From positions 10,979 through 74,978 of the forward strand of contig CAZEDX010000014.1 of assembly GCA_964511015.1 (NCBI GenBank): a DNA stretch of 64,000 nt. The letters are read 5' to 3'. Shown one piece after another: positions 1 to 64,000 of the stretch. Numbering within the stretch: the first letter of the stretch is position 1; each line of letters opens with the position of its first letter. Source of the DNA: an uncultured bacterium. GTDB lineage: Bacteria > Lernaellota > Lernaellaia > Lernaellales > Lernaellaceae. Both the position numbers and the translations under genes were made by a program. Under the pieces are notes generated by a model, which ran no database searches, was not told the DNA's origin, and saw only the letters and a list, made by a program, of their open reading frames with translations.

Positions 1-656
1 TGCAGCAGCTTCGTGATCGAACCGCCTTCGATCACAATCCGGTAGTCGGAAAGCAGGGCGATGCGCGGGTCGTGTGTGACGAAGATGAAGATCTTGCGGT
101 GTTTGCGCAACAACTCCAACGCGCGCGTGCGGTGAATGCCGGCGTTTTCGACTTCGTCGAGCAACACGATTGGCGTATTGCAGATGATCGTCGCATCGGC
201 GATCAGCATGGCGCGCGTCTGGCCGCCCGACAATTCGGTCATCGTGTTTTCCATGATGATCGGCTCGCCGGTAAGCTGATTGGCGAAATCCACCGCTTCC
301 TGAACCAGCGAATCGACCTTTGACGGGTCGGTACAACGGATGCTCGCGTGCACCCGCAAGAACTCGCGCACTGACAGGTCTGAAAGAAAGTTGGTGTGCT
401 GAGTGATCAGCGCAATCGGGTTAGACGACGGGTTGTCACGATAAGCGGCCGGCGGACGTTGACCGTCGATCAATACGTTGCGGCCGGTGGGGGTGTCGCC
501 GGCAGCGAACAGCTCGATGTCATTGATCAGTGTCGTTTTGCCCGAACCGGTTGGCCCGACAATGCTGACGACATCGCCCATGTTCAGGTCGATGCGTTGC
601 ACGGCTTCGGGCTGGCCGTTCTTGCCGTGGCCACCCAGAATAGTAATGGTTTGCAT
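1..656 (-). CDS. ABC transporter ATP-binding protein (partial; C-terminus runs off the window start)
   Basis: Reverse-strand translation from ATG(656): MQTITILGGHGKNG... Walker A GPTGSGKTT, ABC signature LSGGQ, Walker B VLLDE, H-loop FVTHD. AAGGAGG RBS upstream. Confidence 0.85.
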   Translation of the reverse strand, partial: MQTITILGGHGKNGQPEAVQRIDLNMGDVVSIVGPTGSGKTTLINDIELFAAGDTPTGRNVLIDGQRPPAAYRDNPSSNPIALITQHTNFLSDLSVREFLRVHASIRCTDPSKVDSLVQEAVDFANQLTGEPIIMENTMTELSGGQTRAMLIADATIICNTPIVLLDEVENAGIHRTRALELLRKHRKIFIFVTHDPRIALLSDYRIVIEGGSITKLL

Positions 657-713
657 GTCGCTTTACCTCCTTGTCCGATCTGAAATATCGGAATAGTGGT
701 GAAAAAAAAGGAC

Positions 714-1115
714 TTATGACACATCCGCTAGCGTGGTTTCCTCCAATTTGCGGGCGGTGTAGTCGCGGATTTCCCGGAACACAGCCACCAGCTTTTCTTC
801 GGTTTCGATGGGGGTTGATTCGTAATAATGCTGGCTCACCGACTCTGTGGGGGCGAGGGCGCCGTCAAAAAATCGAATGATTTCCGCCACGGAAATCTCG
901 TGCGCATCTTTGGCCAAGCGAAACCCTCCGTGTTGTCCTTTGGAACTCATCAGGTAGCGGGCGCGCTTGAGGGCCAACAGAATCTGCTCCAAGAACCGGA
1001 GCGGGATCTTCTGTTCTTTGGCAATGTGCTCGGCGCTCACGTAACCTTCACCGTCGTGCCGCGCTAGATAGATCAGCGCCAGCAAAGCGTATTCGCTACG
1101 GGACGTGAGCTTCAT
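714..1115 (-). CDS. Rrf2-family transcriptional regulator (no Cys cluster, so non-Fe-S type)
   Basis: 133 aa. N-terminal wHTH typical of Rrf2 (LTSRSEYALLALIYLARH...VSAEHIAKEQKIPLRFLEQILLALKRARYLMSSKG). Lies upstream of, and co-oriented with, the ABC ATPase. GAGGTG RBS. Perfect palindrome TTGTCCGACAA at 1131-1141, immediately upstream of the start. Confidence 0.8.
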   Translation of the reverse strand: MKLTSRSEYALLALIYLARHDGEGYVSAEHIAKEQKIPLRFLEQILLALKRARYLMSSKGQHGGFRLAKDAHEISVAEIIRFFDGALAPTESVSQHYYESTPIETEEKLVAVFREIRDYTARKLEETTLADVS

Positions 1116-1214
1116 CGGGACAGCACCTCATGATTGTCCGACAAATCCGATGCAATTAGTGCTATAAACTCGATTGTTTGTCAAGAGGAAAATACAGGCG
1201 ACAATCCGGGATGG

Positions 1215-3239
1215 TTAGCAGCCGCACCCGCTGTCGGGTTTGGAACCTGTCATATCGTCGCTCGAACCGGTGCCGGGCAATCCGTCGTCGTCACTGTCAT
1301 CGTCGCCGATAAGATCATCATCGTCGTCGTCACCGTCATCATCGTCGGCATCATCGTCGTTGTCGTCATCGTTGTCGTCATCGCTATCATCATCACTGTC
1401 GTCATCGGCGTCGTCGTCCACATCGTCGTCCGCGTCATCGTCGCTGTCGTCGTCGGTCGAATCATCGTCCGGCAAAACGCACGAATCCGTGTTTTCGTTG
1501 CATTCTTCCCAGTCGTCACAGGGATTGCCGGTGGAGGCGCACTCGTCGGCGCCTTCATTACAGTATTCCACGCCGTTGCAAAATTCGCCGTCTTGTTCAC
1601 AACGGGGGCTGGCTTCGTCGTACTCGCTCACGCATATGTCGGCATCTTCGTCACACGATTCCTCGCCGTTGCACCACTGGCCGTCATCGGGGCAACGGGG
1701 ATTCGTCATCGGGTCATTGACGCTGTAACACTCGTCATTGTTTTCATCGCATTGCTCGATGCCGTTGCACCATAAGCCGTCATCCACGCACCGGATTCCG
1801 GCGTGAACGAGACACTCACCGAGATAGCAACTGTCGTCGCCGTTGCACCAGATTCCGTCGTCGCAGGGCAGGGTGTTGTTCTGGTAGCTGCAGAAACTGA
1901 CGTTGCACCATTGGTTGGTGCAACCGTTGTTGTCTTCGCATTGCTCGTCGTAGAAGCAGGCGTCGAGGAAGCGGCCTTTGACGAAGGTAACCGCGCCGCC
2001 CGCCTGTACCGATTCCCAAGCCACAAACATCTTGCCCTTCGGGCTCATGCTCACGGTCGAATGCCGTTGGTCGTCATAGACGTAGAAATTGATGATGTAC
2101 TCGTTCGTGAGGGTGGTTCCGTCGGCGAAAAACGGCCGGCCGTAGATCGCGGGCTGCTCGCCGTCGGTGGTTCCCTCCATGCGCCAGGTGACGACAAAAT
2201 CGCCGCTTTCGTCGCAGGCCACTGATTCCACCGCGACATCGGCGTAAGTAAACGTGTTGACCGCCAACTTGTTGCCTATTGCCGCGCCGGCCGCGGTGAA
2301 GCGCTGGGCGAAGGCCCGTGTGGTTTCGCCAGTCGCCGACTCATCCCACGCGACGACGAACGTGCCGTTTTCGGCCATTGCCACATGTGGATGGGCGGGT
2401 GTGCCGCCGCCGGTCGGGTTAATGCGGAACTCGCTTCCTTGCGCCACGCCGTCACCATCGTACAAACGGCCGAAGATGTTGCCGTCCTGCCCCAAGGACT
2501 GCCACACAACCACGGTGTCGCCGGTGGAGTTCATGGCGATTGCCGGGTCAATCTGATCGCCGGTCGTGGTGCTGTTGACGCGGAACTCGTCGCCCAGCAT
2601 CTCGCCGGACGCACTAAAACGCTGGCCGTAAATGCCCAAGCCGCTGCCGTCCTGGCCGGCAGACACCCAAATCACCAAATACGCGCCATTGTCGGCCATC
2701 TCAATCGCGGGAGCGGTCTGATCGGAACTGCTGTAGGTGTTGACCACATTGTCGGCCCCAAGCTGGCCGCCGGTGGCCGTGAAGCGCCGCATATAAATGT
2801 CGGAATCGCCGGTCTGGTTGGAGGCCCAAACCGCCGTGAATTTTCCATCTTCGTCCAACGCCACCGCCGGCGTTACCTGATCGCCGGCGGTATTCGAGTT
2901 GACGGCGAAGTCGCCGCCGACCGGTGAGCCGCCGACGCCGAATATCCGCGCGTAGACCTCCCAATCGCCTACGTTACCGGTGCCAGCAGACCAGACGACA
3001 ACCGACCGGCCGCCGGAACTGGTGGCGACCATCGGGTCGACATGCCGGCCGGTGGATGACGTGTTGATGCCCATCTCTGCGTTCTTGACTGAAGTCGCCG
3101 TAAGATCGACCGGGTTGTCGTTCGCCCCGGAGAGGGAATCAGAGATGATGCCCTCTTCGTCCGACTCGATTTCGCCGCAACCAGCGGCCAAATACGCCAC
3201 AACCAACACCAACATCATCAAGATTCTCTGCATCGGCAT
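1215..3239 (-). CDS. Secreted lipoprotein: 7-repeat beta-propeller-like domain + Myxococcus-type cysteine-rich repeats + poly-Asp linker + terminal GCGC
   Basis: Start assigned to MPMQRILMMLVLVVAYLAAGC (lipobox LAAGC; GGGAGG RBS). The ORF-track start at 3296 is probably too far upstream. About seven repeats of the form xVVxWxSxGxxG...IYGQRF. Then repeated CxDGxWCNGxExC units. Tail ...DDDSDDDGLPGTGSSDDMTGSKPDSGCGC then stop. Confidence 0.8.
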   Translation of the reverse strand: MPMQRILMMLVLVVAYLAAGCGEIESDEEGIISDSLSGANDNPVDLTATSVKNAEMGINTSSTGRHVDPMVATSSGGRSVVVWSAGTGNVGDWEVYARIFGVGGSPVGGDFAVNSNTAGDQVTPAVALDEDGKFTAVWASNQTGDSDIYMRRFTATGGQLGADNVVNTYSSSDQTAPAIEMADNGAYLVIWVSAGQDGSGLGIYGQRFSASGEMLGDEFRVNSTTTGDQIDPAIAMNSTGDTVVVWQSLGQDGNIFGRLYDGDGVAQGSEFRINPTGGGTPAHPHVAMAENGTFVVAWDESATGETTRAFAQRFTAAGAAIGNKLAVNTFTYADVAVESVACDESGDFVVTWRMEGTTDGEQPAIYGRPFFADGTTLTNEYIINFYVYDDQRHSTVSMSPKGKMFVAWESVQAGGAVTFVKGRFLDACFYDEQCEDNNGCTNQWCNVSFCSYQNNTLPCDDGIWCNGDDSCYLGECLVHAGIRCVDDGLWCNGIEQCDENNDECYSVNDPMTNPRCPDDGQWCNGEESCDEDADICVSEYDEASPRCEQDGEFCNGVEYCNEGADECASTGNPCDDWEECNENTDSCVLPDDDSTDDDSDDDADDDVDDDADDDSDDDSDDDNDDDNDDDADDDDGDDDDDDLIGDDDSDDDGLPGTGSSDDMTGSKPDSGCGC

Positions 3240-3422
3240 TGTCGAAGCCTCCCGTTTCCTCGCGTTTGAGAGGGGCCGCTTTCCCCGGTTCGGCAATCAC
3301 GTTTGTATAGCAGTTCCCCAACCACAAAAATTTTTGTTCGCCTCCAAGCTATCTAACATCTTTTTGCCCGTCAACCAACGAAAGCAGCGCCGGCGGCCGG
3401 TGTTGGCGGGGGTAAATAATAC

Positions 3423-3454
3423 TTGACAGTCAGTAATACGATTTATAAAATCGT
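3423..3454 (+). promoter_or_regulatory. sigma70-like promoter (TTGACA-17-TAAAAT) overlapped by a 7-3-7 palindrome, ACGATTT-ATA-AAATCGT, upstream of cbiM
   Basis: TTGACA at 3423-3428, TAAAAT at 3446-3451. Palindrome 3438-3454 overlaps the -10, which is the geometry expected of an operator. About 50 bp upstream of the cbiM ATG. Confidence 0.45.
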
Positions 3455-3503
3455 AACACAAGGTCTGGAGCAGACAACCAACGTTGGAAAGGACGGACAG
3501 CAA

Positions 3504-4151
3504 ATGCACATTCCCGATGGATTCGTCAGTGCTCCCATCAATTTTGTAACCTACGCCATTTCAACGGCGACGATGGGGTTTGCGATGGTGCGCGCCCGGC
3601 GCACCCTCGATGAACGAACGACCCCGTTGTTGGGCGTAACCGCCGCGTTCGTGTTCGCGGCGCAGATGTTGAACTTTCCCGTAGCCGGTGGTACGAGCGG
3701 GCATTTTCTCGGTGCGGTACTGGCCGGCATTCTACTCGGCCCGCTCAACGCCTGTCTGGTGTTGGGCCTGGTGCTGATCATTCAGTGTCTGGTGTTCGCC
3801 GACGGCGGCCTCACCGCGCTCGGGTCAAACATACTGATCATGGGGGTGGTCGGCGGCATCGGCGGAACCAGCCTTTATCTGCTGTTGCGGCGGGTATTGC
3901 CGCAAACAAAGCTGGGCTTTTCGCTGGCCACCGCCATCGCCTCTTGGGCGTCAGTAGTGGCGGCGTCGTTGGTCTGCGCGATGATGCTGGCTCTTTCCGG
4001 CACGTCGCCTGCCGGCTTGATCATCCCGGCGATGGGTGGCGTGCACGCACTAATCGGTGTGGGAGAAGCACTGATTACCACCACTGTGGTGAACATGGTT
4101 GCCTTGGCCAGGCCTGATCTTCTGCCGGCACCGGTGAGAGGTGTGCAATGA
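3504..4151 (+). CDS. cbiM: CbiM/NikM-family Co/Ni transporter substrate-capture subunit (ECF type)
   Basis: Begins MHIPDGF, the conserved N-terminus of CbiM/NikM, and has multiple TM helices. The ORF-track start at 3423 is upstream of the conserved Met. Confidence 0.8.
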   Translation: MHIPDGFVSAPINFVTYAISTATMGFAMVRARRTLDERTTPLLGVTAAFVFAAQMLNFPVAGGTSGHFLGAVLAGILLGPLNACLVLGLVLIIQCLVFADGGLTALGSNILIMGVVGGIGGTSLYLLLRRVLPQTKLGFSLATAIASWASVVAASLVCAMMLALSGTSPAGLIIPAMGGVHALIGVGEALITTTVVNMVALARPDLLPAPVRGVQ

Positions 4152-4462
4152 ACGATCGCACGAAGGCTTATCTTTGGATCGCCGTTGGCTTGTGTTTCTT
4201 CCTCGCCATTTTCATTTCGCCTTGGGCGTCGTCTTCTCCAGACGGCCTGGAACGTGTGGCAGAGGACCAGGGTTTTCTGAAAAAAGCTGAAGAACCGGGT
4301 ACCGTTGTTTGGGAACACGCGCCGGTAGCTGACTACGCAATGCCGGGCATCACCAACGAGAGTGTCGCCACGGCGGTTGCCGGCGGACTGGGCGTATTGG
4401 GTACGTTGTGCATCGGTTGGGGGCTGGCGCATGTGCTCCGGCGAAAGCCGACCTCGGCCTAG
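4148..4462 (+). CDS. PDGLE-domain small membrane protein (CbiN/NikN-like partner of CbiM)
   Basis: 104 aa. TM helix at each end, PDGLE motif (SSPDGLERVAEDQGF). ATGA start/stop overlap with cbiM. Confidence 0.65.
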   Translation: MNDRTKAYLWIAVGLCFFLAIFISPWASSSPDGLERVAEDQGFLKKAEEPGTVVWEHAPVADYAMPGITNESVATAVAGGLGVLGTLCIGWGLAHVLRRKPTSA

Positions 4463-4490
4463 GCCCGTAAGCACAAGTGGATTCTGCATA

Positions 4491-5330
4491 ATGACCGCCA
4501 AACGCGGCGCGAGGAGGGGAAAACTGTTGAAGAAGAGCGTCGGTGTAGTCTGTCTAGTGTTGCTTGTTGGGTGTACCGCCGCTTACGGCGCCGACACCGT
4601 CGAGACTTACGACCAAAATGCGGCAGACTTCGAATTCAGTATGGGGATCGACGGGCTGAACCTCGACAAATACGAGAAAGCGGTCTGTGGCAGTGTGCTG
4701 GTCGGCTATGGCCTGTTGCCGCGCTTTTCCGGCTACGTATCGCTGAGCGCCGCCGCCGACGAATACCTGACCTACGGTGAAAGCGGCTACTCGTTCGGCC
4801 TGTTCGGCACGCCCGTCGATACCGACCATTTCGATCTCGACCTTATGTTGGATATCGGCATGGGTGGGGAGGCGATGGGTGAAATGGGGGTGACCCCGGC
4901 GATCGAACTTAACTTCGATTTGCTGCCGGACCTCGGACGCTGGGGGCTGTACGCCCGGCTGGAGGATTCCATCGCTGGTCGCGATGAATCGACACCCGAC
5001 GATCCGGCGACGAACGCGGATGAGGCGGAGAAGAAGTACGAAATCAACCATGGCCTCAACCAGACCTACGGCACATACGTGACCATCGCCGAACGGCATC
5101 AGCTTCTTGCCGAATACTATCACCTGTCGAACACCAACGAGGCCGAGGGCGAACTGGCTTCCGATATCGGCGGATTCGCACTTGGCTACAACGTCATGCT
5201 GACCGACGACTTCGAATTGACCAGCCAGGTCAGCTACCATCCGAGCCACGACGACCAGGATGAGATCTGGGGCGCCGCGGTGGGCATCATCGTGGCGATT
5301 CCAGGCGCGCCTCCGGTAGCGGGGGAGTAG
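4491..5330 (+). CDS. Hypothetical lipoprotein
   Basis: Start chosen at MTAKRGARRGKLLKKSVGVVCLVLLVGC (lipobox LLVGC). Acidic, with no recognisable domain. Confidence 0.5.
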   Translation: MTAKRGARRGKLLKKSVGVVCLVLLVGCTAAYGADTVETYDQNAADFEFSMGIDGLNLDKYEKAVCGSVLVGYGLLPRFSGYVSLSAAADEYLTYGESGYSFGLFGTPVDTDHFDLDLMLDIGMGGEAMGEMGVTPAIELNFDLLPDLGRWGLYARLEDSIAGRDESTPDDPATNADEAEKKYEINHGLNQTYGTYVTIAERHQLLAEYYHLSNTNEAEGELASDIGGFALGYNVMLTDDFELTSQVSYHPSHDDQDEIWGAAVGIIVAIPGAPPVAGE

Positions 5331-5347
5331 AGCCGGCGTAACAGAAA

Positions 5348-5369
5348 GGGCGGAACCATGGTTCCGCCC
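5348..5369. terminator. Bidirectional hairpin (perfect 22-nt palindrome GGGCGGAACCATGGTTCCGCCC) between convergent genes
   Basis: Perfect palindrome followed by T-rich sequence on both strands (TTGTGTTTT on +, TTTCTGTT on -). Confidence 0.6.
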
Positions 5370-5434
5370 TTGTGTTTTGACCGAAGCCGGGTTCGAGAGG
5401 CTAGCCCCAAACCCTTGCCGGTTTTCGTTCTTCG

Positions 5435-7714
5435 TCAGCAGCCGCAGCCACTGTCATCGTCATCGTCGCCGCCGCCACCGTCCGCGGTGTCGTCATCATC
5501 ATCATCGTCGCTGTCGTCGTCGGTTACGTCGTCGTCGGTGATATCGTCGTCGGTGATATCGTCGTCGGTGACATCGTCATCGGCGTCGTCGTCGCTGTCG
5601 TCGTCGACGTTTTCCACGCATTCGTCATTGGTTTCGTCGCAAGTCTCGTCGGCATCGCACGGATCGCCCGAGCTGACGCATTGGTCGTTGGTTTCGTCGC
5701 ACGACTCGGTGCCGTTGCAGTACTCGCCGTCATCGCCGCAGGGATCGCCGGGCGAGGTGCACGCGCCGGCCGAGCAGATTTCCTCGCCGTCGCAATAGGT
5801 GCCGTTAGAGGTGCAGGCGATGCCGTCATGGTCGGACCAGCCGTCGGTGGCGACGGTAGTGTCGCACCACTGGCATTCGTTGTCGGGATTGACCGTGCCG
5901 TCGGGGTGGCACGTGTAGTCGATGTAGCATCCGTCGCAGGTCGGGAAGGTCGCTTCGGCGAAATATGCCGGGATCGGGGCAAAGATGTACGGCCATTGCC
6001 TTCCGTCGCCGATGTTTGTGTCGTGTGTGTAGAAGACGAAGCCTACCGCATCGCCCGGATTGGCCGAGAACTGTCCGCCGGCCATATCCATACGTACTTC
6101 GAATTGCACATGCGCCTCAGCGGTCGTGCCGAAAGCCCCCACGATGTCTTCCCCGGCGACAGGCGCGCAGAAAATACCCGCGCCGTAAATCGCCGTGAAC
6201 ATATAGGTCGGCCCGCCGGCTCCATAAATGAACGAAAGATAACCTTCATTGCCGCAAGAAGTCGGCCACGCTTCGTCGTTGTTGCTGTCGAAGTAGATGT
6301 CGATACGGTCGCCACTGCTCAGCGCGACATCGCCGAGGTCGTCAACGGCCAGGTACAGGTAGTCGCCGTTGGCCATCAGGTGCAGATCGTATTCGAGGTC
6401 GCCGATGACCGGAATCTCCAAGGCATCGTCCCACTCGCCGGCGTCCAGGTCGCCGTCAATGGTCGGCGGTTCCTCGGCCCATGGAATGGACACTTGCGGT
6501 CTCTCGAATTCCGGCAGATTTGCCCGTGCATACGTGCCCGGCCTCATCCACATGGCCTCTTCCGGCCACTGCGCCCAACCAAAGGTCGTCCAGTCGGTGT
6601 AGCCGGTGCGCAGACCGATGGAGTCTCCCAGGCCCACGTTCATCTCGGTGGAATTCGAGGCCACCCGGAACTCGAATACCACGTTGCCGTCGCCTTGGAA
6701 TGTGGTGGCCGAATAGACGTGTTCCGCCGGCACCGTGGAGCAGACGGAGTATTCTTGCCACGGCCGGAACATCGCCACGTTGCCGGCGGCGTGGTAGTCA
6801 AGCCAGTAGTTCCCTTCGTCACTGCAGTCAGCCGGCCAGCCGCCATTGTAGTCATTGTCGAAGTACACCATGACTTCGTCCGTATCCGTCAGCGTGGTGT
6901 CATTGGTCACGAACGCGCCATAGAGGAAGCCGGCGTCGGCGAGATAATAGGCCGTATAATCCACCCCGCCAGCCATGCTGGCGGCTTCGACCACCACCGC
7001 ATCGTTCCATTCTTCGTCCTCGAACACACCGTCGATCCGCGGCGGGATGTGAACATACGGGATGTCGATTTCCTCCGGCTCGGTGGCGAAGAACAGGTCG
7101 GCATACAGGGTCGGATCGCCGATCGACGCGTCGGTCGGGTAGAGCAGATACCCCGCGGCGTTGTCGAAATAATACATAGCGAAGCCGATGTCGGCCCCTT
7201 GATCGAGATTCATCGGGTCGACCGTAAAGTCGATCTTCGTTTCATACACCATATGACCGCTGGCGAAGGAGGCCGCGGTGGCCACGATCGCGGCCGGTCC
7301 GGTCACCGCTGTGCACGTGCCTTCGGTCGAGAATGGACGGAAATACGTGTTGTTGTTGCCGGCAACCGTGAACCGACCCTCGTTGCTGGTGACACAGGTC
7401 GACGGCCAAGTGTTGTCGTTGTTGGTGTCGAAATAGAACATCGCCTGGTCGTTCTGCCCGCTGTTGGTGGTATCTCCGGTAACGTCCCATGCCAAATACA
7501 AATATTGGCCGTCGGATTTCATGTAGAAGTAGGTCACCGGCGGCCCGGTCAAGTCGATGCGGTAGGCGCCGGCCCATTCGTCCCAGTCGATGGTTCCGTC
7601 GATGATCGGCGTGATCCGTTGCCAGTAGGTATAGTTGGTGTCCACCGCCCCCGCAGTCGCGACAACCAGCAATAGCACCGCCAGCCCCAAGGCTACTGTC
7701 ACCAGCTTTTTCAT
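5435..7714 (-). CDS. Secreted protein: three CBM9-like domains + Myxococcus-type Cys-rich repeats + poly-Asp linker + terminal GCGC
   Basis: Signal peptide MKKLVTVALGLAVLLLVVATAGA. Three repeats beginning IDGxxDxxEWxxA (CBM9-like). Then a CxxDGxxxxCxWC cluster. Tail ...DDDDDDDTADGGGGDDDDDSGCGC then stop. Confidence 0.75.
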   Translation of the reverse strand: MKKLVTVALGLAVLLLVVATAGAVDTNYTYWQRITPIIDGTIDWDEWAGAYRIDLTGPPVTYFYMKSDGQYLYLAWDVTGDTTNSGQNDQAMFYFDTNNDNTWPSTCVTSNEGRFTVAGNNNTYFRPFSTEGTCTAVTGPAAIVATAASFASGHMVYETKIDFTVDPMNLDQGADIGFAMYYFDNAAGYLLYPTDASIGDPTLYADLFFATEPEEIDIPYVHIPPRIDGVFEDEEWNDAVVVEAASMAGGVDYTAYYLADAGFLYGAFVTNDTTLTDTDEVMVYFDNDYNGGWPADCSDEGNYWLDYHAAGNVAMFRPWQEYSVCSTVPAEHVYSATTFQGDGNVVFEFRVASNSTEMNVGLGDSIGLRTGYTDWTTFGWAQWPEEAMWMRPGTYARANLPEFERPQVSIPWAEEPPTIDGDLDAGEWDDALEIPVIGDLEYDLHLMANGDYLYLAVDDLGDVALSSGDRIDIYFDSNNDEAWPTSCGNEGYLSFIYGAGGPTYMFTAIYGAGIFCAPVAGEDIVGAFGTTAEAHVQFEVRMDMAGGQFSANPGDAVGFVFYTHDTNIGDGRQWPYIFAPIPAYFAEATFPTCDGCYIDYTCHPDGTVNPDNECQWCDTTVATDGWSDHDGIACTSNGTYCDGEEICSAGACTSPGDPCGDDGEYCNGTESCDETNDQCVSSGDPCDADETCDETNDECVENVDDDSDDDADDDVTDDDITDDDITDDDVTDDDSDDDDDDDTADGGGGDDDDDSGCGC

Positions 7715-7856
7715 CGAATCCTCCTTCTCTTGTCGTCCTGCAAACGATTGCCCGACATCTTACGGTGATGCGCCATGTTTTGATGGATTGTCGGTTGCTG
7801 TTGGACAAGTCGTCCAAACGACTAATACCACACCTTGAAAAGGCGACGCAAAGGTC

Positions 7857-7888
7857 AAAAAAAAGGGGCGAAGCCGCAGCCCCGCCCC
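7857..7888 (-). terminator. Rho-independent terminator of the subtilase gene
   Basis: Minus strand reads GGGGCGGGGCTGCGGCTTCGCCCC followed by TTTTTTTT. Confidence 0.7.
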
Positions 7889-7917
7889 TATGGTTCGTCC
7901 GTTCTTCCGGCTAACGT

Positions 7918-10137
7918 TTAGCAGCCACAGCCGCCATCGTCGTCGTCATCGTCAACGTCGCCCGCGTCGTCATCGCTGCCGGCATCGTCGTCGCCAGCGT
8001 CATCGTCGCCGGCGGCGCAATCCGGATCTTCTTCGTCGAGCAGGTCGTCGCAGTTGTTGTCGATGCCGTCGTCGCAGATCTCGGTCGCTTCGGGGTTCAC
8101 GCTATCGTCGTTGTCGCGGCAGTCGTCACCGCCACAAGCCGTGTCGTCGAAGCCGTCGCCGTCGAGGTCGCAGCTCTCCAGGCCCGTGAACACCAAGCTC
8201 ATCGCCTGCGGACCCTGCGGCACGTCGGTCGCCTGCACCACGATTTCGTAGACCTCTTCTCCCGGTGATTCGATGTACACCTGTTCGACCGGATTGACGT
8301 GGTCCTCGCCCCTGGTCGCAGCCACGTTGGGTTGGTTCGGCTTAAGTACCCAGGGCAGGAACGTTTCGCCACCGCCGACCAGGGAAAGGTCGAGGTCGTT
8401 GACCAGTTCACGCTGAGCGAGAATCGGGCCCGGCGGGTCGGTCCATACCAGCGTGACCTTCACCGCGCCTGTGCCGCGGCGGAACTTCTGCCGCCAGGTT
8501 TCGCCTTGGTCGAGGGTGAGTTGCAGGTAGCTCTGGTTGAGGATCAAATCGAGCGAGTTCGGAATCTGCAGCAGACCGTAGCCGAAGGTGTAGTCCGGAC
8601 CAGGGCGGCCCAGATCCTTCACGCCGTGGATCATCAGCGCCTTCATGAGCGACGGCGGCGGATCGTCGCCGCCGACCACGTTCGCCCACTCCTCCAGCGC
8701 CAGCGCGGTCGCGCCGGTCACCACCGGGCAGGCCTGGCTGGTGCCGCTCATGTTCATGTAGCGCGGCTGGCCCATGTTCGACACGCAACTCTTGGTGCCG
8801 GTGTCGGCCATGCCGCCGCCGGTCTGGTGGCCGGGCGCGGCAACGTCGGGCTTCAAGCGGCCGTCGTCCGTCGGGCCACGGCTGGAAAAGTAGGCGATCT
8901 CGTTCGTCGTCACATCCGTCGCGCCGACGGTGATCGTGTTCTTCGCCGGCACCGGTGGCGGGATCAGGTGGAAGTCGCCCGCGCAGCCGCTGGTGCGCTC
9001 GTTGCCGGCGGCCCAGACGATGATCATCTCGCGGCCGAACTTGCCGCCGATGATCTCATCGATCAACGCCGCCGAGCCTTCGTAATCGCCCAGCCAATCG
9101 CAATCGTAGTTGTTCGGACCGATGTTTGCGCCGATGGAGTTGTTGGCCGTCTGGGCGCCGAGATCCTGAATCGCGTGTCCGTAGCTGGCCGCCATGTCGC
9201 CCGGGTTGTTGTAGAAGAGAATGAACCCGCTGGGCGTGAAGTCCATGGTGATGATGGAAGCCTGCGGGGCCATGCCGGCGTAGGTGCCGCCGGACAGCGA
9301 GCCGTCGCCGGCGACGGTGCACGAAACATGGTTGGCATGGCCGATCATGTCGGGCACGCCGGTCTGGCCGACCACCAGGCGGTCGCCCAGATCGGGGTGC
9401 TTGGCGTTGCCGGTGGTGCCCGGCACGATGCCGCCGTCGTAGACCAGCACCTTCACGCCGTTGCCGTTGACGCTGTACGGCGCCTGGTGCGCGATACCCG
9501 CGCCGACCACCGGCCGTACCGCGTTGTTGTAGAGGCCCCACGGCGGCGAAGGCTGCGTGACCCACATCACCGCGTCGGCCTGCGCCAGCACGTAGGCGTC
9601 TTCCGGCGAGTTGGCCCGCACGAAGGCCGCACCGACCTCAGGCAGGTACTGCAGCAACTCGCCGTCGGCCATTTCGATCGCGGCTTCGATGTCGTCGGCG
9701 CTCACGTCGTCAAAAAAGCGCACGTACAGATCGACACGGCCGTCGCCCACCAGCGCATAATCCTCGATCTTGCCCGCCTGCAGGCGCGGATGGATCTTGT
9801 CTTCCGGCGCCAGTTCCGCCACGTAGCGCAACGGCGAGGGCGATTTCATCGCCGCCCACTGCCGCGGCTGCACATAGGCGAGATAGGCGTGCTCCGGAAT
9901 CGGCACGAGCAACTCGAGCCCGGTGGCGGCCAGCGCCTCGCGCTCGGCCGCGTTGGGCGTGGCTTGGAACTGCACCAACACATGGCGGCCGTTGAACGGC
10001 GCCAGTTTGGCCCAGGCCAACGTCGTGGCGGGCGGCGTGATGGTGCGGCTGCGCAACAGAATCGACGGCCCGGTGGCCGCCGTGGCGACAGCGGTAAATG
10101 CCAGCAACAACAACAGGAGAAGGGTCAGACGTTTCAT
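7918..10137 (-). CDS. S8 subtilisin-like serine peptidase with a C-terminal MopE-like metal-binding motif, poly-Asp linker and terminal GCGC
   Basis: Start at MKRLTLLLLLLLAFTAVATAA (GAGGAG RBS). The ORF-track 987-aa ORF over-extends upstream. Catalytic triad blocks VLVYDGGI (Asp), HANHVSCTVAG (His), GTSQACPVVTGA (Ser). C-terminal CGGDDCRDNDDSVNPEATEICDDGIDNNCD. Ends DDDDDDGGCGC then TAA. Confidence 0.85.
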   Translation of the reverse strand: MKRLTLLLLLLLAFTAVATAATGPSILLRSRTITPPATTLAWAKLAPFNGRHVLVQFQATPNAAEREALAATGLELLVPIPEHAYLAYVQPRQWAAMKSPSPLRYVAELAPEDKIHPRLQAGKIEDYALVGDGRVDLYVRFFDDVSADDIEAAIEMADGELLQYLPEVGAAFVRANSPEDAYVLAQADAVMWVTQPSPPWGLYNNAVRPVVGAGIAHQAPYSVNGNGVKVLVYDGGIVPGTTGNAKHPDLGDRLVVGQTGVPDMIGHANHVSCTVAGDGSLSGGTYAGMAPQASIITMDFTPSGFILFYNNPGDMAASYGHAIQDLGAQTANNSIGANIGPNNYDCDWLGDYEGSAALIDEIIGGKFGREMIIVWAAGNERTSGCAGDFHLIPPPVPAKNTITVGATDVTTNEIAYFSSRGPTDDGRLKPDVAAPGHQTGGGMADTGTKSCVSNMGQPRYMNMSGTSQACPVVTGATALALEEWANVVGGDDPPPSLMKALMIHGVKDLGRPGPDYTFGYGLLQIPNSLDLILNQSYLQLTLDQGETWRQKFRRGTGAVKVTLVWTDPPGPILAQRELVNDLDLSLVGGGETFLPWVLKPNQPNVAATRGEDHVNPVEQVYIESPGEEVYEIVVQATDVPQGPQAMSLVFTGLESCDLDGDGFDDTACGGDDCRDNDDSVNPEATEICDDGIDNNCDDLLDEEDPDCAAGDDDAGDDDAGSDDDAGDVDDDDDDGGCGC

Positions 10138-10311
10138 CGGGATCTCCTCGTCAAACGGCCTGCGGTTCGGCATTCTAAAGGCGGCTTTTGCGGCTGGCAA
10201 ACCACCCCCGTCCGGTGGCCAGCCGCCGCAAAATCCGTTAATGTCACCCCAACGCGAACCGGCCCGGCCGGGTTCGCGCCGACGAATCAGTGAACATCCC
10301 GGGAGAATGGC

Positions 10312-11571
10312 GTGACCCAAGTAGCTCCGGCCGCCGCGCCGAAACGCGACGGCGATCTGGATTGGTTCCGCGGCGTCGGCTGCATTTTGATGTTTCTGTG
10401 CCACGTCGCGGTGATGATCGGCATGCCCACCAACTCGTGGGCCTACATCTACCATTTCGACGGCATCTATCAGCTCTATGCGTGGTTCTTCATCGCCTCG
10501 GGCATGAACGCCGCGCGCGCCGCCTGGAACGACAACGCGCGGCCGCACCCGGGCCGCACCACCGCCAACTACTTGCTGGGCAACCTCGTGCTGTTCGTGT
10601 TGGGCGTGATCTACAGCGTGAACCGCCGCACCTGGGGCCATATGGAACTCTTCTGCGGCGTCGCCGCCTGCTCGGCGGTAGCCTACCTGATCCAGCGCCG
10701 CCGTTGGCCGCATTGGGCTTCCATCATCATCGCCGTGCTGCTGATCGGCACGGTCGTGGACTACAACTACCTGTACTGGAACTACCCCCACCCCGAGATG
10801 TTCAAGCTGCGCGAATTCAACGCGCTGGTGCTCCAGATCATCAATTCCTTCAACCTGGGCGAGCGTTTCCTCTTTGTGCACTTCTCGCTGCTGCCCTGGG
10901 TTTCGTGGTTCATTCTCGGGGCGCCGATGCTGGCCTGGACCGGCACCAAACGCGAATGGATCATGTGGACGCTGTTCATCGGACTGTTCGCCGCGTCATT
11001 CCTTGTGCCGCACTACATGAACAAGATGTCGCTCGACTTCTACCTGCGGGCGAAGGTCGACTTCATGCTGCGGTCGACCGCGCTGGGCGGCGTGACCATT
11101 CTGGTCGTGCGCCGCTATTACAAGGGCACCTGGGCGATCAACAAGAAAATCGAGTTCCTCGGCCGCGAATCGTTGATGGCCTTTGTGCTGCAATGGTTCT
11201 TCGCCGACTGGTGCATGCTCCTGCGCGGCATGGGTCAAGCGACCGGCCGCCCGTTGTGGATGATCTTCCCGCTGATGCAGGTGTTCACCATCTTCGGCAC
11301 CTACTGGCTGACCAAGTTCTTCGCCGGTTGGCGTGACCGCACCATCCGCCACCCGCACTACCTGCGCAACTGGCTGACGGTGACGCTCGTGTTTTTCGCG
11401 CTGTCGCTGCTGACCTACAACCGCGCGGTGGCGATTTCCTACCTGGTTTCGTTCCCGGTCATTGTCGGCGTGGCGATGGTCTTCCCGGCGCTCCGCCTGG
11501 CCGTGCGGCAAAAGGTCATGCCGCGCAAGCCCGTGGCGCCGCCGGCCGCGCCGCCCGCCGTGACGGTTTAG
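10312..11571 (+). CDS. Polytopic membrane protein, DUF1624 / heparan-alpha-glucosaminide N-acetyltransferase-like
   Basis: GTG start with GGGAGA RBS. N-terminal DLDWFRGVGCILMFLCH block resembles the HGSNAT/DUF1624 signature. About 10 TM helices. Confidence 0.55.
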   Translation: MTQVAPAAAPKRDGDLDWFRGVGCILMFLCHVAVMIGMPTNSWAYIYHFDGIYQLYAWFFIASGMNAARAAWNDNARPHPGRTTANYLLGNLVLFVLGVIYSVNRRTWGHMELFCGVAACSAVAYLIQRRRWPHWASIIIAVLLIGTVVDYNYLYWNYPHPEMFKLREFNALVLQIINSFNLGERFLFVHFSLLPWVSWFILGAPMLAWTGTKREWIMWTLFIGLFAASFLVPHYMNKMSLDFYLRAKVDFMLRSTALGGVTILVVRRYYKGTWAINKKIEFLGRESLMAFVLQWFFADWCMLLRGMGQATGRPLWMIFPLMQVFTIFGTYWLTKFFAGWRDRTIRHPHYLRNWLTVTLVFFALSLLTYNRAVAISYLVSFPVIVGVAMVFPALRLAVRQKVMPRKPVAPPAAPPAVTV

Positions 11572-11573
11572 CC

Positions 11574-12347
11574 ATGCCCGGCCGGTCGGAAGTCACGCGC
11601 GCCATCGTGTTGCGACGCTACGACTTCCGCGAATCCGACCGCATCGTCGTGCTGCTCACCCCTGAGCTCGGCCTGGTGCGCACGCTGGCCAAGGGATTGC
11701 GCAAATCGCACAAGCGTTTCGGCGGCGTGGTCGACCTGCTCAACTGTCTGGAAGTCGAACTGACCCGCCGCAAGGGCGAGCTGATGCTGCTGACTGGCGC
11801 GCGATTGTTGGAGGCCTTCTCGCCGCTCAGCGCCTCGCCGATCTTGCTCGCCGCCGGCTGCCATCTGGCGGAAGTCGCCTCGTCGTTCGCGGCGGAAGAT
11901 GCGCCCGAGCCCGAGATTTTCGCCCTGCTGGCCGCGGCGTTGCGGCGGCTGGAGGAGGGGGCCGATCCGGCCCCGGTCAGCCGGGCGCTGGAGTTGCGGG
12001 TGTTGGCCGCCGCGGGGTTCGCGCCGCGCCTGACCGCTTGTGCAGTCACCAACCGGCCGCTAGCCGACGACGAAGTGGCCGCCTTCGACCCGCGCCACGG
12101 CGGTACCGTCGTGGCCGCCCGTGCCGACGCCACCGCGCCCCGCCTGTCGGGCGCCACGCGCCGCCGCATGCTGCAGGCGCTCAACGCTAGTCCCGACGAG
12201 TTGTGGACCGTGCCTTGGACGCGCGACGAACTGCTCGAGGCCCGCGCCGCCTTACAGGCCATGCTGCAGAGCCACCTGGGCCGTCAACTGCGCGCCCGCG
12301 CCTTCGCCGAGGAAGCGGCCCGGTACGCGCGGGAAAAGAAGTGTTAG
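11574..12347 (+). CDS. recO: DNA repair protein RecO
   Basis: N-terminal OB fold AIVLRRYDFRESDRIVVLLTPELGLVRTLAKGLRKSHKRFGG. 257 aa. Start lies 3 nt after the stop of the upstream gene. Confidence 0.85.
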   Translation: MPGRSEVTRAIVLRRYDFRESDRIVVLLTPELGLVRTLAKGLRKSHKRFGGVVDLLNCLEVELTRRKGELMLLTGARLLEAFSPLSASPILLAAGCHLAEVASSFAAEDAPEPEIFALLAAALRRLEEGADPAPVSRALELRVLAAAGFAPRLTACAVTNRPLADDEVAAFDPRHGGTVVAARADATAPRLSGATRRRMLQALNASPDELWTVPWTRDELLEARAALQAMLQSHLGRQLRARAFAEEAARYAREKKC

Positions 12348-12440
12348 AGCTTGGTGAGGAGAAAAAAGGCTTGCTCGATGGTCTGACCGAAAGGTAAAAT
12401 AAACACTTGAGTTCGTGAGTCGGCACCAGACGGAGGAAGC

Positions 12441-13010
12441 ATGAAAACGATGACCAAGAGCCCGATTCTGTTGTTCTTCCTGCTGCTCGCGCTCGCCTTT
12501 GGGTTGCAGGGGATATTCGCCTGCGACGACGACGATGATGACGACGACACCAGCGCCGATGATGACAACGATGATGACAATGATGATGACGATGACGACG
12601 ATGTCGCCGACGATGACAGCGACGACGACGGCACCGACGATGACGTGTCTGACGACGATGTCACCGACGACGATGTGACCGACGACGACGTCACCGACGA
12701 CGACGTCACCGACGACGATGCGGCCGACGACGACGTGGTGGCCGGTCCGGACTACCCGAAAAACCACGCCGCTACGTGGGACTGCTACCTGTGCCACGCC
12801 GCGGAGCTCATGAATTGCTCCACCGCCGAGCCGCACGGCCATGCGCACTCCGCGCCGGCCGATTGTGTCGCCTGCCATTCCGCCAGCGGCACGAATTACA
12901 ACGGCTGCACCGGCGAGCACGGCGACGACAATTGCACGCTCTGCCACGGCCGCAACATGCACGGGAAGAAGTTCGCCAACTCCGCCCAGTGCCGGGTGTG
13001 CCACCAGTAG
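12441..13010 (+). CDS. Tetraheme c-type cytochrome lipoprotein with a long poly-Asp tether
   Basis: Lipoprotein signal LLLALAFGLQGIFAC. About 80 aa of D-rich linker, DDDDDDDDTSADDDNDDD...DDDVTDDDVT. Four CxxCH motifs (CYLCH, CVACH, CTLCH, CRVCH) within ~90 aa. GGAGG RBS. Confidence 0.8.
   Translation: MKTMTKSPILLFFLLLALAFGLQGIFACDDDDDDDDTSADDDNDDDNDDDDDDDVADDDSDDDGTDDDVSDDDVTDDDVTDDDVTDDDVTDDDAADDDVVAGPDYPKNHAATWDCYLCHAAELMNCSTAEPHGHAHSAPADCVACHSASGTNYNGCTGEHGDDNCTLCHGRNMHGKKFANSAQCRVCHQ
12651..12737 (+). repeat. 15-bp tandem codon repeat (GACGACGAYGTSACC)x6 encoding (DDDVT)n
   Basis: Direct reading shows six consecutive 15-nt units with only wobble differences. Confidence 0.9.
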
Positions 13011-13275
13011 GTGGAGTCCCGGTTCAGGAACCCAAAACCAAACGAACCAGCCGTTCGCTCTGGCTCAGCGCGATTCACGCGACTGGGCCAGGGAGGTCTG
13101 GCGAGTGGCCACAGCCCTCTCTCCCCCTACTTAACGTAAATTGCATACCCCTTTTGGGTCGCATTCGTCCCGTCGGTTTTTCTAACTAGTCAGGAGAATG
13201 CGGGAATAAAAATTTTTCGGTCTGGCAAAAACGGGCCGAGGTAATTGCGGGTGGCAAAGCGCTGACGAGCCCGGC

Positions 13276-15222
13276 TCAGCCGTTACATCCGCCGCCGCCG
13301 TATACGCCGGTGTCGTTGTCGTCGTAGCCGATCAGGTCGTTGCCGTCGTCATCGTCATCGCCGCTGCTGCCGTCGTCATCATCGTCGTCATCGTCATCAC
13401 CACCGGAATCGTCATCGGTATCGTCGTCATCGGCTCCCGCAGTGACCGTCAGTTCCACCTCGTCGGGCGTGGCGGCCCAGGCGCAATCGTAGACGGTCAG
13501 CCGGAAACGGTAGACGCCGATTACGACCGGTTTGACGATCGGGTAGGCCGTGTCGGCTTCCTGAATCTCCAGGTCAACCGGCCCGTCAAGTTGTTCCCAA
13601 TCGTAGATCAGCAGCGCGTTTTCCGGATCGTTGGACCCGCTGCCGTCGAGCATGACCGGCTGGCCGGCGGACGATTCCAGATCGTCTCCCGCATCGGCGA
13701 TCGGCGGCTCGTTGACGTCGGGAGATAGAATCAGATACGCCATGCCAGACTCCACGCGAGCCGGGTCGGTCGCGTCGGCCGCGCGGGCGCCCAGCACCAG
13801 GTCGGCCGTGCCGGTGCCGTCGACATCCGCCGTGGCTACCGCGAAGCCGAGCTGATCTTCCGTCGTCGCGGCCACCACCTTGTGCAACGGTGCGTCCGTC
13901 GCCAGATTGACATGGTGCTCCAACGGGAAGTCATCGCTGCCGGCGATCACGTATACCAGCGCGCGCCCGGCGGTCAGGGTGCGCGGCGCGCCGATCACCA
14001 GATCCGCCGAGCAGTCGGCGTTCATGTCGCCGAAGGCCAGGGCGAAGCCGAAGCGTTCGCCCACCGTGGCGCCGGTGATGGTCACGTCGGCCGTCGCCAG
14101 ACTGACCACGCTCGCCCACTCGGCGCGGCCGTAAACCACGAACACCTGTCCCTGGTTGCCTTTGGCCGGTACGTTTGGGGCGGACAAGGCCAGGTCGGTG
14201 GCGCCGTCGCCGTCGAAATCGCCGCAAGCGACCGCCAGGCCGAGGTTGTCGAGCTGGTCGGCCCATTCGAATTCGATGTCGGGCGGGTCGTTGGCCAGGT
14301 CGAGCGAGAGTTCGTCGGACAACCACCGGCCGAAGATCGCGTAGACCGCGCCGTCGTTGCCTTCCTTGCCGCCCGGCAGCGGCAGCGATACGCCGGGCGC
14401 GCCGAGGATCAGATCGTCCTGGCCGTCGACGTTGATGTCGCCCAACGCCAGGCCGAGTCCGAGGCGCTGGCTGGTCGTGGCGCTGCTGATCTCGACGTCG
14501 GCCGTGACCGCGCGCAGGTCGATTTCGGTGACCCAGTCGCCGCCGCGGAAGCCGAACACCTTGCCGGCCGCCGGGTGGCCGACGTCCTCATAGTTGGGGG
14601 CCGCGGCAAACAGGTCGGTCTTGCCGTCGCCGTCGAAGTCGCCCACCGCCACGCGAGCGCCGAACTGGCCGTCGGCCTTGGCGCCCCAGATGGTCACGTC
14701 GGCATCGGCAGCCTGCAGCGTACCGGGCCACGTTTCGCCGCCGAAGTAGATCAGCACCACGCCGAGCAGCAGTTCGCCGTCCGGACCGGTCGCGCGCGGC
14801 GCGCCGATGGCCAGGTCGGCGATGCCGTCGTCGTTGAGGTCGCCGATGGCGATGCTCGAACCGAGGTACTGCTCGGCGGCGCCCAGCACCACCACGTCGG
14901 CCGCGTCGGCAGATAGGTCGAGATCGACACCCTGCACGCCTTGCCGCGAGAGCAACAAATACACGGCGCCGCGACGGTAGTTCACCGGCGCCAGGCCCAT
15001 GCCGGGCGCGCCGAAGGCGAGGTCGGGCGAGCCGTCGCCGTCGAGATCGCCGGCGGCCACGGCATAGCCTAGATTGGCGTCGTCTTGCGGGCCGAGCAGG
15101 GTGGACGAAGCCGTGCCTGCCTCGGCCAGATCGAAGGTGTCGGCTACCGCCGGCGTTGCCGCCGCGAGCCACAAAACCGCCCAGGCCAGCGCGAAACACG
15201 ATAGCCGAATCAAGCGCATCAT
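13276..15222 (-). CDS. FG-GAP (integrin-alpha-like) repeat protein; secreted; poly-Asp tail ending GGGGCNG
   Basis: Signal peptide MMRLIRLSCFALAWAVLWLAAATPAVA. Repeated FG-GAP cores (VGDFDGDGKTDL, GDLNDDGIADLAIGAP, CGDFDGDGATDLALSAP...). Tail DDDDTDDDSGGDDDDDDDDDGSSGDDDDDGNDLIGYDDNDTGVYGGGGCNG then stop. Confidence 0.8.
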   Translation of the reverse strand: MMRLIRLSCFALAWAVLWLAAATPAVADTFDLAEAGTASSTLLGPQDDANLGYAVAAGDLDGDGSPDLAFGAPGMGLAPVNYRRGAVYLLLSRQGVQGVDLDLSADAADVVVLGAAEQYLGSSIAIGDLNDDGIADLAIGAPRATGPDGELLLGVVLIYFGGETWPGTLQAADADVTIWGAKADGQFGARVAVGDFDGDGKTDLFAAAPNYEDVGHPAAGKVFGFRGGDWVTEIDLRAVTADVEISSATTSQRLGLGLALGDINVDGQDDLILGAPGVSLPLPGGKEGNDGAVYAIFGRWLSDELSLDLANDPPDIEFEWADQLDNLGLAVACGDFDGDGATDLALSAPNVPAKGNQGQVFVVYGRAEWASVVSLATADVTITGATVGERFGFALAFGDMNADCSADLVIGAPRTLTAGRALVYVIAGSDDFPLEHHVNLATDAPLHKVVAATTEDQLGFAVATADVDGTGTADLVLGARAADATDPARVESGMAYLILSPDVNEPPIADAGDDLESSAGQPVMLDGSGSNDPENALLIYDWEQLDGPVDLEIQEADTAYPIVKPVVIGVYRFRLTVYDCAWAATPDEVELTVTAGADDDDTDDDSGGDDDDDDDDDGSSGDDDDDGNDLIGYDDNDTGVYGGGGCNG

Positions 15223-16978
15223 TCCTCGGCCCCTCCCGGTTCTTCGGTGAGGATGAATTCCACACGCCGGTTGCGCTCGCGGCCCTCTTCGGTGTCGTTG
15301 GTCGCGATCGGACGGGTCTTGCCGAAGGCCCGCACTTCCAGGATCTGCGCGTCGATGCCGCGCCTGATCAGGTAGTCGCGCACGGCGTAGCCGCGGCGGC
15401 GCGAAAGTTCGAGGTTGTATTCGTCGCTGCCTTCCGCCGAACAGTGACCTTCGATCTCCACCCGCGTCGGCTTCAACGATTTGATCTGCACGGCGATATC
15501 GTCGAGCGTGGCATTGCTTTCCGGCCGCAGGACCGCGCTGTTCAGATCGAAGAAGATCTGTCCGCGCTTCACCAGCTTCTTGCGCAGGTGCACCGTCGCG
15601 GTGGTGATCTTGTCGGGCGCCACGTCGACCGTAGTCATTACCGCCTCGTGCGCGGCGGCCTCGGCGGTGAAGGTTATGGCGCCCGGTTCGAGCGGCTGGC
15701 TGTACTCGCCGCTTTCCGTGGTGACGGTGTTCTCGCCCGGCTGGCCGGGGTTGAAGATGATCTTCGCCGGCAAGTGCGCGCCGGTGGCGGAGTCAAGCAC
15801 GACGATGTTCAGGCGCGTCGGCGGTTTGTGCAGCACGATCGTCTCGATGGCCACCTGACCCGCGTTGACGTTCACCGACAGCACGCCGGTTTCGTAGTCG
15901 GGCCGCGAGGCGCGCGCGGTGTAGGTGCCGGGCGCCAGGTCGGTCAGCACGAACACGCCCTGCACGGTGCTGCCCATGCGCAGTTCGGGGCCTTCCAGCC
16001 CGATTTCCGCTTCCAACCGCTGGCCGTTTTCGTCCTGCACGACGATGCGCAGATCGCCGGCGCTGGGCGGGGGCGCGGCCACCGGCACCGGCTGGTAGTC
16101 GAGGCCGGCGAAGAGCCGGAAGTCGGGGCTGCCAACGCCGCTGGTCACGCCCGGTCCGCCGCCGGCCAGCAAGCGCAGTCCGCCGCCGAGCGCATAGCGG
16201 CCGACCAGGTCGAGTTCAAGCGGGCTGCCCGCGAAGCGGCGGCCGTTGTCGGATTCATAGGCCTCGCCATGCAGCTCGAGGCTCAGGTTGATGTTTTCCC
16301 ACACGTCGCGCGTCAGCGCCGCGCCGAGCGGGAAGCCGTTGCGCACGCGCGTACCGAGCACGTCGGACCCGCCGCGGTAGTGCCAGCCGCCGTTCAGACC
16401 CAGCCGCACCCAGGCCAGGTCGATTTCGTAGGTCGCCGTCAGACCGGCGGTGACGCGTCCCTCGCCGAGCAAGCGCGCGGCGTTGCCGGTGGGGAAGGTG
16501 ATGAACGGGGTAACCGCCACGCCCATCGGCCAGATGCCTTCTTCGAGCAGGCGTACCTTGGCCGCGAGTCGCAGATCGCCCAGCGCCGCGCCCCACTGCC
16601 GCGTCGTCGCGTCATCCGCATTGCCCAGGTCGCCGAACGAGCGGCCGCGCGTGAGCAGGTGCACCGGCAGGCCCGCGCCGATGCTGACCATGTCGTGCAC
16701 GCCGTAGCCGCCGAACGCGTCGAGCGTGAGCAGACTGTCGAGCACGCCGTTGGTCCGCTCGTTGTCGGTGCGGACCTCGACCGGCGCGTTGGCGTAGCCG
16801 AGCAGCGCCCCGGTCGCCCAAGCGCCCGGCAACAAGGTGCGCGCATCTTCAAAGGTGAGATAGCGTCCGCTGAAGTACGACGGTGTCAGCAGGTGAGCGT
16901 TGAACCCCTCCTGCGCCCAAACCGCCGCGGGCGCCAGCAGACACAGCAACACAAACAACCACAACCGGCGGCGCGGCA
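15219..16978 (-). CDS. OmpA-family outer-membrane protein: beta-barrel + CarboxypepD_reg-like domains + OmpA_C peptidoglycan-binding domain
   Basis: C-terminal OmpA domain (FDLNSAVLRPES...NLELSRRRGYAVRDYL...RNRRVEFIL). GTG start proposed at VPRRRLWLFVLLCLLAPAAVWA with a GGGAGG RBS. The ATG at 17039 has no RBS and no signal peptide. 4-nt overlap with the FG-GAP gene. Confidence 0.75.
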
Positions 16979-17115
16979 CGATATACCTCCCGCTTTCCCC
17001 GGCCGGGGAAACAGCGATTCTCCTTTTCGAGCCATTCAACAGGGTACCGGACGGCCAAACGATGTCAAGAACAAACCGCGAGATATGGCGGTCAGACAGG
17101 TCAAAATCTACCAGA

Positions 17116-17973
17116 TCATGGGGGTAGGTCGTCGGGTTGTAAAAGCTCTTTCAGGCCGAGATTTCGGATTGTATTCACCAGGTCGATCGCCAGTTGGATG
17201 GAACCCTTGTGATTGAGATGGCGGCTAGACCGGAGCCGCAGGATGGCCGGGGCGAAGATCTTGAACACCACGACCGGAACGGTGGCCGTTGCGCCGAGCT
17301 GCCGCAATCGATCCGGCATGCCCACGCTTTTTGGCGTACCGCCGTAAATAATGATCAACGGCACGCGGGCTCGTTCGGCCACCTTCACCATCTGTTGTGT
17401 GGCCGTGTACGTGTCCATGTTTCGCATGGTCGCCGGCGAGGGGCGGTTGATCTCGTAATTCAGAATCTGGGCCAGATGGCTGACCGCCAGCCATGGCCGC
17501 GCCGCATACACGTCGAGCGGAATAGGCGGATCGTCGTCGTTATTGCTGAGCTGGAATACGATCAGCCGCGGCGGCAGTGCGGCACACCACTGCGCTGCCT
17601 GCAAGTAGCTCTGCCAGGCGTTGAAACCGGCCATGTCAAAGTTCATGACGGTGACGGTACCATTCAGGTCTGTTTCCAGAGCCGCCGGAAAGGTCTCGTC
17701 GTTGTTGACGCCTTAGCCGAAGGTCATGGAATCGCCGAAGCACAAGACGAGATGATGGTGTCGCACGCGTGGTTCGACATCGAGCCGGTTGCGACGTTCT
17801 CCCCACGAGCCGATTTGATAGCGCACGATGCGGTGGTCTTTTATCAATGTCGTGTAGTCGCAGCAGTCGGCATACGGTTGGGCGCGCCAGCCCAGCACCG
17901 GATCCCGCATGACCAGCGGACCGATATCGGGCAACAGCAGCGGCACGGCGCAATCGAGCGCAATCAACGCCAC
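17116..17973 (-). pseudogene. SGNH/GDSL-family hydrolase gene interrupted by an in-frame TAA (complement of 17713-17715)
   Basis: Upstream ORF ends ...LVLCFGDSMTFG then stop (block I, GDSxxxG). Same frame continues GVNNDETFP...IVFQLSNNDDD (block III, GxND) to 17116. The hydrolase domain is therefore split by a single stop codon. Confidence 0.6.
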
Positions 17974-18057
17974 GGCGAGGGAGAATGCCGCTTTCCATCG
18001 GGTTTGCAGCCGAGTGGTCCGTCGCTGGATGGCGTCGTTCCTTTCCTTGTGGCGCGG

Positions 18058-19050
18058 TTACACGATGTAGCTGGCCCCCGCTTGCAGCACTTCGGTGCGG
18101 GCCCGGACCTGCCGCTCGATCCGGTCCAGCGCGAAATCACACGAGTCGTGTCCGGACAGCAGCAGGCGTTGCGGCCCCGCCTCGTTCAGGGCGGCGATGG
18201 CCGCGTCGAGATCCGCCACCGTGATCCGCTCCCACCACACCTTGCCGGTGCCGAGTATCTGTTGCAATTGGATGCCGGCGCGGGCGCCGCGCGATTCGGT
18301 CAGCGGAAAATGCAGCCCGCCGGCGAAGGTGTGAATCGGCACGGGCGACAGCCGCCGCACCAGCGCAAACAGCGCTTCGACGGTCTGGTGGCCGCAGCCG
18401 GTCAGCACGAACAACCCGCGGCCTTTGAGCCGCGCGACGATGGCTTGCTCGTCAGTCATCCCCATGAAGCACAACATGCGCGAGAGCGGGCCGGTCGAGG
18501 CGAAGCCGCCGGGCAGCAGTGTTGGCCGCTCGACTACCACCGGCTGCAGACCCGGCGCGTCGCTCGGCGCGGGCAGGTAGCAAGGCGTGCCGGGGCGCAA
18601 GACGATGTCCGGCGGCAGCGTTACCCGTTTGGCGCGGGTGGCGGACAGGCCGCCCATGTGGTCCAGGTGCAGATGCGAGATGAGCACGGCGTCGATCGAA
18701 TTCGCATCGATCGGCAAGCGTTGCCAGTTGTGGGAGAGGGCGGGGCGGTCGGGGCCGAAACCGACGTCCATCAACAGCGTGCCGCGTTCCGAACGCAGCA
18801 GATACGACACGCCGGCGTCGCCCAGGAACCCCGGCTCGTGGCGGTGATCCACCAGCACGGTGAGCTCGACGTGTTCCAACTCCGGCAACTCTAGCGGCGC
18901 GGCGGCGGCGAGACGTTCGTCGTTGCGCCGCGCGGCTTCGCCTTGTCCTTGATAAAACTTGCGCGCCTGCAGCGCCAGCACGGGGGCCAGCACCGGCGAC
19001 GCCGCGGCCATGACCGGCCACCACGCGGGGGAGATGCGAAAACGGGCCAT
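18058..19050 (-). CDS. MBL-fold metallo-hydrolase
   Basis: Start at MARFRISP with AAGGAGG RBS. HxHxDH motif ISHLHLDHMGG. 330 aa. Downstream of, and co-oriented with, the GH13 gene. Confidence 0.75.
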   Translation of the reverse strand: MARFRISPAWWPVMAAASPVLAPVLALQARKFYQGQGEAARRNDERLAAAAPLELPELEHVELTVLVDHRHEPGFLGDAGVSYLLRSERGTLLMDVGFGPDRPALSHNWQRLPIDANSIDAVLISHLHLDHMGGLSATRAKRVTLPPDIVLRPGTPCYLPAPSDAPGLQPVVVERPTLLPGGFASTGPLSRMLCFMGMTDEQAIVARLKGRGLFVLTGCGHQTVEALFALVRRLSPVPIHTFAGGLHFPLTESRGARAGIQLQQILGTGKVWWERITVADLDAAIAALNEAGPQRLLLSGHDSCDFALDRIERQVRARTEVLQAGASYIV

Positions 19051-19067
19051 CGGTATTGCTTTCCTCC

Positions 19068-20783
19068 TTACCCCAGAATCACGAACTGCATCGGCGCCAG
19101 CGGCAACTCGACGAAGAGCGACTTGTTGTTCGGGTCGGGATGCGCCTGGATCGTTACCTCGCCCGTGTCGCCATAGAGGTAGCGCAAGCGGTCGCCGGCC
19201 TGGTGCAGGCCGTAGTCGACGACCACGTGGTCGCAACGCGCGTCGGTGGTCGAGGTATTGAAGGCCACCAGCACTTCCTGGTCGGCCAGGATGCGCGAAA
19301 AGGCCAAGGTGCACGGGTGGCCGGTGGGCAGACCGAAGTCGGTTCCGTTGCCGGAGATCTCGCGGAAGTACATGCGCCCGAAACGCAGCGCCGGCTTCTC
19401 GCGGTTCACCTTGGCGATGGCCGCGATTTCGCGGTAGATGCGGCACTGCGGGTTGAGGTAGTTGCGCGTCGGGTTTTCCAGATCGAACATCGCCTCGCGC
19501 AGATACTCGTCGCCGCCGCCTTCGCCGGCGAAGCCCTGCTCGGTGCCGTAGTAGATGCACGGCGTGCCCAGTGCGCACAGTAGATAACCGATGCCGGCGA
19601 TGACCTGCTCGTCGCACGTCTGCGCCGCGAAACGCATCTTGCGCTGCTGGCCGATCTGATCGTGATTGTCCAGGAACGTGACCAGGTAGCGCCCCAGTTC
19701 GCCGCGGCTGAGGCCCTGTTCCTTCAGCGCCTCGTAGCGCGCGATCAGATTGCCGGGTGGCACGAAGCCCTTGATCACGCCGGGCAGGGTCCAGAACAGC
19801 GGGAAGTCGAGCACCGACGACAGGCCGTAATAGATCGTCTTGTCACCGCGGAAGCCGGCCGTGTTGGGGCCGGTGTAGCGGTGGATGGCGTTATCGCCGG
19901 CGACCAGTTCGCCGTACAGGAAGAACTCGCGCTTGCCCAGCTTGTAGGCGTATTCGCGCATCGCCTGGGCGAAGCGGGCCACGGCCATGTCGCCCATGTG
20001 CTTGACCGCGTCCATGCGGTAGCCGTCGATGTCGGCCTCACGGATCCAGTAGCGGTGCACGGCGATCATGATCTCCTGTGTGACAATACCTTCGGGCGTT
20101 TCGTCGTTGTTCAGTCCCTTGAGGGTGACGAAGTCGCCCCACTGCGTTTCGGGCACCGCGTCCCACGCCCAGGGGCGAATTTGCCCGCGGCGGTGGAAGC
20201 GCGCCGGGTCGCGCAGTTCGATCGGCACCGGATAGTGCGGATCGCGCCATTCGCCGATCTCATATTGGGCGCAGTCGTCGCGGAACCAGACCTCTTCGCC
20301 GTCGCGGTAGCGGAAGACATTGCCCGTGTGGTTGGCCACCGCGTCAAGGAAGACGCGCAGGCCGAGCTGATGCGCGCGGTCCACTAGCGCGATGAGGTCT
20401 TCTTTCGTGCCGAAGCGCGGATCGATGTTCAGGTAGTTGCGCGTCGCATAGCCGTGGTAGCTGCCGCTGTTGCGGTTGGGCGCCTCGTCGTTTTCGAAGA
20501 TCGGGCTCAGCCACACTGCCGTGCAGCCGAGGCCGGCGATGTAGTCGAGGTGCGCGGTCAGCCCCTTGAGCGTGCCGCCGCAGAAGCGCCGCAGTTGGTC
20601 GGGGTTGCCGCTGCCGCGCGAACGCTGCTCGCCGACGACCGGCTGCCGTTTCAAGTCGTCATGGAAGCGATCGACCAGCACGAAGTAGATGAACTCCTCG
20701 CGCCATTCGCGGTCGCACGACCAGTACTTTTTGCCGGGTTTCGGAGACAGATCGATTTCCTTGATGGATCGCGGTCCAGACAT
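19068..20783 (-). CDS. Glycoside hydrolase family 13 (alpha-amylase family) protein, cytoplasmic
   Basis: Start at MSGPRSIKEIDLS. GH13 regions: FIYFVLVDRF; GGTLKGLTAHLDYIAGLGCTAVWLSPIF; VFLDAVANHTG; GYRMDAVKHM; FLYGELV; FLDNHDQ. The ORF-track 767-aa ORF over-extends upstream. Confidence 0.8.
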   Translation of the reverse strand: MSGPRSIKEIDLSPKPGKKYWSCDREWREEFIYFVLVDRFHDDLKRQPVVGEQRSRGSGNPDQLRRFCGGTLKGLTAHLDYIAGLGCTAVWLSPIFENDEAPNRNSGSYHGYATRNYLNIDPRFGTKEDLIALVDRAHQLGLRVFLDAVANHTGNVFRYRDGEEVWFRDDCAQYEIGEWRDPHYPVPIELRDPARFHRRGQIRPWAWDAVPETQWGDFVTLKGLNNDETPEGIVTQEIMIAVHRYWIREADIDGYRMDAVKHMGDMAVARFAQAMREYAYKLGKREFFLYGELVAGDNAIHRYTGPNTAGFRGDKTIYYGLSSVLDFPLFWTLPGVIKGFVPPGNLIARYEALKEQGLSRGELGRYLVTFLDNHDQIGQQRKMRFAAQTCDEQVIAGIGYLLCALGTPCIYYGTEQGFAGEGGGDEYLREAMFDLENPTRNYLNPQCRIYREIAAIAKVNREKPALRFGRMYFREISGNGTDFGLPTGHPCTLAFSRILADQEVLVAFNTSTTDARCDHVVVDYGLHQAGDRLRYLYGDTGEVTIQAHPDPNNKSLFVELPLAPMQFVILG

Positions 20784-21138
20784 GATTGACCCCCCCAATG
20801 GATAGAATATCATTGTATCCCCCCGGGCGGTGAACTTCAATCGTGGGAGAGCGAGCTTTCCCATTCGAACTGGCCGGCTGGTTGGATGTTCTGGACAACG
20901 TGGCGACTCAGGCTGATATCGCCACGATACGGGCCAATCATGGCCGCGCGACTTCCGCATCAAGTTTCGCCGGTCATTGGGGTTGTTACGCGACGGGAAA
21001 CGGGGTCCGGCCTCCGTTTCCTTTTCGGGCGCCGTTTGCCGGCCGCCGCTCCCCTTGACGGCGCAGGCGCATTGAACGAAAAAGACAATATGCGGGGCTG
21101 GCTCAGCCCCTTTGCATTTGGTCAGGCAGGAGCGATAC

Positions 21139-23079
21139 AAATTGCCGGCAAAGCGTCCGCTTAAGATTACCGATACCACCCTCCGCGACGGGCACCAGAG
21201 CGCGCTGGCGACCCGCCTGCGGCTGCGCGACATGGAGCCGGTCGCCGAGTTGCTCGACTCGGTCGGCTTCCACTCGCTCGAGGTGTGGGGCGGCGCGACC
21301 TTCGACGTAGCCCACCGCTTCCTCGGCGAAGACCCGTGGGACCGCCTGCGTTGGATGAAAACCCGCGTCAAGAAGACGCCGCTCCAGATGCTGCTGCGCG
21401 GACAGAACCTGGTGGGCTACCGCAATTACGCCGACGACGTCGTGCGCGCGTTCTGCCACCACGCCGTCGAGTGCGGCATGGACATCTTCCGCGTGTTCGA
21501 CGCGCTCAACGATCCGCGCAACTGCGAGGCCTCGTTCAAGGCGCTGCAGGAAACCGGCGCGCACATCCAGGCGACCATCTGTTTCTCGCTGACCGAGCGG
21601 CGTGTCGGCGGCGAGGTTTTTCATCTCGACTACTACCGGCGCAAGGCGAAGGAATTCGTCGAGCTCGGCGCGCACTCGCTGTGCCTGAAGGACATGGCCG
21701 GCATCCTGTCGCCGGACGACGCCTACCTGCTGGTGCGCGAGCTGAAGAAGATCGTCAAAGTGCCGCTGCACCTGCACACGCACTACACCGCGGGCACCGG
21801 CGGCATCGCGTACTGGAAGGCCATTGAAGCGGGGGTGGATGTCATCGACTGCGCGCTCGCGCCCTTCGCGCTGCGCACCAGTCAGCCGGCGGCGGAACCC
21901 TTCGTCGCCGCGCTCGCCGGCACCGATCGCGATACCGGTCTGAACCTCGATCTGCTGGCCAAGGCGGGCGACTATATCGAGTCGATCGCGCCGAAGTACC
22001 GTCACTTCCTGGACACGTCCAAAATGGCGGTCATCGATACCGGCGTGATCCGCCACCAGATCCCCGGCGGCATGATCTCCAACCTGGTCAATCAGCTCAA
22101 GCAGGCCGACGCGCTCGACCGCTTGCCCGAGGTGTACGCCGAGCTGCCGCGCACGCGAGCCGACCTCGGTTATCCGCCGCTGGTCACGCCGACCAGCCAG
22201 ATTGTCGGCGTGCAGGCGGTAATGAACGTTCTGGGCCGCCACCGCTACGAGATGGTCAGCCAGGAAGTGAAGGACTACTGCTTCGGCCTCTACGGCCGCC
22301 CGCCGGCGCCGATCAACAAGAAGGTGCAGGCCAAGGTGCTCAAGGGCTACGAGCGCGGCGAGAAGCCGATCACCTGCCGCCCGGCCGACGTGCTCGAACC
22401 CGAAATGGACAAGGCCGCCGAGGCGGTCAAGGACCTGGCCAAAGGCGTCGGCGACGTGTTGCTTTACGCGCTGTATCCGCGCACCGGGCTGGCGTTCCTG
22501 CGCTACAAATACGGGCTCGATCCGCAGCCGCCGGGCGAGCCGGCGAAAACGCTGGAAGACGTGCAGCGCGAGGATGCGCTGATCAAGAAGGCGCTGTCCG
22601 GCGAGCTGACCACCAAGACCTACGCCGCCGATCTGAAGAACACGCGCACCTATCGCGTGGCGGTGGACGGCGAGGTGTTCGAAGTGGCCGTGGAGCTGAC
22701 CCCGCCGGTGCCTGGCCCGGCCTCGCGTCCGGCCGCGCCGCCGCCAAGCGCACCGCCAAGCGCTCCCTCGCCGAAGCCGATGCCGACGCCCCACCAGAGC
22801 AACCTCAAGCCCGGGCGCCACAGCGGCATCCGGCGGGTGCAGACGATGGACGAGAACGAATCGTCCGGCACCTCGGTGCTGGCTCCGATGCCGGGCACCG
22901 TCGTGCGCTATCTGGTTGCAGTCGGCGAGACGGTCAAGAAGGGCCAGACGGTTGTCATCCTCGAAGCCATGAAAATGGAAAACGCCTTGCCCGCGCCGGC
23001 CGCCGGCACCGTCGCCGCCCTCGGCCCGCCCCCCGGGGCGAACGTGAAGCGGGGGGAAACCCTGGTGACGTTGGGGTAG
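21139..23079 (+). CDS. Oxaloacetate decarboxylase alpha subunit / pyruvate carboxylase subunit B (carboxyltransferase + biotinyl domain)
   Basis: ITDTTLRDGHQS carboxyltransferase N-terminus and biotinylation site EAMKMEN near the C-terminus. TTG start at 21139 proposed, with AGGAG 9 nt upstream. The ORF-track alternative is TTG at 21112. Confidence 0.85.
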   Translation, partial: KLPAKRPLKITDTTLRDGHQSALATRLRLRDMEPVAELLDSVGFHSLEVWGGATFDVAHRFLGEDPWDRLRWMKTRVKKTPLQMLLRGQNLVGYRNYADDVVRAFCHHAVECGMDIFRVFDALNDPRNCEASFKALQETGAHIQATICFSLTERRVGGEVFHLDYYRRKAKEFVELGAHSLCLKDMAGILSPDDAYLLVRELKKIVKVPLHLHTHYTAGTGGIAYWKAIEAGVDVIDCALAPFALRTSQPAAEPFVAALAGTDRDTGLNLDLLAKAGDYIESIAPKYRHFLDTSKMAVIDTGVIRHQIPGGMISNLVNQLKQADALDRLPEVYAELPRTRADLGYPPLVTPTSQIVGVQAVMNVLGRHRYEMVSQEVKDYCFGLYGRPPAPINKKVQAKVLKGYERGEKPITCRPADVLEPEMDKAAEAVKDLAKGVGDVLLYALYPRTGLAFLRYKYGLDPQPPGEPAKTLEDVQREDALIKKALSGELTTKTYAADLKNTRTYRVAVDGEVFEVAVELTPPVPGPASRPAAPPPSAPPSAPSPKPMPTPHQSNLKPGRHSGIRRVQTMDENESSGTSVLAPMPGTVVRYLVAVGETVKKGQTVVILEAMKMENALPAPAAGTVAALGPPPGANVKRGETLVTLG

Positions 23080-23082
23080 GGG
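23008..23082 (+). repeat. Direct repeat copy A: last ~23 codons plus stop of the decarboxylase gene
   Basis: ~88% identical to 26134-26208. The differences are mostly synonymous (GETLVTLG stop versus GESLVTLD stop). Confidence 0.85.
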
Positions 23083-23446
23083 CGAAAGCCACCCATCTGA
23101 AGCGGCGGAACACGTTCATCCCGAATTCGGGACGCACATTCCCTTTAACAACTTGAAAAAAAAGTATCATCGGCATCGGAATTAGCAAAGTAACGTACTA
23201 CGCAACCATCTTGGAGGGAGGTTATCTTGGCTATTTACTATGTGGACAACGACTAGTCGGACGATTCGGGCAACGGCACTTTCCGGGCCAGCGTACTTCG
23301 ATAGGGGATTGAGTTGTTTTCGATCCTGGGAGAACACATGGTTATTTTTGCAATTTGGGAGGCGGCTGGAACATGTTGAACGAAGCCCGTCAAAAACAAT
23401 TCCGAATTTGGGACGAGAGTGAATCAATAACAAATCGTTTGGAGAA

Positions 23447-24295
23447 TTGAAGAGGGATTTCATGTGGCTAGTGGTTCCCCTTGGCCTTCTCCTCGTGACG
23501 TTGATAGCGACCGAATTGTCAGCTTCTTGGGACGTATACCATTTCAACAACGATAGCTACGAAATCGATTCGCGCTGCACGGCCAGCAACAACCTTCCGG
23601 GCGTAGCAATGCTGAGTCGCTATCGCGCCGAGATGGCCGACTGGGGATGGAGCAATTCCATCTTCTACCCCGTCCAGCATCCGATGTTCGTTGATCCCGA
23701 CCTATTTAGCGGTGGACAAGATTACGAATACATTGATGACGCGAGGATTGCCTGGATGACTGGGCACGGTGGTACGTCGGGGACGATTCCGGCTTTCTTT
23801 CGAATGAAATTGCAAACGTTCGAAAGCAGCGTCCTTGAGTCATGCTACTTGGCGCCCGAATTCACCATGCGGCTTGGCGACCAAGGGATGCACCTCGATT
23901 GGTTGCATGTCATTTCTTGCCATAGCTTGCAAACCGACGACAACTCATATCAGTCGTGGAGATCGGTTTTCACCGGAGTACACCAGATTCACGGGTTTCA
24001 TGGCCTGGCGTGGTTTAGGAGTGCGAATAGCAATCTGGCGTATGCGTACGAGGATTTTGCGCACGACTCTCACAGCGCTGCGCTTGCGTTAGAATGGGTG
24101 GCTGAACTATTTTTCCCGGAAGAATTCGAGGATCCATTCGGATCGGGGATATATCATGACCAATGTCCCGTAGCATATGTTGGCCGGGACACCGTCGCTT
24201 CTGCGTTGACGATCTTGAATAACGAGAAATACCCAATTCCTGACCGCGTGCCACCAAGCCTGACATATTCCGACGAATTCACACCAACTCACTAG
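23447..24295 (+). CDS. Hypothetical secreted protein (lower-GC island)
   Basis: Signal peptide MKRDFMWLVVPLGLLLVTLIATELSAS. 282 aa. Local GC visibly lower than flanks. No recognisable domain. Confidence 0.55.
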   Translation: MKRDFMWLVVPLGLLLVTLIATELSASWDVYHFNNDSYEIDSRCTASNNLPGVAMLSRYRAEMADWGWSNSIFYPVQHPMFVDPDLFSGGQDYEYIDDARIAWMTGHGGTSGTIPAFFRMKLQTFESSVLESCYLAPEFTMRLGDQGMHLDWLHVISCHSLQTDDNSYQSWRSVFTGVHQIHGFHGLAWFRSANSNLAYAYEDFAHDSHSAALALEWVAELFFPEEFEDPFGSGIYHDQCPVAYVGRDTVASALTILNNEKYPIPDRVPPSLTYSDEFTPTH

Positions 24296-24322
24296 TACCA
24301 ACTTGACTGTATCAGCAACCCT

Positions 24323-25054
24323 GTGGTTCTCCTGTACAACGACGCGGACACGCTCGGCCTAGATATCTCTGACGCCATTCTGGAAAAGGACCATTCCGGT
24401 TGGTCGATACTCACTAATGACCGTTTCGAGATCCGTCGCAGGGAAACCAGCGGCCATTTTACGTTCGTAGACAAAACGATTTCAGACCTGAAACATTTCC
24501 CAGAGGGCGAAGAGCCGGTGACTGAAGAAGACCTGACAAACAAATCGATCGATTTGTTGCAGTCGCTCGACGTTCCTTCAGACGAAATCCACGACATTTC
24601 GGTGAAGCGGATCATCGATCAAGCAGAGGATGAATTCGGCTTCGATGTCGGAGATCGTTTAACGGCCGCTTTTCTGGTGTATGTCGACCGCGTGATAGCA
24701 AACACACCGGTCGAAGGATCGTACGCCAAACTGTTGTTCACGACCGAAGGGCGCCTGATAAAAGTGAGCACTAGGTGGCGGAACGTGACCGGGCAAGCAA
24801 TTGACATATTGCCGATCATTGAAGAAGAACTACTTCGCAATACCGCATTGGCTGTTTCTGCCAAAAGCCTTCTTCATGGTAAGGTTGACGTGTTCTATGG
24901 TGGGTATGCCTATGTCGAGGAATTTGGTGAAGACGCGGTCGAACAAAAAACCTTTGACCTGCATTTCGTTTTTCGTTACGCGACGGCTGATTCGCCATTG
25001 ATGTCTGGCGTATTGAATGCGGTGATGGAATCCGCGCTTGCGGGAGGAGTCTGA
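24323..25054 (+). CDS. Hypothetical protein (island)
   Basis: 243-aa acidic ORF, with start/stop overlap with the next gene (ATGA at 25051-25054). Confidence 0.5.
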   Translation: MVLLYNDADTLGLDISDAILEKDHSGWSILTNDRFEIRRRETSGHFTFVDKTISDLKHFPEGEEPVTEEDLTNKSIDLLQSLDVPSDEIHDISVKRIIDQAEDEFGFDVGDRLTAAFLVYVDRVIANTPVEGSYAKLLFTTEGRLIKVSTRWRNVTGQAIDILPIIEEELLRNTALAVSAKSLLHGKVDVFYGGYAYVEEFGEDAVEQKTFDLHFVFRYATADSPLMSGVLNAVMESALAGGV

Positions 25055-25539
25055 TGAAAGCCCGGTGCAGCCTCATCCTTCTAGGTCTCGTACTTATGAT
25101 TGGACAAGAAGCCATCGGCAACCCGATCCAACTTGGCGTCATCGAGGACGCGTTCCAGTTCAAACAGAACGTGTGCCTGGTCTTCCAAGGCTATTTTTCC
25201 AGTGGACCCTACCGTTTGGAGCGTACGATGGACAGTCAGACAATACGCATCATGGACGACTGGGAGATACCGGCGGAAGATCCGCTGAAGGAATGCGGGG
25301 ACTACCGTCTCTATATCTTCGAAGACGCATGCGTACCAGCCGGCCAAGCGTTGTACACCCTGTTCCAGAAGATGCCCAGCGGCTGGGACAATGCCGGTTC
25401 CGAAACCATTCAAGTTGAAGACAGCGGTGAGGAATGCGGCAACGACGACGACTGCGCGGCGCTGATCGATCCGGACGAATACCTGCCGTGTAATTTGGAC
25501 GACGACGACAACGACAACGATGACGGGTGCGGGTGTTGA
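25054..25539 (+). CDS. Small secreted protein with poly-Asp/Asn tail ending GCGC (island copy of the tail family)
   Basis: Signal peptide MKARCSLILLGLVLMIGQEAIG. Tail ...CNLDDDDNDNDDGCGC then TGA. Confidence 0.65.
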   Translation: MKARCSLILLGLVLMIGQEAIGNPIQLGVIEDAFQFKQNVCLVFQGYFSSGPYRLERTMDSQTIRIMDDWEIPAEDPLKECGDYRLYIFEDACVPAGQALYTLFQKMPSGWDNAGSETIQVEDSGEECGNDDDCAALIDPDEYLPCNLDDDDNDNDDGCGC

Positions 25540-25548
25540 GGAAGCAAC

Positions 25549-25908
25549 GTGTCTGAATGGAATCCCATCGCCCTCTGGTTTGCCTTCTTCGTTTTCGGCC
25601 AAATGATCGAGACCCCAATCTACGTTGCGTTCGCGCGCGGCCGGGCTCCATGGTGGCGTGGGGCCTTGGGCGGCTTTGCCTGCACCACAATTACCCACCC
25701 GCTGCTTTGGTTCGTCTGGCCCACTGTCGTGCACCCGTGGCTTGCCTATGCAATCAGCGGCGAATTGATCACCTTCGCCGTCGAGTCGATCGTGTTCTAT
25801 CTTGTTGTCCGTTCGGTCTCTCTTGCTCGCGCGGCGTCGTCGTCGTTTGCCGCCAACCTAGCCAGCCTGCTGGCTGGGATAATAGTGCAGTGCGTGTTTC
25901 AATTATAA
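25549..25908 (+). CDS. Small polytopic membrane protein (3-4 TM), function unknown
   Basis: 119 aa, hydrophobic helices. Starts 10 nt after the GCGC-tail gene. Confidence 0.5.
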   Translation: MSEWNPIALWFAFFVFGQMIETPIYVAFARGRAPWWRGALGGFACTTITHPLLWFVWPTVVHPWLAYAISGELITFAVESIVFYLVVRSVSLARAASSSFAANLASLLAGIIVQCVFQL

Positions 25909-26133
25909 AATTTCAACATAGCCGGTTAGTCTCGTCCGAAATCGGGATTTGTCTTGGACAGTGATCACTCCGGAGCCCAAGTCCGTTTGCGACCTGCGCG
26001 CCGTGGCCGTCGATGTTGATGGCGACGTCTTCGCTGTCGGCGGGGCGGAAAACTCCTCGCGCATGATCACGGTCAAATACTCCCCCACCGGCGACGAGTT
26101 ATGGGTGGCCGAGTTCGACGCGGACAACCCATG

Positions 26134-26208
26134 ACCGTCGCCGCCCTCGGCCCGCCCCCCGGCGCGAACGTGAAGCGGGGCGAGAGCTTAGTCACGCTGG
26201 ATTAGGGG
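26134..26208 (+). repeat. Direct repeat copy B (displaced duplicate of the decarboxylase 3' end); att-like scar
   Basis: Encodes TVAALGPPPGANVKRGESLVTLD then stop, with no upstream gene body. Preceded by a high-GC SBBP-like beta-propeller fragment (25949-26134). Confidence 0.8.
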
Positions 26209-26981
26209 ACCGGGTTTCGGATATGGAAGAACGGGTCGCGGTACTGTGTGAATAACCACAAACCAATACCAATGTCTCCGTTCCTGTCGATCGTGCCTAT
26301 CCTGTGAAGCCTGTCCAAAAAGACGTTGTTGCCGAAAAACGCCACGTTTTCGTACAACCACGTCGCGCAAGTGTTTGATTTTAAAGACCCCCCTTTTCAG
26401 TTCATCGCCAAAAACCGCGCAAAACGAGTCGTTTTCGGCAGGCAAGTGCTTGTTTTCGTTAGGTCCGATTTCCGTCAAAAGAGCATTTTTCAACCGTGGT
26501 TTTTGCCGATTTCGTGCGTGCGGAGACGCGCCGCTGTAAGAGCGAAAATGCACATTTTGAATGACGGCTCGAAGGGGCTGAAATGGCCGTTCGAAATGCT
26601 GTGACAGATTTCACAAGGCGATGGATTTTACATCGGGGCCTGTTATCCCGACTGAAGCCCGAAGCGAACGCGACGGGCGAGCGGAAAGGATCCCTTCCCA
26701 GACCTGATCCCTTCCGCAAAATGGTTGCTGCGCAACTCAAGGAAGGAACCTCTGCTCGGCTCGCTCGTCGAACTCGTGCGCCTCGGTCGGAGTGACAATC
26801 GCCCCTCGGCTGCGCTCGAGCTATGCATATCCCCTTCGCTCACGCGTCCGACGACGTGGAGCACAAGGCCGGGTTCGACCTGCTGTGGATGACGTCGTTT
26901 CTGGCGGATCGTCAGTCGGCATGCGATTTGAACTGTCGGTTGACCTGATGGTATTTTGAGCCGTTGTAACAGAGGTAACCC

Positions 26982-27725
26982 GTGGGAAGGTCGATGCACG
27001 TCGTCTGGCAAACCTGGCACGAGCCCATCGGCGCGGCTGTCGCGTTGAACGAAGACCCCGATGGCGACGGCACGGCGGTGACGATGAACATTAGAATGCC
27101 GGGCCAGTACTTCGACGCGGAGACCGGCCTCCACTACAACTGGCACCGGTACTACGATCCGGCGGTGGGGAGGTATGTGCAGGCGGAGGTGCCACACCAC
27201 GATCAATCAGTGATCAATCCGTTCATCTATACGGGCAACAATCCGTTGAATTGGGCAGACAAGAGCGGATGGAGAGTACAACCAGGCTATGATTGCGTTA
27301 CCTTTTTGAAAGCCGGCAATCCCGATTCCTTCTGGGCGCTGTTTCCTCTTCTAAGTGACCCAACTCTTGATGCTTATGCCTGCAGTTGGGATTGTCCAAA
27401 AGGACTCACCGTCACTGTTTGCGATGACATCTATCCAAATAATCGACCTGATCCGGCTGCTTCTGCACTAAGATTACCCGACGGAAGTTGTGAGTTGAAC
27501 CTCAGCCGCGATTTCTTCCGGGAACGCACCAATCTAGATGAAGTCGAACGGTCTTGTCTAATCATGCACGAACAATGTCACCTATCAAAGTACACTAGGG
27601 AGGACACGGAGTGTTGGGCGGATGCGGTCCAAGCCGGGTGTCTTACCAGCCGCGTCGAAGTGTTTCAGGAACGCTTGGCTAAATGCCTAATTGGTGGTCC
27701 ACCGGGTCCTCCTTGTGTGCGTTAG
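26982..27725 (+). CDS. Orphan RHS-repeat core C-terminus fused to a variable C-terminal toxin domain
   Basis: PGQYFDAETGLHYNWHRYYDPAVGRYVQAEV...NPFIYTGNNPLNWADKSG matches the end of the RHS repeat-associated core domain. It is followed by a ~150-aa Cys-rich unique domain. The ORF opens just after a stop, with no upstream RHS body. Confidence 0.7.
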   Translation: MGRSMHVVWQTWHEPIGAAVALNEDPDGDGTAVTMNIRMPGQYFDAETGLHYNWHRYYDPAVGRYVQAEVPHHDQSVINPFIYTGNNPLNWADKSGWRVQPGYDCVTFLKAGNPDSFWALFPLLSDPTLDAYACSWDCPKGLTVTVCDDIYPNNRPDPAASALRLPDGSCELNLSRDFFRERTNLDEVERSCLIMHEQCHLSKYTREDTECWADAVQAGCLTSRVEVFQERLAKCLIGGPPGPPCVR

Positions 27726-27753
27726 TCGGTGGAGAACGTGCGAATGAGCAATC

Positions 27754-28251
27754 ATGATGACTGACTTACGAGTTCTAGTCCGCCATCTCTGTGAATCGGC
27801 GTGCTGGGGTCCCTCGGAACCGGCGGCGTGGTTCTGTCGGTATTTTATCCGAAACTATGGCTGGCAACTGGTGCTCGCGGGGCTGGCGACCGGAGTGTTT
27901 GTGCATACGCTGGTCTGCACCGGGTGGATAGTTGGCAGGCGCCAACGTCCGTATGTTCGATGGCACTATTTCATTCTCAAACTGGTGACCTGGCTGGTTG
28001 TGCCCTACGGAGCGACCAATGTCTTTGGCTTTCTTGTTCCGGACCAACATCGTCCGTGGTTTGGTCCGAACAATGAGCTGCTGATTTGCGCTGTCTATCT
28101 CGCGGTCAGGGTGCCGGTCGTCTTGTTCGTCCTGCGCAAAAAGGATGTGGTTCCTTTCGAGTTCGCGGCGGCGATGGTCGAGCCATTTCTGATGTTGTCG
28201 ATCATGAAATGGATCATTGCCAATGTCTTCCCGGCGTGGGGTCTGACCTAG
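27754..28251 (+). CDS. Small membrane protein, putative RHS-toxin immunity protein
   Basis: 165 aa, 4 TM. Immediately downstream of the RHS C-terminal gene. Paralog of the next gene. Confidence 0.55.
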   Translation: MMTDLRVLVRHLCESACWGPSEPAAWFCRYFIRNYGWQLVLAGLATGVFVHTLVCTGWIVGRRQRPYVRWHYFILKLVTWLVVPYGATNVFGFLVPDQHRPWFGPNNELLICAVYLAVRVPVVLFVLRKKDVVPFEFAAAMVEPFLMLSIMKWIIANVFPAWGLT

Positions 28252-28275
28252 CGGATGCTGTTCAAGGAGTGACCT

Positions 28276-28713
28276 TTGTTCGATTGGCTATATTTTTGGT
28301 TCATTCGTAGCGACGGTTGGCAAGCCATGGTCGCCGGTGTGATGGGTGGTCTGGCGGTCCAGGCATTGGTCAACGGTATGTGGCGGGCTTACCACCGCAG
28401 TTGGCCGAAAATCGGGTGCGTTTTCTATTTTGCCAAGCTGACAACTTGGCTTCTTGTCCCGTACAACCTTCTCTCCTGGTACGCGTTGGGGATTGGGACC
28501 ATTGCGAACTACTACGATGGCTACCGAGGTTTCTTTCTTATCCTCCAATACGCACTCATTCGAATTCCTGTGCTAGCGTTCGTTGCGAAGCGAAAAGACT
28601 TTGTTGTTTTCGATCTGATTTCCATCGTGTTCGAAGCGGCAATCGTTCATGCCTTGTACGGTTGGATACTGGTTCACATCTATCACTTCAACGTCGCGTC
28701 TTTGATGCAGTGA
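28276..28713 (+). CDS. Small membrane protein, paralog of 27754-28251 (second immunity-like gene)
   Basis: Shared blocks KL[VT]TWL[VL]VPY and RKKDVVPFEF / KRKDFVVFDL. Same TM topology. Confidence 0.55.
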   Translation: MFDWLYFWFIRSDGWQAMVAGVMGGLAVQALVNGMWRAYHRSWPKIGCVFYFAKLTTWLLVPYNLLSWYALGIGTIANYYDGYRGFFLILQYALIRIPVLAFVAKRKDFVVFDLISIVFEAAIVHALYGWILVHIYHFNVASLMQ

Positions 28714-28991
28714 TTGCCTAGCGGAACTTCTGACTTCCTGACCACCCACCTGGCCGACGGGGTGGGGGAGATCATCGACCCGCTGGCGGCGCGGTAGGGG
28801 GCGCCCACCGATCTTGCCGCTTTTTCGGCCCCCGGGGGGCTTGCCGTAAGCCCTCGGGATGTGTACCTTTCGCACGCCCGGAGAGGTCTAAACTTTCCAC
28901 CGAGAAGGGGTGTCGGATAGGCACCGGGTGAGGTGGAACGTAGGGATTTTCCAGCAACGGCCGACGGGCGAACGAGAAGGAATAGCGGACG

Positions 28992-30470
28992 ATGAAGACA
29001 AAAGCTTTGTATGTGTTTGTGTTATTGGTGGTTTTCGTTGCATCGGCAGCGGTGGTCGGCGGCTGCGGTGGGAAGTCGGAAAAGCCGAAAGACCTGAAGC
29101 CCACCCCCGAAGTGGTCGAGGGCGAGGGCGGCCCGCAGATCCCCGGCGCGACCGGCTATTCGGACATTGCCGAACGGGCGGTGAAAAGCGTGGTCAATAT
29201 TTCCTCGACCAAGGTGATCCGCCAGCAGGGCCAGCCCAATCCGCTGTTCAATGACCCTGTGTTTCGGCGCTTTTTCGGCAACCCGTCATTTGGCGGCCCG
29301 CGCGAGCGGCGCGAGCGCGCACTGGGTTCGGGCGTGATCGTCAGCAAGGACGGCTACATCCTGACCAACAACCACATGGTCGCCGACGCGACCAAGGTAA
29401 TGGTGCAGTTCAATGACGGCCGCGAGGTCGAGGCGAAAATCGTCGGCACCGACGAGAAGACCGACCTGGCCGTGATTAAGGTGGAAGAGAAAGAACTCGA
29501 ACCGCTCCCGCTAGGCGATTCCGACCAGCTTCGCCTGGGCGAGGTCGTGCTGGCTATCGGCAATCCGTTCGGCCTGGGCAACACGGTGACCATGGGCATC
29601 GTCAGCGCCAAGGGCCGCACGAACATGGACATTCTCGACTACGAGGACTTCATTCAGACCGACGCGGCGATCAACGTCGGCAACTCCGGCGGCGCGCTGA
29701 TAAACACGCGCGGCCAGCTCGTCGGCATCAACACCGCGATCTTCTCGCGCAGCGGCGGTTCGGAAGGCGTCGGCTTCGCCATTCCGATCAACCTGGCGCG
29801 TTCGGTGATGAACGACCTGGTGCAGTACGGCGAAGTCCGGCGCGGCTACGTCGGCATCTTCGTGCAAGACGTCAATCCGGGCCTGGCCGAACACTTCGGG
29901 CTCGACAAGCCGACCGGCGCGCTGGTCAGCGATGTGGCGGCCAACAGCCCCGCGGCCGAGGGCGGCCTGCAGCGCGGCGACATCATTCTCGAATACAACG
30001 GCAAAGAAGTGCCGAACGCGACGCAGTTGCGCAACACCGTGGCGCAAACCGAAATCGGCAGTGAGGTGGCGCTGGTGGTGCTGCGCAACAAGAACAAGAT
30101 CGATCTGAAGGTGAAGGTGGCCCGCCGTCCGGCCGATGAGGCGACCGCCAACCGCCAGCCGCAGATCGAACCGCCGTCGAACGCCAACGTGCGCGTTGGC
30201 TTCGACGTGACCGATCTGTCGCCGTTCATCATTCAGCGCTTCCAGTTGCCGCCGAACCTGCGCGGCGTGGTGGTGACCAACGTGGTGCCGGACAGCCCCG
30301 CCGCCGAGGCCGGGCTGGAAACGCGCGACGTGATCACCGAAGTGAACGGCCGCCCGGTCAACGACGGCCGCGAGTTCTCGCAGATGCTCAAGAACGCCGG
30401 CAAGCATGCCGTGCTGCTGGTCTACCGCGAAGGCGGCACGATCTACGTCGATCTGCCGCTGGCGCAGTAA
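28992..30470 (+). CDS. degP: DegP/HtrA-family periplasmic serine endoprotease with two PDZ domains
   Basis: Trypsin-like domain with catalytic block GNSGGALIN and two PDZ domains. Signal/lipobox MKTKALYVFVLLVVFVASAAVVGGC. Confidence 0.9.
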   Translation: MKTKALYVFVLLVVFVASAAVVGGCGGKSEKPKDLKPTPEVVEGEGGPQIPGATGYSDIAERAVKSVVNISSTKVIRQQGQPNPLFNDPVFRRFFGNPSFGGPRERRERALGSGVIVSKDGYILTNNHMVADATKVMVQFNDGREVEAKIVGTDEKTDLAVIKVEEKELEPLPLGDSDQLRLGEVVLAIGNPFGLGNTVTMGIVSAKGRTNMDILDYEDFIQTDAAINVGNSGGALINTRGQLVGINTAIFSRSGGSEGVGFAIPINLARSVMNDLVQYGEVRRGYVGIFVQDVNPGLAEHFGLDKPTGALVSDVAANSPAAEGGLQRGDIILEYNGKEVPNATQLRNTVAQTEIGSEVALVVLRNKNKIDLKVKVARRPADEATANRQPQIEPPSNANVRVGFDVTDLSPFIIQRFQLPPNLRGVVVTNVVPDSPAAEAGLETRDVITEVNGRPVNDGREFSQMLKNAGKHAVLLVYREGGTIYVDLPLAQ

Positions 30471-30477
30471 GCGGTCC

Positions 30478-31137
30478 TTGACCATTCGCGCCACGAAGAT
30501 CCAGAGCCGGGCGGAAGAGGTCGTCAACGGCATCACGCACGGGCTCGGCGCCGCTCTCGCTGTCGTCGCGCTCGTGCTGTTGATCGTGTATGCCGTCTGG
30601 TACGGCGACACCTGGCGCGTGGTCGCGGTGAGCATCTACGGCGCGACGTTGGTGCTGTTGTTTCTCGCTTCGACGCTCTACCATCTGTTCACTCGCCCGC
30701 GCGCTAAAGAGGCGCTGCACCTGGCCGATCACGCAGCGATCTATGCGCTGATCGCCGGCACGTATACGCCGTTTCTGCTGGTCAACATGCGCGGGGCCTG
30801 GGGTTGGTCGATGCTTGGCGTGATCTGGGGCCTGGCCGTGACCGGCATCACGCTCACGCTGGCGCAGATCAAACGCCTGCAGAAGGCCCCGGTGCTGATC
30901 TATCTCGGCATGGGCTGGCTGATGATCGTCGCGATCGTGCCGCTGATGCGTTCGGTGGCCAGAGGCGGACTGCTCTGGCTCGCTGCCGGCGGCCTGCTCT
31001 ACAGCTTGGGCGTGATCTTCTATCGCTGGAAAGGCCTGCGCTTCAATCATGCCGTCTGGCATGTCTTCGTGCTGGCCGCCAGCGCCTGCCATTTCTTCGC
31101 CGTGCTGGGCTACGTGGTGCTTGCGCCGGGGGTATAG
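30478..31137 (+). CDS. Hemolysin-III / PAQR-family membrane protein
   Basis: 7 TM. Conserved VNGITHGLGAAL and HAVWHVFVLAASACHF blocks. TTG start proposed just after the degP stop, because the in-frame ATG at 30406 would overlap degP by 65 nt. Confidence 0.7.
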   Translation: MTIRATKIQSRAEEVVNGITHGLGAALAVVALVLLIVYAVWYGDTWRVVAVSIYGATLVLLFLASTLYHLFTRPRAKEALHLADHAAIYALIAGTYTPFLLVNMRGAWGWSMLGVIWGLAVTGITLTLAQIKRLQKAPVLIYLGMGWLMIVAIVPLMRSVARGGLLWLAAGGLLYSLGVIFYRWKGLRFNHAVWHVFVLAASACHFFAVLGYVVLAPGV

Positions 31138-31204
31138 GGCGGCGGCAACAAACGGCCTGCATTGGCCATCAGCCACACTCCCCATACCTACGTTTTTACC
31201 GCTC

Positions 31205-31227
31205 CATTACGAAACGTGATGTTTCGT
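31205..31227 (+). promoter_or_regulatory. Conserved upstream element CATTACGAAACGTGA with dyad ACGAAAC-GTGAT-GTTTCGT; putative enhancer-binding-protein site for the pilin-like gene
   Basis: Same 15-mer recurs at 32253-32267, upstream of the paralog. Each lies ~105 bp upstream of a sigma54-type promoter. Confidence 0.45.
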
Positions 31228-31310
31228 CGATTTCGTCTCGGGTGGCGGACGCGGTGCCGGCGGCGCGCAACCTTCTGACATCAGGTGACAAATTCCTCCG
31301 AAACGGTGTT

Positions 31311-31327
31311 TGGCACGGGTCCTGCTT
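31311..31327 (+). promoter_or_regulatory. sigma54-type promoter TGGCACgggtccTGCtt (GG-N10-GC)
   Basis: Matches TGGCAC-N5-TTGCW with correct spacing. 33 bp upstream of the ATG at 31360. Confidence 0.55.
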
Positions 31328-31359
31328 TTATTCCCCGCACAACACGGAGGAGCGAGAAA

Positions 31360-32145
31360 ATGAGGCAGCGTCGATCGGACCGAAACGGTCAAAAAGGTTT
31401 CACTTTGACTGAACTTCTGGTGGTGATCGCGGTGATCGGCATTCTCGCCGGCATCGCGCTTCCGCGCCTGGTCGGTTATCGCGACGAGGCGGACAAGGTG
31501 TTTGCCCTCGACCAGCTCCGCGATTTGCAGGCGCTGGCGACGGTGTATTACCACGAACACGAGCAGCCGCCGACGATCGAGGAGCTGAGCGCGCAATACA
31601 ACCGCTCGCACAACGACAAGATCATCGGCCGGTGGGCCGTGATGTCGGTCGGCTACGGGCAGAGCTCGGTAAAGTTGGCTGAAGGAGGCGTCAACGGTTA
31701 CCAGCCGGCTTACATCATCTGCAGCACGTACGAGATCCGTAACGTGGCGTATGTGTACGGCCTCGACGACAAACCGCCTGAGGTGGCGAAGGTGGGCTCC
31801 GACCCGATCGGTATCGGCCAGTGCGGACCGAGCACGGGGTCGGCGCCTGCCCAACCGGCGGCCCCGGTACCGACGCCCGAGCCGCCGGCCAACCCCCCGG
31901 CCAGTCCGCCGCCGACCAACAATCCGCCGGAGCAGCCCCCCGGCAATCCGTCTGGCGGCAACCCGCTGTCGAACGAATGCAACGTCGACGAGCAGTGCCC
32001 GTGTGAAAACAATTGGCCGAACCATGGTCAGTACGAGAACTGTGTGGTCCACTTGGCCAACGAATGCTGGAAAGCCGGCAAGATCAGCAAGGAAACCCGC
32101 CAGCAGTGGGTCACCGATGCAGCCCATAGCATTTGCGGGATGTAG
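31360..32145 (+). CDS. Type IV pilin-like / pseudopilin protein with Pro-rich linker and a Cys-rich C-terminal module
   Basis: Prepilin cleavage/methylation motif KG|FTLTELLVVIAVIGILAGIAL. GGAGG RBS. C-terminus CPCENNWPNHGQYENCVVHLANECWKAGKISKETRQQWVTDAAHSICGM. Confidence 0.8.
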   Translation: MRQRRSDRNGQKGFTLTELLVVIAVIGILAGIALPRLVGYRDEADKVFALDQLRDLQALATVYYHEHEQPPTIEELSAQYNRSHNDKIIGRWAVMSVGYGQSSVKLAEGGVNGYQPAYIICSTYEIRNVAYVYGLDDKPPEVAKVGSDPIGIGQCGPSTGSAPAQPAAPVPTPEPPANPPASPPPTNNPPEQPPGNPSGGNPLSNECNVDEQCPCENNWPNHGQYENCVVHLANECWKAGKISKETRQQWVTDAAHSICGM

Positions 32146-32357
32146 CGCGGCGAGAGTATACCTCCCACGGTACGGCCACTGGGTCTGGAGGGAGACCCGG
32201 TGGCCGTCGCGTTTTTGTTTCCGATAGCCCATTCCGTCGGAAAGAAACGATGCATTACGAAACGTGAGACTGTTTCCCGCGCTTCGACGGGCACGGATAC
32301 TCGCCTTTCATGGCCAACCTGCCGAAATTTCTATATCGGATGGACGACTCCGATGTT

Positions 32358-32373
32358 TGGCATGAGTTCTGCC
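32358..32373 (+). promoter_or_regulatory. sigma54-type promoter TGGCATgagttcTGCca
   Basis: GG-N10-GC spacing. ~25 bp upstream of the paralog start. Confidence 0.5.
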
Positions 32374-32396
32374 ATACATAGCCACTGGAGGGGCAG

Positions 32397-33173
32397 GTGT
32401 TGTTGAAATGTTGCCAGGGGCAGAAAAGAGCTAGCGGCTTCACATTGGTGGATGTCCTGCTGGCCATCACGGTGGTGGGGATCATCACCGCCGGCGCGCT
32501 GAACCAGGGATTGGTCCAGCGTTTGCGGGCGAGTACCCGGTCTGCTGTGAGCGAATTGAATGCCTTGCGCGATTTGGCCGACCAGCACTATCTCCTCAAC
32601 GGCCGGGCTCCGACGGTCGGCCAGTTGCGCACCATGTACCACAACCGCCACCACAAACCGGTGGTCGGCCGCTGGGTCGTGCTCGATGGCAAATCGCTGC
32701 CGCTGCCCGAAGACGGCATCCGCGGCTACCACCCGGCTTACGTCATCTGCAGCACGTTTCGGATCCCGAACGCCGACTACGTCTACGTGATGGACGGGCA
32801 CCAGCCGGAATTCGCCGGCGTCGGCGACGACCCGCTCGGCGTCGGCCAGTGCGGACCGGCGGCGTGGGCCTATGCCGAGGGCGTCGATCCTTACCAGCCC
32901 GAGCCGGAAGTGCTTCGCCCGTCGGTAACCGTGTACAAGGCGGAGCCGCTGCCGAAGGTCAAACCGCGGCTGCTGGAAGAGCCGAAGGTCGAGGAAGTCG
33001 ACGTATGCGCCCTCGACCGCCGCTGCCCCTGCCAGTCCACCTGGGCCAACCGCGGCGAATACGAAGACTGCGTGAAGGACGTGGCTCGCGAATGCAACGA
33101 ATCGGGCCGCATCGGTCAGGACGTCCGCGAGCAGTGGCTCGCCGAAGCACGCGCCAGCATCTGCGGTCTGTGA
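32397..33173 (+). CDS. Type IV pilin-like protein, paralog of 31360-32145
   Basis: SG|FTLVDVLLAITVVGIITAGAL. Shares GYHPAYVICSTF and the C-terminal CPCQSTWANRGEYEDCV...ECNESGRIGQDVREQWLAEARASICGL module. Start is GTG at 32397 or TTG at 32403, with a GGAGGGG RBS. Confidence 0.75.
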   Translation: MLLKCCQGQKRASGFTLVDVLLAITVVGIITAGALNQGLVQRLRASTRSAVSELNALRDLADQHYLLNGRAPTVGQLRTMYHNRHHKPVVGRWVVLDGKSLPLPEDGIRGYHPAYVICSTFRIPNADYVYVMDGHQPEFAGVGDDPLGVGQCGPAAWAYAEGVDPYQPEPEVLRPSVTVYKAEPLPKVKPRLLEEPKVEEVDVCALDRRCPCQSTWANRGEYEDCVKDVARECNESGRIGQDVREQWLAEARASICGL

Positions 33174-33323
33174 GCGCGGAAAGAGTCCGGGGGATCCGAG
33201 ACCCGGCGCCCGGCACCTGATTCCCCAAGCCTCAAGTCCTCATCTCTTCGTCATGCCGTCCATCCGTTGACACCGCCTCCGGCATGACCGAATCTGAAGC
33301 CTGAACCACCGGCGAGGAAGACG

Positions 33324-34706
33324 ATGAATCCGGCGATCTATGCGGGTCGGCGCGCGAAGCTGCGCGAGTTGGTGAGCGAGGGAGCGATTCTGTTGTTGGG
33401 CAACGCGGAGGCGCCGCGGAACTACGCGGCCAACGCGTATCCGTTTCGACAGGATGCGACGTTCCTCTACTACACCGGGCTGGCGGTGCCGCAGCAGGCG
33501 CTGCTGATTCTGCCCGACGGCCACGAGATTCTGTTCGGCGAGCCGGTGACGATGGACGACGTGATCTGGATGGGGCCGCAGCCGGCGGTGCACGAGTATG
33601 CGGAAACGGCGAACATCGGCGACATCGGCAACCTCGAGTGGCTCAAGCAGACACTCGACAAACTGCGCGCACAGAACGTGACGATCCACTATCTGCCGCC
33701 CTATCGCGGCGAGCGCACGCTGTGGCTGGCGAAGCTGCTCGACTATGCGCCGGCGCACGTGGCCGAGGGCGTGTCGACGGCGCTGGTGCAGGCGGTGGTG
33801 AAGCAGCGCAGTCTCAAGTCGCCGGAGGAGATCGTCGAGATCGAAAACGCGATCGGCGCGACGGCGGCGATGATGCAGGTGGCGTTGCAAACCATTCGGC
33901 CGGGCGTGCCCGAATCGATGGTCGCCGGGTTGATGCAGGGCGTGGCCCTGGCGTTGGGCCGGCAACAGGCGTTCCTGCCGATCGTTTCGGTGCGCGGCGA
34001 GGTGCTGCACAACAACTACTACGGCAACGTCATGCAGCCCGGGCATCTGCTGCTGATCGACTGCGGCGCCGAATCGCCGCGCGGCTACGCCGGCGACATC
34101 ACGCGCACCTTCCCGGTCAGCGGCCAGTTCACCGAGCCGCAGCGCGAGATTTACGAAGTCGTGCTGCGTGCGCAACAGGCGGTCATCGACACCGCCTCGC
34201 CCCGTGTGACCAACCGCGATCTGCATTTCGTCGCCGCGCGCGCCATCGCCGCCGGGCTGAAAGACCTCGGCCTGATGCGGGGCGATGTCGACGAAGCGGT
34301 GCAGGCCGGCGCGCACGCGCTGTTCTTCCCGCACGGCATCGGCCACATGCTGGGGCTGGACGTGCACGACATGGAAGACCTGGGCGACGCGGTGGGCTAC
34401 GCGCCGGGCGACGAGCGCTCGCCGCAGTTCGGGCTGTCGTTCCTGCGCCTGGCCCGCGCGCTCGAGCCGGGCTTCGTCATCACCGACGAGCCGGGTGTCT
34501 ACTTCATTCCGCCGCTCATCGACCAGTGGACCACGGAGAAACGCCACGAGTCGTTCATCAACTACGAGCTGCTCGCGCGGTACCGCGACTTCGGCGGCAT
34601 CCGTATCGAAGACGATCTGCTGATCACCGACACCGGCGCGCGCGTGCTCGGCACCGGCATTGTCAAAGCGGTGAAAGACATCGAAGCGGCGATGAAGAGG
34701 GGGTAG
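33324..34706 (+). CDS. pepP: Xaa-Pro aminopeptidase (M24B)
   Basis: 460 aa. M24 metal-ligand blocks including HGIGHMLGLDVHD. Confidence 0.85.
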   Translation: MNPAIYAGRRAKLRELVSEGAILLLGNAEAPRNYAANAYPFRQDATFLYYTGLAVPQQALLILPDGHEILFGEPVTMDDVIWMGPQPAVHEYAETANIGDIGNLEWLKQTLDKLRAQNVTIHYLPPYRGERTLWLAKLLDYAPAHVAEGVSTALVQAVVKQRSLKSPEEIVEIENAIGATAAMMQVALQTIRPGVPESMVAGLMQGVALALGRQQAFLPIVSVRGEVLHNNYYGNVMQPGHLLLIDCGAESPRGYAGDITRTFPVSGQFTEPQREIYEVVLRAQQAVIDTASPRVTNRDLHFVAARAIAAGLKDLGLMRGDVDEAVQAGAHALFFPHGIGHMLGLDVHDMEDLGDAVGYAPGDERSPQFGLSFLRLARALEPGFVITDEPGVYFIPPLIDQWTTEKRHESFINYELLARYRDFGGIRIEDDLLITDTGARVLGTGIVKAVKDIEAAMKRG

Positions 34707-34726
34707 GGGCTGCGGCCGCCGCCGGG

Positions 34727-35077
34727 CTATTTCTTTTCCGCCACGCAGCCATCCGCCGGCGTACACACCAAGGGCGAAGTTTCGCCGCCGCGTTGCACGG
34801 TCAGGCGGTAACCTTCGTTGACCGCGTCAAAACGGAAGGTGATCTGCGGATCGTCGGTCAACGTGGCGTCCAGCGCCAGCAGTTCCTCGAGCGAAGACGC
34901 AAAGCGCGCCTCGCCGCCGGGCGCCGATTGATAGAGCATCTCCTGCGCCGTGGCCGCGCGCTGCGCGTGTTGCCGCACCGCATCGGGCACGTTGGCGGCC
35001 GGCGCGGATTTGCCGCAGCCCGTCGCACACGCCAGGCAGCAGATCAAGCAGACGGTAAATTTCAGGTGGCGAAACAT
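34727..35077 (-). CDS. Hypothetical lipoprotein
   Basis: Signal/lipobox MFRHLKFTVCLICCLACATGC. 116 aa. Confidence 0.5.
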   Translation of the reverse strand: MFRHLKFTVCLICCLACATGCGKSAPAANVPDAVRQHAQRAATAQEMLYQSAPGGEARFASSLEELLALDATLTDDPQITFRFDAVNEGYRLTVQRGGETSPLVCTPADGCVAEKK

Positions 35078-35385
35078 CGGCGCTTTCTAGCACAGGGACG
35101 TCGTCGAACTCAACCGGTCAAGACTCTTCGGCGGCGGTGTGCGGATGCGAGAAAATCCGGAGGCATCGCCCCGCGAACCCCTCCTCCCCTTGCAAGGGGT
35201 TCATTCAGTTTGGTTCCTCCGGACGATAGATCAATCTAGCAAAACCTTTGCCATCTTTCGGGTAAAACGCTAAGTCCAATAAGCGACTGACTTTTTCTCC
35301 GAATCGGTTTTCGCAATCGTCCAAGAATGGCCTACCGTGACGACATTTCGCGCGACGAAATGCCGCTTTTTGTCACTGTGTGTTG

Positions 35386-36033
35386 CTAAAAGAAACGATA
35401 GGAAACGCGTAATAGACCGGTGAAGTTGTTGATGCGCCGTTCGAGCGTGTGTTTCTGGCCGGCGACGATAACGTCTTCGTACACCGGCACCGGGTTGGCC
35501 AGTTCGGCGTCGGCGCCGAGGCCGAGGTAGAAGCCGGGCGTGAAGAGCTGCAGGTCGCAACCGAGCGAGGCGCCGAAGAGGAAGTAGTAGTTTTTGTCGA
35601 TCTTGTCCTTGAAGGTCAGCCACGCCCCCGGGCCGATCCAGGGCTCGATCGTCGGCGCGGTCGCGCTGGGCAGCGCGAAGATCATCCGGTAGCGTGACAC
35701 CAGACCGATGTCGTAGTAGATGTCGGGGAAGCTGTAGTAGAACGAGCCCAGCAGACCGAAGTTGCCCGGGCCGATGTCGACCAGCGAAAAGTCGACGAAG
35801 CCGCCGGTCGCCATGCCGGAGTCGCTATAGACCGACTCGTCGAGTTCTTTGCTCGCGCCCGACTGGGCGTCGACTTCCAGCGCGCGGCCGCTGTGGTAGT
35901 TTAGGCCGGTTACGATGCCGACGATGAGATTGGGCGACCGGTCTTCATCGGTTTCGCCATCGGTGGCGAAGATCACGCCCGACAGCGGCACCAGCAACAA
36001 TCCTAGCAGCAGCAACAGGGCTCGCGCTTTCAT
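35386..36033 (-). CDS. Putative outer-membrane beta-barrel protein
   Basis: Signal peptide MKARALLLLLGLLLVPLSGVIFA. Alternating amphipathic strands. C-terminal ...LLRVSYRFF with terminal Phe. Confidence 0.55.
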   Translation of the reverse strand: MKARALLLLLGLLLVPLSGVIFATDGETDEDRSPNLIVGIVTGLNYHSGRALEVDAQSGASKELDESVYSDSGMATGGFVDFSLVDIGPGNFGLLGSFYYSFPDIYYDIGLVSRYRMIFALPSATAPTIEPWIGPGAWLTFKDKIDKNYYFLFGASLGCDLQLFTPGFYLGLGADAELANPVPVYEDVIVAGQKHTLERRINNFTGLLRVSYRFF

Positions 36034-36160
36034 CGCCAGGCCTCCACGCCGACAAACCGTTGCCGCGGACGCTATCGCGTCGGCCGGGTCATGTCAACAA
36101 ACGGCGCCGCCGCCGAGCCACCGCGTTGAAATCGGAGCGTCAACATGCCTAACATGCCGC

Positions 36161-37609
36161 ATGCGCCTGATGGTCGTCATGCTGTTATGCTTGCTGTCTG
36201 CCGCTGCGCTCGCGGCCTGCGCCGGTTCGCCGGACGACGATGACGCCGCCGCCGCGCCCGACGACGATACCGACGACGATCAATCCGTCGATGACGACAC
36301 GCTTGATGACGATGCGATCGATGACGACGCCGTTGACGACGACCTGACGGATGACGACACGGCCGATGATGATGTGGCCGGTCCGTTCTGCGCCGACTTC
36401 GAGCGCTACTGGCATACGCTGGACGAGCGATATGCCTATTTCATCGAGAAGAACATCGATTGGGACGCGGTATACAGTGCCCAGCGCGACGCCGCGTGCG
36501 CCGAGGTTGATGTCGCCGCCTTTCAACTGCGGTTGGCGGCCGTCACTGCGGCGCTCGGCGACAGTCATACGTGGTCGAGCCTCAACCGCGTGCCCGCCGC
36601 GCGGCAGCCGGCGCGGGACGCGACCGGCGTGTGTCTGCAGCGCGACGCGGCCGGCGTGCATCTGTCTCATCTGACTGCTGAAGCACAAAGCGCGGGGTTG
36701 TGGTTGGGTGATCGTGTGGTTGCTTTGGACGGCGAAGCGGTCGACGCGGTACTCGCCCGCGCCCGTTCGTGGGAAGGCTGCTCGACCGATCAATGTTGTG
36801 ACCGCTGGGTGCTGCCGTATGTCGATCGCTACGCGCGCGGGCCGCAACAGGTGGTCTATACGGTCGAACGCGACGGCGAGCAAATGGAAATTCCACTCGC
36901 GCGAAATGGATCGGCCTGGTACGGCACATGCCAGAGCGACCCCTTGCGCGAGTTTCTCGCCGACGCCGCCGGCACCTATGTCCATGCCAAGCCGATCGGC
37001 GACGATTTGGCGTACGTGCAACTGACCAATCTCAACGACGGCTATCAAGAGGCGATTCTGCGGGAGCTCGACGCCGCGCTGGCGGCGTTTGCCGATCGCG
37101 ATGGACTCGTGTTCGACGTGCGCGACAACCATGGCGGCTCGGATCTGGTGGCCATGGCCGTGCTGGCCCGGTTTCTGGGCGAGGTGATCTGGCCCGTGCA
37201 TGTGCGCTACAAACTCGGCCCAGCGCACGACTCGTTCACGCCGTGGATTCCGGAACCGATTCTTCCTGGCCTGGCGCCGACCAGCCAACCGGTGGTGTTG
37301 CTCGTCAACGGCGGCTGCCTCAGCGCGGCCGACTTTTTTGTCGCCGGCGCATCGCTGGTCCCTTCGTTTACCCTGCTAGGCACTACTTCCTGTGGCGGCA
37401 CCGGCGCGCCCGACCATGACGTGCTGCCGATCTCGCAGACTACGTATTACTTCTCTCAGATGCAGCGGCGGTATGTACCGACCTGGGAACAGATCGAAGG
37501 GCGCGGCATCGATCCCGACATTGTTGTCGAACCCGATCCGGCTGATCTGGCCGCCGGTATCGACACCCAACTAGCCGCCGCGATCGCATGGTTGCGGGCC
37601 GGTCGCTAG
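36161..37609 (+). CDS. Lipoprotein with poly-Asp tether and S41-family (tail-specific-protease-like) peptidase domain
   Basis: Start at MRLMVVMLLCLLSAAALAAC. Linker DDDDAAAAPDDDTDDDQSVDDDTLDDDAIDDDAVDDDLTDDDTADDD. S41-like blocks VFDVRDNHGG and VVLLVNGGCLSAADFF. Confidence 0.6.
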   Translation: MRLMVVMLLCLLSAAALAACAGSPDDDDAAAAPDDDTDDDQSVDDDTLDDDAIDDDAVDDDLTDDDTADDDVAGPFCADFERYWHTLDERYAYFIEKNIDWDAVYSAQRDAACAEVDVAAFQLRLAAVTAALGDSHTWSSLNRVPAARQPARDATGVCLQRDAAGVHLSHLTAEAQSAGLWLGDRVVALDGEAVDAVLARARSWEGCSTDQCCDRWVLPYVDRYARGPQQVVYTVERDGEQMEIPLARNGSAWYGTCQSDPLREFLADAAGTYVHAKPIGDDLAYVQLTNLNDGYQEAILRELDAALAAFADRDGLVFDVRDNHGGSDLVAMAVLARFLGEVIWPVHVRYKLGPAHDSFTPWIPEPILPGLAPTSQPVVLLVNGGCLSAADFFVAGASLVPSFTLLGTTSCGGTGAPDHDVLPISQTTYYFSQMQRRYVPTWEQIEGRGIDPDIVVEPDPADLAAGIDTQLAAAIAWLRAGR

Positions 37610-37623
37610 GCGGCGGAGGTAGC

Positions 37624-38160
37624 GTGACTCTCTACTACGCGCTCGATCTGATGATTGGTTTCGGCGCGCCGCTGGCCGTGTACGCACTCTGGCGTCGCGG
37701 TTACATCGATCCGCGGCTGTGGCGAATGTTCTGGTTCGGCTGCTTCCTCGGTCTGTTCTGGGAAGTGCCGGTCTTCGTGCTGAGCAAACACGGGTCGGTT
37801 CCGTTCATCACCTGGGAGCGACCGCTGCCGGCGCACTACCTCGTTTTTCTCGTCGCGCACACGTTGTGGGACGGCGGGCTGTTCGTCGTCGGCGTGTGGC
37901 TGGTGAAACTCCTATGCCCGGCGCCGGCGCTAACGCGTTTCCGTTGGGACGAGTTGGCGGTGCTGGTGGCATGGGGGCAGGTGTCGTCGGTCGGCGTGGA
38001 GGTATCCAGCGTGTGGAACGATGCCTGGGTATACGTTGCGGGCTACTGGTGGAACCCGACGCTGGCCACGCTCAACGGCCACCCGCTTACCTTGTGGCCG
38101 CAAATCCCCTGGCTGGTGGCGCCGGTCGTGTTCTACCTGGTGTTCGTCCGCCGCCGGTAA
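37624..38160 (+). CDS. Hypothetical polytopic membrane protein
   Basis: GTG start with GGAGG 7 nt upstream. 5-6 TM helices. Trp-rich. Confidence 0.5.
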   Translation: MTLYYALDLMIGFGAPLAVYALWRRGYIDPRLWRMFWFGCFLGLFWEVPVFVLSKHGSVPFITWERPLPAHYLVFLVAHTLWDGGLFVVGVWLVKLLCPAPALTRFRWDELAVLVAWGQVSSVGVEVSSVWNDAWVYVAGYWWNPTLATLNGHPLTLWPQIPWLVAPVVFYLVFVRRR

Positions 38161-38192
38161 AAAAGGGGCCCGGGGCGGCGCGACCCGGGCCC
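38158..38192. terminator. Hairpin GGGCCCGGG-N9-CCCGGGCCC with an A/T run; terminator for the minus-strand gene, possibly bidirectional
   Basis: Perfect 9-bp GC stem. Preceded on + by AAAAAA, which is a T-run on the minus strand after the hairpin. Confidence 0.6.
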
Positions 38193-38212
38193 TGGTGCGA
38201 TGGCTGCGTCAA

Positions 38213-40249
38213 CTAGCAGCCGCACCCACCACTATCGTCATCGTCGTCACCAGCCGCGTCATCGTCATCCGCGTCGGTGTCGTCGTCTGCGCTGTCGTCG
38301 TCTGTCGCCTCGCCCGCCTGCAGATACTCGATCACGTTGACGAGTAGGCGTTGCGCCGGCATGGAATAGGCGTCGGGCGCCTGGACGCCGAAGGCCCACA
38401 GGGCGTACTTCCCGTCTTGGATCGCCAGCGGATAGTGACTCAGATAGGTCAGGTCGCGGCCCAGGAATTCCACGCCTGCCGGCGAACTGGCGTCGTCGTG
38501 CAACCCGAGATACGCGGCCGCCGCGGCCAGCACGTCGAAATCGCTGCCGTCGAGACCCAATTCAAACGGGTCATGCCACACCGCATGATCCAGCGACTGC
38601 GGCGCAAACCCTACGGCCGGATCCAGCTCCAAGCAGTTCTCCGCCGACAGGTACTGCTCGGTGTAGTCGAACACGTGCACGCCGCCGTTGTTGGCAACGA
38701 TCGGTTTGCCGGAGTTGATCAACAGCTTGGCTTTGTCTTCGGTCCACGCCTCCGCGCCGGCGTTGTCGTCGACCATGAACAGCTCGTATTTCGCCAGATC
38801 GGCTTTGCCGCCGAGCGCGCCGATCTCCAGCAAATCCACCGTATAGCCGACGCTGGCCAGGAACTGCTGGAACAGCAGCGCCTGCACATCGTCGCCGGCG
38901 TACACGTAGCCGATGTCCACCGGCTCGCTCTGCACGTATTCGATCAGGTTGACCAACAGGCGCTGGCCGGCGGAGGTGTACATCGACGGACCCATCACCG
39001 CGTAGGCCCATACGGCGTAGTGGATGTTTTCAACCGCCACCGCGTAGTAGTCGGTGTAGCTCTCGCACTGACCGAGGAACTGCACGCCGGCCGGATTCGA
39101 GCCGTCGTTCTGCAGACCCCGAATCGTCATCGGCGAGATGAGCATGGGGAGCGGACCGCCGTTATCGGACTGGTCGACCTCATACGGCTCGTGCCAGATC
39201 GGGTGCGCATCGGCCGCCGGTTCCACTGCCTGCTGGTCGACGACGCCGGCAAAGTGATTCGCGCCGAGGTAGCCGTCGGCGTACGCCAGCAACGACAGGC
39301 CGTCGCCGTCGCCGATGATCGGCTTGCCGGTGTTGAGCACGAGCGCAGCGCGCTCCGCCGTCCAGTCCAGCGTGGTGTCGCTGTCCATAAAGAACACTTC
39401 GATTTCCGCCAGGTCGGGCGCGGCGTCGAGTTCGGCGATTTGCAGCAGTGACACGCGGTAGCCTTCGCCATTGAGAAAGAGGGCGAAGTCTTCCGCGCGC
39501 GAAAGGTTGACGCTGTAGACGTAGGCGATGTCGGTTTCCTCGTCGCCCGTGTCGTCGTCAGCCGCGTCATCGTCGGCCGCGTCATCGTCGGCCGCGTCAT
39601 CGTCGGTCACATCATCATCCGCCGTATCGTCGTCGGCGGTGTCGTCGTCGATCACGTCGTCGTCGATGGAATCGTCGTCGATCACGTCGTCGTCGACCGA
39701 GTCGTCATCCACCAGCGGTGACGCCTCCACCGTCACATCGTCGACGCCCCAGCTCGAAGCCAGCGCGCCGCCGTAGTATGAGAAATAGAAACGGATGCGC
39801 ACGTCGGGCTCGCCGTCCGCCTGCGGAATGGCGATGGTCTGGATCTCGCCGGTCACCGTGCCGTCGGTGGTGTAGACCGGCTGCCAGGTTTCGCCGCCGT
39901 CCAGCGAGATGCTCGCCTGGCCCATGCTGATGGCGCCGGTCTGGGTGAAGTAGTGGTTGAACGACAGCTCCGCGCCGGTGTAGCCGGTCAGATCGATCGC
40001 GTCGGATTCGATTGCCGCGTTCCATACCGGCAGGACACAGCCGGAGCGAACGACTTCGGCGTATTGATCGTCACCGAAATAGGCAATCAGGGCGCTGGCC
40101 GTACCAGGCGTGTGCCACTTGCAGGATGAGGTTTGAAAACCGGTGAATTGCCCCGCGCCGTCAGAGAAATTTTCGAGAAAAACGGTTTCCGCGGAAGCCG
40201 AAATGGCAGTAACCAGGATGACAATCAGGGCGAACCACAGATTTCTCAT
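38213..40249 (-). CDS. Secreted protein with an internally duplicated domain, an internal poly-Asp linker, and a C-terminal poly-Asp + GCGC tail
   Basis: Signal peptide MRNLWFALIVILVTAISASA. Central DDDSVDDDVIDDDSIDDDVIDDDTADDD... separates an N-terminal domain from two homologous domains (SGKPIIGDGDG... / SGKPIVANNGG...). Tail ...DDDDAAGDDDDDSGGCGC then TAG. Confidence 0.7.
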   Translation of the reverse strand: MRNLWFALIVILVTAISASAETVFLENFSDGAGQFTGFQTSSCKWHTPGTASALIAYFGDDQYAEVVRSGCVLPVWNAAIESDAIDLTGYTGAELSFNHYFTQTGAISMGQASISLDGGETWQPVYTTDGTVTGEIQTIAIPQADGEPDVRIRFYFSYYGGALASSWGVDDVTVEASPLVDDDSVDDDVIDDDSIDDDVIDDDTADDDTADDDVTDDDAADDDAADDDAADDDTGDEETDIAYVYSVNLSRAEDFALFLNGEGYRVSLLQIAELDAAPDLAEIEVFFMDSDTTLDWTAERAALVLNTGKPIIGDGDGLSLLAYADGYLGANHFAGVVDQQAVEPAADAHPIWHEPYEVDQSDNGGPLPMLISPMTIRGLQNDGSNPAGVQFLGQCESYTDYYAVAVENIHYAVWAYAVMGPSMYTSAGQRLLVNLIEYVQSEPVDIGYVYAGDDVQALLFQQFLASVGYTVDLLEIGALGGKADLAKYELFMVDDNAGAEAWTEDKAKLLINSGKPIVANNGGVHVFDYTEQYLSAENCLELDPAVGFAPQSLDHAVWHDPFELGLDGSDFDVLAAAAAYLGLHDDASSPAGVEFLGRDLTYLSHYPLAIQDGKYALWAFGVQAPDAYSMPAQRLLVNVIEYLQAGEATDDDSADDDTDADDDDAAGDDDDDSGGCGC
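39541..39720 (-). repeat. 15-bp tandem codon repeats encoding (DDDxx)n internal linker
   Basis: e.g. GCCGCGTCATCGTCG x3 followed by related units. Confidence 0.85.
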
Positions 40250-40655
40250 TTCTCGTTCCCTCCTTCTCGGTAGTGACGGGACCCGCCACCAGCCGACCCG
40301 ACTCGAAGGGAACCAGTACCCGGCGGTGGTTTTTGCATCTGGCGTGCCGTTCGATCTTGCTTAGTCATTTCGTGAAGTTACAAAAAATCAGTTTCCGTGG
40401 CGGAATCAAAATTCTCACCATTGGTCTCAGAATTTTGTAATAAATAGAAGATTTCGATCCAAAAGTGGCATGTGTCGAATCGGGTTTGAGCGGCTCCGGT
40501 CAGGTGTGAAAAAGCACCGTCACGCCAAGAACCTTGTCCTAATGCAGAAAAATTTTTGGTATAATGCACCTTATTTCAGAATTGAAAACCGACGGTCGGA
40601 TAAAAGGTCTGGGCTCGTTTGGGCCTTACCAACACGGCAACACGGGGGAGGAAAC

Positions 40656-41450
40656 ATGAGTCAAGAGTTGCTGAAGAGACTGGTACTGCTGGTCGCGGTA
40701 CTGGCGGCCTGCGCGCTGGTGGTGGGTTGCGGGGGAGATGACGACGACAATGACGACAGCACAGCCGATGACGACGCGGGCGACGACGACGCGGGCGACG
40801 ATGATGATGATATCGTCGATGACGACGACAATGTCGACGATGATGCCGATGACGACGCCGACGACGACGCGGATGACGATGCCGATGATGACGATTCGCA
40901 TGGGGACGGCGACCAGGCGACCAACGGCGGGTTCGAAACCGGCGATACCACCGGCTGGGATGGCGAATGGCCGTGGGACCAGTTGGTCTATTCCGCCGAC
41001 CCTGGCGACGACGACTCAACGCCCGACGACGACAGCGAATGGTACGTCACGCCGCACACCGGCAACTACGCCGCGTGGTTCGGCCAGACCTTCCAGGAAG
41101 GCACCGCGTGGCTGGGCCAAACGTTCGACGTGCCGGACAACCTGATGGCGGGCACGGTTGGGTTCTGGTACTACATGTCGAAGTTCGGCAACTGCCAGTT
41201 TACCTTCAACGCGACGCTGGTGGATGCCAATGACACCGACCTGGTGCTGGCCAACCTCGGCGCGTGGACAGAAGCCGATGCGGCGTTCATTGCCCACTAC
41301 CAGGAATTGAGCTATCCCCTGTCGGGGACGGAGATTGCCGACCTGGCCGGCCGGGACACGATGTTGCGCTTCGACTGGGCCGGCTCCGGTGCGCTCATCA
41401 GTGCGTGCTACATCTACCTGGACGACGTGACTTTCAACATGACTTGGTAA
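40656..41450 (+). CDS. Lipoprotein with poly-Asp tether and C-terminal domain of unknown function
   Basis: Start at MSQELLKRLVLLVAVLAACALVVGCGGDDDD with GGAGG RBS. About 70 aa of D-rich linker. Confidence 0.65.
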   Translation: MSQELLKRLVLLVAVLAACALVVGCGGDDDDNDDSTADDDAGDDDAGDDDDDIVDDDDNVDDDADDDADDDADDDADDDDSHGDGDQATNGGFETGDTTGWDGEWPWDQLVYSADPGDDDSTPDDDSEWYVTPHTGNYAAWFGQTFQEGTAWLGQTFDVPDNLMAGTVGFWYYMSKFGNCQFTFNATLVDANDTDLVLANLGAWTEADAAFIAHYQELSYPLSGTEIADLAGRDTMLRFDWAGSGALISACYIYLDDVTFNMTW

Positions 41451-41479
41451 CGCGCGTCATTTGCAAATACACGGCAGGT

Positions 41480-41513
41480 GGGGCGGAGCGCAATCCGCCC
41501 CTATTTTTTCTTC
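41480..41513 (+). terminator. Rho-independent terminator
   Basis: GGGGCGGA-gcgcaa-TCCGCCCC followed by TATTTTTTCTT. Confidence 0.8.
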
Positions 41514-41565
41514 GGTCCAATGCGCTTGTCGATTCTGCCCATCCGTGCGATAGTCCGTAGCTGGA

Positions 41566-43407
41566 GTGGGGCTGGTCGTCAGGGAACGGTCGTCCGTGAA
41601 CAAACCCGGAGCGAATCTCGCCTGGTTTTCCCGCCGGCAGATCGGCCGTCTGATTGTCGCGCTCATGCTCGTGACGGTTGGCTTTCTGGCCGGTTTTCTG
41701 TATTGGCAATCCGGTGACATCGCCGGGCCGTCCACCTTGAAGAATTTTCCGCTCGGTGACCTCGGCGATATGACCGCTTTGGTGCGTCGACGCTTTCTAA
41801 AAAACAAAATGACTCCCATCACGCCGGAGATGGCCGATCGTCAACAGGCGCTGTGGGAACGCTTTCGTAAAGACCTGTTCTTCGATCCGCCGCCGACCGT
41901 CCCGTCACCTTCCGGCTATGGCCCTGGGGATCCGATGCAAGCGCGCGTGGTGGTGCTCGGCTTGGACGGCGCGACCTGGAAAGTACTAAACGCGTTGTTG
42001 GCGGCGGATTTGATGCCGAACCTCGAACGCTTTCTCGTCGATTCCAGCTTCGGCCTGTTGCAGACGGACGAAGCCTACTCGCCGATTTCCTGGACCACTA
42101 TTGCGACCGGCAAGCTAGTGAACAAGACGTTGCACTACCAGAATCGCGGCGATGTCTGGGGCTATCAGTCGTCTGCCGTATTGGCCAAGCGATGGTGGGA
42201 GATCCTGGGTGCGCGCGACGGCGGCGACGTCGCGCTGGTGGACTACTACTACACCCCCTCGGCCGCCGAACTGCCGAAGGCGGAGTTGTACCAGATGGAT
42301 CCGCCGGTGGTGCATCCGGACAATCTGTTGGCGGGGGTGGCCAACTCGGATCTGCAGGTGCGGATTCCCATCGTTCTTACCGAGAAGATCTTGCGGGAGG
42401 GACGTCGGCGGTACATTGCGACCATCATTCGCGAAACCGACAGCGAGCAACACGAGTGCCTGCCGTTTTTCTACCTCGACTACGTCCCGCGTTTCCGGCG
42501 GTTGCGCATTCTCGACCATGCCCTGGTTGATGCCTTCCGCGCTGACGTCGAACAAATGGTACAGACCTATCAGGCCATCGACCGCCTGATCGGTTTGCTG
42601 AGGCAGTACTACAGCCGCGACTATGTGTTCATCGTTTCCGACCACGGGTTCCGCGCCGATGTGCCGCGAGTCCTCATCGAGCCGACCGACGAACTATGGC
42701 AGGCGGCCGGCTTTACCGCGACGAACGTCCAACCGAATGGCGTGGCGACCTGGATGGCGGGTGACGAACCGTTTGAGGTGCGCTGGTTCGAGGAAGAGTG
42801 GGGTACGCCGCTCTTCCGTTGGCGCGAAAACGAACGGGACATAGTCTACTACACCGTCGCCTCCCGGCGCTACACGTTCCGCTCGCTTCGCGGTGACCCG
42901 GACGTCGCGAAAACCCTCTACCACCGGCTGTTGACGGCGACCTTCAAGTGGAACAGCGCGGGATTGAGTCTGTTCGATATCGGCCAACGTGGCGATCAGG
43001 TCGCGCTGCGACTGTCGCCGGAAACCATTTCGCTGGCGCGCCTGTTCACCGGCAGCGAGGTGCAAGGGCCGTTGCGGCTGCGCCAGGTCGGCAATCATCA
43101 TGAAAAGGACGACCCGGGCGTGATCATCATGCGTGGCCCGGGCATCGCTTTGGACGGCCAAGTGCCGTCCACCGCCACCGTGGCCGACATCGTGCCGACC
43201 TTGCTCTACTTGAAAAACTATCCGGTCGGGGCCGACATGGACGGGCGGGTGCTGCAGAGTGTCATCAATCCGGCCTGGCTGGCTTCCCGACCGGTGCGTA
43301 CCATTCACACCCACGACGACGATGCATTTCTGGCCACCCGGGTCATTCGGTCTGTTCCTCTGTCTGCGGAAATGTTGCAGCGCCTGCGAACGCTCGGCTA
43401 TCTCTGA
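41566..43407 (+). CDS. Alkaline-phosphatase-superfamily protein (type I phosphodiesterase / nucleotide pyrophosphatase-like), membrane-anchored
   Basis: N-terminal TM anchor. VVVLGLDGATWKVL metal-site block and FIVSDHGF block. Confidence 0.65.
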   Translation: MGLVVRERSSVNKPGANLAWFSRRQIGRLIVALMLVTVGFLAGFLYWQSGDIAGPSTLKNFPLGDLGDMTALVRRRFLKNKMTPITPEMADRQQALWERFRKDLFFDPPPTVPSPSGYGPGDPMQARVVVLGLDGATWKVLNALLAADLMPNLERFLVDSSFGLLQTDEAYSPISWTTIATGKLVNKTLHYQNRGDVWGYQSSAVLAKRWWEILGARDGGDVALVDYYYTPSAAELPKAELYQMDPPVVHPDNLLAGVANSDLQVRIPIVLTEKILREGRRRYIATIIRETDSEQHECLPFFYLDYVPRFRRLRILDHALVDAFRADVEQMVQTYQAIDRLIGLLRQYYSRDYVFIVSDHGFRADVPRVLIEPTDELWQAAGFTATNVQPNGVATWMAGDEPFEVRWFEEEWGTPLFRWRENERDIVYYTVASRRYTFRSLRGDPDVAKTLYHRLLTATFKWNSAGLSLFDIGQRGDQVALRLSPETISLARLFTGSEVQGPLRLRQVGNHHEKDDPGVIIMRGPGIALDGQVPSTATVADIVPTLLYLKNYPVGADMDGRVLQSVINPAWLASRPVRTIHTHDDDAFLATRVIRSVPLSAEMLQRLRTLGYL

Positions 43408-43437
43408 TTTGGCTTTGCCCGACGGGCGGATTCGCGG

Positions 43438-43866
43438 CTAGGCCAATCCCTCGACCAATTGATCGTCCCACGCTTGTGCGCCTTCGCCGCGCCGGCAAAT
43501 CGCGCGGCGGTTGGCGAAATCGACCACGGCCTGAAAAGCACCGTGATAGAAGAGCCCGGCCTTCTTCAGCCGGCGGTGCCAGACCAGCACGGCCGGTTCA
43601 CCGGCGAAGAGTTGGCCGCGGCTGTTGCGATCATACAAGTGCAAGGATTGGAAGACATAGGTGTGCGTCTCGTTGGTGACATGGAGATACGCCGACTGGC
43701 CGTCATCATCCAACACCAGACCGCACCCGGTGCCCGGCAGCGGAAAGCGGTAGACGTTCGGGCCGGAGAAGTCCAACACCTGGACGGTGATTTGAGCTTC
43801 GGGCTGCAGCGCGCAACCCACATGAACATCGCGATCCGTGGCACTAGTCATGTCGGTTGTTTGCAT
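43438..43866 (-). CDS. Hypothetical protein
   Basis: Start at MQTTDMTSA with AAGGAGG RBS. 142 aa. Downstream of glnN. Confidence 0.5.
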   Translation of the reverse strand: MQTTDMTSATDRDVHVGCALQPEAQITVQVLDFSGPNVYRFPLPGTGCGLVLDDDGQSAYLHVTNETHTYVFQSLHLYDRNSRGQLFAGEPAVLVWHRRLKKAGLFYHGAFQAVVDFANRRAICRRGEGAQAWDDQLVEGLA

Positions 43867-43889
43867 GTGGCCTCCTTGGTGTGCGGCAC

Positions 43890-46013
<2,124 letters not shown>

Positions 46014-46069
46014 TTTTTTGCTCCCTCTTCAGGGTCGTTGTTGGTAAGTCAATACCACAAAGTTGACCT

Positions 46070-46121
46070 TTGCACAAGCAAAAGGTGAAAAATGTGAAAA
46101 TTCACCACTTCGACAGTGCAA
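46070..46121. promoter_or_regulatory. Nested dyad symmetry TTGCAC-N8-GGTGAA-N11-TTCACC-N9-GTGCAA upstream of glnN
   Basis: 52-bp symmetric element in an AT-rich 300-bp intergenic region, ~60-110 bp upstream of the glnN start. The half-sites resemble NtrC-type TGCAC sites. Confidence 0.4.
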
Positions 46122-46267
46122 AAAATTACGAAATCTAAGTTTTATGCATACGAGAATGCGTCCAAAAACGAAATATTGCGTTACGACGACGGAAAAGCAA
46201 TATAGAATTCACCAAGATTGCCCAATATTGGAACATTCGTCCGGGAAGAGGGTATTTGAAATGCAAC

Positions 46268-46287
46268 GGGCCCGGAAAACCGGGCCC
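46268..46287 (-). terminator. Putative terminator hairpin GGGCCCGG-aaaa-CCGGGCCC after gene 46309-48423
   Basis: Perfect 8-bp GC stem 20 bp past the stop. The downstream T-content is only moderate. Confidence 0.4.
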
Positions 46288-46308
46288 GCAGACGATGTGA
46301 TTACCCTT

Positions 46309-48423
46309 TTAATTGGCAGCCGCAGCAGGTGTCGCGGGGCCTAGTAGAACGACGGCTTCCGCCGCTTCGCGCCGCGCCTTCAACAGTGCCCGAAACGCGA
46401 CAAAACCCGACGCCGGCATCGTCGTGCTGGTGTACTCCGTTATGTCTTCAAAGGTCAGGGTGTTGCCTTCGAGTTTCCATGCCGCGCGGTAGCGGCACCA
46501 GGGGCTGTCGGCGCTGGTCGGCGGCGGCAGGGATTCGACCTTCATCGACGCCGGCAGATGGAAGCGGTAGGTGTTCTTCACCTGGTGCAATCCCGACCGT
46601 TCGAAGGGGTAGAGTCGTTCCGGATTTACCTCGGCCAGATCGCCGAAACGTAGGTCGAACAGCCGGATGATGGAATACGTCCCGCCCGAGCCTACGGCCA
46701 GCATCGGCGTTTCCGAAACGCGGTGCAAGATGACCGGGTCGCGCAACTCGTTTATGCCGTCGACGCGGAATTCCATCAGCCGGTTGCGAAATGCGAACGA
46801 ACGCACCGCGCGGGTCATGCGGTCGCGTATCTGTTCGGCTTCCAGATGGCGATAGCCGCGGTACGGGGTCGCAAAGCCGCCGACGAGACGATGCTCCTCG
46901 GTGATGCGGGCGCCGCCGTCAGGTTGAAGTTGAATGTCATACACGTAGTCGGCCGCGTTGGCCGAAGCGGGCAATGCCGGCGTCCGCTGCAGCCGGCCGC
47001 TGTCAAGATCGACGTAGAACGAATCGTTTTCGGCGACATCGAGCATGCCGAAGATGCGGTTGCTGTCACCCAACGACGCGAATACCGGTTCCGCCCCAGG
47101 CAGGTCGAAGCGCAACATGGGCGTGTCGGCCAAACCCAACGTGGGAATCTGCTCCACCGGAAGATGGCTGATCCGGCTCGACAACAGTCCGAGGTGAACC
47201 GGCAGCCCAACGGCCTTGGCCAGCGCATAGAGCAATACCGTGCGATCCAACTGATTGCCGTGCCGATCGGCCAGGGTGGATGCCGGCGGCTTGGGCAGGC
47301 CGTCACGGTCCCACATGCTGACTTCGCCGTCGCGCACCTCGCGCAGCACGAAGGCATACAACGCCGCCGCAGCTTCGGCCCCTTGCCGGCCTTCGGTCAA
47401 TTTCTTGGCTTGCGCCTCCACGGCGGGGTCGTCCGCCAACCGCGGCGTCAACGCCTGACGGTAGTTCGCAGCCAATGTGCCCCAGTCGACCTTCCGGCCC
47501 ACGGCGAACATTGGCGCGACTTCCGACCAGGGCACCATCATCGGTTCCGACAGCAACTGCGGCAGCGCCGTCGCCTGGTACATCAACGTGCGGCGGCCGG
47601 CGGCGGTTTCGTCGGTCTTGGTGACCTGGTCGCCGAGGTTGCGCTCCAACAACGCCAGCGGCATGCCGGCGGGCACATCGATGATCGACCGGATGACCTT
47701 GGTCGGCCCTTCGAAAGCAAACACCCGCTGCGTGTAGAGGTTCCAGAGGTCATCGACCTTGTTCTCGGCGGAAAACTGGAAATAGATGAAGCCGCCGACC
47801 TTGCCGCCCGGAATGGCGATCTGCACCAGCCGCTGCTGGCTGCCGTCGGGCCGGCCGTCGCCCAGCGCACTGTCCTTCACCGAACCGGCGGACAGAATGC
47901 TGATCGAGCCCTGAGGCGAGATCGAGTAACCGAAGTCGACCTTCGCGCGCCCCCGCAGAGCGTTGTAGGTGTAGGTGACGTTAGCGTTGTCCAGGCCGGC
48001 CTGGGTGTTGATGCGCTCGAGGCGGCGCCAGAACGTGGTGACCTTGCCGGCGTCGAGGCGGGTGACGCGTTCATCGAGCAGAATCGACGTGGGATAGCGC
48101 TGGTCGGTCGGTGTCGTGCCGGCTTGCTCGATCAGGCGCAGGACCTCGCGGTCGCGCAGATCGGCCAGGCGCGATAGCGTCGTATCGCCAACGCGCTGGC
48201 CCAGGTCGATGCGCACGACGTGGCCGGCGGGGAAGATCTTCTCCTCGCCGGAAAGAGTCACGAAGCGCACTTCGTTGAAGCCGACTTCCACCAGTCGGCC
48301 CGGCAATTCCTCACCGTTTTGCAACACCAGATTGTCCGGACAGGCCGGATCGACGCGATAGGCCGGCGTAGCGCACGCGGCCAACGTGAGCAGCAGCGCC
48401 AGCAGCAATAAACGGCGTTTCAT
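46309..48423 (-). CDS. DUF3857-type lipoprotein with degenerate (Cys-less) transglutaminase-like core
   Basis: Lipobox LLTLAAC. Paralog of the next gene, but the catalytic block is RHGNQLDRT where the paralog has YGDCTDKA. Confidence 0.55.
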   Translation of the reverse strand: MKRRLLLLALLLTLAACATPAYRVDPACPDNLVLQNGEELPGRLVEVGFNEVRFVTLSGEEKIFPAGHVVRIDLGQRVGDTTLSRLADLRDREVLRLIEQAGTTPTDQRYPTSILLDERVTRLDAGKVTTFWRRLERINTQAGLDNANVTYTYNALRGRAKVDFGYSISPQGSISILSAGSVKDSALGDGRPDGSQQRLVQIAIPGGKVGGFIYFQFSAENKVDDLWNLYTQRVFAFEGPTKVIRSIIDVPAGMPLALLERNLGDQVTKTDETAAGRRTLMYQATALPQLLSEPMMVPWSEVAPMFAVGRKVDWGTLAANYRQALTPRLADDPAVEAQAKKLTEGRQGAEAAAALYAFVLREVRDGEVSMWDRDGLPKPPASTLADRHGNQLDRTVLLYALAKAVGLPVHLGLLSSRISHLPVEQIPTLGLADTPMLRFDLPGAEPVFASLGDSNRIFGMLDVAENDSFYVDLDSGRLQRTPALPASANAADYVYDIQLQPDGGARITEEHRLVGGFATPYRGYRHLEAEQIRDRMTRAVRSFAFRNRLMEFRVDGINELRDPVILHRVSETPMLAVGSGGTYSIIRLFDLRFGDLAEVNPERLYPFERSGLHQVKNTYRFHLPASMKVESLPPPTSADSPWCRYRAAWKLEGNTLTFEDITEYTSTTMPASGFVAFRALLKARREAAEAVVLLGPATPAAAAN

Positions 48424-50495
48424 TGCGGCACCTCCCTGGCGAACGCCCGGCGGGCAAAGAAGGATTCAATATCGATCAACGTCTGGCGGTAGGCGGTGTA
48501 CTGATCCGGGCTGACCCGCGTGTCGCGATTGACGAAGCGGTAGACCAAGCGGAACCCGTCGGCGGTCCGCTCGTAGCGGCCGTCGAAATCGAGCAGCGGC
48601 GTGCGTACGACCTTGGGCTGCGGCATGTCCTCCAGTTTCCAATTCGGTGGCAGGTGCACGTTGAACACCTGGCTTTCGGTGTACTGGGTCGGCGTCAGCA
48701 ATGCCGTCCGCCGCGTCTCGTTGTCCACCTGTGCGAAGCGGTCAGGCAGTTCCGGCAGATCCACCACCCACATGCCGCCGGTCTTTTTGGCCAGCATCGG
48801 CAAGCGGTAGACCAACGTGGTGCGCAACGGCTTGTCCGGATCCTGCACGTTCTCGTCGTTGAAGCTAATCAGTTCCGCGCCCGGGCCGCGATCGAGCACC
48901 TGCTCGCGCAGATCCTTTTCCCGCGTGCGTGGATCGATCGATTCGAGATAGCCGCGGTTGGCGGCTTCGAAGATGCCCATCGAGGTGTCGACGCGGGTTA
49001 CGGTCGCCGCGCCCTGCGCGTCGAATCTCACATCGATTTCGATGTTCGATCGGCTGCTGTCAGGCGGCGGCATGTCAATCCAACCCACCGTCCGGCCTAG
49101 CGCATCGACGTAAGGCTGGCCGTGGTCGTCCCAGCGGAAGAAAGGGTAGCGGAAGGTTTCGGCGGTGGCGTCGAGGAAGAACGACCGCCCGTTGAGGAAG
49201 ACCTTGGTGATCGCGTGGTTGCCGGCGAGGTTGGGCACGGCGTAGAGTTCGTGCGCAAAGCCGAAGGTGCCCAGCACCACTGGATGGGCTTCCACGCCGA
49301 TTGCCTTGAGCATCGTCGCCATCAGAATGGCCTTGTCGGTGCAATCGCCGTAGCCGTTGGCGAGGGTCACTTCGGCCGGATGACCGGTGAAACCGGTACC
49401 GAAGTCGGTCTTGATCGAGATGTACCGGATCTTGCGCTGCGCATACTGGTAGATGCGCGCGATCTTCTGTTCGACGTCCGTCGCGTCGCCGACTGCGGCC
49501 GCCACCGCGCGCTTGACCGAGTCGGTTACCACGATCCGGGTGCGGTAGAACTCGGTCAGCAGGTCGAAGATCGGGTCCCACGTTTCGATTACCCGCGCGC
49601 GCAGGGTGGGGGCATATTCCAACTCCGGCGCCATGTGCGGTTCGGTTTCCAGCGGTGCCACGTCGGTCATCGCCCAACGGTAGGTGGTGGAACCGTCGGG
49701 GTTGTCGGTGACCGTCGGCGGCTGCTGGGCGGCGGGCATGTTGCGCGTTTCCCAGAACAGCTTTTTCGCGGCCGGCACGACGATATCGACGCTCGAGAGC
49801 GCCACCGGCGAGGTCGACTGGAAGTAGTATTCGGGAAAGAAGAAGTCGGGATGGATCGGCTTGACCGTTTTGTTGCGGTACCAGTACTCGACGATGTCGC
49901 CGAGGCGCACCTCGGGGATCATAAGCTGGTAGGAGACGCCGCGGTTGAAGAACAGCGTGCCGGCGTAAGGTTCGGTCTTGGTCACGAATTTCGCCCCGGC
50001 CGCCTGGAATGTGCCGTCAGGGTGCACCACCACGCCGAACGGCCCGGTCAGGCGCTCGCGGTTCGGATCGACCCAGTTGCTGGTGCGCGCCCAGGCCCGG
50101 GTCTTTTCTTTCAACACCAAGCCGGTGAAGTGGTAGTCGTACCAGTTGGTGCCGTCGGTTTCGAGCCGGTAGACCCCGATGTCTTCCAAAATGACGCCGG
50201 GCCGGTCGGGGTACTTCTGCGCCAGTTCCCGTCCCTGGGCGAACAGCTTGGCGTACCGCGCCGGGTCGTAGCGCCAATTGATCTCACCGATTTCCACCGG
50301 CGCGGAGAACCGCACTTCGTTCACCGTTTCACGGGCAATACGGCGCCCGTCGGGCAGCGTAAACAGCTTGCCGTCAAAGGAAACGGCCGGCACCCGCAAT
50401 TCATCGCCGTTTTGCAGAACGATGACGGTCTCGGCCAAGGCCGGCAGTACCGCCAGCACCAAAATCAGCAAGAGGAAGCGAAATCCGCGTCGCAT
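48420..50495 (-). CDS. DUF3857 + transglutaminase-like cysteine-protease superfamily protein
   Basis: Signal peptide. Transglutaminase-core-like GYGDCTDKAILMATMLKAIG. 4-nt overlap with the downstream paralog. Confidence 0.6.
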   Translation of the reverse strand: MRRGFRFLLLILVLAVLPALAETVIVLQNGDELRVPAVSFDGKLFTLPDGRRIARETVNEVRFSAPVEIGEINWRYDPARYAKLFAQGRELAQKYPDRPGVILEDIGVYRLETDGTNWYDYHFTGLVLKEKTRAWARTSNWVDPNRERLTGPFGVVVHPDGTFQAAGAKFVTKTEPYAGTLFFNRGVSYQLMIPEVRLGDIVEYWYRNKTVKPIHPDFFFPEYYFQSTSPVALSSVDIVVPAAKKLFWETRNMPAAQQPPTVTDNPDGSTTYRWAMTDVAPLETEPHMAPELEYAPTLRARVIETWDPIFDLLTEFYRTRIVVTDSVKRAVAAAVGDATDVEQKIARIYQYAQRKIRYISIKTDFGTGFTGHPAEVTLANGYGDCTDKAILMATMLKAIGVEAHPVVLGTFGFAHELYAVPNLAGNHAITKVFLNGRSFFLDATAETFRYPFFRWDDHGQPYVDALGRTVGWIDMPPPDSSRSNIEIDVRFDAQGAATVTRVDTSMGIFEAANRGYLESIDPRTREKDLREQVLDRGPGAELISFNDENVQDPDKPLRTTLVYRLPMLAKKTGGMWVVDLPELPDRFAQVDNETRRTALLTPTQYTESQVFNVHLPPNWKLEDMPQPKVVRTPLLDFDGRYERTADGFRLVYRFVNRDTRVSPDQYTAYRQTLIDIESFFARRAFAREVPQ

Positions 50496-50676
50496 CCGAT
50501 CCTCCCAGACATGAAGAGAAGTTTATCTTGAACGCGCCGAAAGCAACTTGCAATGACCGCGGCCGCACCGTAACGTACGCCCGACCCCGGCGCCGGCGGG
50601 GCGTTGGTCTTCATTCAGACCGCCGGCCGCGGCGAAGGTTCAGAACCGGAACGACGGCGGGTCGAAAGGAACCGAG

Positions 50677-51582
50677 GTGACTGCTCAACCCCAGGTGTAT
50701 GTTGTCGGCGCGGAGCACACGGACCAGCGGCTCGACCAGTTCGTGGCCGAGGTGACCGGTGTTTCGCGCAAACGGGCGATGGCGCTGATCGCCGACGGGG
50801 CGGTGCGGGTCGACGGGCGCGTCTTGCCCAAAGGCACGACGCTGGCGGCCGGTCAGCAGGTGGCGGTGGTCGTGGCCGAATTCGGCGCCGCGTCGCCCGA
50901 CCACGAGCTCGCGCCGGCCGTACTGTACCTCGACGACGACCTGGTCGCGGTCGACAAACCGGCGGGCCGCCACAGTGCGCCGCAACGGGCCCACGAAACC
51001 GGCGCGGTGGCGCAGGCGCTGCTGGCGCGTTTCCCCGAGATGGACGGTGTCGGCTTCTCGCCGCTGGAGCCCGGTATCTGCCACCGGCTGGATTTCTGGA
51101 CCTCCGGCGTGCTGCTGGCCGCGCGCAATCAATCGGCCTTTCGCGCGGTGCGCGACGCGTTCGACCGCCATGCGGTGCGCAAGGAATACCTGGCGCTGGT
51201 GGCCGGCGAGCCGCCGCGCGCGTTTCAGGTGGATGCGCCGATCGCCCATCCGTCGCGCCGCGCCGCGCGGGTGGTGGTCGGCGATGAAAAGGGACGGGGC
51301 GTCGTGCCGGCACGCACCGAGTTCGAGGTGCTCGACCAGCGGCCCGGCTATGCCTTGCTCCGGGCCGACTGCGCCACCGGCGCAATGCACCAGATCCGTG
51401 CCCATGCCGCTCACGCCGGCTTCCCGCTGCTCGGCGACGAACTCTACGGCGGCCCGCCCGAACCGAGCGGCCGTTTCTGGCTGCACGCTTCCCAACTCGT
51501 ACTGCCCTGGCGCGGCCAATCGCTGCGCATCCGGGCCGAGTTGGGACCCGACTTCGAGCACCGGTTGGGCCGCGGCGATTGA
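50677..51582 (+). CDS. RluA-family pseudouridine synthase (S4 + catalytic domain)
   Basis: Catalytic motif HRLDFWTSGVLL. N-terminal S4-like domain. GTG start. Confidence 0.8.
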   Translation: MTAQPQVYVVGAEHTDQRLDQFVAEVTGVSRKRAMALIADGAVRVDGRVLPKGTTLAAGQQVAVVVAEFGAASPDHELAPAVLYLDDDLVAVDKPAGRHSAPQRAHETGAVAQALLARFPEMDGVGFSPLEPGICHRLDFWTSGVLLAARNQSAFRAVRDAFDRHAVRKEYLALVAGEPPRAFQVDAPIAHPSRRAARVVVGDEKGRGVVPARTEFEVLDQRPGYALLRADCATGAMHQIRAHAAHAGFPLLGDELYGGPPEPSGRFWLHASQLVLPWRGQSLRIRAELGPDFEHRLGRGD

Positions 51583-51669
51583 CGTCGGCCGGCCGGGCCG
51601 CATTTTCCATTTTTTTCGCTTCATTCTATGATAGCCGCCGGTGTTTCCCCGCTCGCAAAGGAGAACCCC

Positions 51670-53745
51670 ATGCGCCGTGCATTGTTGACCACGATTATAC
51701 TGTTTCTGCTCAGCGCTCAGGCGTGGGCCGACGAAATTGCGCTCACCTACCGCTTTGCCGAACCGATGTTGGTTGAGCACGTGGACGGCACAGTCGAGCC
51801 GGTGCTCGCCGGCCTGAATCAGTTCCTGGTGCCCGGCTACCCGATCGTGCCGGCGCAGACGGCGTGGGTCGCGTTGCCGCAGGGCCACGAAGTGGTGGCG
51901 GTGCGCGTCGAGGCGGCCAAGGCGCGCGTGGTGGCGCAGGCCACCGCGGCGTGGTGCCCCAATTTCGGGCCGTGGGGCGAACCGATCGAACATGAAGCCC
52001 AACCGAATTACGACATCTATGCCGGTACGGCACCGTATCCGAGTGCGCGTTTTCAGCCATTGTCGGTGCAGCACAAGCGCGGCGTGGCGATTCTGCCGGT
52101 CGTGCTCTACCCGGTGCAATACGTGCCGGGGAACGAAGAGCTAACCTTTACCAGCGAGTTGACCGTGCGCGTAACCACGCGGCCGCAGCGGCGGGCGGAG
52201 GCAGAGCTGTTGCCGTTCCGCGGCCTGCCCGACGATCTGCGCGAACTGCGCGCGCGCGTCGACAATCCGGAACTTCTCTCCCGGTACGAGGTCGAAACGA
52301 TACCGATGCGCGTCGAAATCGACTACCTGGTCATCACCCCGCAGAAATGGGTGAACGCGCTGCAAGACTACGTGCAGCACAAAGCCGATCTGTTTGGCCT
52401 GCGTTGTGAGATTGTCCCGTTGGAAGACATCCTGGCGCAGATGGCGGGCCAGACCGATCAGAAGAAGATTCGCGACTACATCGTGCAGCGTTACAACGAC
52501 GGACTCCAGTGGGTGCTGATCGTCGGTGACGCCGACCGCGACCGGGAAGTCATCAAGCTGCGTGGTCTGTACGTTTCCGGCACCGACCCCGACGACGGCT
52601 CGACCTACACCGATTCCCGCATGGCCGCCGACCAGTATTATGGCTGTCTGGACGGCAACTACAACCAGAACGGCAACAACTTTTGGGGCGAGCCCAATGA
52701 CGGTCCCGGCGGCGGCGAAGTCGACTTGCTCTATGACGTGCACGTGGGGCGTTTCGCGGTCGAACATTTGTGGGAAGTGAAGATCATGGCCGGCAAGACC
52801 ACGGCGTTCGAAGACGACTACCAAATGCCGCAGCGCCTACTGTTCGTCGGCGAGGAAGCGGACGAAGTCAGCTCCGGCGGCGAGATGAAAGACAAGGTCT
52901 ACGAATATTGTGGCGACCAGACCATGCCGATCACGCGGCTGTACGATTACAACAACCTGTTCAGCCACCAGCACGTCGTAACGGCGATCAATTCCAATCA
53001 GTTCCAGTGGCTGAACCACATGGGCCACGCCGACGTCACCGTCAACATGACGTTCTACCCGTCGACCGTCAACGAGCTGACCAACACGCGTTTCTACCTC
53101 GGCCTGTCGCAGGGCTGCTACTCGGGCAGCGTCGACAGCGTTAGCCTCTATGGGCAGGAATCGGTCGACTGCATGGCCGAGCAGTTCACCGCGAAGACGC
53201 AGCACGCGGCCTTTGCCTACTTCATGAACACGCGCTACGGATTCTACCTGCGCGGCCGGCTCGACGGCCCAAGCAACGTCTATGACTGGGAGTTCGCCGA
53301 TGCGCTGTTCAACGACGGCATCCCGAACATCGGCGCGGCGATGGACAAGGGCAAGGAAGACTGCATCGGCTTGCTCTCGCCGCAGAACATGATGCGCTGG
53401 TCGTGGTACACGCTCTTCCTGTTCGGTGATCCGCAAACGCCGATGCGCCTGAACTGTGACAACGACGGCGACGGTTACATGTCGGCCTACTGCGGCGGGC
53501 TGGGCGAAGACTGCAACGACGTCGACGGCGCGGTGAATCCGGACGCGGCCGAAACGTGCGACGACGGCGTCGACAACAACTGCAACGGCCTGGCCGACGC
53601 CGAGGATCCGGCTTGCGCGGTGGCCGACGACGACGCCGATGACGACGCGGTCGACGACGATGCCGTCGGCGACGACGACGCGGCCGGTGACGACGACGGG
53701 GCGGACGACGATGACAACAACGACGACGGCGGGTGTGGCTGCTGA
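51670..53745 (+). CDS. C25 (gingipain-like) cysteine peptidase with MopE-like metal-binding motif, poly-Asp linker and terminal GCGC
   Basis: Start at MRRALLTTIILFLLSAQAWA with AGGAG RBS. C25 blocks EIDYLVITP, WVLIVGDADRD, DQYYGCLDGNYN, HVGRFAV. Putative catalytic His/Cys in NHMGHADVT and GLSQGCYSG. MopE-like motif YCGGLGEDCNDVDGAVNPDAAETCDDGVDNNCNGLADAEDPAC. Ends DDDDNNDDGGCGC then TGA. Confidence 0.75.
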   Translation: MRRALLTTIILFLLSAQAWADEIALTYRFAEPMLVEHVDGTVEPVLAGLNQFLVPGYPIVPAQTAWVALPQGHEVVAVRVEAAKARVVAQATAAWCPNFGPWGEPIEHEAQPNYDIYAGTAPYPSARFQPLSVQHKRGVAILPVVLYPVQYVPGNEELTFTSELTVRVTTRPQRRAEAELLPFRGLPDDLRELRARVDNPELLSRYEVETIPMRVEIDYLVITPQKWVNALQDYVQHKADLFGLRCEIVPLEDILAQMAGQTDQKKIRDYIVQRYNDGLQWVLIVGDADRDREVIKLRGLYVSGTDPDDGSTYTDSRMAADQYYGCLDGNYNQNGNNFWGEPNDGPGGGEVDLLYDVHVGRFAVEHLWEVKIMAGKTTAFEDDYQMPQRLLFVGEEADEVSSGGEMKDKVYEYCGDQTMPITRLYDYNNLFSHQHVVTAINSNQFQWLNHMGHADVTVNMTFYPSTVNELTNTRFYLGLSQGCYSGSVDSVSLYGQESVDCMAEQFTAKTQHAAFAYFMNTRYGFYLRGRLDGPSNVYDWEFADALFNDGIPNIGAAMDKGKEDCIGLLSPQNMMRWSWYTLFLFGDPQTPMRLNCDNDGDGYMSAYCGGLGEDCNDVDGAVNPDAAETCDDGVDNNCNGLADAEDPACAVADDDADDDAVDDDAVGDDDAAGDDDGADDDDNNDDGGCGC

Positions 53746-53789
53746 CCACGCGCCGGCGACGGGCAACGAAACTACCGAGGGGGAGTGCG

Positions 53790-54671
53790 ATGTTCCAGGG
53801 CATCTATGTCGCGACAGCCACGCCGATGCGGGCGGACGGCTCGTTTGACGAAGCCGCCTACGCGGCGCACGTGCAGCGGCTGGTGGCCGCCGGCGTGCAC
53901 GGCTTGGTGCCGGCCGGCACCACCGGCGAAGGTCCGACGATGAACGCGGGCGAGAAACAGGCGATGATCCGCATCTGCCGCGACGCCGCGCAGGGCCGGG
54001 CGAAGGTGGTCGCGGGCGCGGGCAGCAACAGCACCACGGCCAGCGTCGAAGCGGCGCAGGCGGCAAAGGAAGCCGGGGCCGACGGCGTGCTCGCGGTCGT
54101 GCCGTACTACAACAAGCCGATGCAAACCGGCATGATCAAGCACTTCCAGGCCATCGCCGAGGTCGGTCTGCCGGTGATGATCTACAACATCCCCGGACGC
54201 ACCAGCATCAACATGACCTCCGAAAGCATCGCCGAAGCGGCGAAACACCCGAACATCGTCGCGGTCAAGGAAGCGACCGGCACGGTCACCGCCACCGCGG
54301 AGATCGTCGCGCTCGCCCCGCGGCTCGACGTGCTGGCCGGCGACGACGCGCTGTTCCTGCCGTGTCTATCGGTGGGCGGCGCGGGCGTGGTCAGCGTTGC
54401 CGCCAACGTCGACCCGGCGCGCATGGTCGCGCTCTGGAACGCGTGGCAGGCCGGCGACCTGCAAGGCGCGCAGAAGATCCATCGGCAGCTCTGGCCGCTA
54501 TTCCGCGCGCTGTTCATTGAAACCAACCCGATCCCGGTCAAGGCGGCGCTGCACCTGCTCGGCCACAGCGGGCCGACGATGAGGCTGCCGATGACCGAAG
54601 CGGCCGAAACGACCGTCGCGCGGCTGTCCGTCGTGTTGCGCGAGCTCGGCCTGTTGGGCGGCGGAAAATGA
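53790..54671 (+). CDS. dapA: 4-hydroxy-tetrahydrodipicolinate synthase
   Basis: MFQGIYVATATPMRADGSFD...GLVPAGTTGEG. Typical DapA. Confidence 0.9.
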   Translation: MFQGIYVATATPMRADGSFDEAAYAAHVQRLVAAGVHGLVPAGTTGEGPTMNAGEKQAMIRICRDAAQGRAKVVAGAGSNSTTASVEAAQAAKEAGADGVLAVVPYYNKPMQTGMIKHFQAIAEVGLPVMIYNIPGRTSINMTSESIAEAAKHPNIVAVKEATGTVTATAEIVALAPRLDVLAGDDALFLPCLSVGGAGVVSVAANVDPARMVALWNAWQAGDLQGAQKIHRQLWPLFRALFIETNPIPVKAALHLLGHSGPTMRLPMTEAAETTVARLSVVLRELGLLGGGK

Positions 54672-55480
54672 ACAATCTGAGACTTATCGTCACCGGCGCG
54701 ATGGGCCGCGTGGGGCAGGCGCTGGTGCGCTATATCGCCACGCACGACGGCTACGAGCTGCTCGGCGCGGTCGAGCGGCACGATCACCCCGATCTGGCGC
54801 GCGACATCGGCGGCATGCTGCTTGGGCGCAACCTCGGCGTCGCACTCGAGAACGACGTGCGCAACGTCATTCTGGGCGCGCATGCGGTGATCGATTTCAC
54901 GCTGCCCGAGGCGGCGCTGCGGCACGCCGAGTGGGTGGCGCCGCGCGGGGTGCCGCTGGTGATCGGCACAACCGGCCTGTCGGCTGAACAGAAGGAACTG
55001 CTGGCCAAACTGGCCGAGCAGGCGCCGATCGTGCTCGCGCCGAATATGAGCGTCGGCGTCAATCTGCTGTTTCATCTGGCGCGGCGGGCGGCGCAGGTGC
55101 TCGATGAGGAATACGACGTCGAGATCGTCGAGACGCACCATCGCAACAAAGTCGACGCGCCATCGGGCACGGCGCTACGGCTGGCGGAGGTCGTCGCGAC
55201 GCAGTGGGGCCGCGAGGAACCAGCGGAGTTTTACGACCACGGCCGGGAGGGGCAGGTCGGCGTGCGCGAGTACGGCCGCATCGGTCTGCACGCGGTGCGC
55301 GGCGGCGATATCGTCGGCGACCACGATCTGCATTTCTACGGCTTAGGTGAGGTGCTGACGTTATCGCATCGCGCGACCACTCGCGACAACTTCGTCAAAG
55401 GGGCGTTGCGCGCGGCGCGGTGGTTGCAGGGGCGCGAACCGGGTCTGTACGACATGCAGGATGTGCTGGGCCTGCGCTGA
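54668..55480 (+). CDS. dapB: 4-hydroxy-tetrahydrodipicolinate reductase
   Basis: MNNLRLIVTGAMGRVGQALV (Rossmann) and EIVETHHRNKVDAPSGTA blocks. Start overlaps the dapA stop. Confidence 0.9.
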   Translation: MNNLRLIVTGAMGRVGQALVRYIATHDGYELLGAVERHDHPDLARDIGGMLLGRNLGVALENDVRNVILGAHAVIDFTLPEAALRHAEWVAPRGVPLVIGTTGLSAEQKELLAKLAEQAPIVLAPNMSVGVNLLFHLARRAAQVLDEEYDVEIVETHHRNKVDAPSGTALRLAEVVATQWGREEPAEFYDHGREGQVGVREYGRIGLHAVRGGDIVGDHDLHFYGLGEVLTLSHRATTRDNFVKGALRAARWLQGREPGLYDMQDVLGLR

Positions 55481-55501
55481 CGCGGCGAGGCGGGACGCAA
55501 C

Positions 55502-56281
55502 ATGAAAATCGCCAGATATCAGTTGGGCCACAGCGTGCGCATCGGGCGGCTCGAAGGCGACGGCGTGCGCGACATGGGCGCCGATCTGTTCGCGCACCTG
55601 CAGGTCTTCGGCCAGACCCACACCCTCGACCAGGTGAAGCTGCTGGCGCCGTTGGTGCCACGCAAGATCGTCGGCGTCGGCAACAACTACTTCGAGCATG
55701 CGCGCGAGATGGGGCACGAGCCGCCGGCGCAACCCGACATCTTCCTCAAACCGGGCACGGCGGTGATCGGGCCGGACGACGCGATCGAGATACCGGCGGC
55801 TTCCCAGCAGGTCGAGCTGGAAGCGGAGCTGGCGGTGATCGTCGGCCGCACGCTGCGCGACGCAACGGTCGAAGAGGCCGCGATCGCCGTGCTCGGCTAC
55901 ACCTGCATCAACGACGTCACCGCGCGCGATCTGCAGCGCAGCGACCGCACCTGGACGCGCGGCAAAGGGCACGACACCTTCGCGCCGCTGGGTCCGTTCA
56001 TCGCCACCGACCTCGACCCGGGCAACCTGTTGATCGAAAGCTACGTCAACGGCGTGCGCAAGCAGTACGCGCGCACGCGCCAGATGCTGCACCACGTGCC
56101 GCAATTGCTGTCGTACATTTCGTCCATCATGACGCTCGAACCCGGCGACGTGGTGGCCACCGGCACCCCGGCCGGCGTCGCGCGCATCCAACCCGGCGAC
56201 GTGGTCGAGGTTGTCCTCGAAGGCATCGGCCGCCTGCGCAACCCGGTGGTGGCGCGGGGCGCATCGCCGGATATCGCCTAG
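55502..56281 (+). CDS. Fumarylacetoacetate-hydrolase (FAH) family protein
   Basis: 259 aa. FAH-family blocks (KIVGVGNNYFEHAREMG, ELEAELAVIVGR, HDTFAPLGP). Confidence 0.8.
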   Translation: MKIARYQLGHSVRIGRLEGDGVRDMGADLFAHLQVFGQTHTLDQVKLLAPLVPRKIVGVGNNYFEHAREMGHEPPAQPDIFLKPGTAVIGPDDAIEIPAASQQVELEAELAVIVGRTLRDATVEEAAIAVLGYTCINDVTARDLQRSDRTWTRGKGHDTFAPLGPFIATDLDPGNLLIESYVNGVRKQYARTRQMLHHVPQLLSYISSIMTLEPGDVVATGTPAGVARIQPGDVVEVVLEGIGRLRNPVVARGASPDIA

Positions 56282-56295
56282 GCCGGAGCGGCGGG

Positions 56296-56640
56296 GTGGA
56301 ACCGGCCACCGCCGTTGCCCGCGCCGCCAACGAATTCGGTTTCCGCCTACTGGTCCAACTCGCGCCCACCCAGGATCAACGCAATCTGATGATCTCGCCA
56401 TTGGGCGTGTCGATGTGTCTGACGATGTTGCATCACGCCGCCGGCGGGGCCACGCGCGAGGCGCTCGCCAGTGCGCCTGGCCTGACCGGCCTCGCGGACG
56501 AGACGATCGCCGCCGGCTATGACACGCTGGGCCGGCGGCGCGTCTGGTCGTCGACCGTCCGTTCCTGTTCGCCATCGCCGGCACGATGCCCGGCGGCGAA
56601 CGGACCATTCTCTTTCTCGGCTGGTTGGTCGATCCGGTTT
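56296..56640 (+). pseudogene. Serpin relic: N-terminal ~80 aa and C-terminal ~32 aa joined by an internal deletion with frame change
   Basis: Frame 1 gives ANEFGFRLLVQL...NLMISPLGVSMCLTMLHHAAGGATREALASA, a serpin N-terminus. Frame 3 from ~56544 gives LVVDRPFLFAIAGTMPGGERTILFLGWLVDPV then stop, a serpin C-terminal signature. About 300 aa of serpin body is absent. Confidence 0.6.
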
Positions 56641-56644
56641 AGTC

Positions 56645-57616
56645 CTACTCGAACAGCTCAGTCGGTCCGCGCTCGGCGGTGACGATCAGGCGGCCATCCT
56701 GACGCGCAAAGAGCAGTTGGCGGCCGAAGAACGGGATATGGATACGGTTGCCGTCCACCCGCTCGCGGACCAAGGCGGCGAATTCGCGGCGCGGGGCGTG
56801 CAGCCGGTCGTAGCTCTGGATGAACGTCGAATGGTGGGTGGCGATCATGTGCCGCGCGCGCAGGTCGTCGAAGGCGCGCAGCACATCGTCGGCGTCGAGG
56901 TGGTTGCGGCGCATGATCCAGCGCGGCCGGTACGGGCCGACCGGCAACAGCGCGACGTCGATATTCCACCGTCGGCCGATCTCGCGGAACAGTTCGCCGT
57001 CGTAGGCGGTGTCGCCGGCGTAATAGACGACAAACCCGTTGCCCTCGATGACCAGTCCGCCGCAAGCGCGATCCCACAAGCCGTCCAGTCCCCACCGGCC
57101 GCCCCAATGTTTGGCGCCGACAACGGTGACCCGCAGGCCGCGGTAAGACGTCGACTGCCCGATGCCCAGACCAAAGCGCTCGCCGAACGGCAGTCCGCGC
57201 GGTAGCCGTCGGCCCACGCCGTGCGGCGTGACTACCGCGCCATCGCCGGGCACGTTCCGTAGGCTGCCGGAATCGAGGTGATCGAGGTGCGGGTGCGACA
57301 CGAAGGTCAGATCGATCGCCGGCAGGTGCTCGGGTGCGACACCGACCTCCACCAACCGCCGTTGCAGGCGGCCGATGTGATCGAATAGCACCGGGTCGGT
57401 GAGCACGAACCGCTCGCCGAGTTGGATCAATACGGTCGCGTGGCCGAGCCAGGTGATCGCCAGCGGCGCTTCGGCTTTCAATTCGTTGAGACGGCCGGCA
57501 ACGCGTCGCGGGGGTTGCAACGAGTGATATAACGCGCGGGCGCCGATGCGGATCATGAACAGGCGAGACAATAAAAGCAGCGCCACGAGGCCAACCAGCC
57601 ATGGCAGGAAATCCAT
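56645..57616 (-). CDS. MBL-fold metallo-hydrolase (NAPE-PLD / Zn-dependent hydrolase-like), membrane-anchored
   Basis: HxHxDH motif VSHPHLDHLD. N-terminal TM helix. Confidence 0.75.
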   Translation of the reverse strand: MDFLPWLVGLVALLLLSRLFMIRIGARALYHSLQPPRRVAGRLNELKAEAPLAITWLGHATVLIQLGERFVLTDPVLFDHIGRLQRRLVEVGVAPEHLPAIDLTFVSHPHLDHLDSGSLRNVPGDGAVVTPHGVGRRLPRGLPFGERFGLGIGQSTSYRGLRVTVVGAKHWGGRWGLDGLWDRACGGLVIEGNGFVVYYAGDTAYDGELFREIGRRWNIDVALLPVGPYRPRWIMRRNHLDADDVLRAFDDLRARHMIATHHSTFIQSYDRLHAPRREFAALVRERVDGNRIHIPFFGRQLLFARQDGRLIVTAERGPTELFE

Positions 57617-57635
57617 TGTCGCGACTGCTCCATGG

Positions 57636-58289
57636 TTACAGGGGCTGAACGGCGTAGAGCACCTTCAGGTCAGCCACCAGGCGCCGCGCCAAGCGGCGGT
57701 CGCCATCGTCGGTCAAGGGATAGTCCAAAAAATAGGCTTCGGATCGCGCTTGGTAGAGCGCGTGAACCCGGCGCGCCATCATCAGCCGCGTCAGGTCGTG
57801 AATGTGGTAGGCGATGAACACCGGATTGAAATCATTGCGAACCGCGCCTTCTTTGATGCCGGTGCTGGTCAGATTGAGGTAGAACATCGCCGCGCGTTTC
57901 TCGTAACGGTCGGCCGCGGCCCGGATCACGTCGGTCAATCCGGAGGCACCGATGTTGAGATACACGTTGACGAACGCACCCAGCCGGCTGCCTTTTTCGG
58001 CAGCCAGTTCGAACAAGCCGGAAACGCGTTCCCAGAACGGCACGTTTTCGCCGCCGATGGCAATGTAGGTTTCGTTGAAGTACTGCAGACCGCGCCCGAG
58101 CACCAGGCCGATCAGGTCGGGCATGCCTTCGAAATACTGCTGGATGGCTTCCGGCGGCACATTCGCCTGCTCGGCCACGTCGGCTAAGGTCGCATAGCGC
58201 AGGCCTTTGCTGCGCAAGGCCTCCGCGCCGGCGAGCAGCACGCGGTCCTGAACATCAGACGGCAGACTCAAGAAGAGGGGTGTTGGCAA
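57636..58289 (-). CDS. TetR/AcrR-family transcriptional regulator
   Basis: N-terminal HTH RYATLADVAEQANVPPEAIQQYF. ~217 aa. Confidence 0.7.
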   Translation of the reverse strand: MPTPLFLSLPSDVQDRVLLAGAEALRSKGLRYATLADVAEQANVPPEAIQQYFEGMPDLIGLVLGRGLQYFNETYIAIGGENVPFWERVSGLFELAAEKGSRLGAFVNVYLNIGASGLTDVIRAAADRYEKRAAMFYLNLTSTGIKEGAVRNDFNPVFIAYHIHDLTRLMMARRVHALYQARSEAYFLDYPLTDDGDRRLARRLVADLKVLYAVQPL

Positions 58290-58292
58290 CGT

Positions 58293-58967
58293 CTACTCCG
58301 CCGCCGGCGCCGGAGCGGCCGGTTCGACCGCGGGTTCGCTTTCCGCCATCGGCTCGGGTGGCGGCGGGGGGAGTTCCCGCGGGTTTTCTTTCAACGTGGC
58401 CAGCAACACCAGTTCCCACAGGTTGTTGTCTTCCAGCGGCGCTTCCGACCGCTGCAACGCGGCAGTATGACTCTGCACGAGCAAACGGCCGGCCATTGCC
58501 GCGCGGTAGTCTTTCTTAAAGCCCTTCTTGGTGACCAGCAGCTTGCGGAACACCTTGTCGCACTTCTCTACGAACTCGTCGGTTACCAGCGGTTCGAGCA
58601 CCGTGCGCCGTTTGCCGTGCCAGTATTCCTCGAACTCCTCGGCGTAGGCCGGCAAGTCGTCGCGCTTGGCATAGAGGTCGGCCAGGGGCGCACGATCGGC
58701 CGCCAGGTCGAACTGCGCATACGTCTGTTCGGGATCGTAACGCAGCGTTTGCAGGTCGGGATCGGACTTGAACAACTCCGCCAAGTGTAGCACGTTGCGC
58801 ATAAAGTTCTGGACGTTGCCGAACTCACTGAGCATTTGGTGCTGGACGGCGTTTTCGCTGACAGCCAGATGTACCTTGGCTTGCTTCCGCTGCTTTTCCT
58901 TCTGATGCTTTTTCATCGCCTGGCGTGCCCGACGCTGCGCCGCGGCTTTTGCTGTCTTTTTCGCCAT
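58293..58967 (-). CDS. Hypothetical protein with highly basic N-terminus
   Basis: MAKKTAKAAAQRRARQAMKKHQKEKQRKQAK..., with Pro-rich C-terminus. Confidence 0.5.
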   Translation of the reverse strand: MAKKTAKAAAQRRARQAMKKHQKEKQRKQAKVHLAVSENAVQHQMLSEFGNVQNFMRNVLHLAELFKSDPDLQTLRYDPEQTYAQFDLAADRAPLADLYAKRDDLPAYAEEFEEYWHGKRRTVLEPLVTDEFVEKCDKVFRKLLVTKKGFKKDYRAAMAGRLLVQSHTAALQRSEAPLEDNNLWELVLLATLKENPRELPPPPPEPMAESEPAVEPAAPAPAAE

Positions 58968-59029
58968 GATGCACCTCGCTGCAAATTGAACAACCCATTA
59001 TTAACACGCGAGCGGCCGAGAATAAAGTA

Positions 59030-59051
59030 GGGGCGCGGCCGGCCGCGCCCC
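59030..59051 (-). terminator. Perfect 22-nt palindrome GGGGCGCGGCCGGCCGCGCCCC; terminator of the CRTAC1-like gene
   Basis: Followed on the minus strand by TACTTTATTCTC. Confidence 0.55.
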
Positions 59052-59077
59052 GGAGGTTTGATTGATCGAAATGGGCG

Positions 59078-61429
59078 CTATTCGTAGGCGATGGTCGGGT
59101 CGCCCTCGGTCAGCGTGATGAACGAATTGACGTTCGCCGCGTTCCAGGTTTCGACTTCGCCGGTCGGCCATTGCACTTCGATCGAGTCGATCGCGCCTTC
59201 GGTGCGCAGGCCGAAGTGCTGGCGGAGCTGCGGCGTGGCGCCGTAATGGCCGCGCGGACCCTGCACATAACGTACCTGCACCAGGCTGCCGGCGGTCACG
59301 GTGATCTTCGCGCCGATTGCGTCGCGGTTCGAATCCGTGCCGACCAGGCGGATCTGCACCCAGTTGTAACCGGTGTCCAGGTCGTTGCGGAACAGGAACA
59401 CGCCGCCGCCCGGGCTGCGGTAAGCGGCGAGCAGGTCGAGGTCGCCGTCGGCGTCGAAGTCCGCCCAGGCGTTGCCGGTGCAATCGTGAACGGCCACGCC
59501 CGCCCAGTAGGTCGTGTCCATGAGCGTGCCGTCTTCCTGCTGCTCGTAGATGCGGCTGTAGTGGCCGTCGTAGAGGGCCGACATGAACAGGTCGAGGCGG
59601 CCGTCGTTGTTGTAGTCGATGAAGCTCGGATCGACGTCGCCTTCGTCCACGCCGAAGCCCAGTTCTTCGTTGGCGATGGTGTAGACGTAGTCTTCTTCCG
59701 GGCCGCCGTTCAAGCTGATGCTCGATGGGCCGGAATCGGGCTGATAGCGCGGGTGGGCAATCATCGACAACACGGCGTCGAAGTAGCCGTCGTTGTTGAT
59801 GTCGCCGAAGTCGCTGCCGAAGCCGTTGCCCGCTTGGCGATCGCGCGCGGCGTCGAGGTGCTTTTCGTGGCCGACTTCGTCGAACGTGCCGTCGCCGTTG
59901 TTTTCGAACAGGAAGCTGCGCATGCGGCCGTAGTTGGAGACGAAGATGTCGTACCAACCGTCGTTGTTGTAGTCGACCCAGTTCACGCCGTAGCAGGCGG
60001 CCGGGCTGCCTTCGTTGACGCCGGATGCGGCGGAGACGTCGGTGAAGGTGCCGTCGCCTTCATTGTGGAACAGGTAGTCCGGATCGCAAGGCGAATACGG
60101 ATACTCTTTCAACCAGGCGCCGACGTAGAGGTCGAGCCAGCCGTCGCGGTCGTAGTCGCCGAGCGACGCACTCGACAGGTTGCCGTACACCGCCAGGCCG
60201 GAATCGGTCTTTGGCGTGAAGTGTCCGCTGCCGTCGTTTTCGAGAATCAGGCTGAAGTGCTCTTCCACTGTGTCGTCGTCCGCGGTGGTATCGTCGTCGG
60301 CCGTGTCGTCGTCGGCCGTATCATCGTCCGCCGTATCGTCGTCCGCCGTGTTTTTGTCGGCCTTGTCGCCGCCGCGGGCCGTGGGCCACGGCACCGGCGC
60401 GATGATGATTGCGTCCTGGTCGCCGTCGTTGTCGTAGTCGACCATGGCCGTGGTTTGCGAATAGTATTCGCCGTTCAGCCCGCTTTCGGCCGACAGGTCG
60501 GTGAACGTGCCGTCGCCGTTGTTGTCGTAGTACACGATGCGGCTGCCGAGCGTCGCGTCGCCCAGCTTGGTCAGGATCATGTCGTAGTCGCCATCGCCGT
60601 CGATGTCGGACCACGCGGTGCGGTGCTGGCCGGTCACGTTGATGCCGGCATCGATGGTGACGTCGGTGAAGTATGACGGCTTGTCCCACACGCAAAAGCG
60701 GTTACCGACCAGGTGAATCATGTAGTAGTAGGAGGCATAGCCCCACTCGAACGGCTCGTTCTCGATGGCCCATTCTTCCTGGTAGTAGCGGCTGCGCAGG
60801 TAGGTGTTGGGCGCGTGGCTGTAGGCCAGCGTGGGCAAGCCGTTGTCGGACAGATGCTCGTAGATGACCCAGAACTTCGTGCTGGGCATGAACATCAAAC
60901 CCTTGTCGGAGACGTCGACTTCGACCCAACCTTCTTGGGTTACGTCGACGGTGACCGGTTCCATGTATTCGACCGGCGTCACGTCTTCGTTCAGCGGCTG
61001 CAGCGTCGGTTCCGAACCCAGCAGGTCGGCGTATACGTGGATCTTCGCCTGGCCGCCCGGTTCCATGAAGTACATCTTGATCTTCTGCACGTGGAAGGGT
61101 GTGTCGAGAATGAACTGCGTGCCTTCCATTTCGCCATTGAGGTATTCGTCTTCGCCGTACAACGGGTCGTTGTCGTCGATGTAGAACTCGCCGGCTTCGG
61201 CTGCGCAAGGATTGTCGTACCAGCTGCAATGTGCCGCGTACTGGTCGAGCAACGGATCGCCGCACTGGCCGGAGGTGTCGTCATCGGCCGTGTCGTCGTC
61301 GCTGTCGTCGTCGCCGCCGCCATTGTCGTCATCGTCGTCACCGCCGCCGCAATCACAACCGGCCGCGGCGATCAACGCGAGAAAGGACAAAAACAAAAGA
61401 AAACCCAACCCAAAACGTTTCATGATCAA
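59078..61429 (-). CDS. CRTAC1-family lipoprotein (FG-GAP/VCBS-like repeats + ASPIC/UnbV C-terminal domain) with N-terminal poly-Asp tether and internal (TADDD)n insert
   Basis: Lipobox FLALIAAAGCDCGGGDDDDDNGGGDDDSDDD. Repeats DIDGDGDYDMIL, VDYDNDGDQDAII, DYDRDGWLDLYVG. UnbV_ASPIC-like end NRDAIGAKITVTAG...QLRQHFGLRTEGAIDSIEVQWPTGE. Confidence 0.75.
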   Translation of the reverse strand: MIMKRFGLGFLLFLSFLALIAAAGCDCGGGDDDDDNGGGDDDSDDDTADDDTSGQCGDPLLDQYAAHCSWYDNPCAAEAGEFYIDDNDPLYGEDEYLNGEMEGTQFILDTPFHVQKIKMYFMEPGGQAKIHVYADLLGSEPTLQPLNEDVTPVEYMEPVTVDVTQEGWVEVDVSDKGLMFMPSTKFWVIYEHLSDNGLPTLAYSHAPNTYLRSRYYQEEWAIENEPFEWGYASYYYMIHLVGNRFCVWDKPSYFTDVTIDAGINVTGQHRTAWSDIDGDGDYDMILTKLGDATLGSRIVYYDNNGDGTFTDLSAESGLNGEYYSQTTAMVDYDNDGDQDAIIIAPVPWPTARGGDKADKNTADDDTADDDTADDDTADDDTTADDDTVEEHFSLILENDGSGHFTPKTDSGLAVYGNLSSASLGDYDRDGWLDLYVGAWLKEYPYSPCDPDYLFHNEGDGTFTDVSAASGVNEGSPAACYGVNWVDYNNDGWYDIFVSNYGRMRSFLFENNGDGTFDEVGHEKHLDAARDRQAGNGFGSDFGDINNDGYFDAVLSMIAHPRYQPDSGPSSISLNGGPEEDYVYTIANEELGFGVDEGDVDPSFIDYNNDGRLDLFMSALYDGHYSRIYEQQEDGTLMDTTYWAGVAVHDCTGNAWADFDADGDLDLLAAYRSPGGGVFLFRNDLDTGYNWVQIRLVGTDSNRDAIGAKITVTAGSLVQVRYVQGPRGHYGATPQLRQHFGLRTEGAIDSIEVQWPTGEVETWNAANVNSFITLTEGDPTIAYE
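60286..60350 (-). repeat. 15-bp tandem codon repeat encoding (TADDD)x4 inside the CRTAC1-like gene
   Basis: GTCGTCGGCCGTRTC-type units repeated four times. Confidence 0.85.
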
Positions 61430-61525
61430 TCGCTCCTTATTGCGGTTCGCAGCGCGGATTATTGCCGATTCAGGCGGTCTTGGGAAGCGGCGGGCGTGTA
61501 CGGCACCCGCCTCAAAATCGCCTGT

Positions 61526-62773
61526 CTATTCCCACACATACAACTGTACGGACAGAAGCTCGATTGGCGTGGTGTGGTAACTGCCGTTGTAGTCGCAGTT
61601 GCCGGGCTGATCGTCGAACACACAGCCTTCGCAGTAATTGTTTTCGTCTCCGGCGCCGGGGCGGCAGGTGTTTTCGTAGGCCACGCCCTCGTCCACTACG
61701 ATGTCGTAGCCAATGACGTTTTCCACGCCGGCCAACACGTCGTCGGTCACGTCGACGATTTGCGGCTCCACCGGCGCGCCCGGGCACCAGCCGTTGCGGT
61801 TGTAGGGCCAGGTGCCGTCCTGGTCCTTCAACGGATTGTGCGCGCAGTCGCCGCGCCAGGGATTGAACCAATACGAAGTGCCGTTGACCAGCACCTGATG
61901 GTCGAGCGAGCAGAACTCGCCGCAGTTGCTTCGGTTGCCTTGGCCGTGGCCGGTGGCGACCACGCGCAGTTCCGCGCGCGAAACGGTGGCTGGCAGCAGG
62001 GCCGTCGCCTCGCCGAGCTGCGTGGGCACGGAATTGTCGGGGTTGCCGAGCTCCAGCACGACCCACGGCCAAAGATTGAAGATCTGGTCGGGCGTGTTTT
62101 CGTCCTTCGCCGGGTGGAAGATGAACTTGAGCGTCACGCGCCAACCATGGCCGGAGGACGAGTCGGGCCCAACCCAGGTGTCGATCAGCGAGCGGATCGT
62201 TTGCGTGCCGACCAGCAGGTTTTTGTAGGCCGTCACGTCGACCAGCATGCACATGCCGATGTTGTACGGCGTGATGTAACGCCACAACTCCATCACCTCT
62301 TCGTCGACCGTACCCGGATCGTTGACCAGATAAACGCTGGCCAGGCGGTCCCAATCGTCGCAATCGCCGTCGGCGGGGCAGGACAGTTCCAGGCGCATGG
62401 TCACCTGCTCCCAATCGCCGGAGGTCGGGAAATTCACCTCGGCATTGATCGTGCGCAGGTCGGGGTCGCCGTAGTACTGATCGGCCAGGTCGAAGGCCGT
62501 GATCACCGTGGCGTCGGCCGGCTCGTCTTCCTCGGTGCAGCCGTACCACGGCGGACCGGGCCATTCTTCTTCAACCGTGTCATCGTCGGCGGTGTCGTCG
62601 TCGGCGGTGTCGTCATCCACGTCGTCGTCGTCGCCGTCATCGTCATCGTCATCACCGGCATCGTCATCAATCGCGTCGTCGTCGGCCCCATCGTCGTTGT
62701 CGTCGTCGTCGCCGACGCACGCGGTGAAGGAAAACAACGCCAGCAACAAAGCCAGCAGCAACCACTGTTTCAT
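61526..62773 (-). CDS. Lipoprotein with poly-Asp tether and Cys-rich C-terminal domain of unknown function
   Basis: MKQWLLLALLLALFSFTACVGDDDDNDDGADDD... C-terminal domain has conserved Cys pairs. 4-nt overlap with corA upstream. Confidence 0.6.
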   Translation of the reverse strand: MKQWLLLALLLALFSFTACVGDDDDNDDGADDDAIDDDAGDDDDDDGDDDDVDDDTADDDTADDDTVEEEWPGPPWYGCTEEDEPADATVITAFDLADQYYGDPDLRTINAEVNFPTSGDWEQVTMRLELSCPADGDCDDWDRLASVYLVNDPGTVDEEVMELWRYITPYNIGMCMLVDVTAYKNLLVGTQTIRSLIDTWVGPDSSSGHGWRVTLKFIFHPAKDENTPDQIFNLWPWVVLELGNPDNSVPTQLGEATALLPATVSRAELRVVATGHGQGNRSNCGEFCSLDHQVLVNGTSYWFNPWRGDCAHNPLKDQDGTWPYNRNGWCPGAPVEPQIVDVTDDVLAGVENVIGYDIVVDEGVAYENTCRPGAGDENNYCEGCVFDDQPGNCDYNGSYHTTPIELLSVQLYVWE

Positions 62774-63912
62774 TGTCTGTTCTCCTTTGTTTTCTCGGCG
62801 GTGGAGGCGGGCCGCTTGTGGCTACCGATCCACCCGCTGGCCCAGAAGTAGCCCAGCAGGCCCAGGGTGACCGCGGCCATCAGCCCGAGCGCGAACAGGT
62901 AACCATAGCGCCAGCGAAGCTCGGGCATGTTTAGCGGCCCGGCGTCGGGGCTGAAGTTCATGCCGTAGATGCTGGCGATAAATGACAGCGGAATGAAAAT
63001 CGTGGCAATGATGGTGAGCACCGTCATGATCTCGTTGAGGCGGCTGGTGAACGAGGCGTGATAAACGTCCATCAACCCCAATGCGTTTTCGCGGAACGAC
63101 TCGACGCGATCGATGATCGTCGACACGTGATCGTGGCAGTCGCGCAGATGGGTGCGCGTTTCGTCCGACAACAGCGGGTTGTCGTCGCGCAGCAGTTGAT
63201 AGATTGCCTCCTTCAACGGCGCCACTAGGCGGCGCATGCCGATAGCTTCCTGTTTGATCTGGTAGATGCGCGCACCGGCGGTCTTATCGGCTTGAGCCAA
63301 AATCGATTCCTCCAGCCGGTCGAGCCGATCCTCGAGTTCGTCCATCACCGGGAAGTAGCGGTCGATCGTCGCGTCCAACAGGGCATAGGCCAGGTAGTCG
63401 GCACCCATCTGGCGAATGCGTCCGCGCCCCTGGCGGATCCGGTCGCGCACCGGCTCGAAGCAATCGCCCGGGCGTTCCTGGAACATCAACACAAAGCCGT
63501 CGCCGACGAACAGGCTGATCTGCTCGTTGTCCCATTCCGGGTTGACGTCGAGCATACGCGCCACGATGAAGTAGCCGCTCTGGTAGGTCTCGATCTTCGG
63601 CCGTTGCGCGGTGCTGGTCACGTCCTCCAGCGCCAGCCGATGGAGGTGGAAGACCTGGCCCAACTCCTCGATTGTGGTGGCGTCGCCCAGGCCCGCGACA
63701 TTCACCCACATCACCGGCCACCGGCTCTGCAGCGCCGGCAAGGCTTTCGGATCGGTGATCGCCTGTTCGACAAAACCGTCCGGTCCATAGGCCAGCACAT
63801 CAATGACCGGACGGGGTGAAGTCGGATCGGCGACGATCGTGCCCGGCGACATGCCGGGCGCATGGGCGGTGGGCCGGTGCTTGCGCCGGCGACCGCGATG
63901 GTGAGTGGCCAT
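62770..63912 (-). CDS. corA: CorA-family Mg2+/Co2+ transporter
   Basis: C-terminal two TM helices with the YGMNF (GMN) motif. Start at MATHHRG with GGAG RBS. The longer ORF to 63996 is possible. Confidence 0.8.
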   Translation of the reverse strand: MATHHRGRRRKHRPTAHAPGMSPGTIVADPTSPRPVIDVLAYGPDGFVEQAITDPKALPALQSRWPVMWVNVAGLGDATTIEELGQVFHLHRLALEDVTSTAQRPKIETYQSGYFIVARMLDVNPEWDNEQISLFVGDGFVLMFQERPGDCFEPVRDRIRQGRGRIRQMGADYLAYALLDATIDRYFPVMDELEDRLDRLEESILAQADKTAGARIYQIKQEAIGMRRLVAPLKEAIYQLLRDDNPLLSDETRTHLRDCHDHVSTIIDRVESFRENALGLMDVYHASFTSRLNEIMTVLTIIATIFIPLSFIASIYGMNFSPDAGPLNMPELRWRYGYLFALGLMAAVTLGLLGYFWASGWIGSHKRPASTAEKTKENRQ

Positions 63913-64000
63913 GACGACTCCGGTAGGTATTTCGTTTGCGCCATCATCCTCCGTGCGCCGGGCCGCGTCAAGAAAAGCATGCTCGGCAGCGAGCATCCAT

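Follow-up and report, generated by a model that had tools for sequence, protein, structure and literature searches.

Unrelated Sec-exported proteins encoded in the window (the whole 64,000-nucleotide stretch of DNA analyzed here) and in related genomes share a C-terminal signature that is conserved at the protein level. GCGC at the end of the chain is only the commonest form of this tail; its invariant part is a poly-Asp stretch followed by Gly-Cys near the C terminus. The tail is not independent of known signals, and what is undescribed is its architecture, devoid of a transmembrane (TM) helix, rather than its cysteine motif. It appears to be a novel, "pre-cut" form of cell-surface tagging.

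All seven open reading frames (ORFs) predicted to carry the tail translated on the strands listed below. Six of them end with an Asp-rich stretch, GCGC, and a stop codon, the seventh ends with GGGGCNG, and all seven N termini are signal-peptide-like, exactly as originally claimed. We found no further frame with such an end among all stop-to-stop frames of at least 50 amino acids (aa) in the window. The proteins and their tails are as follows:

1215..3239 (-), secreted protein of 674 aa with a lipobox signal peptide (LAAGC); no Pfam family
1215-1352 (-), tail of the 1215..3239 protein, DADDDDGDDDDDDLIGDDDSDDDGLPGTGSSDDMTGSKPDSGCGC-TAA
5435..7714 (-), secreted protein of 759 aa with a type I signal peptide; no Pfam family
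5435-5605 (-), poly-Asp stalk and tail of the 5435..7714 protein, ending in GGGGDDDDDSGCGC-TGA
7918..10137 (-), S8 subtilase of 739 aa (Pfam)
7918-8010 (-), poly-Asp stalk and tail of the S8 subtilase, ending in DVDDDDDDGGCGC-TAA
13276..15222 (-), FG-GAP/PKD protein of 648 aa (Pfam)
13276-13410 (-), tail of the FG-GAP/PKD protein, ending in DDNDTGVYGGGGCNG-TGA; single-Cys variant (Gly-Cys plus 2 residues)
25054..25539 (+), small secreted protein of 161 aa with a signal-peptide-like N terminus
25492-25539 (+), tail of the 25054..25539 protein, NLDDDDNDNDDGCGC-TGA
38213..40249 (-), secreted protein of 678 aa with a signal-peptide-like N terminus
38213-38302 (-), tail of the 38213..40249 protein, DDDSADDDTDADDDDAAGDDDDDSGGCGC-TAG
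51670..53745 (+), C25 (gingipain-like) peptidase with propeptide, 691 aa (Pfam)
53626-53745 (+), tail of the C25 peptidase, ending in DDDDNNDDGGCGC-TGA

Searches of the full-length window proteins with Pfam placed no family in the tail region. The cargo labels S8, C25 (to which a propeptide is added), and FG-GAP (to which PKD is added) were recovered, whereas "CBM9 triplet" and "propeller" were unsupported by Pfam or NCBIfam.

The DNA pattern DDDxGCGC-TRA, for which about 4 matches are expected by chance in a 596-Gb genome collection, matched at least 110 loci there. Among the matches listed, 103 loci came from nine related metagenome-assembled genomes (MAGs) of the FEN-1099/Lernaellota lineage, and the ∼7 loci scattered outside these MAGs were consistent with chance background. 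The affinity to Myxococcota assumed in the original prediction was not upheld, the organism being Lernaellota/FEN-1099 and not demonstrably Myxococcota. In the related loci and the window, crude gene calls gave 128 tail-bearing genes out of 599. Type-I-like signal peptides were found in 87 of the 128, and 36 had no predicted signal peptide, mostly through locus-edge cuts or mis-called starts. The cargo consists of hydrolases and adhesin-like repeat proteins, types also carried by other sorting signals. GCGC ends were encoded by 36 nucleotide versions, with TAA, TGA, and TAG all in use, which confirmed that the codons differ between copies and, together with the retention of the Cys in diverged orthologues, that the motif is kept at the protein level.

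In orthologues, the tail consists of poly-Asp, Gly-Cys, and 0 to 5 small or hydrophobic residues up to the C terminus. GCGC is not invariant: endings include GGCG, GGCN, GCGN, GCAW, ACAVIG, FCAMI, GCGL, GCCG, and GCGCAM, and those of the C25 peptidase orthologues were GGCG, GGCN, GCGN, ACGC, GCAW, ACAVIG, FCAMI, GCGL, and GCGCVL. As a motif, GCGC therefore stood as the commonest ending but not as the conserved element, which is poly-Asp-Gly-Cys. Among 37 D-rich C termini outside the selection imposed by the scan pattern, 34 had a Cys among the last 4 residues; in 35 unselected tails, the last Cys was followed by 0 (18 tails), 1 (7), 2 (8), or 3 (2) residues, and 14 of the 35 had a single Cys, as did many orthologues. 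The Asp stalk had a median length of ∼56 residues in our sample. Linker length and post-Cys residues varied among the C25 and S8 orthologues, and the Cys was retained down to 36% identity for C25 and 39% for S8 (range, 36 to 78%). More distant C25 homologues have a T9SS C-terminal domain (PF18962) or, in some cases and by eye, a dockerin-like end in the place of the tail, an observation in line with an anchoring role.

The S8 orthologues also retain poly-Asp and Cys tails, except for P0049, which has instead a full signal composed of poly-Asp-GGCGGC, a spacer, a TM helix, and RNRPR. P0049 scored 18.0 bits (E 0.0028; cutoff, 20) against the MYXO-CTERM model TIGR03901, with the match beginning at DGGC; a near-threshold MYXO-CTERM thus lies right behind poly-Asp-GGCGGC in an orthologue of the window S8 subtilase. 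Tripartite ends similar to that of P0049 occur in P0135 and L062:753-1922. The generic signature of MYXO-CTERM is GCGC with invariant Cys (PMC11980579). Both systems combine an N-terminal Sec signal peptide, a disordered linker before the tag, Gly-Cys-Gly-Cys with an invariant and often a second, nonadjacent Cys, and hydrolase and adhesin cargo. They differ in that MYXO-CTERM is served by the myxosortases MrtX/MrtC/MrtP, CPBP intramembrane proteases of Myxococcota, whereas the tail, having neither TM helix nor Arg cluster, offers no substrate helix to an intramembrane protease and stops at about the cut site proposed for myxosortase. In addition, the linker here is poly-Asp, the host is FEN-1099/Lernaellota, and the tails are not scored by the TIGR03901 model: NCBIfam sorting-domain models, MYXO-CTERM included, gave no match to the window tails even at E ≤ 10. 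The claim of an undescribed signal consequently holds for the TM-less architecture but not for the cysteine motif, which is the published GCGC of MYXO-CTERM (PMC11980579). We rate as evenly balanced the proposal that the tail is the signature half of a MYXO-CTERM-class Cys sorting signal, encoded without the TM helix and Arg cluster.

Misassembled, read-through, or frameshifted stops could in principle disguise ordinary tripartite MYXO-CTERM products. A single case lent itself to this explanation: an in-frame ORF follows 25054-25539, and read-through would yield GCGC, a TM helix, and ARGR. Upstream of that ORF, however, a GTG and a Shine-Dalgarno-like GAGGAAG were visible by eye; a database search returned no homologues for it. 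For the tail genes as a whole, downstream segments encoding a TM helix plus basic residues did not exceed the control level in any frame (1/126, 0/126, and 4/126 tails in the three frames versus 11/457, 15/457, and 14/457 controls), and 56 of the 128 tails had another in-frame stop within 15 codons. Together with the use of all three stop codons and the presence of the same ends in MAGs whose contig names (NODE_, k141_, multi-megabase contigs) suggest different assemblers, these counts refute an artifact or recoding, whose probability we regard as negligible, and establish that the chain truly stops at the Cys motif, as predicted.

Since one stop codon suffices to turn the tripartite form into the tail form, and tripartite relatives are known (P0049, P0135, and L062:753-1922), the tails might also be nonfunctional remnants of nonsense-truncated MYXO-CTERM-like signals or a compositional quirk, with GCGC surviving fortuitously or because a DNA cassette had spread. 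This is very improbable and is largely refuted by the conservation data: more than 100 independent tail genes in at least nine MAGs, 36 nucleotide versions of GCGC with three stop codons, and a Cys kept in 36 to 78% identical orthologues despite drift of its flanks. Furthermore, no vestigial TM coding sequence was found downstream.

The same genomes encode N-terminal lipoproteins of a mirror design, with lipobox-Cys-Gly(Gly)-DDDD and sometimes GCGCG-DDDD. Four in the window are without the C-terminal tail:

12441..13010 (+), lipoprotein, GIFAC|DDDDDDDD, with a poly-Asp stalk of ∼75 aa and four CxxCH heme motifs
40656..41450 (+), lipoprotein, ALVVGC|GGDDDDNDD
59078..61429 (-), FG-GAP/ASPIC lipoprotein, AAGCDCGGGDDDDD, the mirror image of DDDDGGCGC
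61526..62773 (-), PNGase-F-like lipoprotein, FTAC|VGDDDDNDD

Such proteins (lipobox; Lgt, LspA, and Lnt) resemble the tail proteins in having Gly-Cys near the mature terminus and a Gly-Gly-poly-Asp stalk, and the two groups overlap very little: by a crude predictor, lipobox signal peptides were ∼4- to 6-fold rarer among tail proteins (Fisher P = 0.0004 to 0.004). The tail Cys nevertheless sits at the opposite terminus, after Asp/Gly and without a helix, whereas the lipobox Cys follows hydrophobic residues and is shown to Lgt by the signal-peptide helix.

The mirror relation and the lipobox depletion point to a role equivalent to that of an anchor. We see an even chance that the tail is a lineage-wide, Cys-dependent C-terminal sorting or anchoring tag of FEN-1099/Lernaellota, a function that, like the enzyme behind it, we infer; the putative Cys modification is probably a lipid. 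Going by sequence features, the proteins would be exported by Sec through their N-terminal signal peptides. The thiol(s) of the terminal Gly-Cys(-Gly-Cys) would then gain a covalent membrane anchor, most likely a lipid donated by an Lgt-like or novel transferase, as proposed for MYXO-CTERM. The 0 to 5 post-Cys residues might be left on or trimmed, compare CAAX processing, and the enzyme would remain attached to the cell surface or envelope via its polyanionic Asp stalk, possibly following type II secretion. No sortase acting within the membrane would be required, because the chain already stops at its most C-terminal Cys or shortly thereafter, where the myxosortase cut is proposed. Several observations go against an anchor: no TM helix presents the tail Cys to a membrane enzyme, the D-D-G-G ahead of it is not a lipobox, and the 1215-3239 protein bears lipobox and tail together. 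Among 58 membrane proteins encoded beside tail genes (sample of ∼0.8 Mb), we found neither a CPBP/myxosortase nor an additional Lgt, and no other enzyme recurred. The variable number of residues past the last Cys is also hard to reconcile with enzymatic recognition at a set distance from the carboxylate.

Alternatively, but in our estimation unlikely, the tail may be a recognition or secretion tag or the mark of a released form, the proteins being soluble after loss of the TM helix. [quoted passage not shown] Yet pure release requires no conserved terminal Cys, which nearly all unselected D-rich tails have, and the likeness to lipidated N termini and the rarity of lipoboxes favor an anchor equivalent.

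Quite unlikely, too, is a thiol- or metal-binding function, in which CxC and the carboxylate stalk would bind metals or sulfide minerals, or the tail proteins would be joined by disulfides among themselves or to a partner in the envelope; the proteins would then be retained nonlipidically, or metals scavenged. Chemically, C-G-C is a good ligand for soft cations and poly-Asp for hard ones, and C-x-C also occurs in ∼15% of the N-terminal lipoproteins of these genomes. A MopE-like metal-binding motif (PF11617) appears in precomputed Pfam lists for homologues, and a Cys-framed acidic stretch of the MopE-like type was seen by eye just before the stalk in the window S8, C25, and small proteins. The many single-Cys tails, on the other hand, imply that a two-thiol chelate or CGC redox center is not required, a metal site need not occupy the extreme C terminus, and stable disulfides seem less likely in a lineage reported to be most abundant in anoxic water (PMC9324843).

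A lipid-modified C-terminal Cys would recall eukaryotic prenylation motifs (CAAX box; Rab CXC, CC, and CCXX), in which a Cys likewise lies 0 to 4 residues from a free C terminus without a TM helix, and of which CXC, CC, and C-plus-aliphatic variants are found among the tails (GCGC, GCCG, CCGL, CAMI, and CGFL). The CAAX protease Rce1 belongs to the CPBP family, as does myxosortase. However, prenylation substrates are cytosolic and handled by soluble prenyltransferases, whereas the tail proteins have Sec signal peptides, their modification would be extracytoplasmic, and their post-Cys spacing is not fixed. [quoted passage not shown] Unlike the tail, these signals comprise either a TM helix with a basic cluster or a folded ∼80-aa domain, and none of them scored on the window proteins. 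Finally, inspection by eye of the DNA 3' of 7918-10137 and 38213-40249 showed an inverted repeat rich in G+C and then a T-run, resembling an intrinsic terminator.

Seven exported proteins of the window had been proposed, in an original prediction made from the sequence alone, to end in an Asp-rich stalk and a Gly-Cys motif that acts as an undescribed anchoring or sorting signal. All seven open reading frames (ORFs) translate with the ends that had been claimed.

1215-3239, minus strand: GCGC, then stop
5435-7714, minus strand: GCGC, then stop
7918-10137, minus strand: GCGC, then stop
25054-25539, plus strand: GCGC, then stop
38213-40249, minus strand: GCGC, then stop
51670-53745, plus strand: GCGC, then stop
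13276-15222, minus strand: GGGGCNG end (ends GCNG)

No further GCGC-type end was found among the window's other stop-to-stop frames with a length of 50 residues or more. As predicted, the codons for GCGC vary from copy to copy, and TAA, TGA, and TAG stops are all present among the tails. On the 3' side of the genes at 7918-10137 and 38213-40249, we noted by eye in the printed sequence a G+C-rich inverted repeat with a T-run after it, and because of this intrinsic-terminator-like sequence, the two ends look like genuine gene termini. Signal-peptide-like N termini are present on all seven proteins. The proposed cargo domains stood in part: Pfam and NCBIfam supported an S8 peptidase (7918-10137), a C25 peptidase plus propeptide (51670-53745), and an FG-GAP/PKD protein (13276-15222), but left the "CBM9" and "propeller" labels unconfirmed and gave no family for the remaining four of the seven. 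The S8, C25, and small (25054-25539) proteins have a short Cys-framed acidic motif (C..G.D..DP.C) immediately ahead of their polyAsp stalk, at 7918-8169, 53572-53640, and 25420-25500, respectively. In the homologues P0007 to P0012, P0033, and P0049, it is annotated as PF11617 (MopE-like metal-binding). The protein at 1215-3239 (minus strand) carries both a lipobox (YLAAGC) and the C-terminal tail, a combination seen in only ∼3 of 90 tail proteins, and would be anchored at both ends if both signals work.

The window C25 and S8 proteins are 100% identical to proteins of a 78-kb NCBI contig. Their nearest named relative, a C25 peptidase, comes from Candidatus Lernaella stagnicola, a member of the phylum Lernaellota (formerly FEN-1099). 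A DNA pattern for DDDxGCGC followed by TAA or TGA, run on 185,579 species-representative genomes (596 Gb), found at least 110 loci, against ∼4 expected by chance. Among the matches listed, 103 were in nine MAG assemblies, two of which are named FR-FEN-1099-1 and HK-STAS-FEN-2, and ∼7 were in scattered unrelated taxa, in short ORFs without polyD, and are chance background. Three of the nine MAGs encode S8 orthologues with 62 to 63% identity to the window S8 protein. Since the matches are concentrated in these MAGs and S8 orthologues occur there, the tail belongs to a lineage and not to the window alone. Loci L111 and L113, included as the context of distant orthologues, contained one extra tail apiece.

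Lookups of the window proteins as exact sequences gave nothing, and genome context was therefore drawn from relatives. Crude gene calls on 102 related loci and the window yielded 599 genes, 128 of which encode a D-rich end that includes a Cys among the last five residues. These tail genes stop with TGA (94), TAA (27), or TAG (7), their stalks have a median length of ∼56 residues, and GCGC, encoded by 36 nucleotide strings, is the most frequent form of the end. Type-I-like signal peptides were predicted for 87 of the 128, and most of the 36 genes without a predicted signal peptide are locus-edge cuts or have mis-called starts. The tails that the scan pattern had not selected form a less biased sample. 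Here, a Cys lies within the last four residues in 34 of 37 D-rich C termini, with endings that include GCGC, GGCA, GCCGC, GCGCGC, CGFL, CCGL, GCGS, GMCG, and GCGG, and the last Cys is 0 to 3 residues from the C terminus. Orthologues of the C25 protein (36 to 64% identity) end in GGCG, GGCN, GCGN, ACGC, GCAW, ACAVIG, FCAMI, GCGL, or GCGCVL, and those of the S8 protein (39 to 78% identity) end in GGCF, GCGCQA, GGCGF, NGCGS, GCGCAM, GCGCMM, GCCG, ICGGCGL, or GCGGCWI. These varied ends indicate that the invariant feature is polyAsp-Gly-Cys near the C terminus, not GCGC; its apparent order is polyAsp, a few Gly/Ser/Asn, Gly-Cys, 0 to 5 small or hydrophobic residues, and the C terminus. That the tail is a decaying remnant is, in our estimate, very improbable. 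Among 35 unselected tails, 14 have a single Cys, and the frequency of such tails speaks against a role in metal, mineral, or disulfide chemistry, which we regard as quite unlikely. One family of ∼250-amino-acid (aa) proteins with a type I signal peptide (L006:5129-5869, L064:3326-4084, and L087:7132-7977) has polyAsp near the N terminus (AFAQDDDT...) as well as in the C-terminal tail (...DDDDGCGC).

The Cys motif is that of MYXO-CTERM (TIGR03901), the sorting signal of Myxococcota, which is short, with an invariant Cys, a generic GCGC form, and often two nonadjacent Cys (PMC11980579; Haft preprint). In the MYXO-CTERM model, the protein is exported by Sec and held by its C-terminal helix, an unidentified transferase, which may be Lgt-like, then joins a lipid to at least one Cys, and T2SS-dependent display follows (PMC11980579). 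Guo, Haft and Wall (2025) state that the lipid transferase of this pathway is unidentified. Like MYXO-CTERM proteins, the window carriers have an N-terminal signal peptide and a signature Cys motif, GCGC in six and GCNG in one. In contrast, their motif is not followed by a hydrophobic transmembrane (TM) helix or an Arg-rich cluster, the chain ending at the Cys or 1 to 5 small residues on, and the tails remain below the curated HMM cutoff (20 bits). Indeed, when the TIGR03901 HMM was run, as had been proposed with the prediction, it matched neither the full window proteins at an E value of ≤0.1 nor the isolated tails even at an E value of ≤10.

Homologues connect the two architectures. The S8 orthologue P0049 (42% identity), whose gene comes after a T2SS M gene, ends in ...DDDDDDGGCGGCASVRGGPGHGLIPLGLLLLLASAYSITRVLLRNRPR and scores 18.0 bits (E value of 0.0028; cutoff, 20) on TIGR03901, with an alignment that begins at DGGC; P0135 shows a similar architecture and a weaker score. 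Compared with the window S8 end, they show that one family has both tripartite and stop-terminated forms, polyD-Gly-Cys preceding either a predicted helix and basic cluster or a stop. Moreover, a protein encoded in a tail-rich Lernaellota MAG (L062:753-1922, minus strand) ends in GGSGGCGG, a spacer, a TM helix, and RRKK, so that tripartite Cys signals and TM-less tails coexist in one genome; this protein matched no NCBIfam model. Read in this way, the window tails are the MYXO-CTERM signature in a chain that ends at or just beyond the most C-terminal Cys. The tail is thus not categorically new, as its cysteine signature is that of the MYXO-CTERM class; what is new is the TM-less "pre-cut" architecture, the polyAsp stalk, the abundance, and the host lineage.

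The claim that the chain stops at the Cys motif was borne out: a stop codon follows directly, and downstream TM segments are not in excess in any frame. In the read-through frame, another stop occurs within 15 codons for 56 of 128 tails, and hydrophobic segments follow 8% of tails versus 8% of control genes. A TM-plus-basic segment was present downstream, in the three frames, of 1, 0, and 4 of 126 tails versus 11, 15, and 14 of 457 other genes. As such segments are no commoner than in controls, we rejected a TM helix hidden by read-through or frameshift, and we assign next to no probability to an artefact or recoding. The sole frame-0 case is probably the small window protein at 25054-25539. 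A 119-aa four-helix membrane ORF (25549-25908, plus strand) lies in frame 9 nucleotides past its TGA, and read-through would give GCGC, a TM helix, and ARGR. By eye, this ORF has a GTG and a Shine-Dalgarno-like GAGGAAG upstream. It has no Pfam family, no PDB relative, and no homologue in 5.8 billion proteins, and for want of a homologue it was rejected as a conserved processing enzyme.

Four window lipoproteins have, at the opposite end, a lipobox Cys that directly adjoins Gly and polyAsp.

12441-13010, plus strand: lipoprotein, FAC followed by DDDDDDDD
40656-41450, plus strand: lipoprotein, VGC followed by GGDDDD
59078-61429, minus strand: lipoprotein, AGCDCGGGDDDDD
61526-62773, minus strand: lipoprotein, TAC followed by VGDDDD

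The N-terminal Cys of such lipoproteins is the lipidated mature end generated by the Lgt/LspA pathway. Nearly all of the 43 N-terminal-polyD proteins in the loci and the window are of the lipobox-Cys-polyD type, and several have GCGCG-DDDD, which is DDDD-GCGC exactly reversed. Almost none of these lipoproteins has a C-terminal tail. Conversely, with a crude predictor, a lipobox was found in 3 to 5 of ∼90 tail proteins versus 40 of 225 other signal-peptide proteins, i.e., it is ∼4- to 6-fold rarer (p = 0.0004 to 0.004). The same stalk beside a terminal Gly-Cys at the opposite end, in a largely nonoverlapping set of proteins, suggests by analogy that the C-terminal Gly-Cys and stalk are equivalent in role to the N-terminal lipidated Cys. 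In the lipoprotein at 12441-13010 (..GIFAC, then DDDD..), a polyAsp stalk of ∼75 residues is followed by four CxxCH haem-binding motifs, and the protein resembles a tethered multihaem cytochrome c.

The carriers are secreted, their terminal Gly-Cys is conserved, the motif is identical to that of MYXO-CTERM, and the helix is absent. We give about even chances that the tail is a tag that anchors proteins to the envelope through its Cys, most likely by way of a lipid. After export, a lipid or another covalent anchor would be attached to the thiol(s), residues past the Cys would be tolerated or trimmed, and the enzyme would stay bound to the envelope or the surface of the cell. The polyanionic stalk is presumably disordered. 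We speculate that the C terminus, last out of the Sec channel, might stay briefly at the membrane surface and meet a membrane enzyme there, and that divalent cations may bridge polyAsp and anionic lipid head groups. Tentatively, and on the doubtful side of even, the tail may be a genetically "pre-cleaved" MYXO-CTERM, in which a periplasm-facing enzyme lipidates a free, soluble Gly-Cys(-Gly-Cys) without a TM helix or sortase-type cleavage. If so, the surface enzymes that Lernaellota hold on polyaspartate stalks by a C-terminal lipid anchor would number roughly a hundred or more, the step of the MYXO-CTERM pathway that modifies the Cys would be separable from the helix and protease, and the acyl or lipid transferase could be found by profiling tail-bearing versus tail-less genomes. 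It is unlikely that the carriers are soluble and that the tail serves secretion or recognition; if the Cys is unmodified, a strictly conserved terminal thiol on many exoenzymes of an anaerobe still wants explaining. In one lineage, more than 100 secreted hydrolases and adhesin-like proteins end at the cysteine signature of MYXO-CTERM. If the Cys is modified, C-terminal anchoring works without a helix and without a sortase, and there is a comparative-genomic route to the missing MYXO-CTERM lipid transferase. The polyAsp-Cys module could serve as a compact display tag.

A membrane enzyme accompanying the tails had also been envisaged. Neighbours of tail genes in the related MAGs were screened, and the 58 membrane proteins obtained revealed no recurrent partner and no CPBP protein, the family of the MYXO-CTERM protease myxosortase, in ∼0.8 Mb of sequence, too little for absence to weigh. 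They include PMT_2 (8), GT87 (3), MBOAT (2), one YhfC-type protein, and one rhomboid protease, and their NCBIfam matches were mostly to Nuo models. Next to tail genes, glycosyltransferases of the GT-C fold are unusually common (PMT_2, 8/58; GT87, 3/58; L017, L068, L078, L108, L006, L012, L079, L102, and L113), a pattern that may be genome-wide or may be linked to the tails. In the window, a 190-aa membrane ORF (37588-38160) had no family or relative in our searches.

To our knowledge, the prokaryotic C-terminal sorting signals described to date either are folded domains or consist of three parts (motif, membrane helix, and basic cluster) and are the substrates of a sortase-like enzyme embedded in the membrane. 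Searches of the seven proteins or tails with NCBIfam and Pfam gave no match to PEP-CTERM, GlyGly-CTERM, JDVT-, Synerg-, or CGP-CTERM, the T9SS CTD, or LPXTG. Unlike substrates of CAAX/Rab prenylation, which are cytosolic with a fixed Cys-to-end distance, the carriers have Sec signal peptides and a distance of 0 to 3 residues. Unlike the lipobox Cys, which follows [LVI][ASTVI][GAS] at the end of a signal peptide, the tail Cys is C-terminal and follows D-D-G-G. Neither NCBIfam (June 2026) nor Pfam contains a model of the tail. A profile HMM of six window tails matched only the window's own small protein among 1.84 billion representatives; the composition correction of HMMER hides this tail, which is why HMMER-based annotation misses it and why the carriers are currently annotated without localisation information. 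The open-access literature on Lernaellota, FEN-1099, C-terminal Cys signals, myxosortase/JDVT-CTERM, and C-terminal lipidation does not describe the tail, and a term search of the Lernaellota naming paper for C-terminal signals, lipoproteins, sortases, and Asp-rich tails came back empty. In distant C25 homologues, the position of the tail is taken by the T9SS C-terminal domain (PF18962) or, in some C-terminal sequences inspected by eye, by dockerin-like ends, and these apparent swaps fit the usual "choice of anchor" pattern.

Two paralogous prepilin-type proteins (31285-32145 and 32397-33173, both plus strand) have an N-terminal methylation motif and end in ...SICGM or ...SICGL, with a Cys three residues from the C terminus and no polyAsp; T2SS pseudopilins and type IV pilins are possible identities. 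The region 23400-28750 has a third-position GC of 0.57 to 0.70 versus ∼0.8 elsewhere in the window and may be an acquired island. Besides the gene of the small GCGC protein, it includes one for a DUF6345 protein (23447-24295) and three small membrane ORFs without a Pfam family (25549-25908, the only one searched for homologues, with none found; 27754-28251; and 28276-28713). Finally, two adjoining paralogous genes (46309-48423 and 48420-50495, both minus strand) encode secreted DUF3857 proteins without a tail, the second of which also has a transglutaminase-like core.

Follow-up and report, generated by a model that had tools for sequence, protein, structure and literature searches.

[quoted passage not shown] 2021, 10.1101/2021.01.05.425367). 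In B. fragilis, an export signal with the consensus C-S-D-D-D-D suffices to place a lipoprotein on the cell surface (Lauber et al. 2016, PMC5080379). The MYXO-CTERM signature of Myxococcota has the generic form GCGC with an invariant Cys (Haft 2023, 10.1101/2023.06.07.544157; PMC11980579); for this Cys, lipidation has been proposed, with the topology of the lipobox inverted (PMC11980579). No description of poly-Asp as a general linker type was found in the literature searched.

The window (the whole 64 kb stretch of DNA analyzed here) comes from an organism that appears to be related to the candidate phylum Lernaellota. It encodes five lipoproteins with an Asp-rich tether behind the lipobox Cys:

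12441..13010, plus strand: lipoprotein; signal peptide ends ...GIFAC, Cys codon 12522-12524
12525-12752, plus strand: tether of 12441..13010, 76 aa, 64% Asp, net charge -49
36161..37609, plus strand: lipoprotein S41 peptidase; lipobox LAAC, Cys codon 36218-36220; Pfam Peptidase_S41 1.3e-17
36233-36397, plus strand: tether of 36161..37609, poly-Asp after spacer AGSP
40656..41450, plus strand: lipoprotein; lipobox VVGC, Cys codon 40728-40730
40737-40913, plus strand: tether of 40656..41450, poly-Asp after spacer GG
59078..61423, minus strand: CRTAC1-like lipoprotein; lipobox AAGC, Cys codon 61355-61357; FG-GAP_3 4.7e-38, UnbV_ASPIC 1.6e-15
61256-61354, minus strand: N-terminal Asp-rich tether of 59078..61423, spacer DCGGG
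60272-60367, minus strand: second tract of 59078..61423, (DDDTA)n, between domains
61526..62773, minus strand: PNGase F-like enzyme, lipoprotein; lipobox FTAC, Cys codon 62717-62719
62579-62710, minus strand: tether of 61526..62773, poly-Asp after spacer VG

These genes share one order, namely signal peptide, lipobox Cys, 0-5 small residues, Asp-rich tract and folded domain; n-region, hydrophobic core and lipobox Cys are present in 5/5, and the 3' limit of the tract is the exact start of the conserved domain. The tracts measure 76, 55, 61, 33 and 51 aa in genes 12441, 36161, 40656, 59078 and 61526, respectively, which shifts the 40-80 aa given in a preliminary description to 33-76 aa. They are 48-64% Asp, with net charge from -16 to -49 and without Lys, Arg or aromatic residues. 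The building unit is the DDD triplet, with one or two small residues between triplets (76/107 Asp runs have length 3). Hydrolases, binding modules and one cytochrome make up the cargo. In 12441..13010, which has no Pfam match and no PDB sequence match, the tether contains a tandem repeat of period 15 at 12608-12733 (TRF) and is followed by a domain of ~85 aa with four CxxCH heme-binding motifs. The domain downstream of the 40656..41450 tether (~180 aa) belongs to a very rare family (NGGFETGD...W), for which an exhaustive search found just 12 relatives.

The preliminary description had the five genes and their motifs right (FAC-DDDDDDDD, AAC-AGSPDDDD, VGC-GGDDDD, AGC-DCGGGDDDDD and TAC-VGDDDD), save that the 59078 gene starts at the ATG at 61423 and not at the TTG at 61429. 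Its class rule, Cys followed immediately by Gly-Gly, is strict in 40656-41450 only; the 59078 gene reads C-D-C-G-G-G, and the remaining three read C-D, C-A-G-S-P and C-V-G. A tally of the +2 residue over 36 poly-Asp lipoproteins of the lineage gives 17 G, 8 D, 4 S and 4 A. A single G is the commonest spacer (10 of 36), GG is the entire spacer in two (40656-41450 included), and Cys-Gly-DDD and Cys-DDD are the commonest forms. The Asp run begins 0-4 residues past the Cys in 27/36, while several orthologues place 8-15 non-Asp residues between the Cys and the first DDD. Under the +2 rule of E. coli, two of the five window proteins (C-D...) would remain in the inner membrane, so the five proteins may have more than one destination.

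When stretches of 30 aa with 50% Asp or more are counted, there are 13 tracts in the window, far more than chance would give, and none in 1.37 Mb of control DNA taken from 80 other bacterial genomes. Within the window, with signal-peptide classes assigned by simple in-house rules rather than a trained predictor, tracts occur in 12/19 exported proteins vs 0/23 non-exported ones (Fisher p = 4.6e-6), and N-terminal tracts in 5/10 lipoproteins vs 0/9 signal-peptidase-I proteins. The poly-Asp-less lipoproteins include a DegP/HtrA-type periplasmic protease. Many tracts are found in relatives of the source organism, with Ca. Alcyoniella australis and Ca. Lernaella stagnicola as named orthologue hosts; density is low in the loci read from Ca. 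Alcyoniella and Ca. Lernaella, at one tract per ~14 kb locus. A lipobox Cys precedes the N-terminal tract in 42/42 tracts collected from relatives. Poly-Asp tethers are a real, lineage-wide feature, present on about half of the exported proteins with a lipid anchor, as sampled in a small proteome set (the 64 kb window plus ~120 kb from relatives). The view that the acidic tracts do not reflect a generic low-complexity bias is borne out, in that no cytoplasmic protein of the window carries one.

Linker position is kept, while length and sequence drift, in orthologues of three families. S41 orthologues (51-63% identity) have the lipobox and then poly-Asp up to a conserved EGPYYQDF, with the tract varying from ~25 to 75 residues; three S41 orthologues have short neutral linkers instead. 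For the 40656 domain, 8/8 full-length relatives read have lipobox and poly-Asp, even at 28% identity. Among PNGase F-like orthologues with an identified lipobox Cys, 87/87 have a linker, of 17-148 aa, which is poly-Asp in 9, mixed acidic in 44, Gly/Ser/Thr-rich in 26 and of other composition in 8; it is the more distant orthologues that have a mixed acidic or Gly/Ser/Thr-rich linker in place of poly-Asp. An AlphaFold2 model of 61526..62773 predicts the tether to be disordered (residues 14-72: block-mean pLDDT 42-59, no secondary structure) ahead of a confident PNGase F fold (pLDDT 84-98 from residue ~71; TM 0.81 to PNGase F, 1pnf).

The closest likeness is to the E. coli linkers. In both, a few residues separate the lipobox Cys from a disordered segment of >22 aa, behind which lies a globular domain; both occur on about half of lipoproteins, with sequence free to drift. 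Unlike the E. coli linkers, those described here are near-homopolymers of DDD triplets with charge down to -49, measure 33-76 aa in the window and more in some orthologues, and are confined to one uncultured lineage that reuses the same composition between domains and before C-terminal tails. We read the poly-Asp tracts as disordered, strongly polyanionic spacers placed where an exported globular domain joins another part, and at the N-terminus as the lipoprotein linker of the lineage, with a probability of roughly 0.7. Since the spacer then runs from the lipid-modified Cys at the N-terminus of a classical lipoprotein to a domain, the five genes would be this lineage's version of the E. coli type of disordered linker, and the poly-Asp tether an apparently undescribed variant of it. 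Each protein has a Sec-type signal peptide and lipobox, then an acidic tract, predicted to be disordered, from 0-5 residues past the Cys up to the domain boundary. From what is established for lipoproteins, acylation of the Cys and removal of the signal peptide would fall to Lgt, Lsp and probably Lnt. A spacer of 33-76 residues, if extended (estimated at ~0.35 nm per residue), would reach roughly 12-27 nm and could act as a charged leash that keeps an enzyme, binding domain or cytochrome off the membrane. Charge repulsion would extend the leash away from the anionic membrane, and the leash, having no common protease sites, should survive in a secretome rich in proteases. The lipidation, localization and extended state of the five tethered proteins are putative. 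Reading the tracts plainly as spacers leaves unexplained the choice of Asp, where related lineages have Gly/Ser/Thr-rich or mixed acidic linkers, and the strict DDD-triplet unit.

Cellulases provide a familiar case of composition-biased linkers, rich in Pro/Thr, in secreted multidomain enzymes. These linkers and the Gly/Ser/Thr-rich linkers of Polyangia-type orthologues resemble the tracts described here in being spacers typical of a lineage, low in complexity, flexible, probably resistant to proteases and located where domains of exported proteins meet, and differ in that the composition here is poly-Asp. The same composition also serves away from the lipobox, at the following sites:

1215..3239, minus strand: lipoprotein LAAGC-GEIESDEEG with Cys-rich repeats; C-terminal poly-Asp 1254-1487, tail SGCGC-stop
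5435..7714, minus strand: secreted, signal-peptidase-I type signal; C-terminal poly-Asp 5453-5638, tail SGCGC-stop
7918..10137, minus strand: secreted S8 subtilase, true start MKRLTLLLLLLLAFTAVATA near 10137; C-terminal poly-Asp 7936-8037, tail GGCGC-stop
13276..15222, minus strand: secreted FG-GAP/PKD protein; C-terminal Asp-rich tract 13312-13464, variant Cys tail ...GGGGCNG-stop
25054..25539, plus strand: small secreted protein; terminus DDDDNDNDDGCGC-stop, a short Asp-rich tail
38213..40249, minus strand: secreted; inter-domain (DDDxx)12 at 39530-39709 (lag-5 autocorrelation 0.88); C-terminal tract 38234-38302, then SGGCGC-stop
51628..53745, plus strand: secreted C25 (gingipain-family) peptidase; C-terminal poly-Asp 53605-53727, tail GGCGC-stop

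Poly-Asp is the general spacer of the lineage for exported proteins, then, and is not specific to lipoproteins; it is found between domains and before C-terminal tails as well. Six window proteins terminate in polyD-[SG]GCGC-stop and one further protein ends in GGGGCNG. C25 peptidase orthologues with a poly-Asp tail (P0149-P0160 and the more distant P0175) end in polyD-[GSA]-C-x(0-4), with the first Cys alone invariant; at the tail position, distant C25 homologues have a T9SS C-terminal domain, dockerin-like repeats or a C-terminal membrane helix. Several C-terminal tracts adjoin Cys-rich repeat modules, and PF11617 is annotated there in some C25 peptidase orthologues. As in MYXO-CTERM, a disordered region leads into a Gly/Cys signature, and the tails correspond to the part of MYXO-CTERM that would remain after cleavage distal to the Cys. 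Unlike MYXO-CTERM, they have a stop codon (TAA, TGA or TAG) right behind the Cys motif and lack both the transmembrane helix and the Arg-rich cluster. A scan of window ORFs turned up no myxosortase. The "mirror image" drawn earlier between N-terminal and C-terminal classes gains unexpected outside support from the GCGC signature of MYXO-CTERM and the inverted topology proposed for its Cys. Membrane tethering through a Cys and a polyanionic spacer, proposed for both classes, is supported for the N-terminal one, where the lipobox always precedes the tract, the tract ends at the domain and disorder is predicted; for tails without the helix and Arg cluster that define MYXO-CTERM, anchoring through the Cys is something we infer. 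Only 1215..3239 has a Cys motif at both termini, and the statement that it "carries both ends" holds for the lipobox Cys and the C-terminal polyD-SGCGC but not for the N-terminal linker (CGEIESDEEG...), which is mildly acidic without poly-Asp.

The acidic run starts between +2 and +6 (C-G-D-D-D-D, for instance) and may therefore, more speculatively, double as a surface sorting signal by analogy with Bacteroidota. A less probable alternative makes sorting the primary function and spacing secondary, with delivery to the surface or vesicles (as in Bacteroidota) or retention in the inner membrane (resembling Lol avoidance by +2 Asp in E. coli). Its attractions are the early start of the run and the predominance of C-G-DDD, close to the C-SDDDD of B. 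fragilis, the restriction of tracts to about half of the lipoproteins, the periplasmic-type DegP being without one, and the diderm look of the organism, whose window encodes an OmpA-family protein with a beta-barrel-type domain. In both systems the Asp run begins 1-3 residues past the lipidated Cys, with a small or polar residue before it, and the proteins that carry it are hydrolases and binding proteins, not periplasmic housekeeping lipoproteins. The Bacteroidota signal, however, is 4-5 residues long and position-critical, whereas the tracts here run to tens of residues with a shifting start, in an organism outside Bacteroidota and with putative surface exposure. A signal needs 3-5 residues, not 33-76; the +2 residue varies (G, D, S, A, V); some orthologues delay the first DDD by 8-15 residues; and tracts of the same kind lie between domains and at C-termini, outside lipoprotein sorting. 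The surface-export idea itself is taken from another phylum.

Asp-rich proteins are classical binders of Ca2+ and biominerals. It is conceivable, if rather improbable, that the tracts are high-capacity binders of cations or minerals (Ca2+, Mg2+, Fe, mineral surfaces) that enrich ions around the envelope, form cross-bridges to the phosphates of lipopolysaccharide or fasten cells and enzymes to particles, with tethering geometry secondary. Extreme charge density, the regular DDD-x(1-2) unit, the four-heme cytochrome among the cargo and the Cys-rich modules beside several C-terminal tracts would suit such a role, but the tracts always sit at an anchor-domain or domain-domain junction and never form a free-standing domain, their length and sequence are poorly conserved, and Gly/Ser/Thr-rich or short neutral linkers serve in orthologues.

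The tracts are not a DNA artefact: GAC makes up 68% of Asp codons within tracts vs 71% elsewhere, and DNA shared between tract genes does not exceed that in codon-shuffled controls. Tandem repeats of 12-15 nt (TRF) and exact repeats of up to 31 nt internal to tract genes suggest that tracts lengthen and shorten as units of 12-15 nt are duplicated in tandem within each gene, and that they have not spread as a shared cassette. That they are functionless expansions by slippage of GAY-rich DNA, tolerated in exported proteins only, is very unlikely; these repeats, the free variation among orthologues and the three tract-free S41 orthologues speak for it, but tracts are restricted to exported proteins and domain boundaries, show normal Asp codon use rather than a pure repeat, have a regular DDD unit, are absent from the other reading frames, non-coding DNA and cytoplasmic genes of the same GC-rich window, and are kept in orthologues down to 28% domain identity.

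Genes in the window, which is GC-rich (55-66%) and gene-dense, were called from codon statistics and their ends read, and translation bears out the motifs quoted in the preliminary description for five lipoproteins. Each begins with a signal peptide (K/R near the start, then a hydrophobic core with a maximum Kyte-Doolittle 10-residue mean of 3.0-3.5), and at the end of the core each has a lipobox of the type [LVI][ASTVI][GAS]C, canonical in two cases (LAAC, VVGC) and relaxed in three (AAGC, FTAC, IFAC). The lipobox Cys is nearly invariant (at least 90%) in an alignment of 37 orthologues. A tract of 48-64% Asp starts 0-5 small residues after the Cys and precedes a different cargo in each gene:

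Lipoproteins with an N-terminal poly-Asp tract
12441-13010: lipobox IFAC; tract of 76 residues, net charge -49; module of about 85 residues with four CxxCH motifs
36161-37609: lipobox LAAC; tract of 55 residues, net charge -28; S41 peptidase
40656-41450: lipobox VVGC; tract of 61 residues, net charge -39; rare domain of about 180 residues
59078-61423: lipobox AAGC; tract of 33 residues, net charge -16; FG-GAP/ASPIC (CRTAC1-like) protein
61526-62773: lipobox FTAC; tract of 51 residues, net charge -34; PNGase F-like enzyme

The preliminary description had the Cys followed immediately by Gly-Gly, which holds for 40656-41450 only; the residues at +2 to +6 (+2 being directly after the Cys) are DDDDD, GGDDD, VGDDD, DCGGG and AGSPD in the window. 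Among the 36 poly-Asp lipoproteins of the window and its relatives in which a Cys can be identified near the tract, 17 have G at +2, 8 have D, 4 have S and 4 have A; the commonest layouts are C-G-DDD (10) and C-DDD (4). The domain with four CxxCH motifs (12753-13010) has the longest tether, 76 residues, and Asp at +2; it has no Pfam match and no sequence relative in PDB, and the whole protein (12441-13010) may serve as an electron carrier tethered in the periplasm or at the surface.

A six-frame scan for stretches of 30 residues with at least 50% Asp detects 13 tracts, spread over 12 ORFs of the window; applied to 1.37 Mb of 80 other bacterial genomes, a set gathered for an unrelated purpose, the identical scan detects none. 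All 12 carriers have a cleavable signal peptide (the start of the S8 peptidase was corrected to about 10137 before this assignment); carriers thus number 12 of 19 exported genes vs 0 of 23 non-exported ones (Fisher p = 4.6e-6). The tracts occupy three positions only: after the lipobox Cys (the five genes listed), before a C-terminal Cys tail, and between two domains, the last at two sites:

Inter-domain poly-Asp tracts
39530-39709: tract between two domains
60272-60367: tract between two domains

N-terminal tracts occur in 5 of 10 lipoproteins vs 0 of 9 signal-peptidase-I proteins (p = 0.03). Proteins that lack a signal peptide are balanced in D+E vs K+R, with pI of about 4.5-10 (mostly 5.5-9.5), which rules out a salt-in halophile with an acidic proteome; since the cytoplasmic proteins are not acidic, the tracts are not a halophilic adaptation. 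GAC makes up 68% of Asp codons in the tracts vs 71% elsewhere, so that the tracts use Asp codons as the rest of the genome does and are ordinary coding sequence, not pure triplet repeats. This normal codon use, together with the restriction of in-frame tracts to exported genes and the identical architectures in independent assemblies, likewise removes a trinucleotide-repeat or assembly artefact from consideration. NCBIfam and Pfam both lack a model of the linker and of the Cys tail.

Relatives show how the tether has been kept. The 120 best relatives of the PNGase F-like protein are overwhelmingly lipoproteins, and in all 87 whose lipobox Cys could be identified, 17-148 residues of linker precede the conserved domain. 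Nine of these linkers are poly-Asp, found among closer relatives (52-70% identity); 44 are mixed acidic, 26 are Gly/Ser/Thr-rich, in relatives of a Polyangia type that are about 40% identical, and the other 8 are of further kinds. It follows that the tether is old and positional and its composition lineage-specific. The S41 peptidase has 23 orthologues at 51-63% identity, nearly all of them with a lipobox and poly-Asp (about 25 to 75 residues) up to the conserved EGPYYQDF; one is not a lipoprotein, and three have short neutral linkers, from which it follows that the catalytic domain does not need the tract. These three, P0133, P0136 and P0138 (54-56% identity), with linkers such as CGSGEGTTGSRPSGQPAVEGPYY and no poly-Asp, may mark a sub-lineage from which the trait has disappeared. 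Searched exhaustively, 1.84 billion representatives contain just 12 relatives of the domain at 40914-41450 (from gene 40656-41450), and all 8 full-length relatives read, down to 28% identity, have the lipobox and a long poly-Asp tract. At L082, a locus from a relative, two tandem paralogues of this domain (13247 and 14240) adjoin a PNGase F-like gene.

A metagenome scan by S41 alignment gave only 6 loci (about 40 kb), a sample too small for a census of the whole proteome. DNA flanking the relatives' genes carries the lipobox-poly-Asp architecture on many unrelated proteins, with eight such genes within 21 kb at one locus (L084). Under a strict pattern, poly-Asp is present in 12 of the 20 lipoproteins predicted for the window and five related loci together; two loci from named species have one tract each, so that tract density varies. 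The poly-Asp trait is real and lineage-wide. Named orthologues, at 56-59% identity, come from Candidatus Alcyoniella australis (GCA_030765605.1) and Candidatus Lernaella stagnicola (GCA_030765525.1), both members of Candidatus Lernaellota (FEN-1099), whose genome paper makes no mention of a poly-Asp trait (PMC9324843). On the basis of this orthologue identity, as distinct from a marker-gene tree, the window organism is related to that phylum. A neighbouring type III glutamine synthetase is uninformative as a taxonomic marker (best match 51% identity).

An AlphaFold2 model of 61526-62773, built from 37 aligned sequences (pTM 0.80), agrees with a disordered leash that leads into a folded enzyme. 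Predicted pLDDT, as means of 10-residue blocks, is 42-59 over the first 70 residues and 84-98 from residue ~71 to the end; residues 14-72 have no secondary structure in the model, and for the folded portion PNGase F (1pnf) is a match, with TM 0.81 on the target and E = 5e-21. We regard as established the lipoprotein signal and the disordered polyanionic tract that runs from near the Cys to the domain boundary, as well as the restriction of such tracts to exported proteins, with position kept while sequence drifts freely. By the established biology of lipoproteins, Lgt (and Lnt) would acylate the Cys and Lsp would remove the signal peptide. The tract would then act as an extended leash with a reach of roughly 12-27 nm (at about 0.35 nm per residue, our own estimate), its charge would keep it off the anionic membrane, and it would be expected to resist common proteases. 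About half of E. coli outer-membrane lipoproteins have a disordered linker of more than 22 residues, and Lol trafficking needs the length and disorder of these linkers, not their sequence (10.1101/2021.01.05.425367). The tracts, at 33-76 residues, resemble the linkers of El Rayes et al. 2021 in that more than 22 disordered residues separate the sorting residues from the globular domain; the window contains no Lol genes.

Asp runs in the tracts are exactly three residues long in 76 of 107 cases, and in 69 of 85 cases the distance from the start of one run to that of the next is 4 or 5 residues, with an autocorrelation peak at lag 5 or 4. The unit of the poly-Asp tracts (e.g. 39530-39709 and 12608-12733) is DDDx or DDDxx, with spacer residues mostly A, G, T, V, S and N, and the tracts are not homopolymers. 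Both the charge density and this regular unit would agree with binding of cations or minerals, a putative role that leaves unexplained the strict placement of tracts at junctions and the neutral linkers of some orthologues.

A second explanation is that the Asp run is purely a sorting signal. The lipoprotein export signal of Bacteroides fragilis is C-SDDDD (PMC5080379), and the Asp run of the window lipoproteins begins at +2 to +6; they also score as having the general pattern of the Bacteroidota signal, at least two Asp/Glu at about +3 to +6 after a polar or small residue. The host, however, is not one of the Bacteroidota, its closest named orthologues being in Ca. Lernaellota. The E. coli Lol-avoidance signal, Asp at +2, does not describe the class: only 2 of the 5 have it (12441 and 59078), and 8 of the 36 pooled lipoproteins. 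A DegP-type lipoprotein has no Asp run, and this absence, taken with the run at +2 to +6 as in C-SDDDD, suggests, speculatively, that the run may also mark lipoproteins for the surface. Sorting by itself explains neither the length of 33-76 residues nor the internal and C-terminal tracts, and the DDD triplet unit is accounted for by none of the explanations. The N-terminal class is a disordered lipoprotein tether, a known kind, with a novel composition, and may be connected with acidic export signals. That the envelope has two membranes is suggested by an OmpA-family protein that carries a barrel-type domain. Two adjacent paralogues with type IV pilin/pseudopilin N-terminal methylation motifs, 31360-32145 and 32397-33173, both ending ...SICG[ML], may belong to a secretion system or pilus that bears on export to the surface.

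Tracts are confined to exported proteins and domain boundaries and have been retained over deep divergence, and both facts contradict neutral slippage. TRF periods in the tracts are 12-15 nt, and three tracts have exact internal repeats of 26-31 nt. The longest DNA common to tracts of different genes is at most 23 nt, within the range of codon-shuffled controls, which eliminates a shared mobile linker cassette. Internal repeats without any excess of DNA shared between genes argue that each tract evolves in place by local duplication.

Six window proteins end in [SGD]GCGC followed directly by a stop codon, and one more ends in GGGGCNG:

C-terminal [SGD]GCGC tails, followed by TAA, TGA or TAG
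1215-1232: tail and stop
5435-5452: tail and stop
7918-7935: tail and stop
25522-25539: tail and stop
38213-38233: tail and stop
53728-53745: tail and stop

In poly-Asp-tailed relatives of the C25 peptidase (the orthologues P0149-P0160 and the more distant P0175), the tail is polyD-[GSA]-C plus 0-4 residues (variants such as GGCGC, GGCG, DGCGN, GGCN/SGGCN, GCGN, ACGC and GCAW), and the first Cys is the sole invariant one. What distant C25 homologues have at the tail position is a known surface-attachment module, be it a T9SS C-terminal domain, dockerin-like repeats or a C-terminal membrane helix. A polyD-[SG]GCGC tail is found again in DNA flanking relatives' genes. The C-terminal poly-Asp-Cys class is real and conserved, and its role in anchoring is putative. 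No hydrophobic stretch lies in frame 3' of the GCGC stop codons of the window, and stop read-through or selenocysteine insertion is excluded, with TAA, TGA and TAG all in use and non-hydrophobic downstream frames. Cys-rich repeat modules (e.g. ...CDDG[IV]DNNC...EDP.C... and CNG.E.CDE) at 7918-8150, 53500-53620, 1500-2000 and 5640-5900 lie directly upstream of C-terminal poly-Asp tracts, and some C25 peptidase orthologues have a Pfam PF11617 annotation in the Cys-rich region.

The description of these tails as a mirror image of the N-terminal class is a fair one, with a parallel in the literature. MYXO-CTERM has a generic GCGC signature with an invariant Cys (PMC11980579) and adjoins a disordered region; lipidation of this Cys, perhaps by Lgt, has been proposed, with a topology inverted relative to the lipobox, and myxosortase cuts distal to that Cys (PMC11980579; 10.1101/2023.06.07.544157). 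The window tails share the short motif with its invariant Cys and resemble the portion left after such cleavage. Unlike MYXO-CTERM, however, they are genetically encoded ends, with the stop codon right after the last Cys, and have neither a transmembrane helix after the motif nor an Arg-rich cytoplasmic cluster at the C-terminus, so that two of the three defining MYXO-CTERM features are missing. NCBIfam gives no MYXO-CTERM match, and no CPBP match (the family of the myxosortase) was found among window ORFs scanned with Pfam. Gene 1215-3239, said to carry both ends, does combine a lipobox Cys with a polyD-SGCGC end, but the linker at its N-terminus is no more than mildly acidic.

We put at roughly one in eight the probability that much of the Lernaellota-type secretome is displayed on poly-Asp leashes anchored through a terminal Cys at either end: at the N-terminus by a lipobox, or at the C-terminus by a polyD-GCGC-stop tail alone, attached covalently through a lipid or in some other way without a transmembrane helix or intramembrane protease. 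In that case the DDD-x(1-2) unit would have a function of its own: the attachment machinery would recognise or require it, or cation bridging at the surface would depend on it. If this reading is true, polyD-GCGC-stop would be a new route of C-terminal anchoring; all C-terminal sorting signals known to us need a transmembrane helix and an intramembrane protease. Tails with the MYXO-CTERM signature and no membrane helix could inform how the MYXO-CTERM Cys is modified.

The importance of disordered N-terminal linkers in lipoprotein trafficking is a recent discovery, and we found no description of poly-Asp lipoprotein linkers in the searchable literature, whose coverage is incomplete. A lineage with near-homopolymeric Asp linkers of 30-90 residues offers a natural extreme case in which to test whether linker charge, length and disorder control sorting, to look for acidic export signals outside Bacteroidota (to our knowledge the only group from which they are so far known), and to study how cells handle polyanionic chains in the envelope. 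Poly-Asp also makes it simple to recognise from sequence which enzymes are exported, and probably displayed on the surface, in an uncultured phylum that inhabits anaerobic digesters and lake sediments, and the leashes might serve as display linkers.

Two further features of the window may be recorded. Tandem DUF3857 paralogues overlap by 4 nt in their coding regions: the upstream gene, 48420-50495, has a DUF3857 and a transglutaminase core with a signal of the signal-peptidase-I type, and the downstream gene, 46309-48423 (minus strand), encodes a lipoprotein that lacks poly-Asp. A lower-GC island at 23200-28900 (about 54.5% vs about 63%) contains a DUF6345 protein, a small secreted protein with a GCGC tail, an RHS/YD-type C-terminal fragment at 26982-27725 (...HRYYDPAVGRYVQ...) and two paralogous small membrane proteins, 27754-28251 and 28276-28713, that have the look of immunity genes.

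Follow-up and report, generated by a model that had tools for sequence, protein, structure and literature searches.

In R. capsulatus, cytochrome cy is composed of a 30-residue anchor, a 69-residue linker and a 100-residue cytochrome domain, and the length of its linker matters for function (PMC7876108). PgcA of Geobacter sulfurreducens, described as “hemes on a string”, carries low-complexity repeats that bind metal oxides (PMC10570954). An acidic run close to the lipidated cysteine is known from the lipoprotein export signal (LES) of Bacteroidota, where it drives surface export and has the consensus SDDDD in B. fragilis (PMC5080379). In D. vulgaris, TpIc3 is the hub between the periplasmic formate dehydrogenase FdhAB and Qrc (as cited in PMC9324843). 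Lernaellota MAGs encode a periplasmic FdhAB without a membrane subunit together with QrcABCD, and the main text of the paper describing them makes no mention of a c3-type carrier (PMC9324843). Here we describe a Lernaellota protein that joins a lipoprotein anchor, a poly-Asp spacer and a compact tetraheme domain, and that may relay electrons on its tether beyond the cytoplasmic membrane.

The DNA analysed, referred to as the window, is a stretch of 64,000 nucleotides from an uncultured bacterium of this phylum. An ORF on its plus strand (12441-13010) starts with ATG, encodes 189 residues and is the only one among about 50 predicted window genes to contain CxxCH. All four motifs (CYLCH, CVACH, CTLCH and CRVCH) lie in frame, the GC3 of the ORF (0.84) is similar to that of other window genes, and the motifs are kept in homologous copies of the domain. 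Thus, the motif count given in the original prediction is real, and a frame artefact or shadow ORF was rejected; it is instead the overlapping minus-strand ORF (12252..13004) that is a high-GC shadow ORF. A sigma-70-like promoter was not found upstream of the cytochrome ORF, and terminator-like hairpins near the gene were seen on the minus strand only. Judged from its sequence, the ORF is a real gene for what would be a small membrane-anchored electron carrier with four heme sites (Table 1).

Table 1. Sequence features of the cytochrome gene and its product, with positions in the window.
Feature	Position	Strand	Details or basis
Shine-Dalgarno GGAGG	12432..12436	+	4 nt 5' of ATG
Type II (lipoprotein) signal peptide, residues 1-27	12441..12521	+	K2/K6 in n-region, then hydrophobic core and G-I-F-A lipobox
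Cys28, +1 cysteine predicted to be lipidated	12522..12524	+	invariant in alignment A3
Disordered poly-Asp spacer, residues 29-98	12525..12734	+	70 aa, net charge ~-48, xDDD / VTDDD units
15-bp tandem DNA repeat array	12608..12733	+	8.4 copies, 81% matches; encodes VTDDD units
Tetraheme c-type cytochrome domain, residues 99-189 (predicted)	12735..13007	+	alignment A1, AlphaFold; two di-heme repeats (~101-146, 152-189)
Heme motif 1, C115-Y-L-C118-H119	12783..12797	+	family alignment
Heme motif 2, C142-V-A-C145-H146	12864..12878	+	family alignment
Heme motif 3, C165-T-L-C168-H169	12933..12947	+	family alignment
Heme motif 4, C184-R-V-C187-H188	12990..13004	+	family alignment
His109, non-motif, candidate distal heme ligand	12765..12767	+	41/41 domain copies
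His132 (EPH motif), non-motif, candidate distal ligand	12834..12836	+	41/41 domain copies
His160, non-motif, candidate distal ligand	12918..12920	+	nearly invariant, at least 90% in A1
His174 (HGK motif), non-motif, candidate distal ligand	12960..12962	+	41/41 domain copies
Cys126, first of extra Cys pair	12816..12818	+	closest subgroup only
Cys156, second of extra Cys pair	12906..12908	+	closest subgroup only

At the N terminus, MKTMTKSPILLFFLLLALAFGLQGIFA directly before the cysteine satisfies a PROSITE-type lipobox rule ([LIVMFWSTAG]2-[LIVMFYSTAGCQ]-[AGS]-C, with the cysteine at residue 15-35, a positive n-region and a hydrophobic core), and by this rule K2/K6, ILLFFLLLALAF and G-I-F-A-C28 make up a lipoprotein signal, within which residues 9-24 are modelled as a helix by AlphaFold. 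A lipobox cysteine is also present in every N-terminally complete relative, and the assignment as a lipoprotein made in the original prediction is supported. In the full-length AlphaFold model, residues 29-100 have no secondary structure (pLDDT ~50-55); the C-terminal domain modelled alone reaches a pLDDT of 87.3 and a pTM of 0.76. The same prediction had described a four-CxxCH domain of ~95 residues as the only folded part, hanging on a poly-Asp leash of ~80 residues that ranked among the longest acidic linkers in the window. Its outline stands, and the spacer is the longest of the window's N-terminal acidic linkers, but the lengths are corrected to 91 residues for the domain and 70 for the leash.

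The two halves of the domain align with each other at a probability of 97.5% and E 7e-12 (hhalign), and the domain thus consists of an internally duplicated di-heme unit. Across 41 domain copies, the CxxCH cysteines and the first two motif histidines are conserved without exception and the other two motif histidines in 40 copies each, the exceptions being two single His-to-Tyr changes; one Trp is also invariant across the family alignment. The position of His160 varies by one residue, a few relatives have it elsewhere, and P0026-P0028 have no His at this column. The presence of three invariant extra histidines and one nearly invariant one fits four bis-His hemes, and four hemes are predicted to be covalently bound through the four motifs. 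Moreover, Cys126 and Cys156 probably form a disulfide; among the domain copies, only those of the window protein, P0004, P0006 and P0008 have both cysteines.

Relatives of this protein are rare. An exhaustive HMMER search of 1.84 billion cluster representatives returned 21 matches, about 17 of them genuine members; an alignment search of a 5.8-billion-protein collection added seven members, and related loci searched with a closer subset alignment (A2) added more, whereas a word-indexed search with the domain alone had no matches. Single-domain members have an Asp-rich spacer of 26-100 residues with almost no Lys or Arg, and the placing of the D-run with respect to the cysteine varies within the family. 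In addition, some members are fused forms with two to four domains and 8-16 hemes (P0001, P0002, P0003, P0005 and L002), in which the links between domains are short (~5-10 residues) and non-repetitive; the 16-heme member, L002, lies on a FEN-1099 MAG contig. Tandem paralogues are found at two loci (L015 and L019).

When 24 domain copies were compared with Pfam at E-values up to 1, Cytochrome_C7 matched 21 of them (best E 1.9e-7), Cytochrom_c3_2 matched 19 and class III cytochrome C matched 15. The window's own domain has no match to PF14522 or PF02085 even at E up to 1 and lies above no curated Pfam or NCBIfam threshold; its sole curated match is to PF09699, a model with a gathering score of 20.6 bits, of which the full protein reaches 14.8 and the domain by itself 19.1 (E 0.0011); TIGR01905 gives E 3. 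The family profile weakly matches PDB chains of MtrA, the dodecaheme GSU1996 and PpcA-type c7 (E 2.5e-4 to 0.02), whereas a PDB search with the single sequence gave noise only, and the domain model had no Foldseek match in the PDB. The kinship with c3 and c7 cytochromes raised at the outset is therefore supported weakly, at the level of profiles. On these matches, the domain is a rare, uncurated branch at the edge of the c3/c7 multiheme superfamily. Among class III features, it has the CxxCH density (four in 91 residues, where ~20-30 residues per heme are usual) and, at sequence level, the bis-His ligation; the window protein does not reach a curated HMM score above gathering.

Members of the c7/PpcA group (PF14522) are likewise small, helix-poor, bis-His multiheme carriers with ~20-25 residues per heme. 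The region of hemes 2-4 in the family aligns with the PH...CxxCH...H...CxxCH...CxxCH core of c7 in the PDB (E 0.006-0.02), GSU1996 is matched by the family profile at E 9e-4, and, as in Geobacter c7, there are paralogues and head-to-tail polymerised forms. However, PpcA-type c7 has three hemes in ~70 residues and is soluble in the periplasm, whereas the window domain has a fourth, extra heme at its N terminus and consists of two di-heme repeats, and the protein is anchored by a lipobox and carries a poly-Asp spacer. With type I c3 of Desulfovibrio (PF02085 / PF14537) it shares four hemes in ~90-110 residues, all apparently bis-His, but the family profile has no significant match to solved c3 chains (best 1i77, E 9.4) and the domain none by Foldseek, its motifs are laid out as a duplicated H-x5-CxxCH-xn-H-x9-CxxCH unit, and it is lipid-anchored, while type I c3 is soluble. 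The domain also resembles Paired_CXXCH_1 (PF09699 / TIGR01905; a ~41-residue unit with two CxxCH) in being built of two paired-CxxCH units, although the Pfam match covers motifs 2-3 and so is not in phase with the internal repeat.

The layout of lipobox, 70-residue linker without predicted structure and heme domain is that of a tethered shuttle, as in cytochrome cy and the fatty-acid-anchored c553 of heliobacteria, in which a c-type domain is leashed to its anchor by a long unstructured linker; the lengths of linker and domain are 69 and 100 residues in cytochrome cy and 70 and 91 in the window protein. Yet cytochromes cy and c553 are class I monoheme His/Met proteins that work with defined partner complexes, between bc1 and oxidases or reaction centres, and their linkers are not poly-Asp, whereas the window domain is a class III-like tetraheme bis-His module. 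PgcA, also a lipoprotein-processed c-type cytochrome made of heme domains and low-complexity stretches, has three monoheme domains with Pro-Thr repeats between them and is cleaved and released; the window protein, in contrast, has a single N-terminal poly-Asp stretch followed by one compact tetraheme domain. As in the LES, the acidic run directly follows the lipidated cysteine (C-DDDDDDDD in the window protein). Nevertheless, the LES is 4-5 residues long, position-critical (acidic residues at about +3 to +5) and established in Bacteroidota only, whereas the run in the window protein extends over 70 residues and its repeat is found as internal and C-terminal spacers too.

Asp makes up 48 residues (69%) of the spacer, which has no Lys, Arg or Glu. 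The 15-bp array that encodes part of it is likely a slippage substrate altering spacer length; in the strain variant P0150, the spacer has 84 residues instead of 70 (+14), and the heme domain differs at one of 91 residues. xDDD spacers are also found in at least 11 other exported window proteins, among them proteases, FG-GAP proteins and one that is PNGase-F-like, where they stand at the N terminus after the lipobox cysteine, internally or as a C-terminal tail, and they recur in genes adjoining the cytochrome homologue in a FEN-1099 (Lernaellota) genome. By this distribution, the poly-Asp spacer is the generic anchor-to-domain spacer of the lineage and not a device specific to the cytochrome. 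The original prediction had judged such a tethered, anionic carrier suited to electron shuttling across the periplasm or to mineral contact; a reading of the leash as an adaptation of this cytochrome gives way to its occurrence in other exported proteins and to its variable length between strains. A cytochrome-specific mineral-binding role of poly-Asp was rejected on the same distribution, and since the spacer is found genome-wide in exported proteins, it should not count as evidence that this cytochrome binds minerals. A literature search for Asp-rich linkers in bacterial lipoproteins gave no relevant finds. C-terminal D-rich tails ending in G(G)CGC would represent a second form of the spacer system, and an NCBIfam scan matched these D-tail/GCGC ends to no known sorting domain.

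No oxidoreductase, Qrc, Fdh or cytochrome-maturation gene was found within the 64-kb window, so that the check for a nearby oxidoreductase suggested at the outset came out negative over this range. Gene context is not conserved among relatives of the cytochrome, and when all window ORFs were compared with the related loci by tblastn, the cytochrome alone gave a match; an operon with a redox partner was rejected on these grounds. With no partner nearby and no conserved context, a partner can be assigned only by way of a paper about related genomes. The window also contains pseudopilin-like genes. Its GS-III has its best named hit in Ca. Lernaella stagnicola (61%), but Elusimicrobia reach 55-62%, and this comparison is no more than suggestive of membership of FEN-1099.

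We propose that Sec export and lipoprotein processing would lead to lipidation of Cys28 and hold the protein at the membrane surface outside the cytoplasm. As their conservation suggests, His109, His132, His160 and His174 would each supply the second axial ligand of one heme, and such bis-His ligation would give low-spin hemes suited to electron transfer and not to catalysis. The domain may then work as a tethered multiheme relay that takes electrons from one partner and hands them to another, diffusing within the reach of its spacer, which we estimate at ~10 nm on average and ~25 nm when fully extended; in functional terms, it would be a c3/c7-type hub on a cytochrome-cy-type leash. In the periplasm, electrons could pass from soluble dehydrogenases through the domain to a membrane quinone-reductase complex, possibly from FdhAB to Qrc, which is the least secure step. 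We give this reading, a tethered electron relay outside the cytoplasmic membrane with the periplasm slightly favoured over the cell surface, a probability of about 40%. The tandem paralogues and fused multi-domain forms resemble the periplasmic c3/c7 networks of Geobacter and Desulfovibrio. A bolder version, in which a tandem di-heme duplication that lacks a structural counterpart in the PDB is a tetraheme fold not described before and has replaced soluble c3 as the periplasmic hub of FEN-1099/Lernaellota, riding on a lineage-wide anchor and poly-Asp display system whose D-rich G(G)CGC tail would be a new sorting or anchoring signal, seems to us rather unlikely.

The evidence against the periplasm comes from the company that the acidic spacer keeps. 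A cysteine followed by a D-run is also found on extracellular-looking enzymes of the window (PNGase-F-like, FG-GAP/ASPIC and S41) and is missing from an HtrA-like window lipoprotein. More broadly, window proteins with D-spacers are of typical extracellular kinds, namely an S8 subtilase, a C25 gingipain-like peptidase and PNGase-F-like, FG-GAP/PKD and FG-GAP/ASPIC proteins. By analogy, this company and the Bacteroidota rule of an acidic run close to the +1 cysteine (PMC5080379) point to the cell surface and not the periplasm. The lipoprotein might thus be carried across the outer membrane and displayed on its outer face, the Asp run serving as export signal or spacer. The domain, reaching beyond the LPS, might then accept electrons from a conduit in the outer membrane and hand them on to insoluble Fe/Mn oxides, humics or partner cells in the manner of MtrC/OmcA or PgcA, with poly-Asp perhaps binding cations or minerals. 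Known lipoprotein multiheme cytochromes of diderms are mostly outer-membrane or extracellular, the low-complexity linkers of PgcA bind metal oxides (PMC10570954), a syntrophic lifestyle has been raised as a possibility for FEN-1099 (PMC13248872), and the pseudopilin-like genes would also suit such a location. On the other hand, neither the window nor the surroundings of any relative showed a porin-cytochrome or MtrAB-like conduit, the LES rule was tested in Bacteroidota only, and the main text of the published Lernaellota metabolic reconstruction reports no extracellular respiration (PMC9324843). The D-run also varies in position relative to the cysteine within the family, and the periplasm is the typical location of small c3/c7-like modules that have paralogues and polymerised forms. 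In E. coli, Asp at +2 is a signal for inner-membrane retention, a rule that reads the opposite way. Surface display seems to us only slightly less likely than a periplasmic location.

A role without a dedicated partner appears unlikely. The protein would then be a local electron sink or redox buffer, a membrane-anchored “capacitor” or protective reductant for metals or oxidants, and its spacer would be functionally irrelevant. Monocistronic, scattered genes without a conserved neighbour, a spacer length unconstrained between strains, and multi-domain forms that raise the heme capacity to 8-16 would all agree with such a role, but the domain is under strong purifying selection, the basic HGK(T/K)(W/F) patch close to heme 4 is conserved in a way that suggests docking, and the apparently bis-His, hexacoordinate state of all four hemes argues against small-molecule chemistry. 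Very improbable, finally, is that the ORF is non-functional or unexpressed, a low-complexity repeat joined by chance to Cys/His-rich sequence. The lack of a detectable sigma-70-like promoter and the window domain's scores below curated HMM thresholds speak for it; set against them are the three-part architecture common to about 35 proteins, whose genomes span 45-67% GC, the invariance or near-invariance of Cys and His positions, the near-identity of the domain in the strain variant, the strong Shine-Dalgarno and typical GC3, and the confident AlphaFold model of the domain.

If the reading as a tethered electron relay is true, this protein would be a candidate for the electron carrier that is missing from published FEN-1099/Lernaellota reconstructions, which have a periplasmic formate dehydrogenase and Qrc but no named c3. 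The c3/c7 repertoire would in addition gain a very compact tetraheme module, with ~21 residues per heme. The poly-Asp leash, as first read, is now corrected to a genome-wide spacer of exported proteins, and its range of 26-100 residues across the family, together with the 14-residue difference between strains, would amount to a natural linker-length experiment for tethered electron transfer.

The open reading frame at 12441-13010 (+) is real, and its 189-residue product consists of three parts: a signal peptide, a poly-Asp spacer and a heme domain. The signal peptide satisfies the lipobox rule: its n-region is basic, its core is hydrophobic, and the sequence G-I-F-A-C places the Cys at position 28. 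The original prediction of a four-heme cytochrome lipoprotein on a poly-Asp leash was correct in its description, with slightly high lengths for the spacer (~80 residues; here 70) and the domain (~95; here 91). Its CxxCH count is also genuine, and a frame artefact is excluded since the GC3 of the frame is 0.84, as in the adjoining genes, CxxCH occurs only in this gene among the ~50 predicted in the window, and the motifs are kept in homologues. In the AlphaFold model from the full-length alignment, the signal peptide is a helix and residues 29-100 have no secondary structure (pLDDT ~50-55); the isolated domain (pLDDT 87.3, pTM 0.76) is modelled as four short helices, one per CxxCH.

No homologues of the domain were found by word-indexed search. 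When 1.84 billion cluster representatives were scanned exhaustively with HMMER, 21 proteins matched, including 16 with E <=1e-10; the whole domain is common to ~17, and the remaining four, different multiheme proteins with partial matches only, were rejected as members. Further members came from an alignment search of a 5.8-billion-protein collection and from locus searches. Across 41 distinct domain copies, all eight CxxCH Cys, the motif-1 and motif-2 His, one Trp, and the non-motif H109, H132 and H174 are invariant; H160 is nearly invariant, and the motif-3 and motif-4 His are each present in 40/41, with Tyr in one copy each. Four motifs and four extra His are what four bis-His hemes require, which suggests electron transfer rather than catalysis. 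In addition, the N- and C-terminal halves match each other in hhalign (97.5% probability, E 7e-12, a score inflated by the shared Cys/His motifs), so that the domain, judged from its sequence, is a di-heme unit, H-x5-CxxCH-xn-H-x9-CxxCH, duplicated in tandem. A further pair of Cys, C126 (12816-12818) and C156 (12906-12908), is found in the window protein and its homologues P0004, P0006 and P0008 and in no other copy; since copies have both residues or neither, never one, the pair probably forms an added disulfide in the window protein's closest subgroup. Two homologues vary at heme sites: the third site of P0007 reads CTAALCH (CxxxxCH), and P0009 has CxxCY instead of CxxCH at the third site of copy 1 and the fourth of copy 2. 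These changes are either sequencing errors or natural variation in how heme is attached or ligated.

No Pfam or NCBIfam model matches the window protein above its curated threshold, the sole real match being Pfam Paired_CXXCH_1 (19.1 bits; cut-off 20.6). Nevertheless, the suggested kinship with cytochrome c3/c7 families is borne out by weak profile matches: counting E <=1, Cytochrome_C7 is touched by 21 of 24 domain copies (best E 1.9e-7), Cytochrom_c3_2 by 19 and class III cytochrome C by 15. The family profile also weakly matches solved structures of MtrA (2.5e-4), the c7-type polymer GSU1996 (9e-4) and c7 (0.006-0.02), with the c7 core aligned to hemes 2-4. We regard the domain as a putative uncurated four-heme variant on the margin of the c3/c7 superfamily.

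The lipobox Cys is present in every N-terminally complete family member. Single-domain members have spacers of 26-100 residues, 33-77% Asp and almost without basic residues, and in members that fuse 2-4 domains (8-16 hemes) the spacers are shorter (15-49 residues). The related loci range from 45 to 67% GC. At two of them family paralogues lie in tandem, two head to tail in L015 (537-1889) and three in L019 (76-1434); in these arrays a two-domain (8-heme) form lacking a long D-spacer adjoins a single-domain form that has a spacer at its N-terminus and a D-rich tail at its C-terminus.

The leash itself, eye-catching as it is, proved ordinary for the source genome rather than special to the cytochrome. 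In the window, xDDD repeats occur in at least 11 further exported proteins, four other lipoproteins have a D-run directly after the lipid Cys, and two proteins have internal repeats; these repeats appear to be a general-purpose linker of the organism's exported proteins. The habit looks lineage-wide, as xDDD spacers also occur in four lipoprotein-like ORFs just downstream of a 16-heme homologue on a FEN-1099 (Lernaellota) MAG contig, and in a protein adjoining another homologue. Moreover, P0150, a strain variant from the 90% cluster of the window cytochrome, differs at 1/28 signal-peptide and 1/91 domain residues and has a spacer of 84 versus 70 residues (+14), with nine VxDDD units versus five, which indicates rapid repeat expansion and contraction. 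Taken with the repeats in other exported proteins, this length shift argues that the spacer is a fast-evolving generic module and the heme domain the target of selection.

Six or seven exported window proteins, including an S8 subtilase and a C25 gingipain-like peptidase, have a C-terminal xDDD tail ending in G(G)CGC. No transmembrane helix follows the tail in six G(G)CGC proteins, and no NCBIfam sorting-domain model matches such tails; they may represent an undescribed tag at the C-terminus, for anchoring or sorting, that mirrors the N-terminal layout of lipobox and D-spacer. Cys-rich modules just before D-tails (CDDGIDNNC...DPDC and repeated C..G..C.NG.E.C units) presumably resemble small metal-binding or EGF-like cysteine knots. 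Two pseudopilin-like genes, the first with an N-terminal methylation motif (PF07963), possibly encode type II secretion or type IV pilus components, and bear on how D-spacer enzymes exit the cell.

Features of the cytochrome gene and of D-rich or exported proteins in the window and related loci
Feature	Position	Strand	Remark
Shine-Dalgarno GGAGG	12432-12436	+	ATG start four bases after
Signal peptide	residues 1-27	+	MKTMTKSPILLFFLLLALAFGLQGIFA, then Cys28
Poly-Asp spacer	residues 29-98	+	70 residues, 48 Asp, no Lys/Arg/Glu; xDDD / VTDDD units
15-bp tandem DNA repeat	12608-12733	+	encodes spacer
Heme domain	residues 99-189	+	four in-frame CxxCH
Four CxxCH motifs	12783-12797, 12864-12878, 12933-12947, 12990-13004	+	in frame
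S41 peptidase	35915-37609		D-run right after lipid Cys
Lipoprotein	40470-41450		D-run right after lipid Cys
FG-GAP/ASPIC protein	59078-61429	-	D-run right after lipid Cys
PNGase-F-like protein	61526-62773		D-run right after lipid Cys
Internal xDDD inter-domain linker	38213-40249	-	about residues 220-270
Internal xDDD inter-domain linker	59078-61429	-	NTADDDTADDDTADDD...
xDDD tail, extreme C-terminal G(G)CGC	1215-3296	-	lipobox protein
xDDD tail, extreme C-terminal G(G)CGC	5435-7714, 7918-10881, 25054-25539, 38213-40249, 51628-53745	-, -, +, -, +	ordinary signal peptide
FG-GAP/PKD protein	13276-15222	-	similar tail, end GGGGCNG
Cys-rich module preceding D-tail	1215-3296, 5435-7714, 7918-10881, 51628-53745	-, -, -, +	
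Two adjacent pseudopilin-like genes	31285-32145, 32397-33173	+	both end ...SICG(M/L)
Four lipoprotein-like ORFs	L002 10681-16193		JAOSJX010000002.1, FEN-1099 MAG; xDDD spacers after lipobox Cys
Beta-propeller protein	L006 11903-14239		xDDD spacer after lipobox Cys; adjoins another homologue

The same strand carries, upstream of the cytochrome, a membrane-protein gene and then recO (11574-12347, +), which starts 3 bp past the former and ends 93 bp before the cytochrome ATG. Since no sigma-70-like promoter was found between recO and the cytochrome, co-transcription is possible in the window; the cytochrome genes of relatives stand alone. Downstream and convergent are genes for an FG-GAP/PKD and an OmpA-family protein, and the other window genes are housekeeping genes and secreted hydrolases. 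The search for a nearby redox partner came back empty: no oxidoreductase, quinone-interacting complex or cytochrome-maturation gene is found in the 64-kb window, no neighbour is common to window and relatives, and the relatives are mostly stand-alone genes amid unrelated functions. The first named match of the window's GS-III is Ca. Lernaella stagnicola (61%), with Elusimicrobia at 55-62% and the top match at 81%; a heme-domain family member sits on a FEN-1099 MAG that shares the xDDD habit. The window therefore likely comes from a FEN-1099-related organism.

At the sequence level, a lipid anchor leads into a polyanionic, disordered spacer, and this into a domain with four CxxCH that is under purifying selection. 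These parts of the predicted membrane-tethered electron shuttle are seen, and the shuttle role comes by analogy: the cytochrome would act as a leashed shuttle like Rhodobacter capsulatus cytochrome cy, in which a 30-aa anchor and a 100-aa domain are joined by a 69-aa linker whose length matters for function (PMC7876108), almost the geometry of the window protein (70 and 91). Mechanism and partners are thus what we infer, and the compartment is the weak point of the reading. We give a probability of roughly 0.4 to a periplasmic relay, in which the tethered cytochrome would pass electrons outside the cytoplasmic membrane, in the periplasm. One point for the periplasm is the likeness of the c3/c7-like modules, paralogues and polymerised forms to networks in the periplasm of Geobacter and Desulfovibrio. 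Others are the periplasmic FdhAB without membrane subunit and the QrcABCD of Lernaellota MAGs (Williams et al., PMC9324843), and the placement of FEN-1099 next to Desulfobacterota in a 2026 study (PMC13248872); Williams et al. cite the D. vulgaris route, yet their main text names no c3-type carrier (PMC9324843). Against these points, the cytochrome could instead be held at the cell surface, a possibility we rate only slightly below the periplasmic relay: the D-spacer proteins of the window look extracellular, an HtrA-like lipoprotein is without a D-run, the surface-export signal of Bacteroidota is an acidic run that follows the lipid Cys (PMC5080379), and known lipoprotein multiheme cytochromes such as PgcA work outside the cell (PMC10570954).

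In summary, within the c3/c7 superfamily the cytochrome is a rare and uncurated tetraheme module, very compact, lipid-anchored and tethered. It provides a concrete candidate where an electron-transfer step of an uncultivated phylum is unassigned, and its family offers a natural series of tether lengths.
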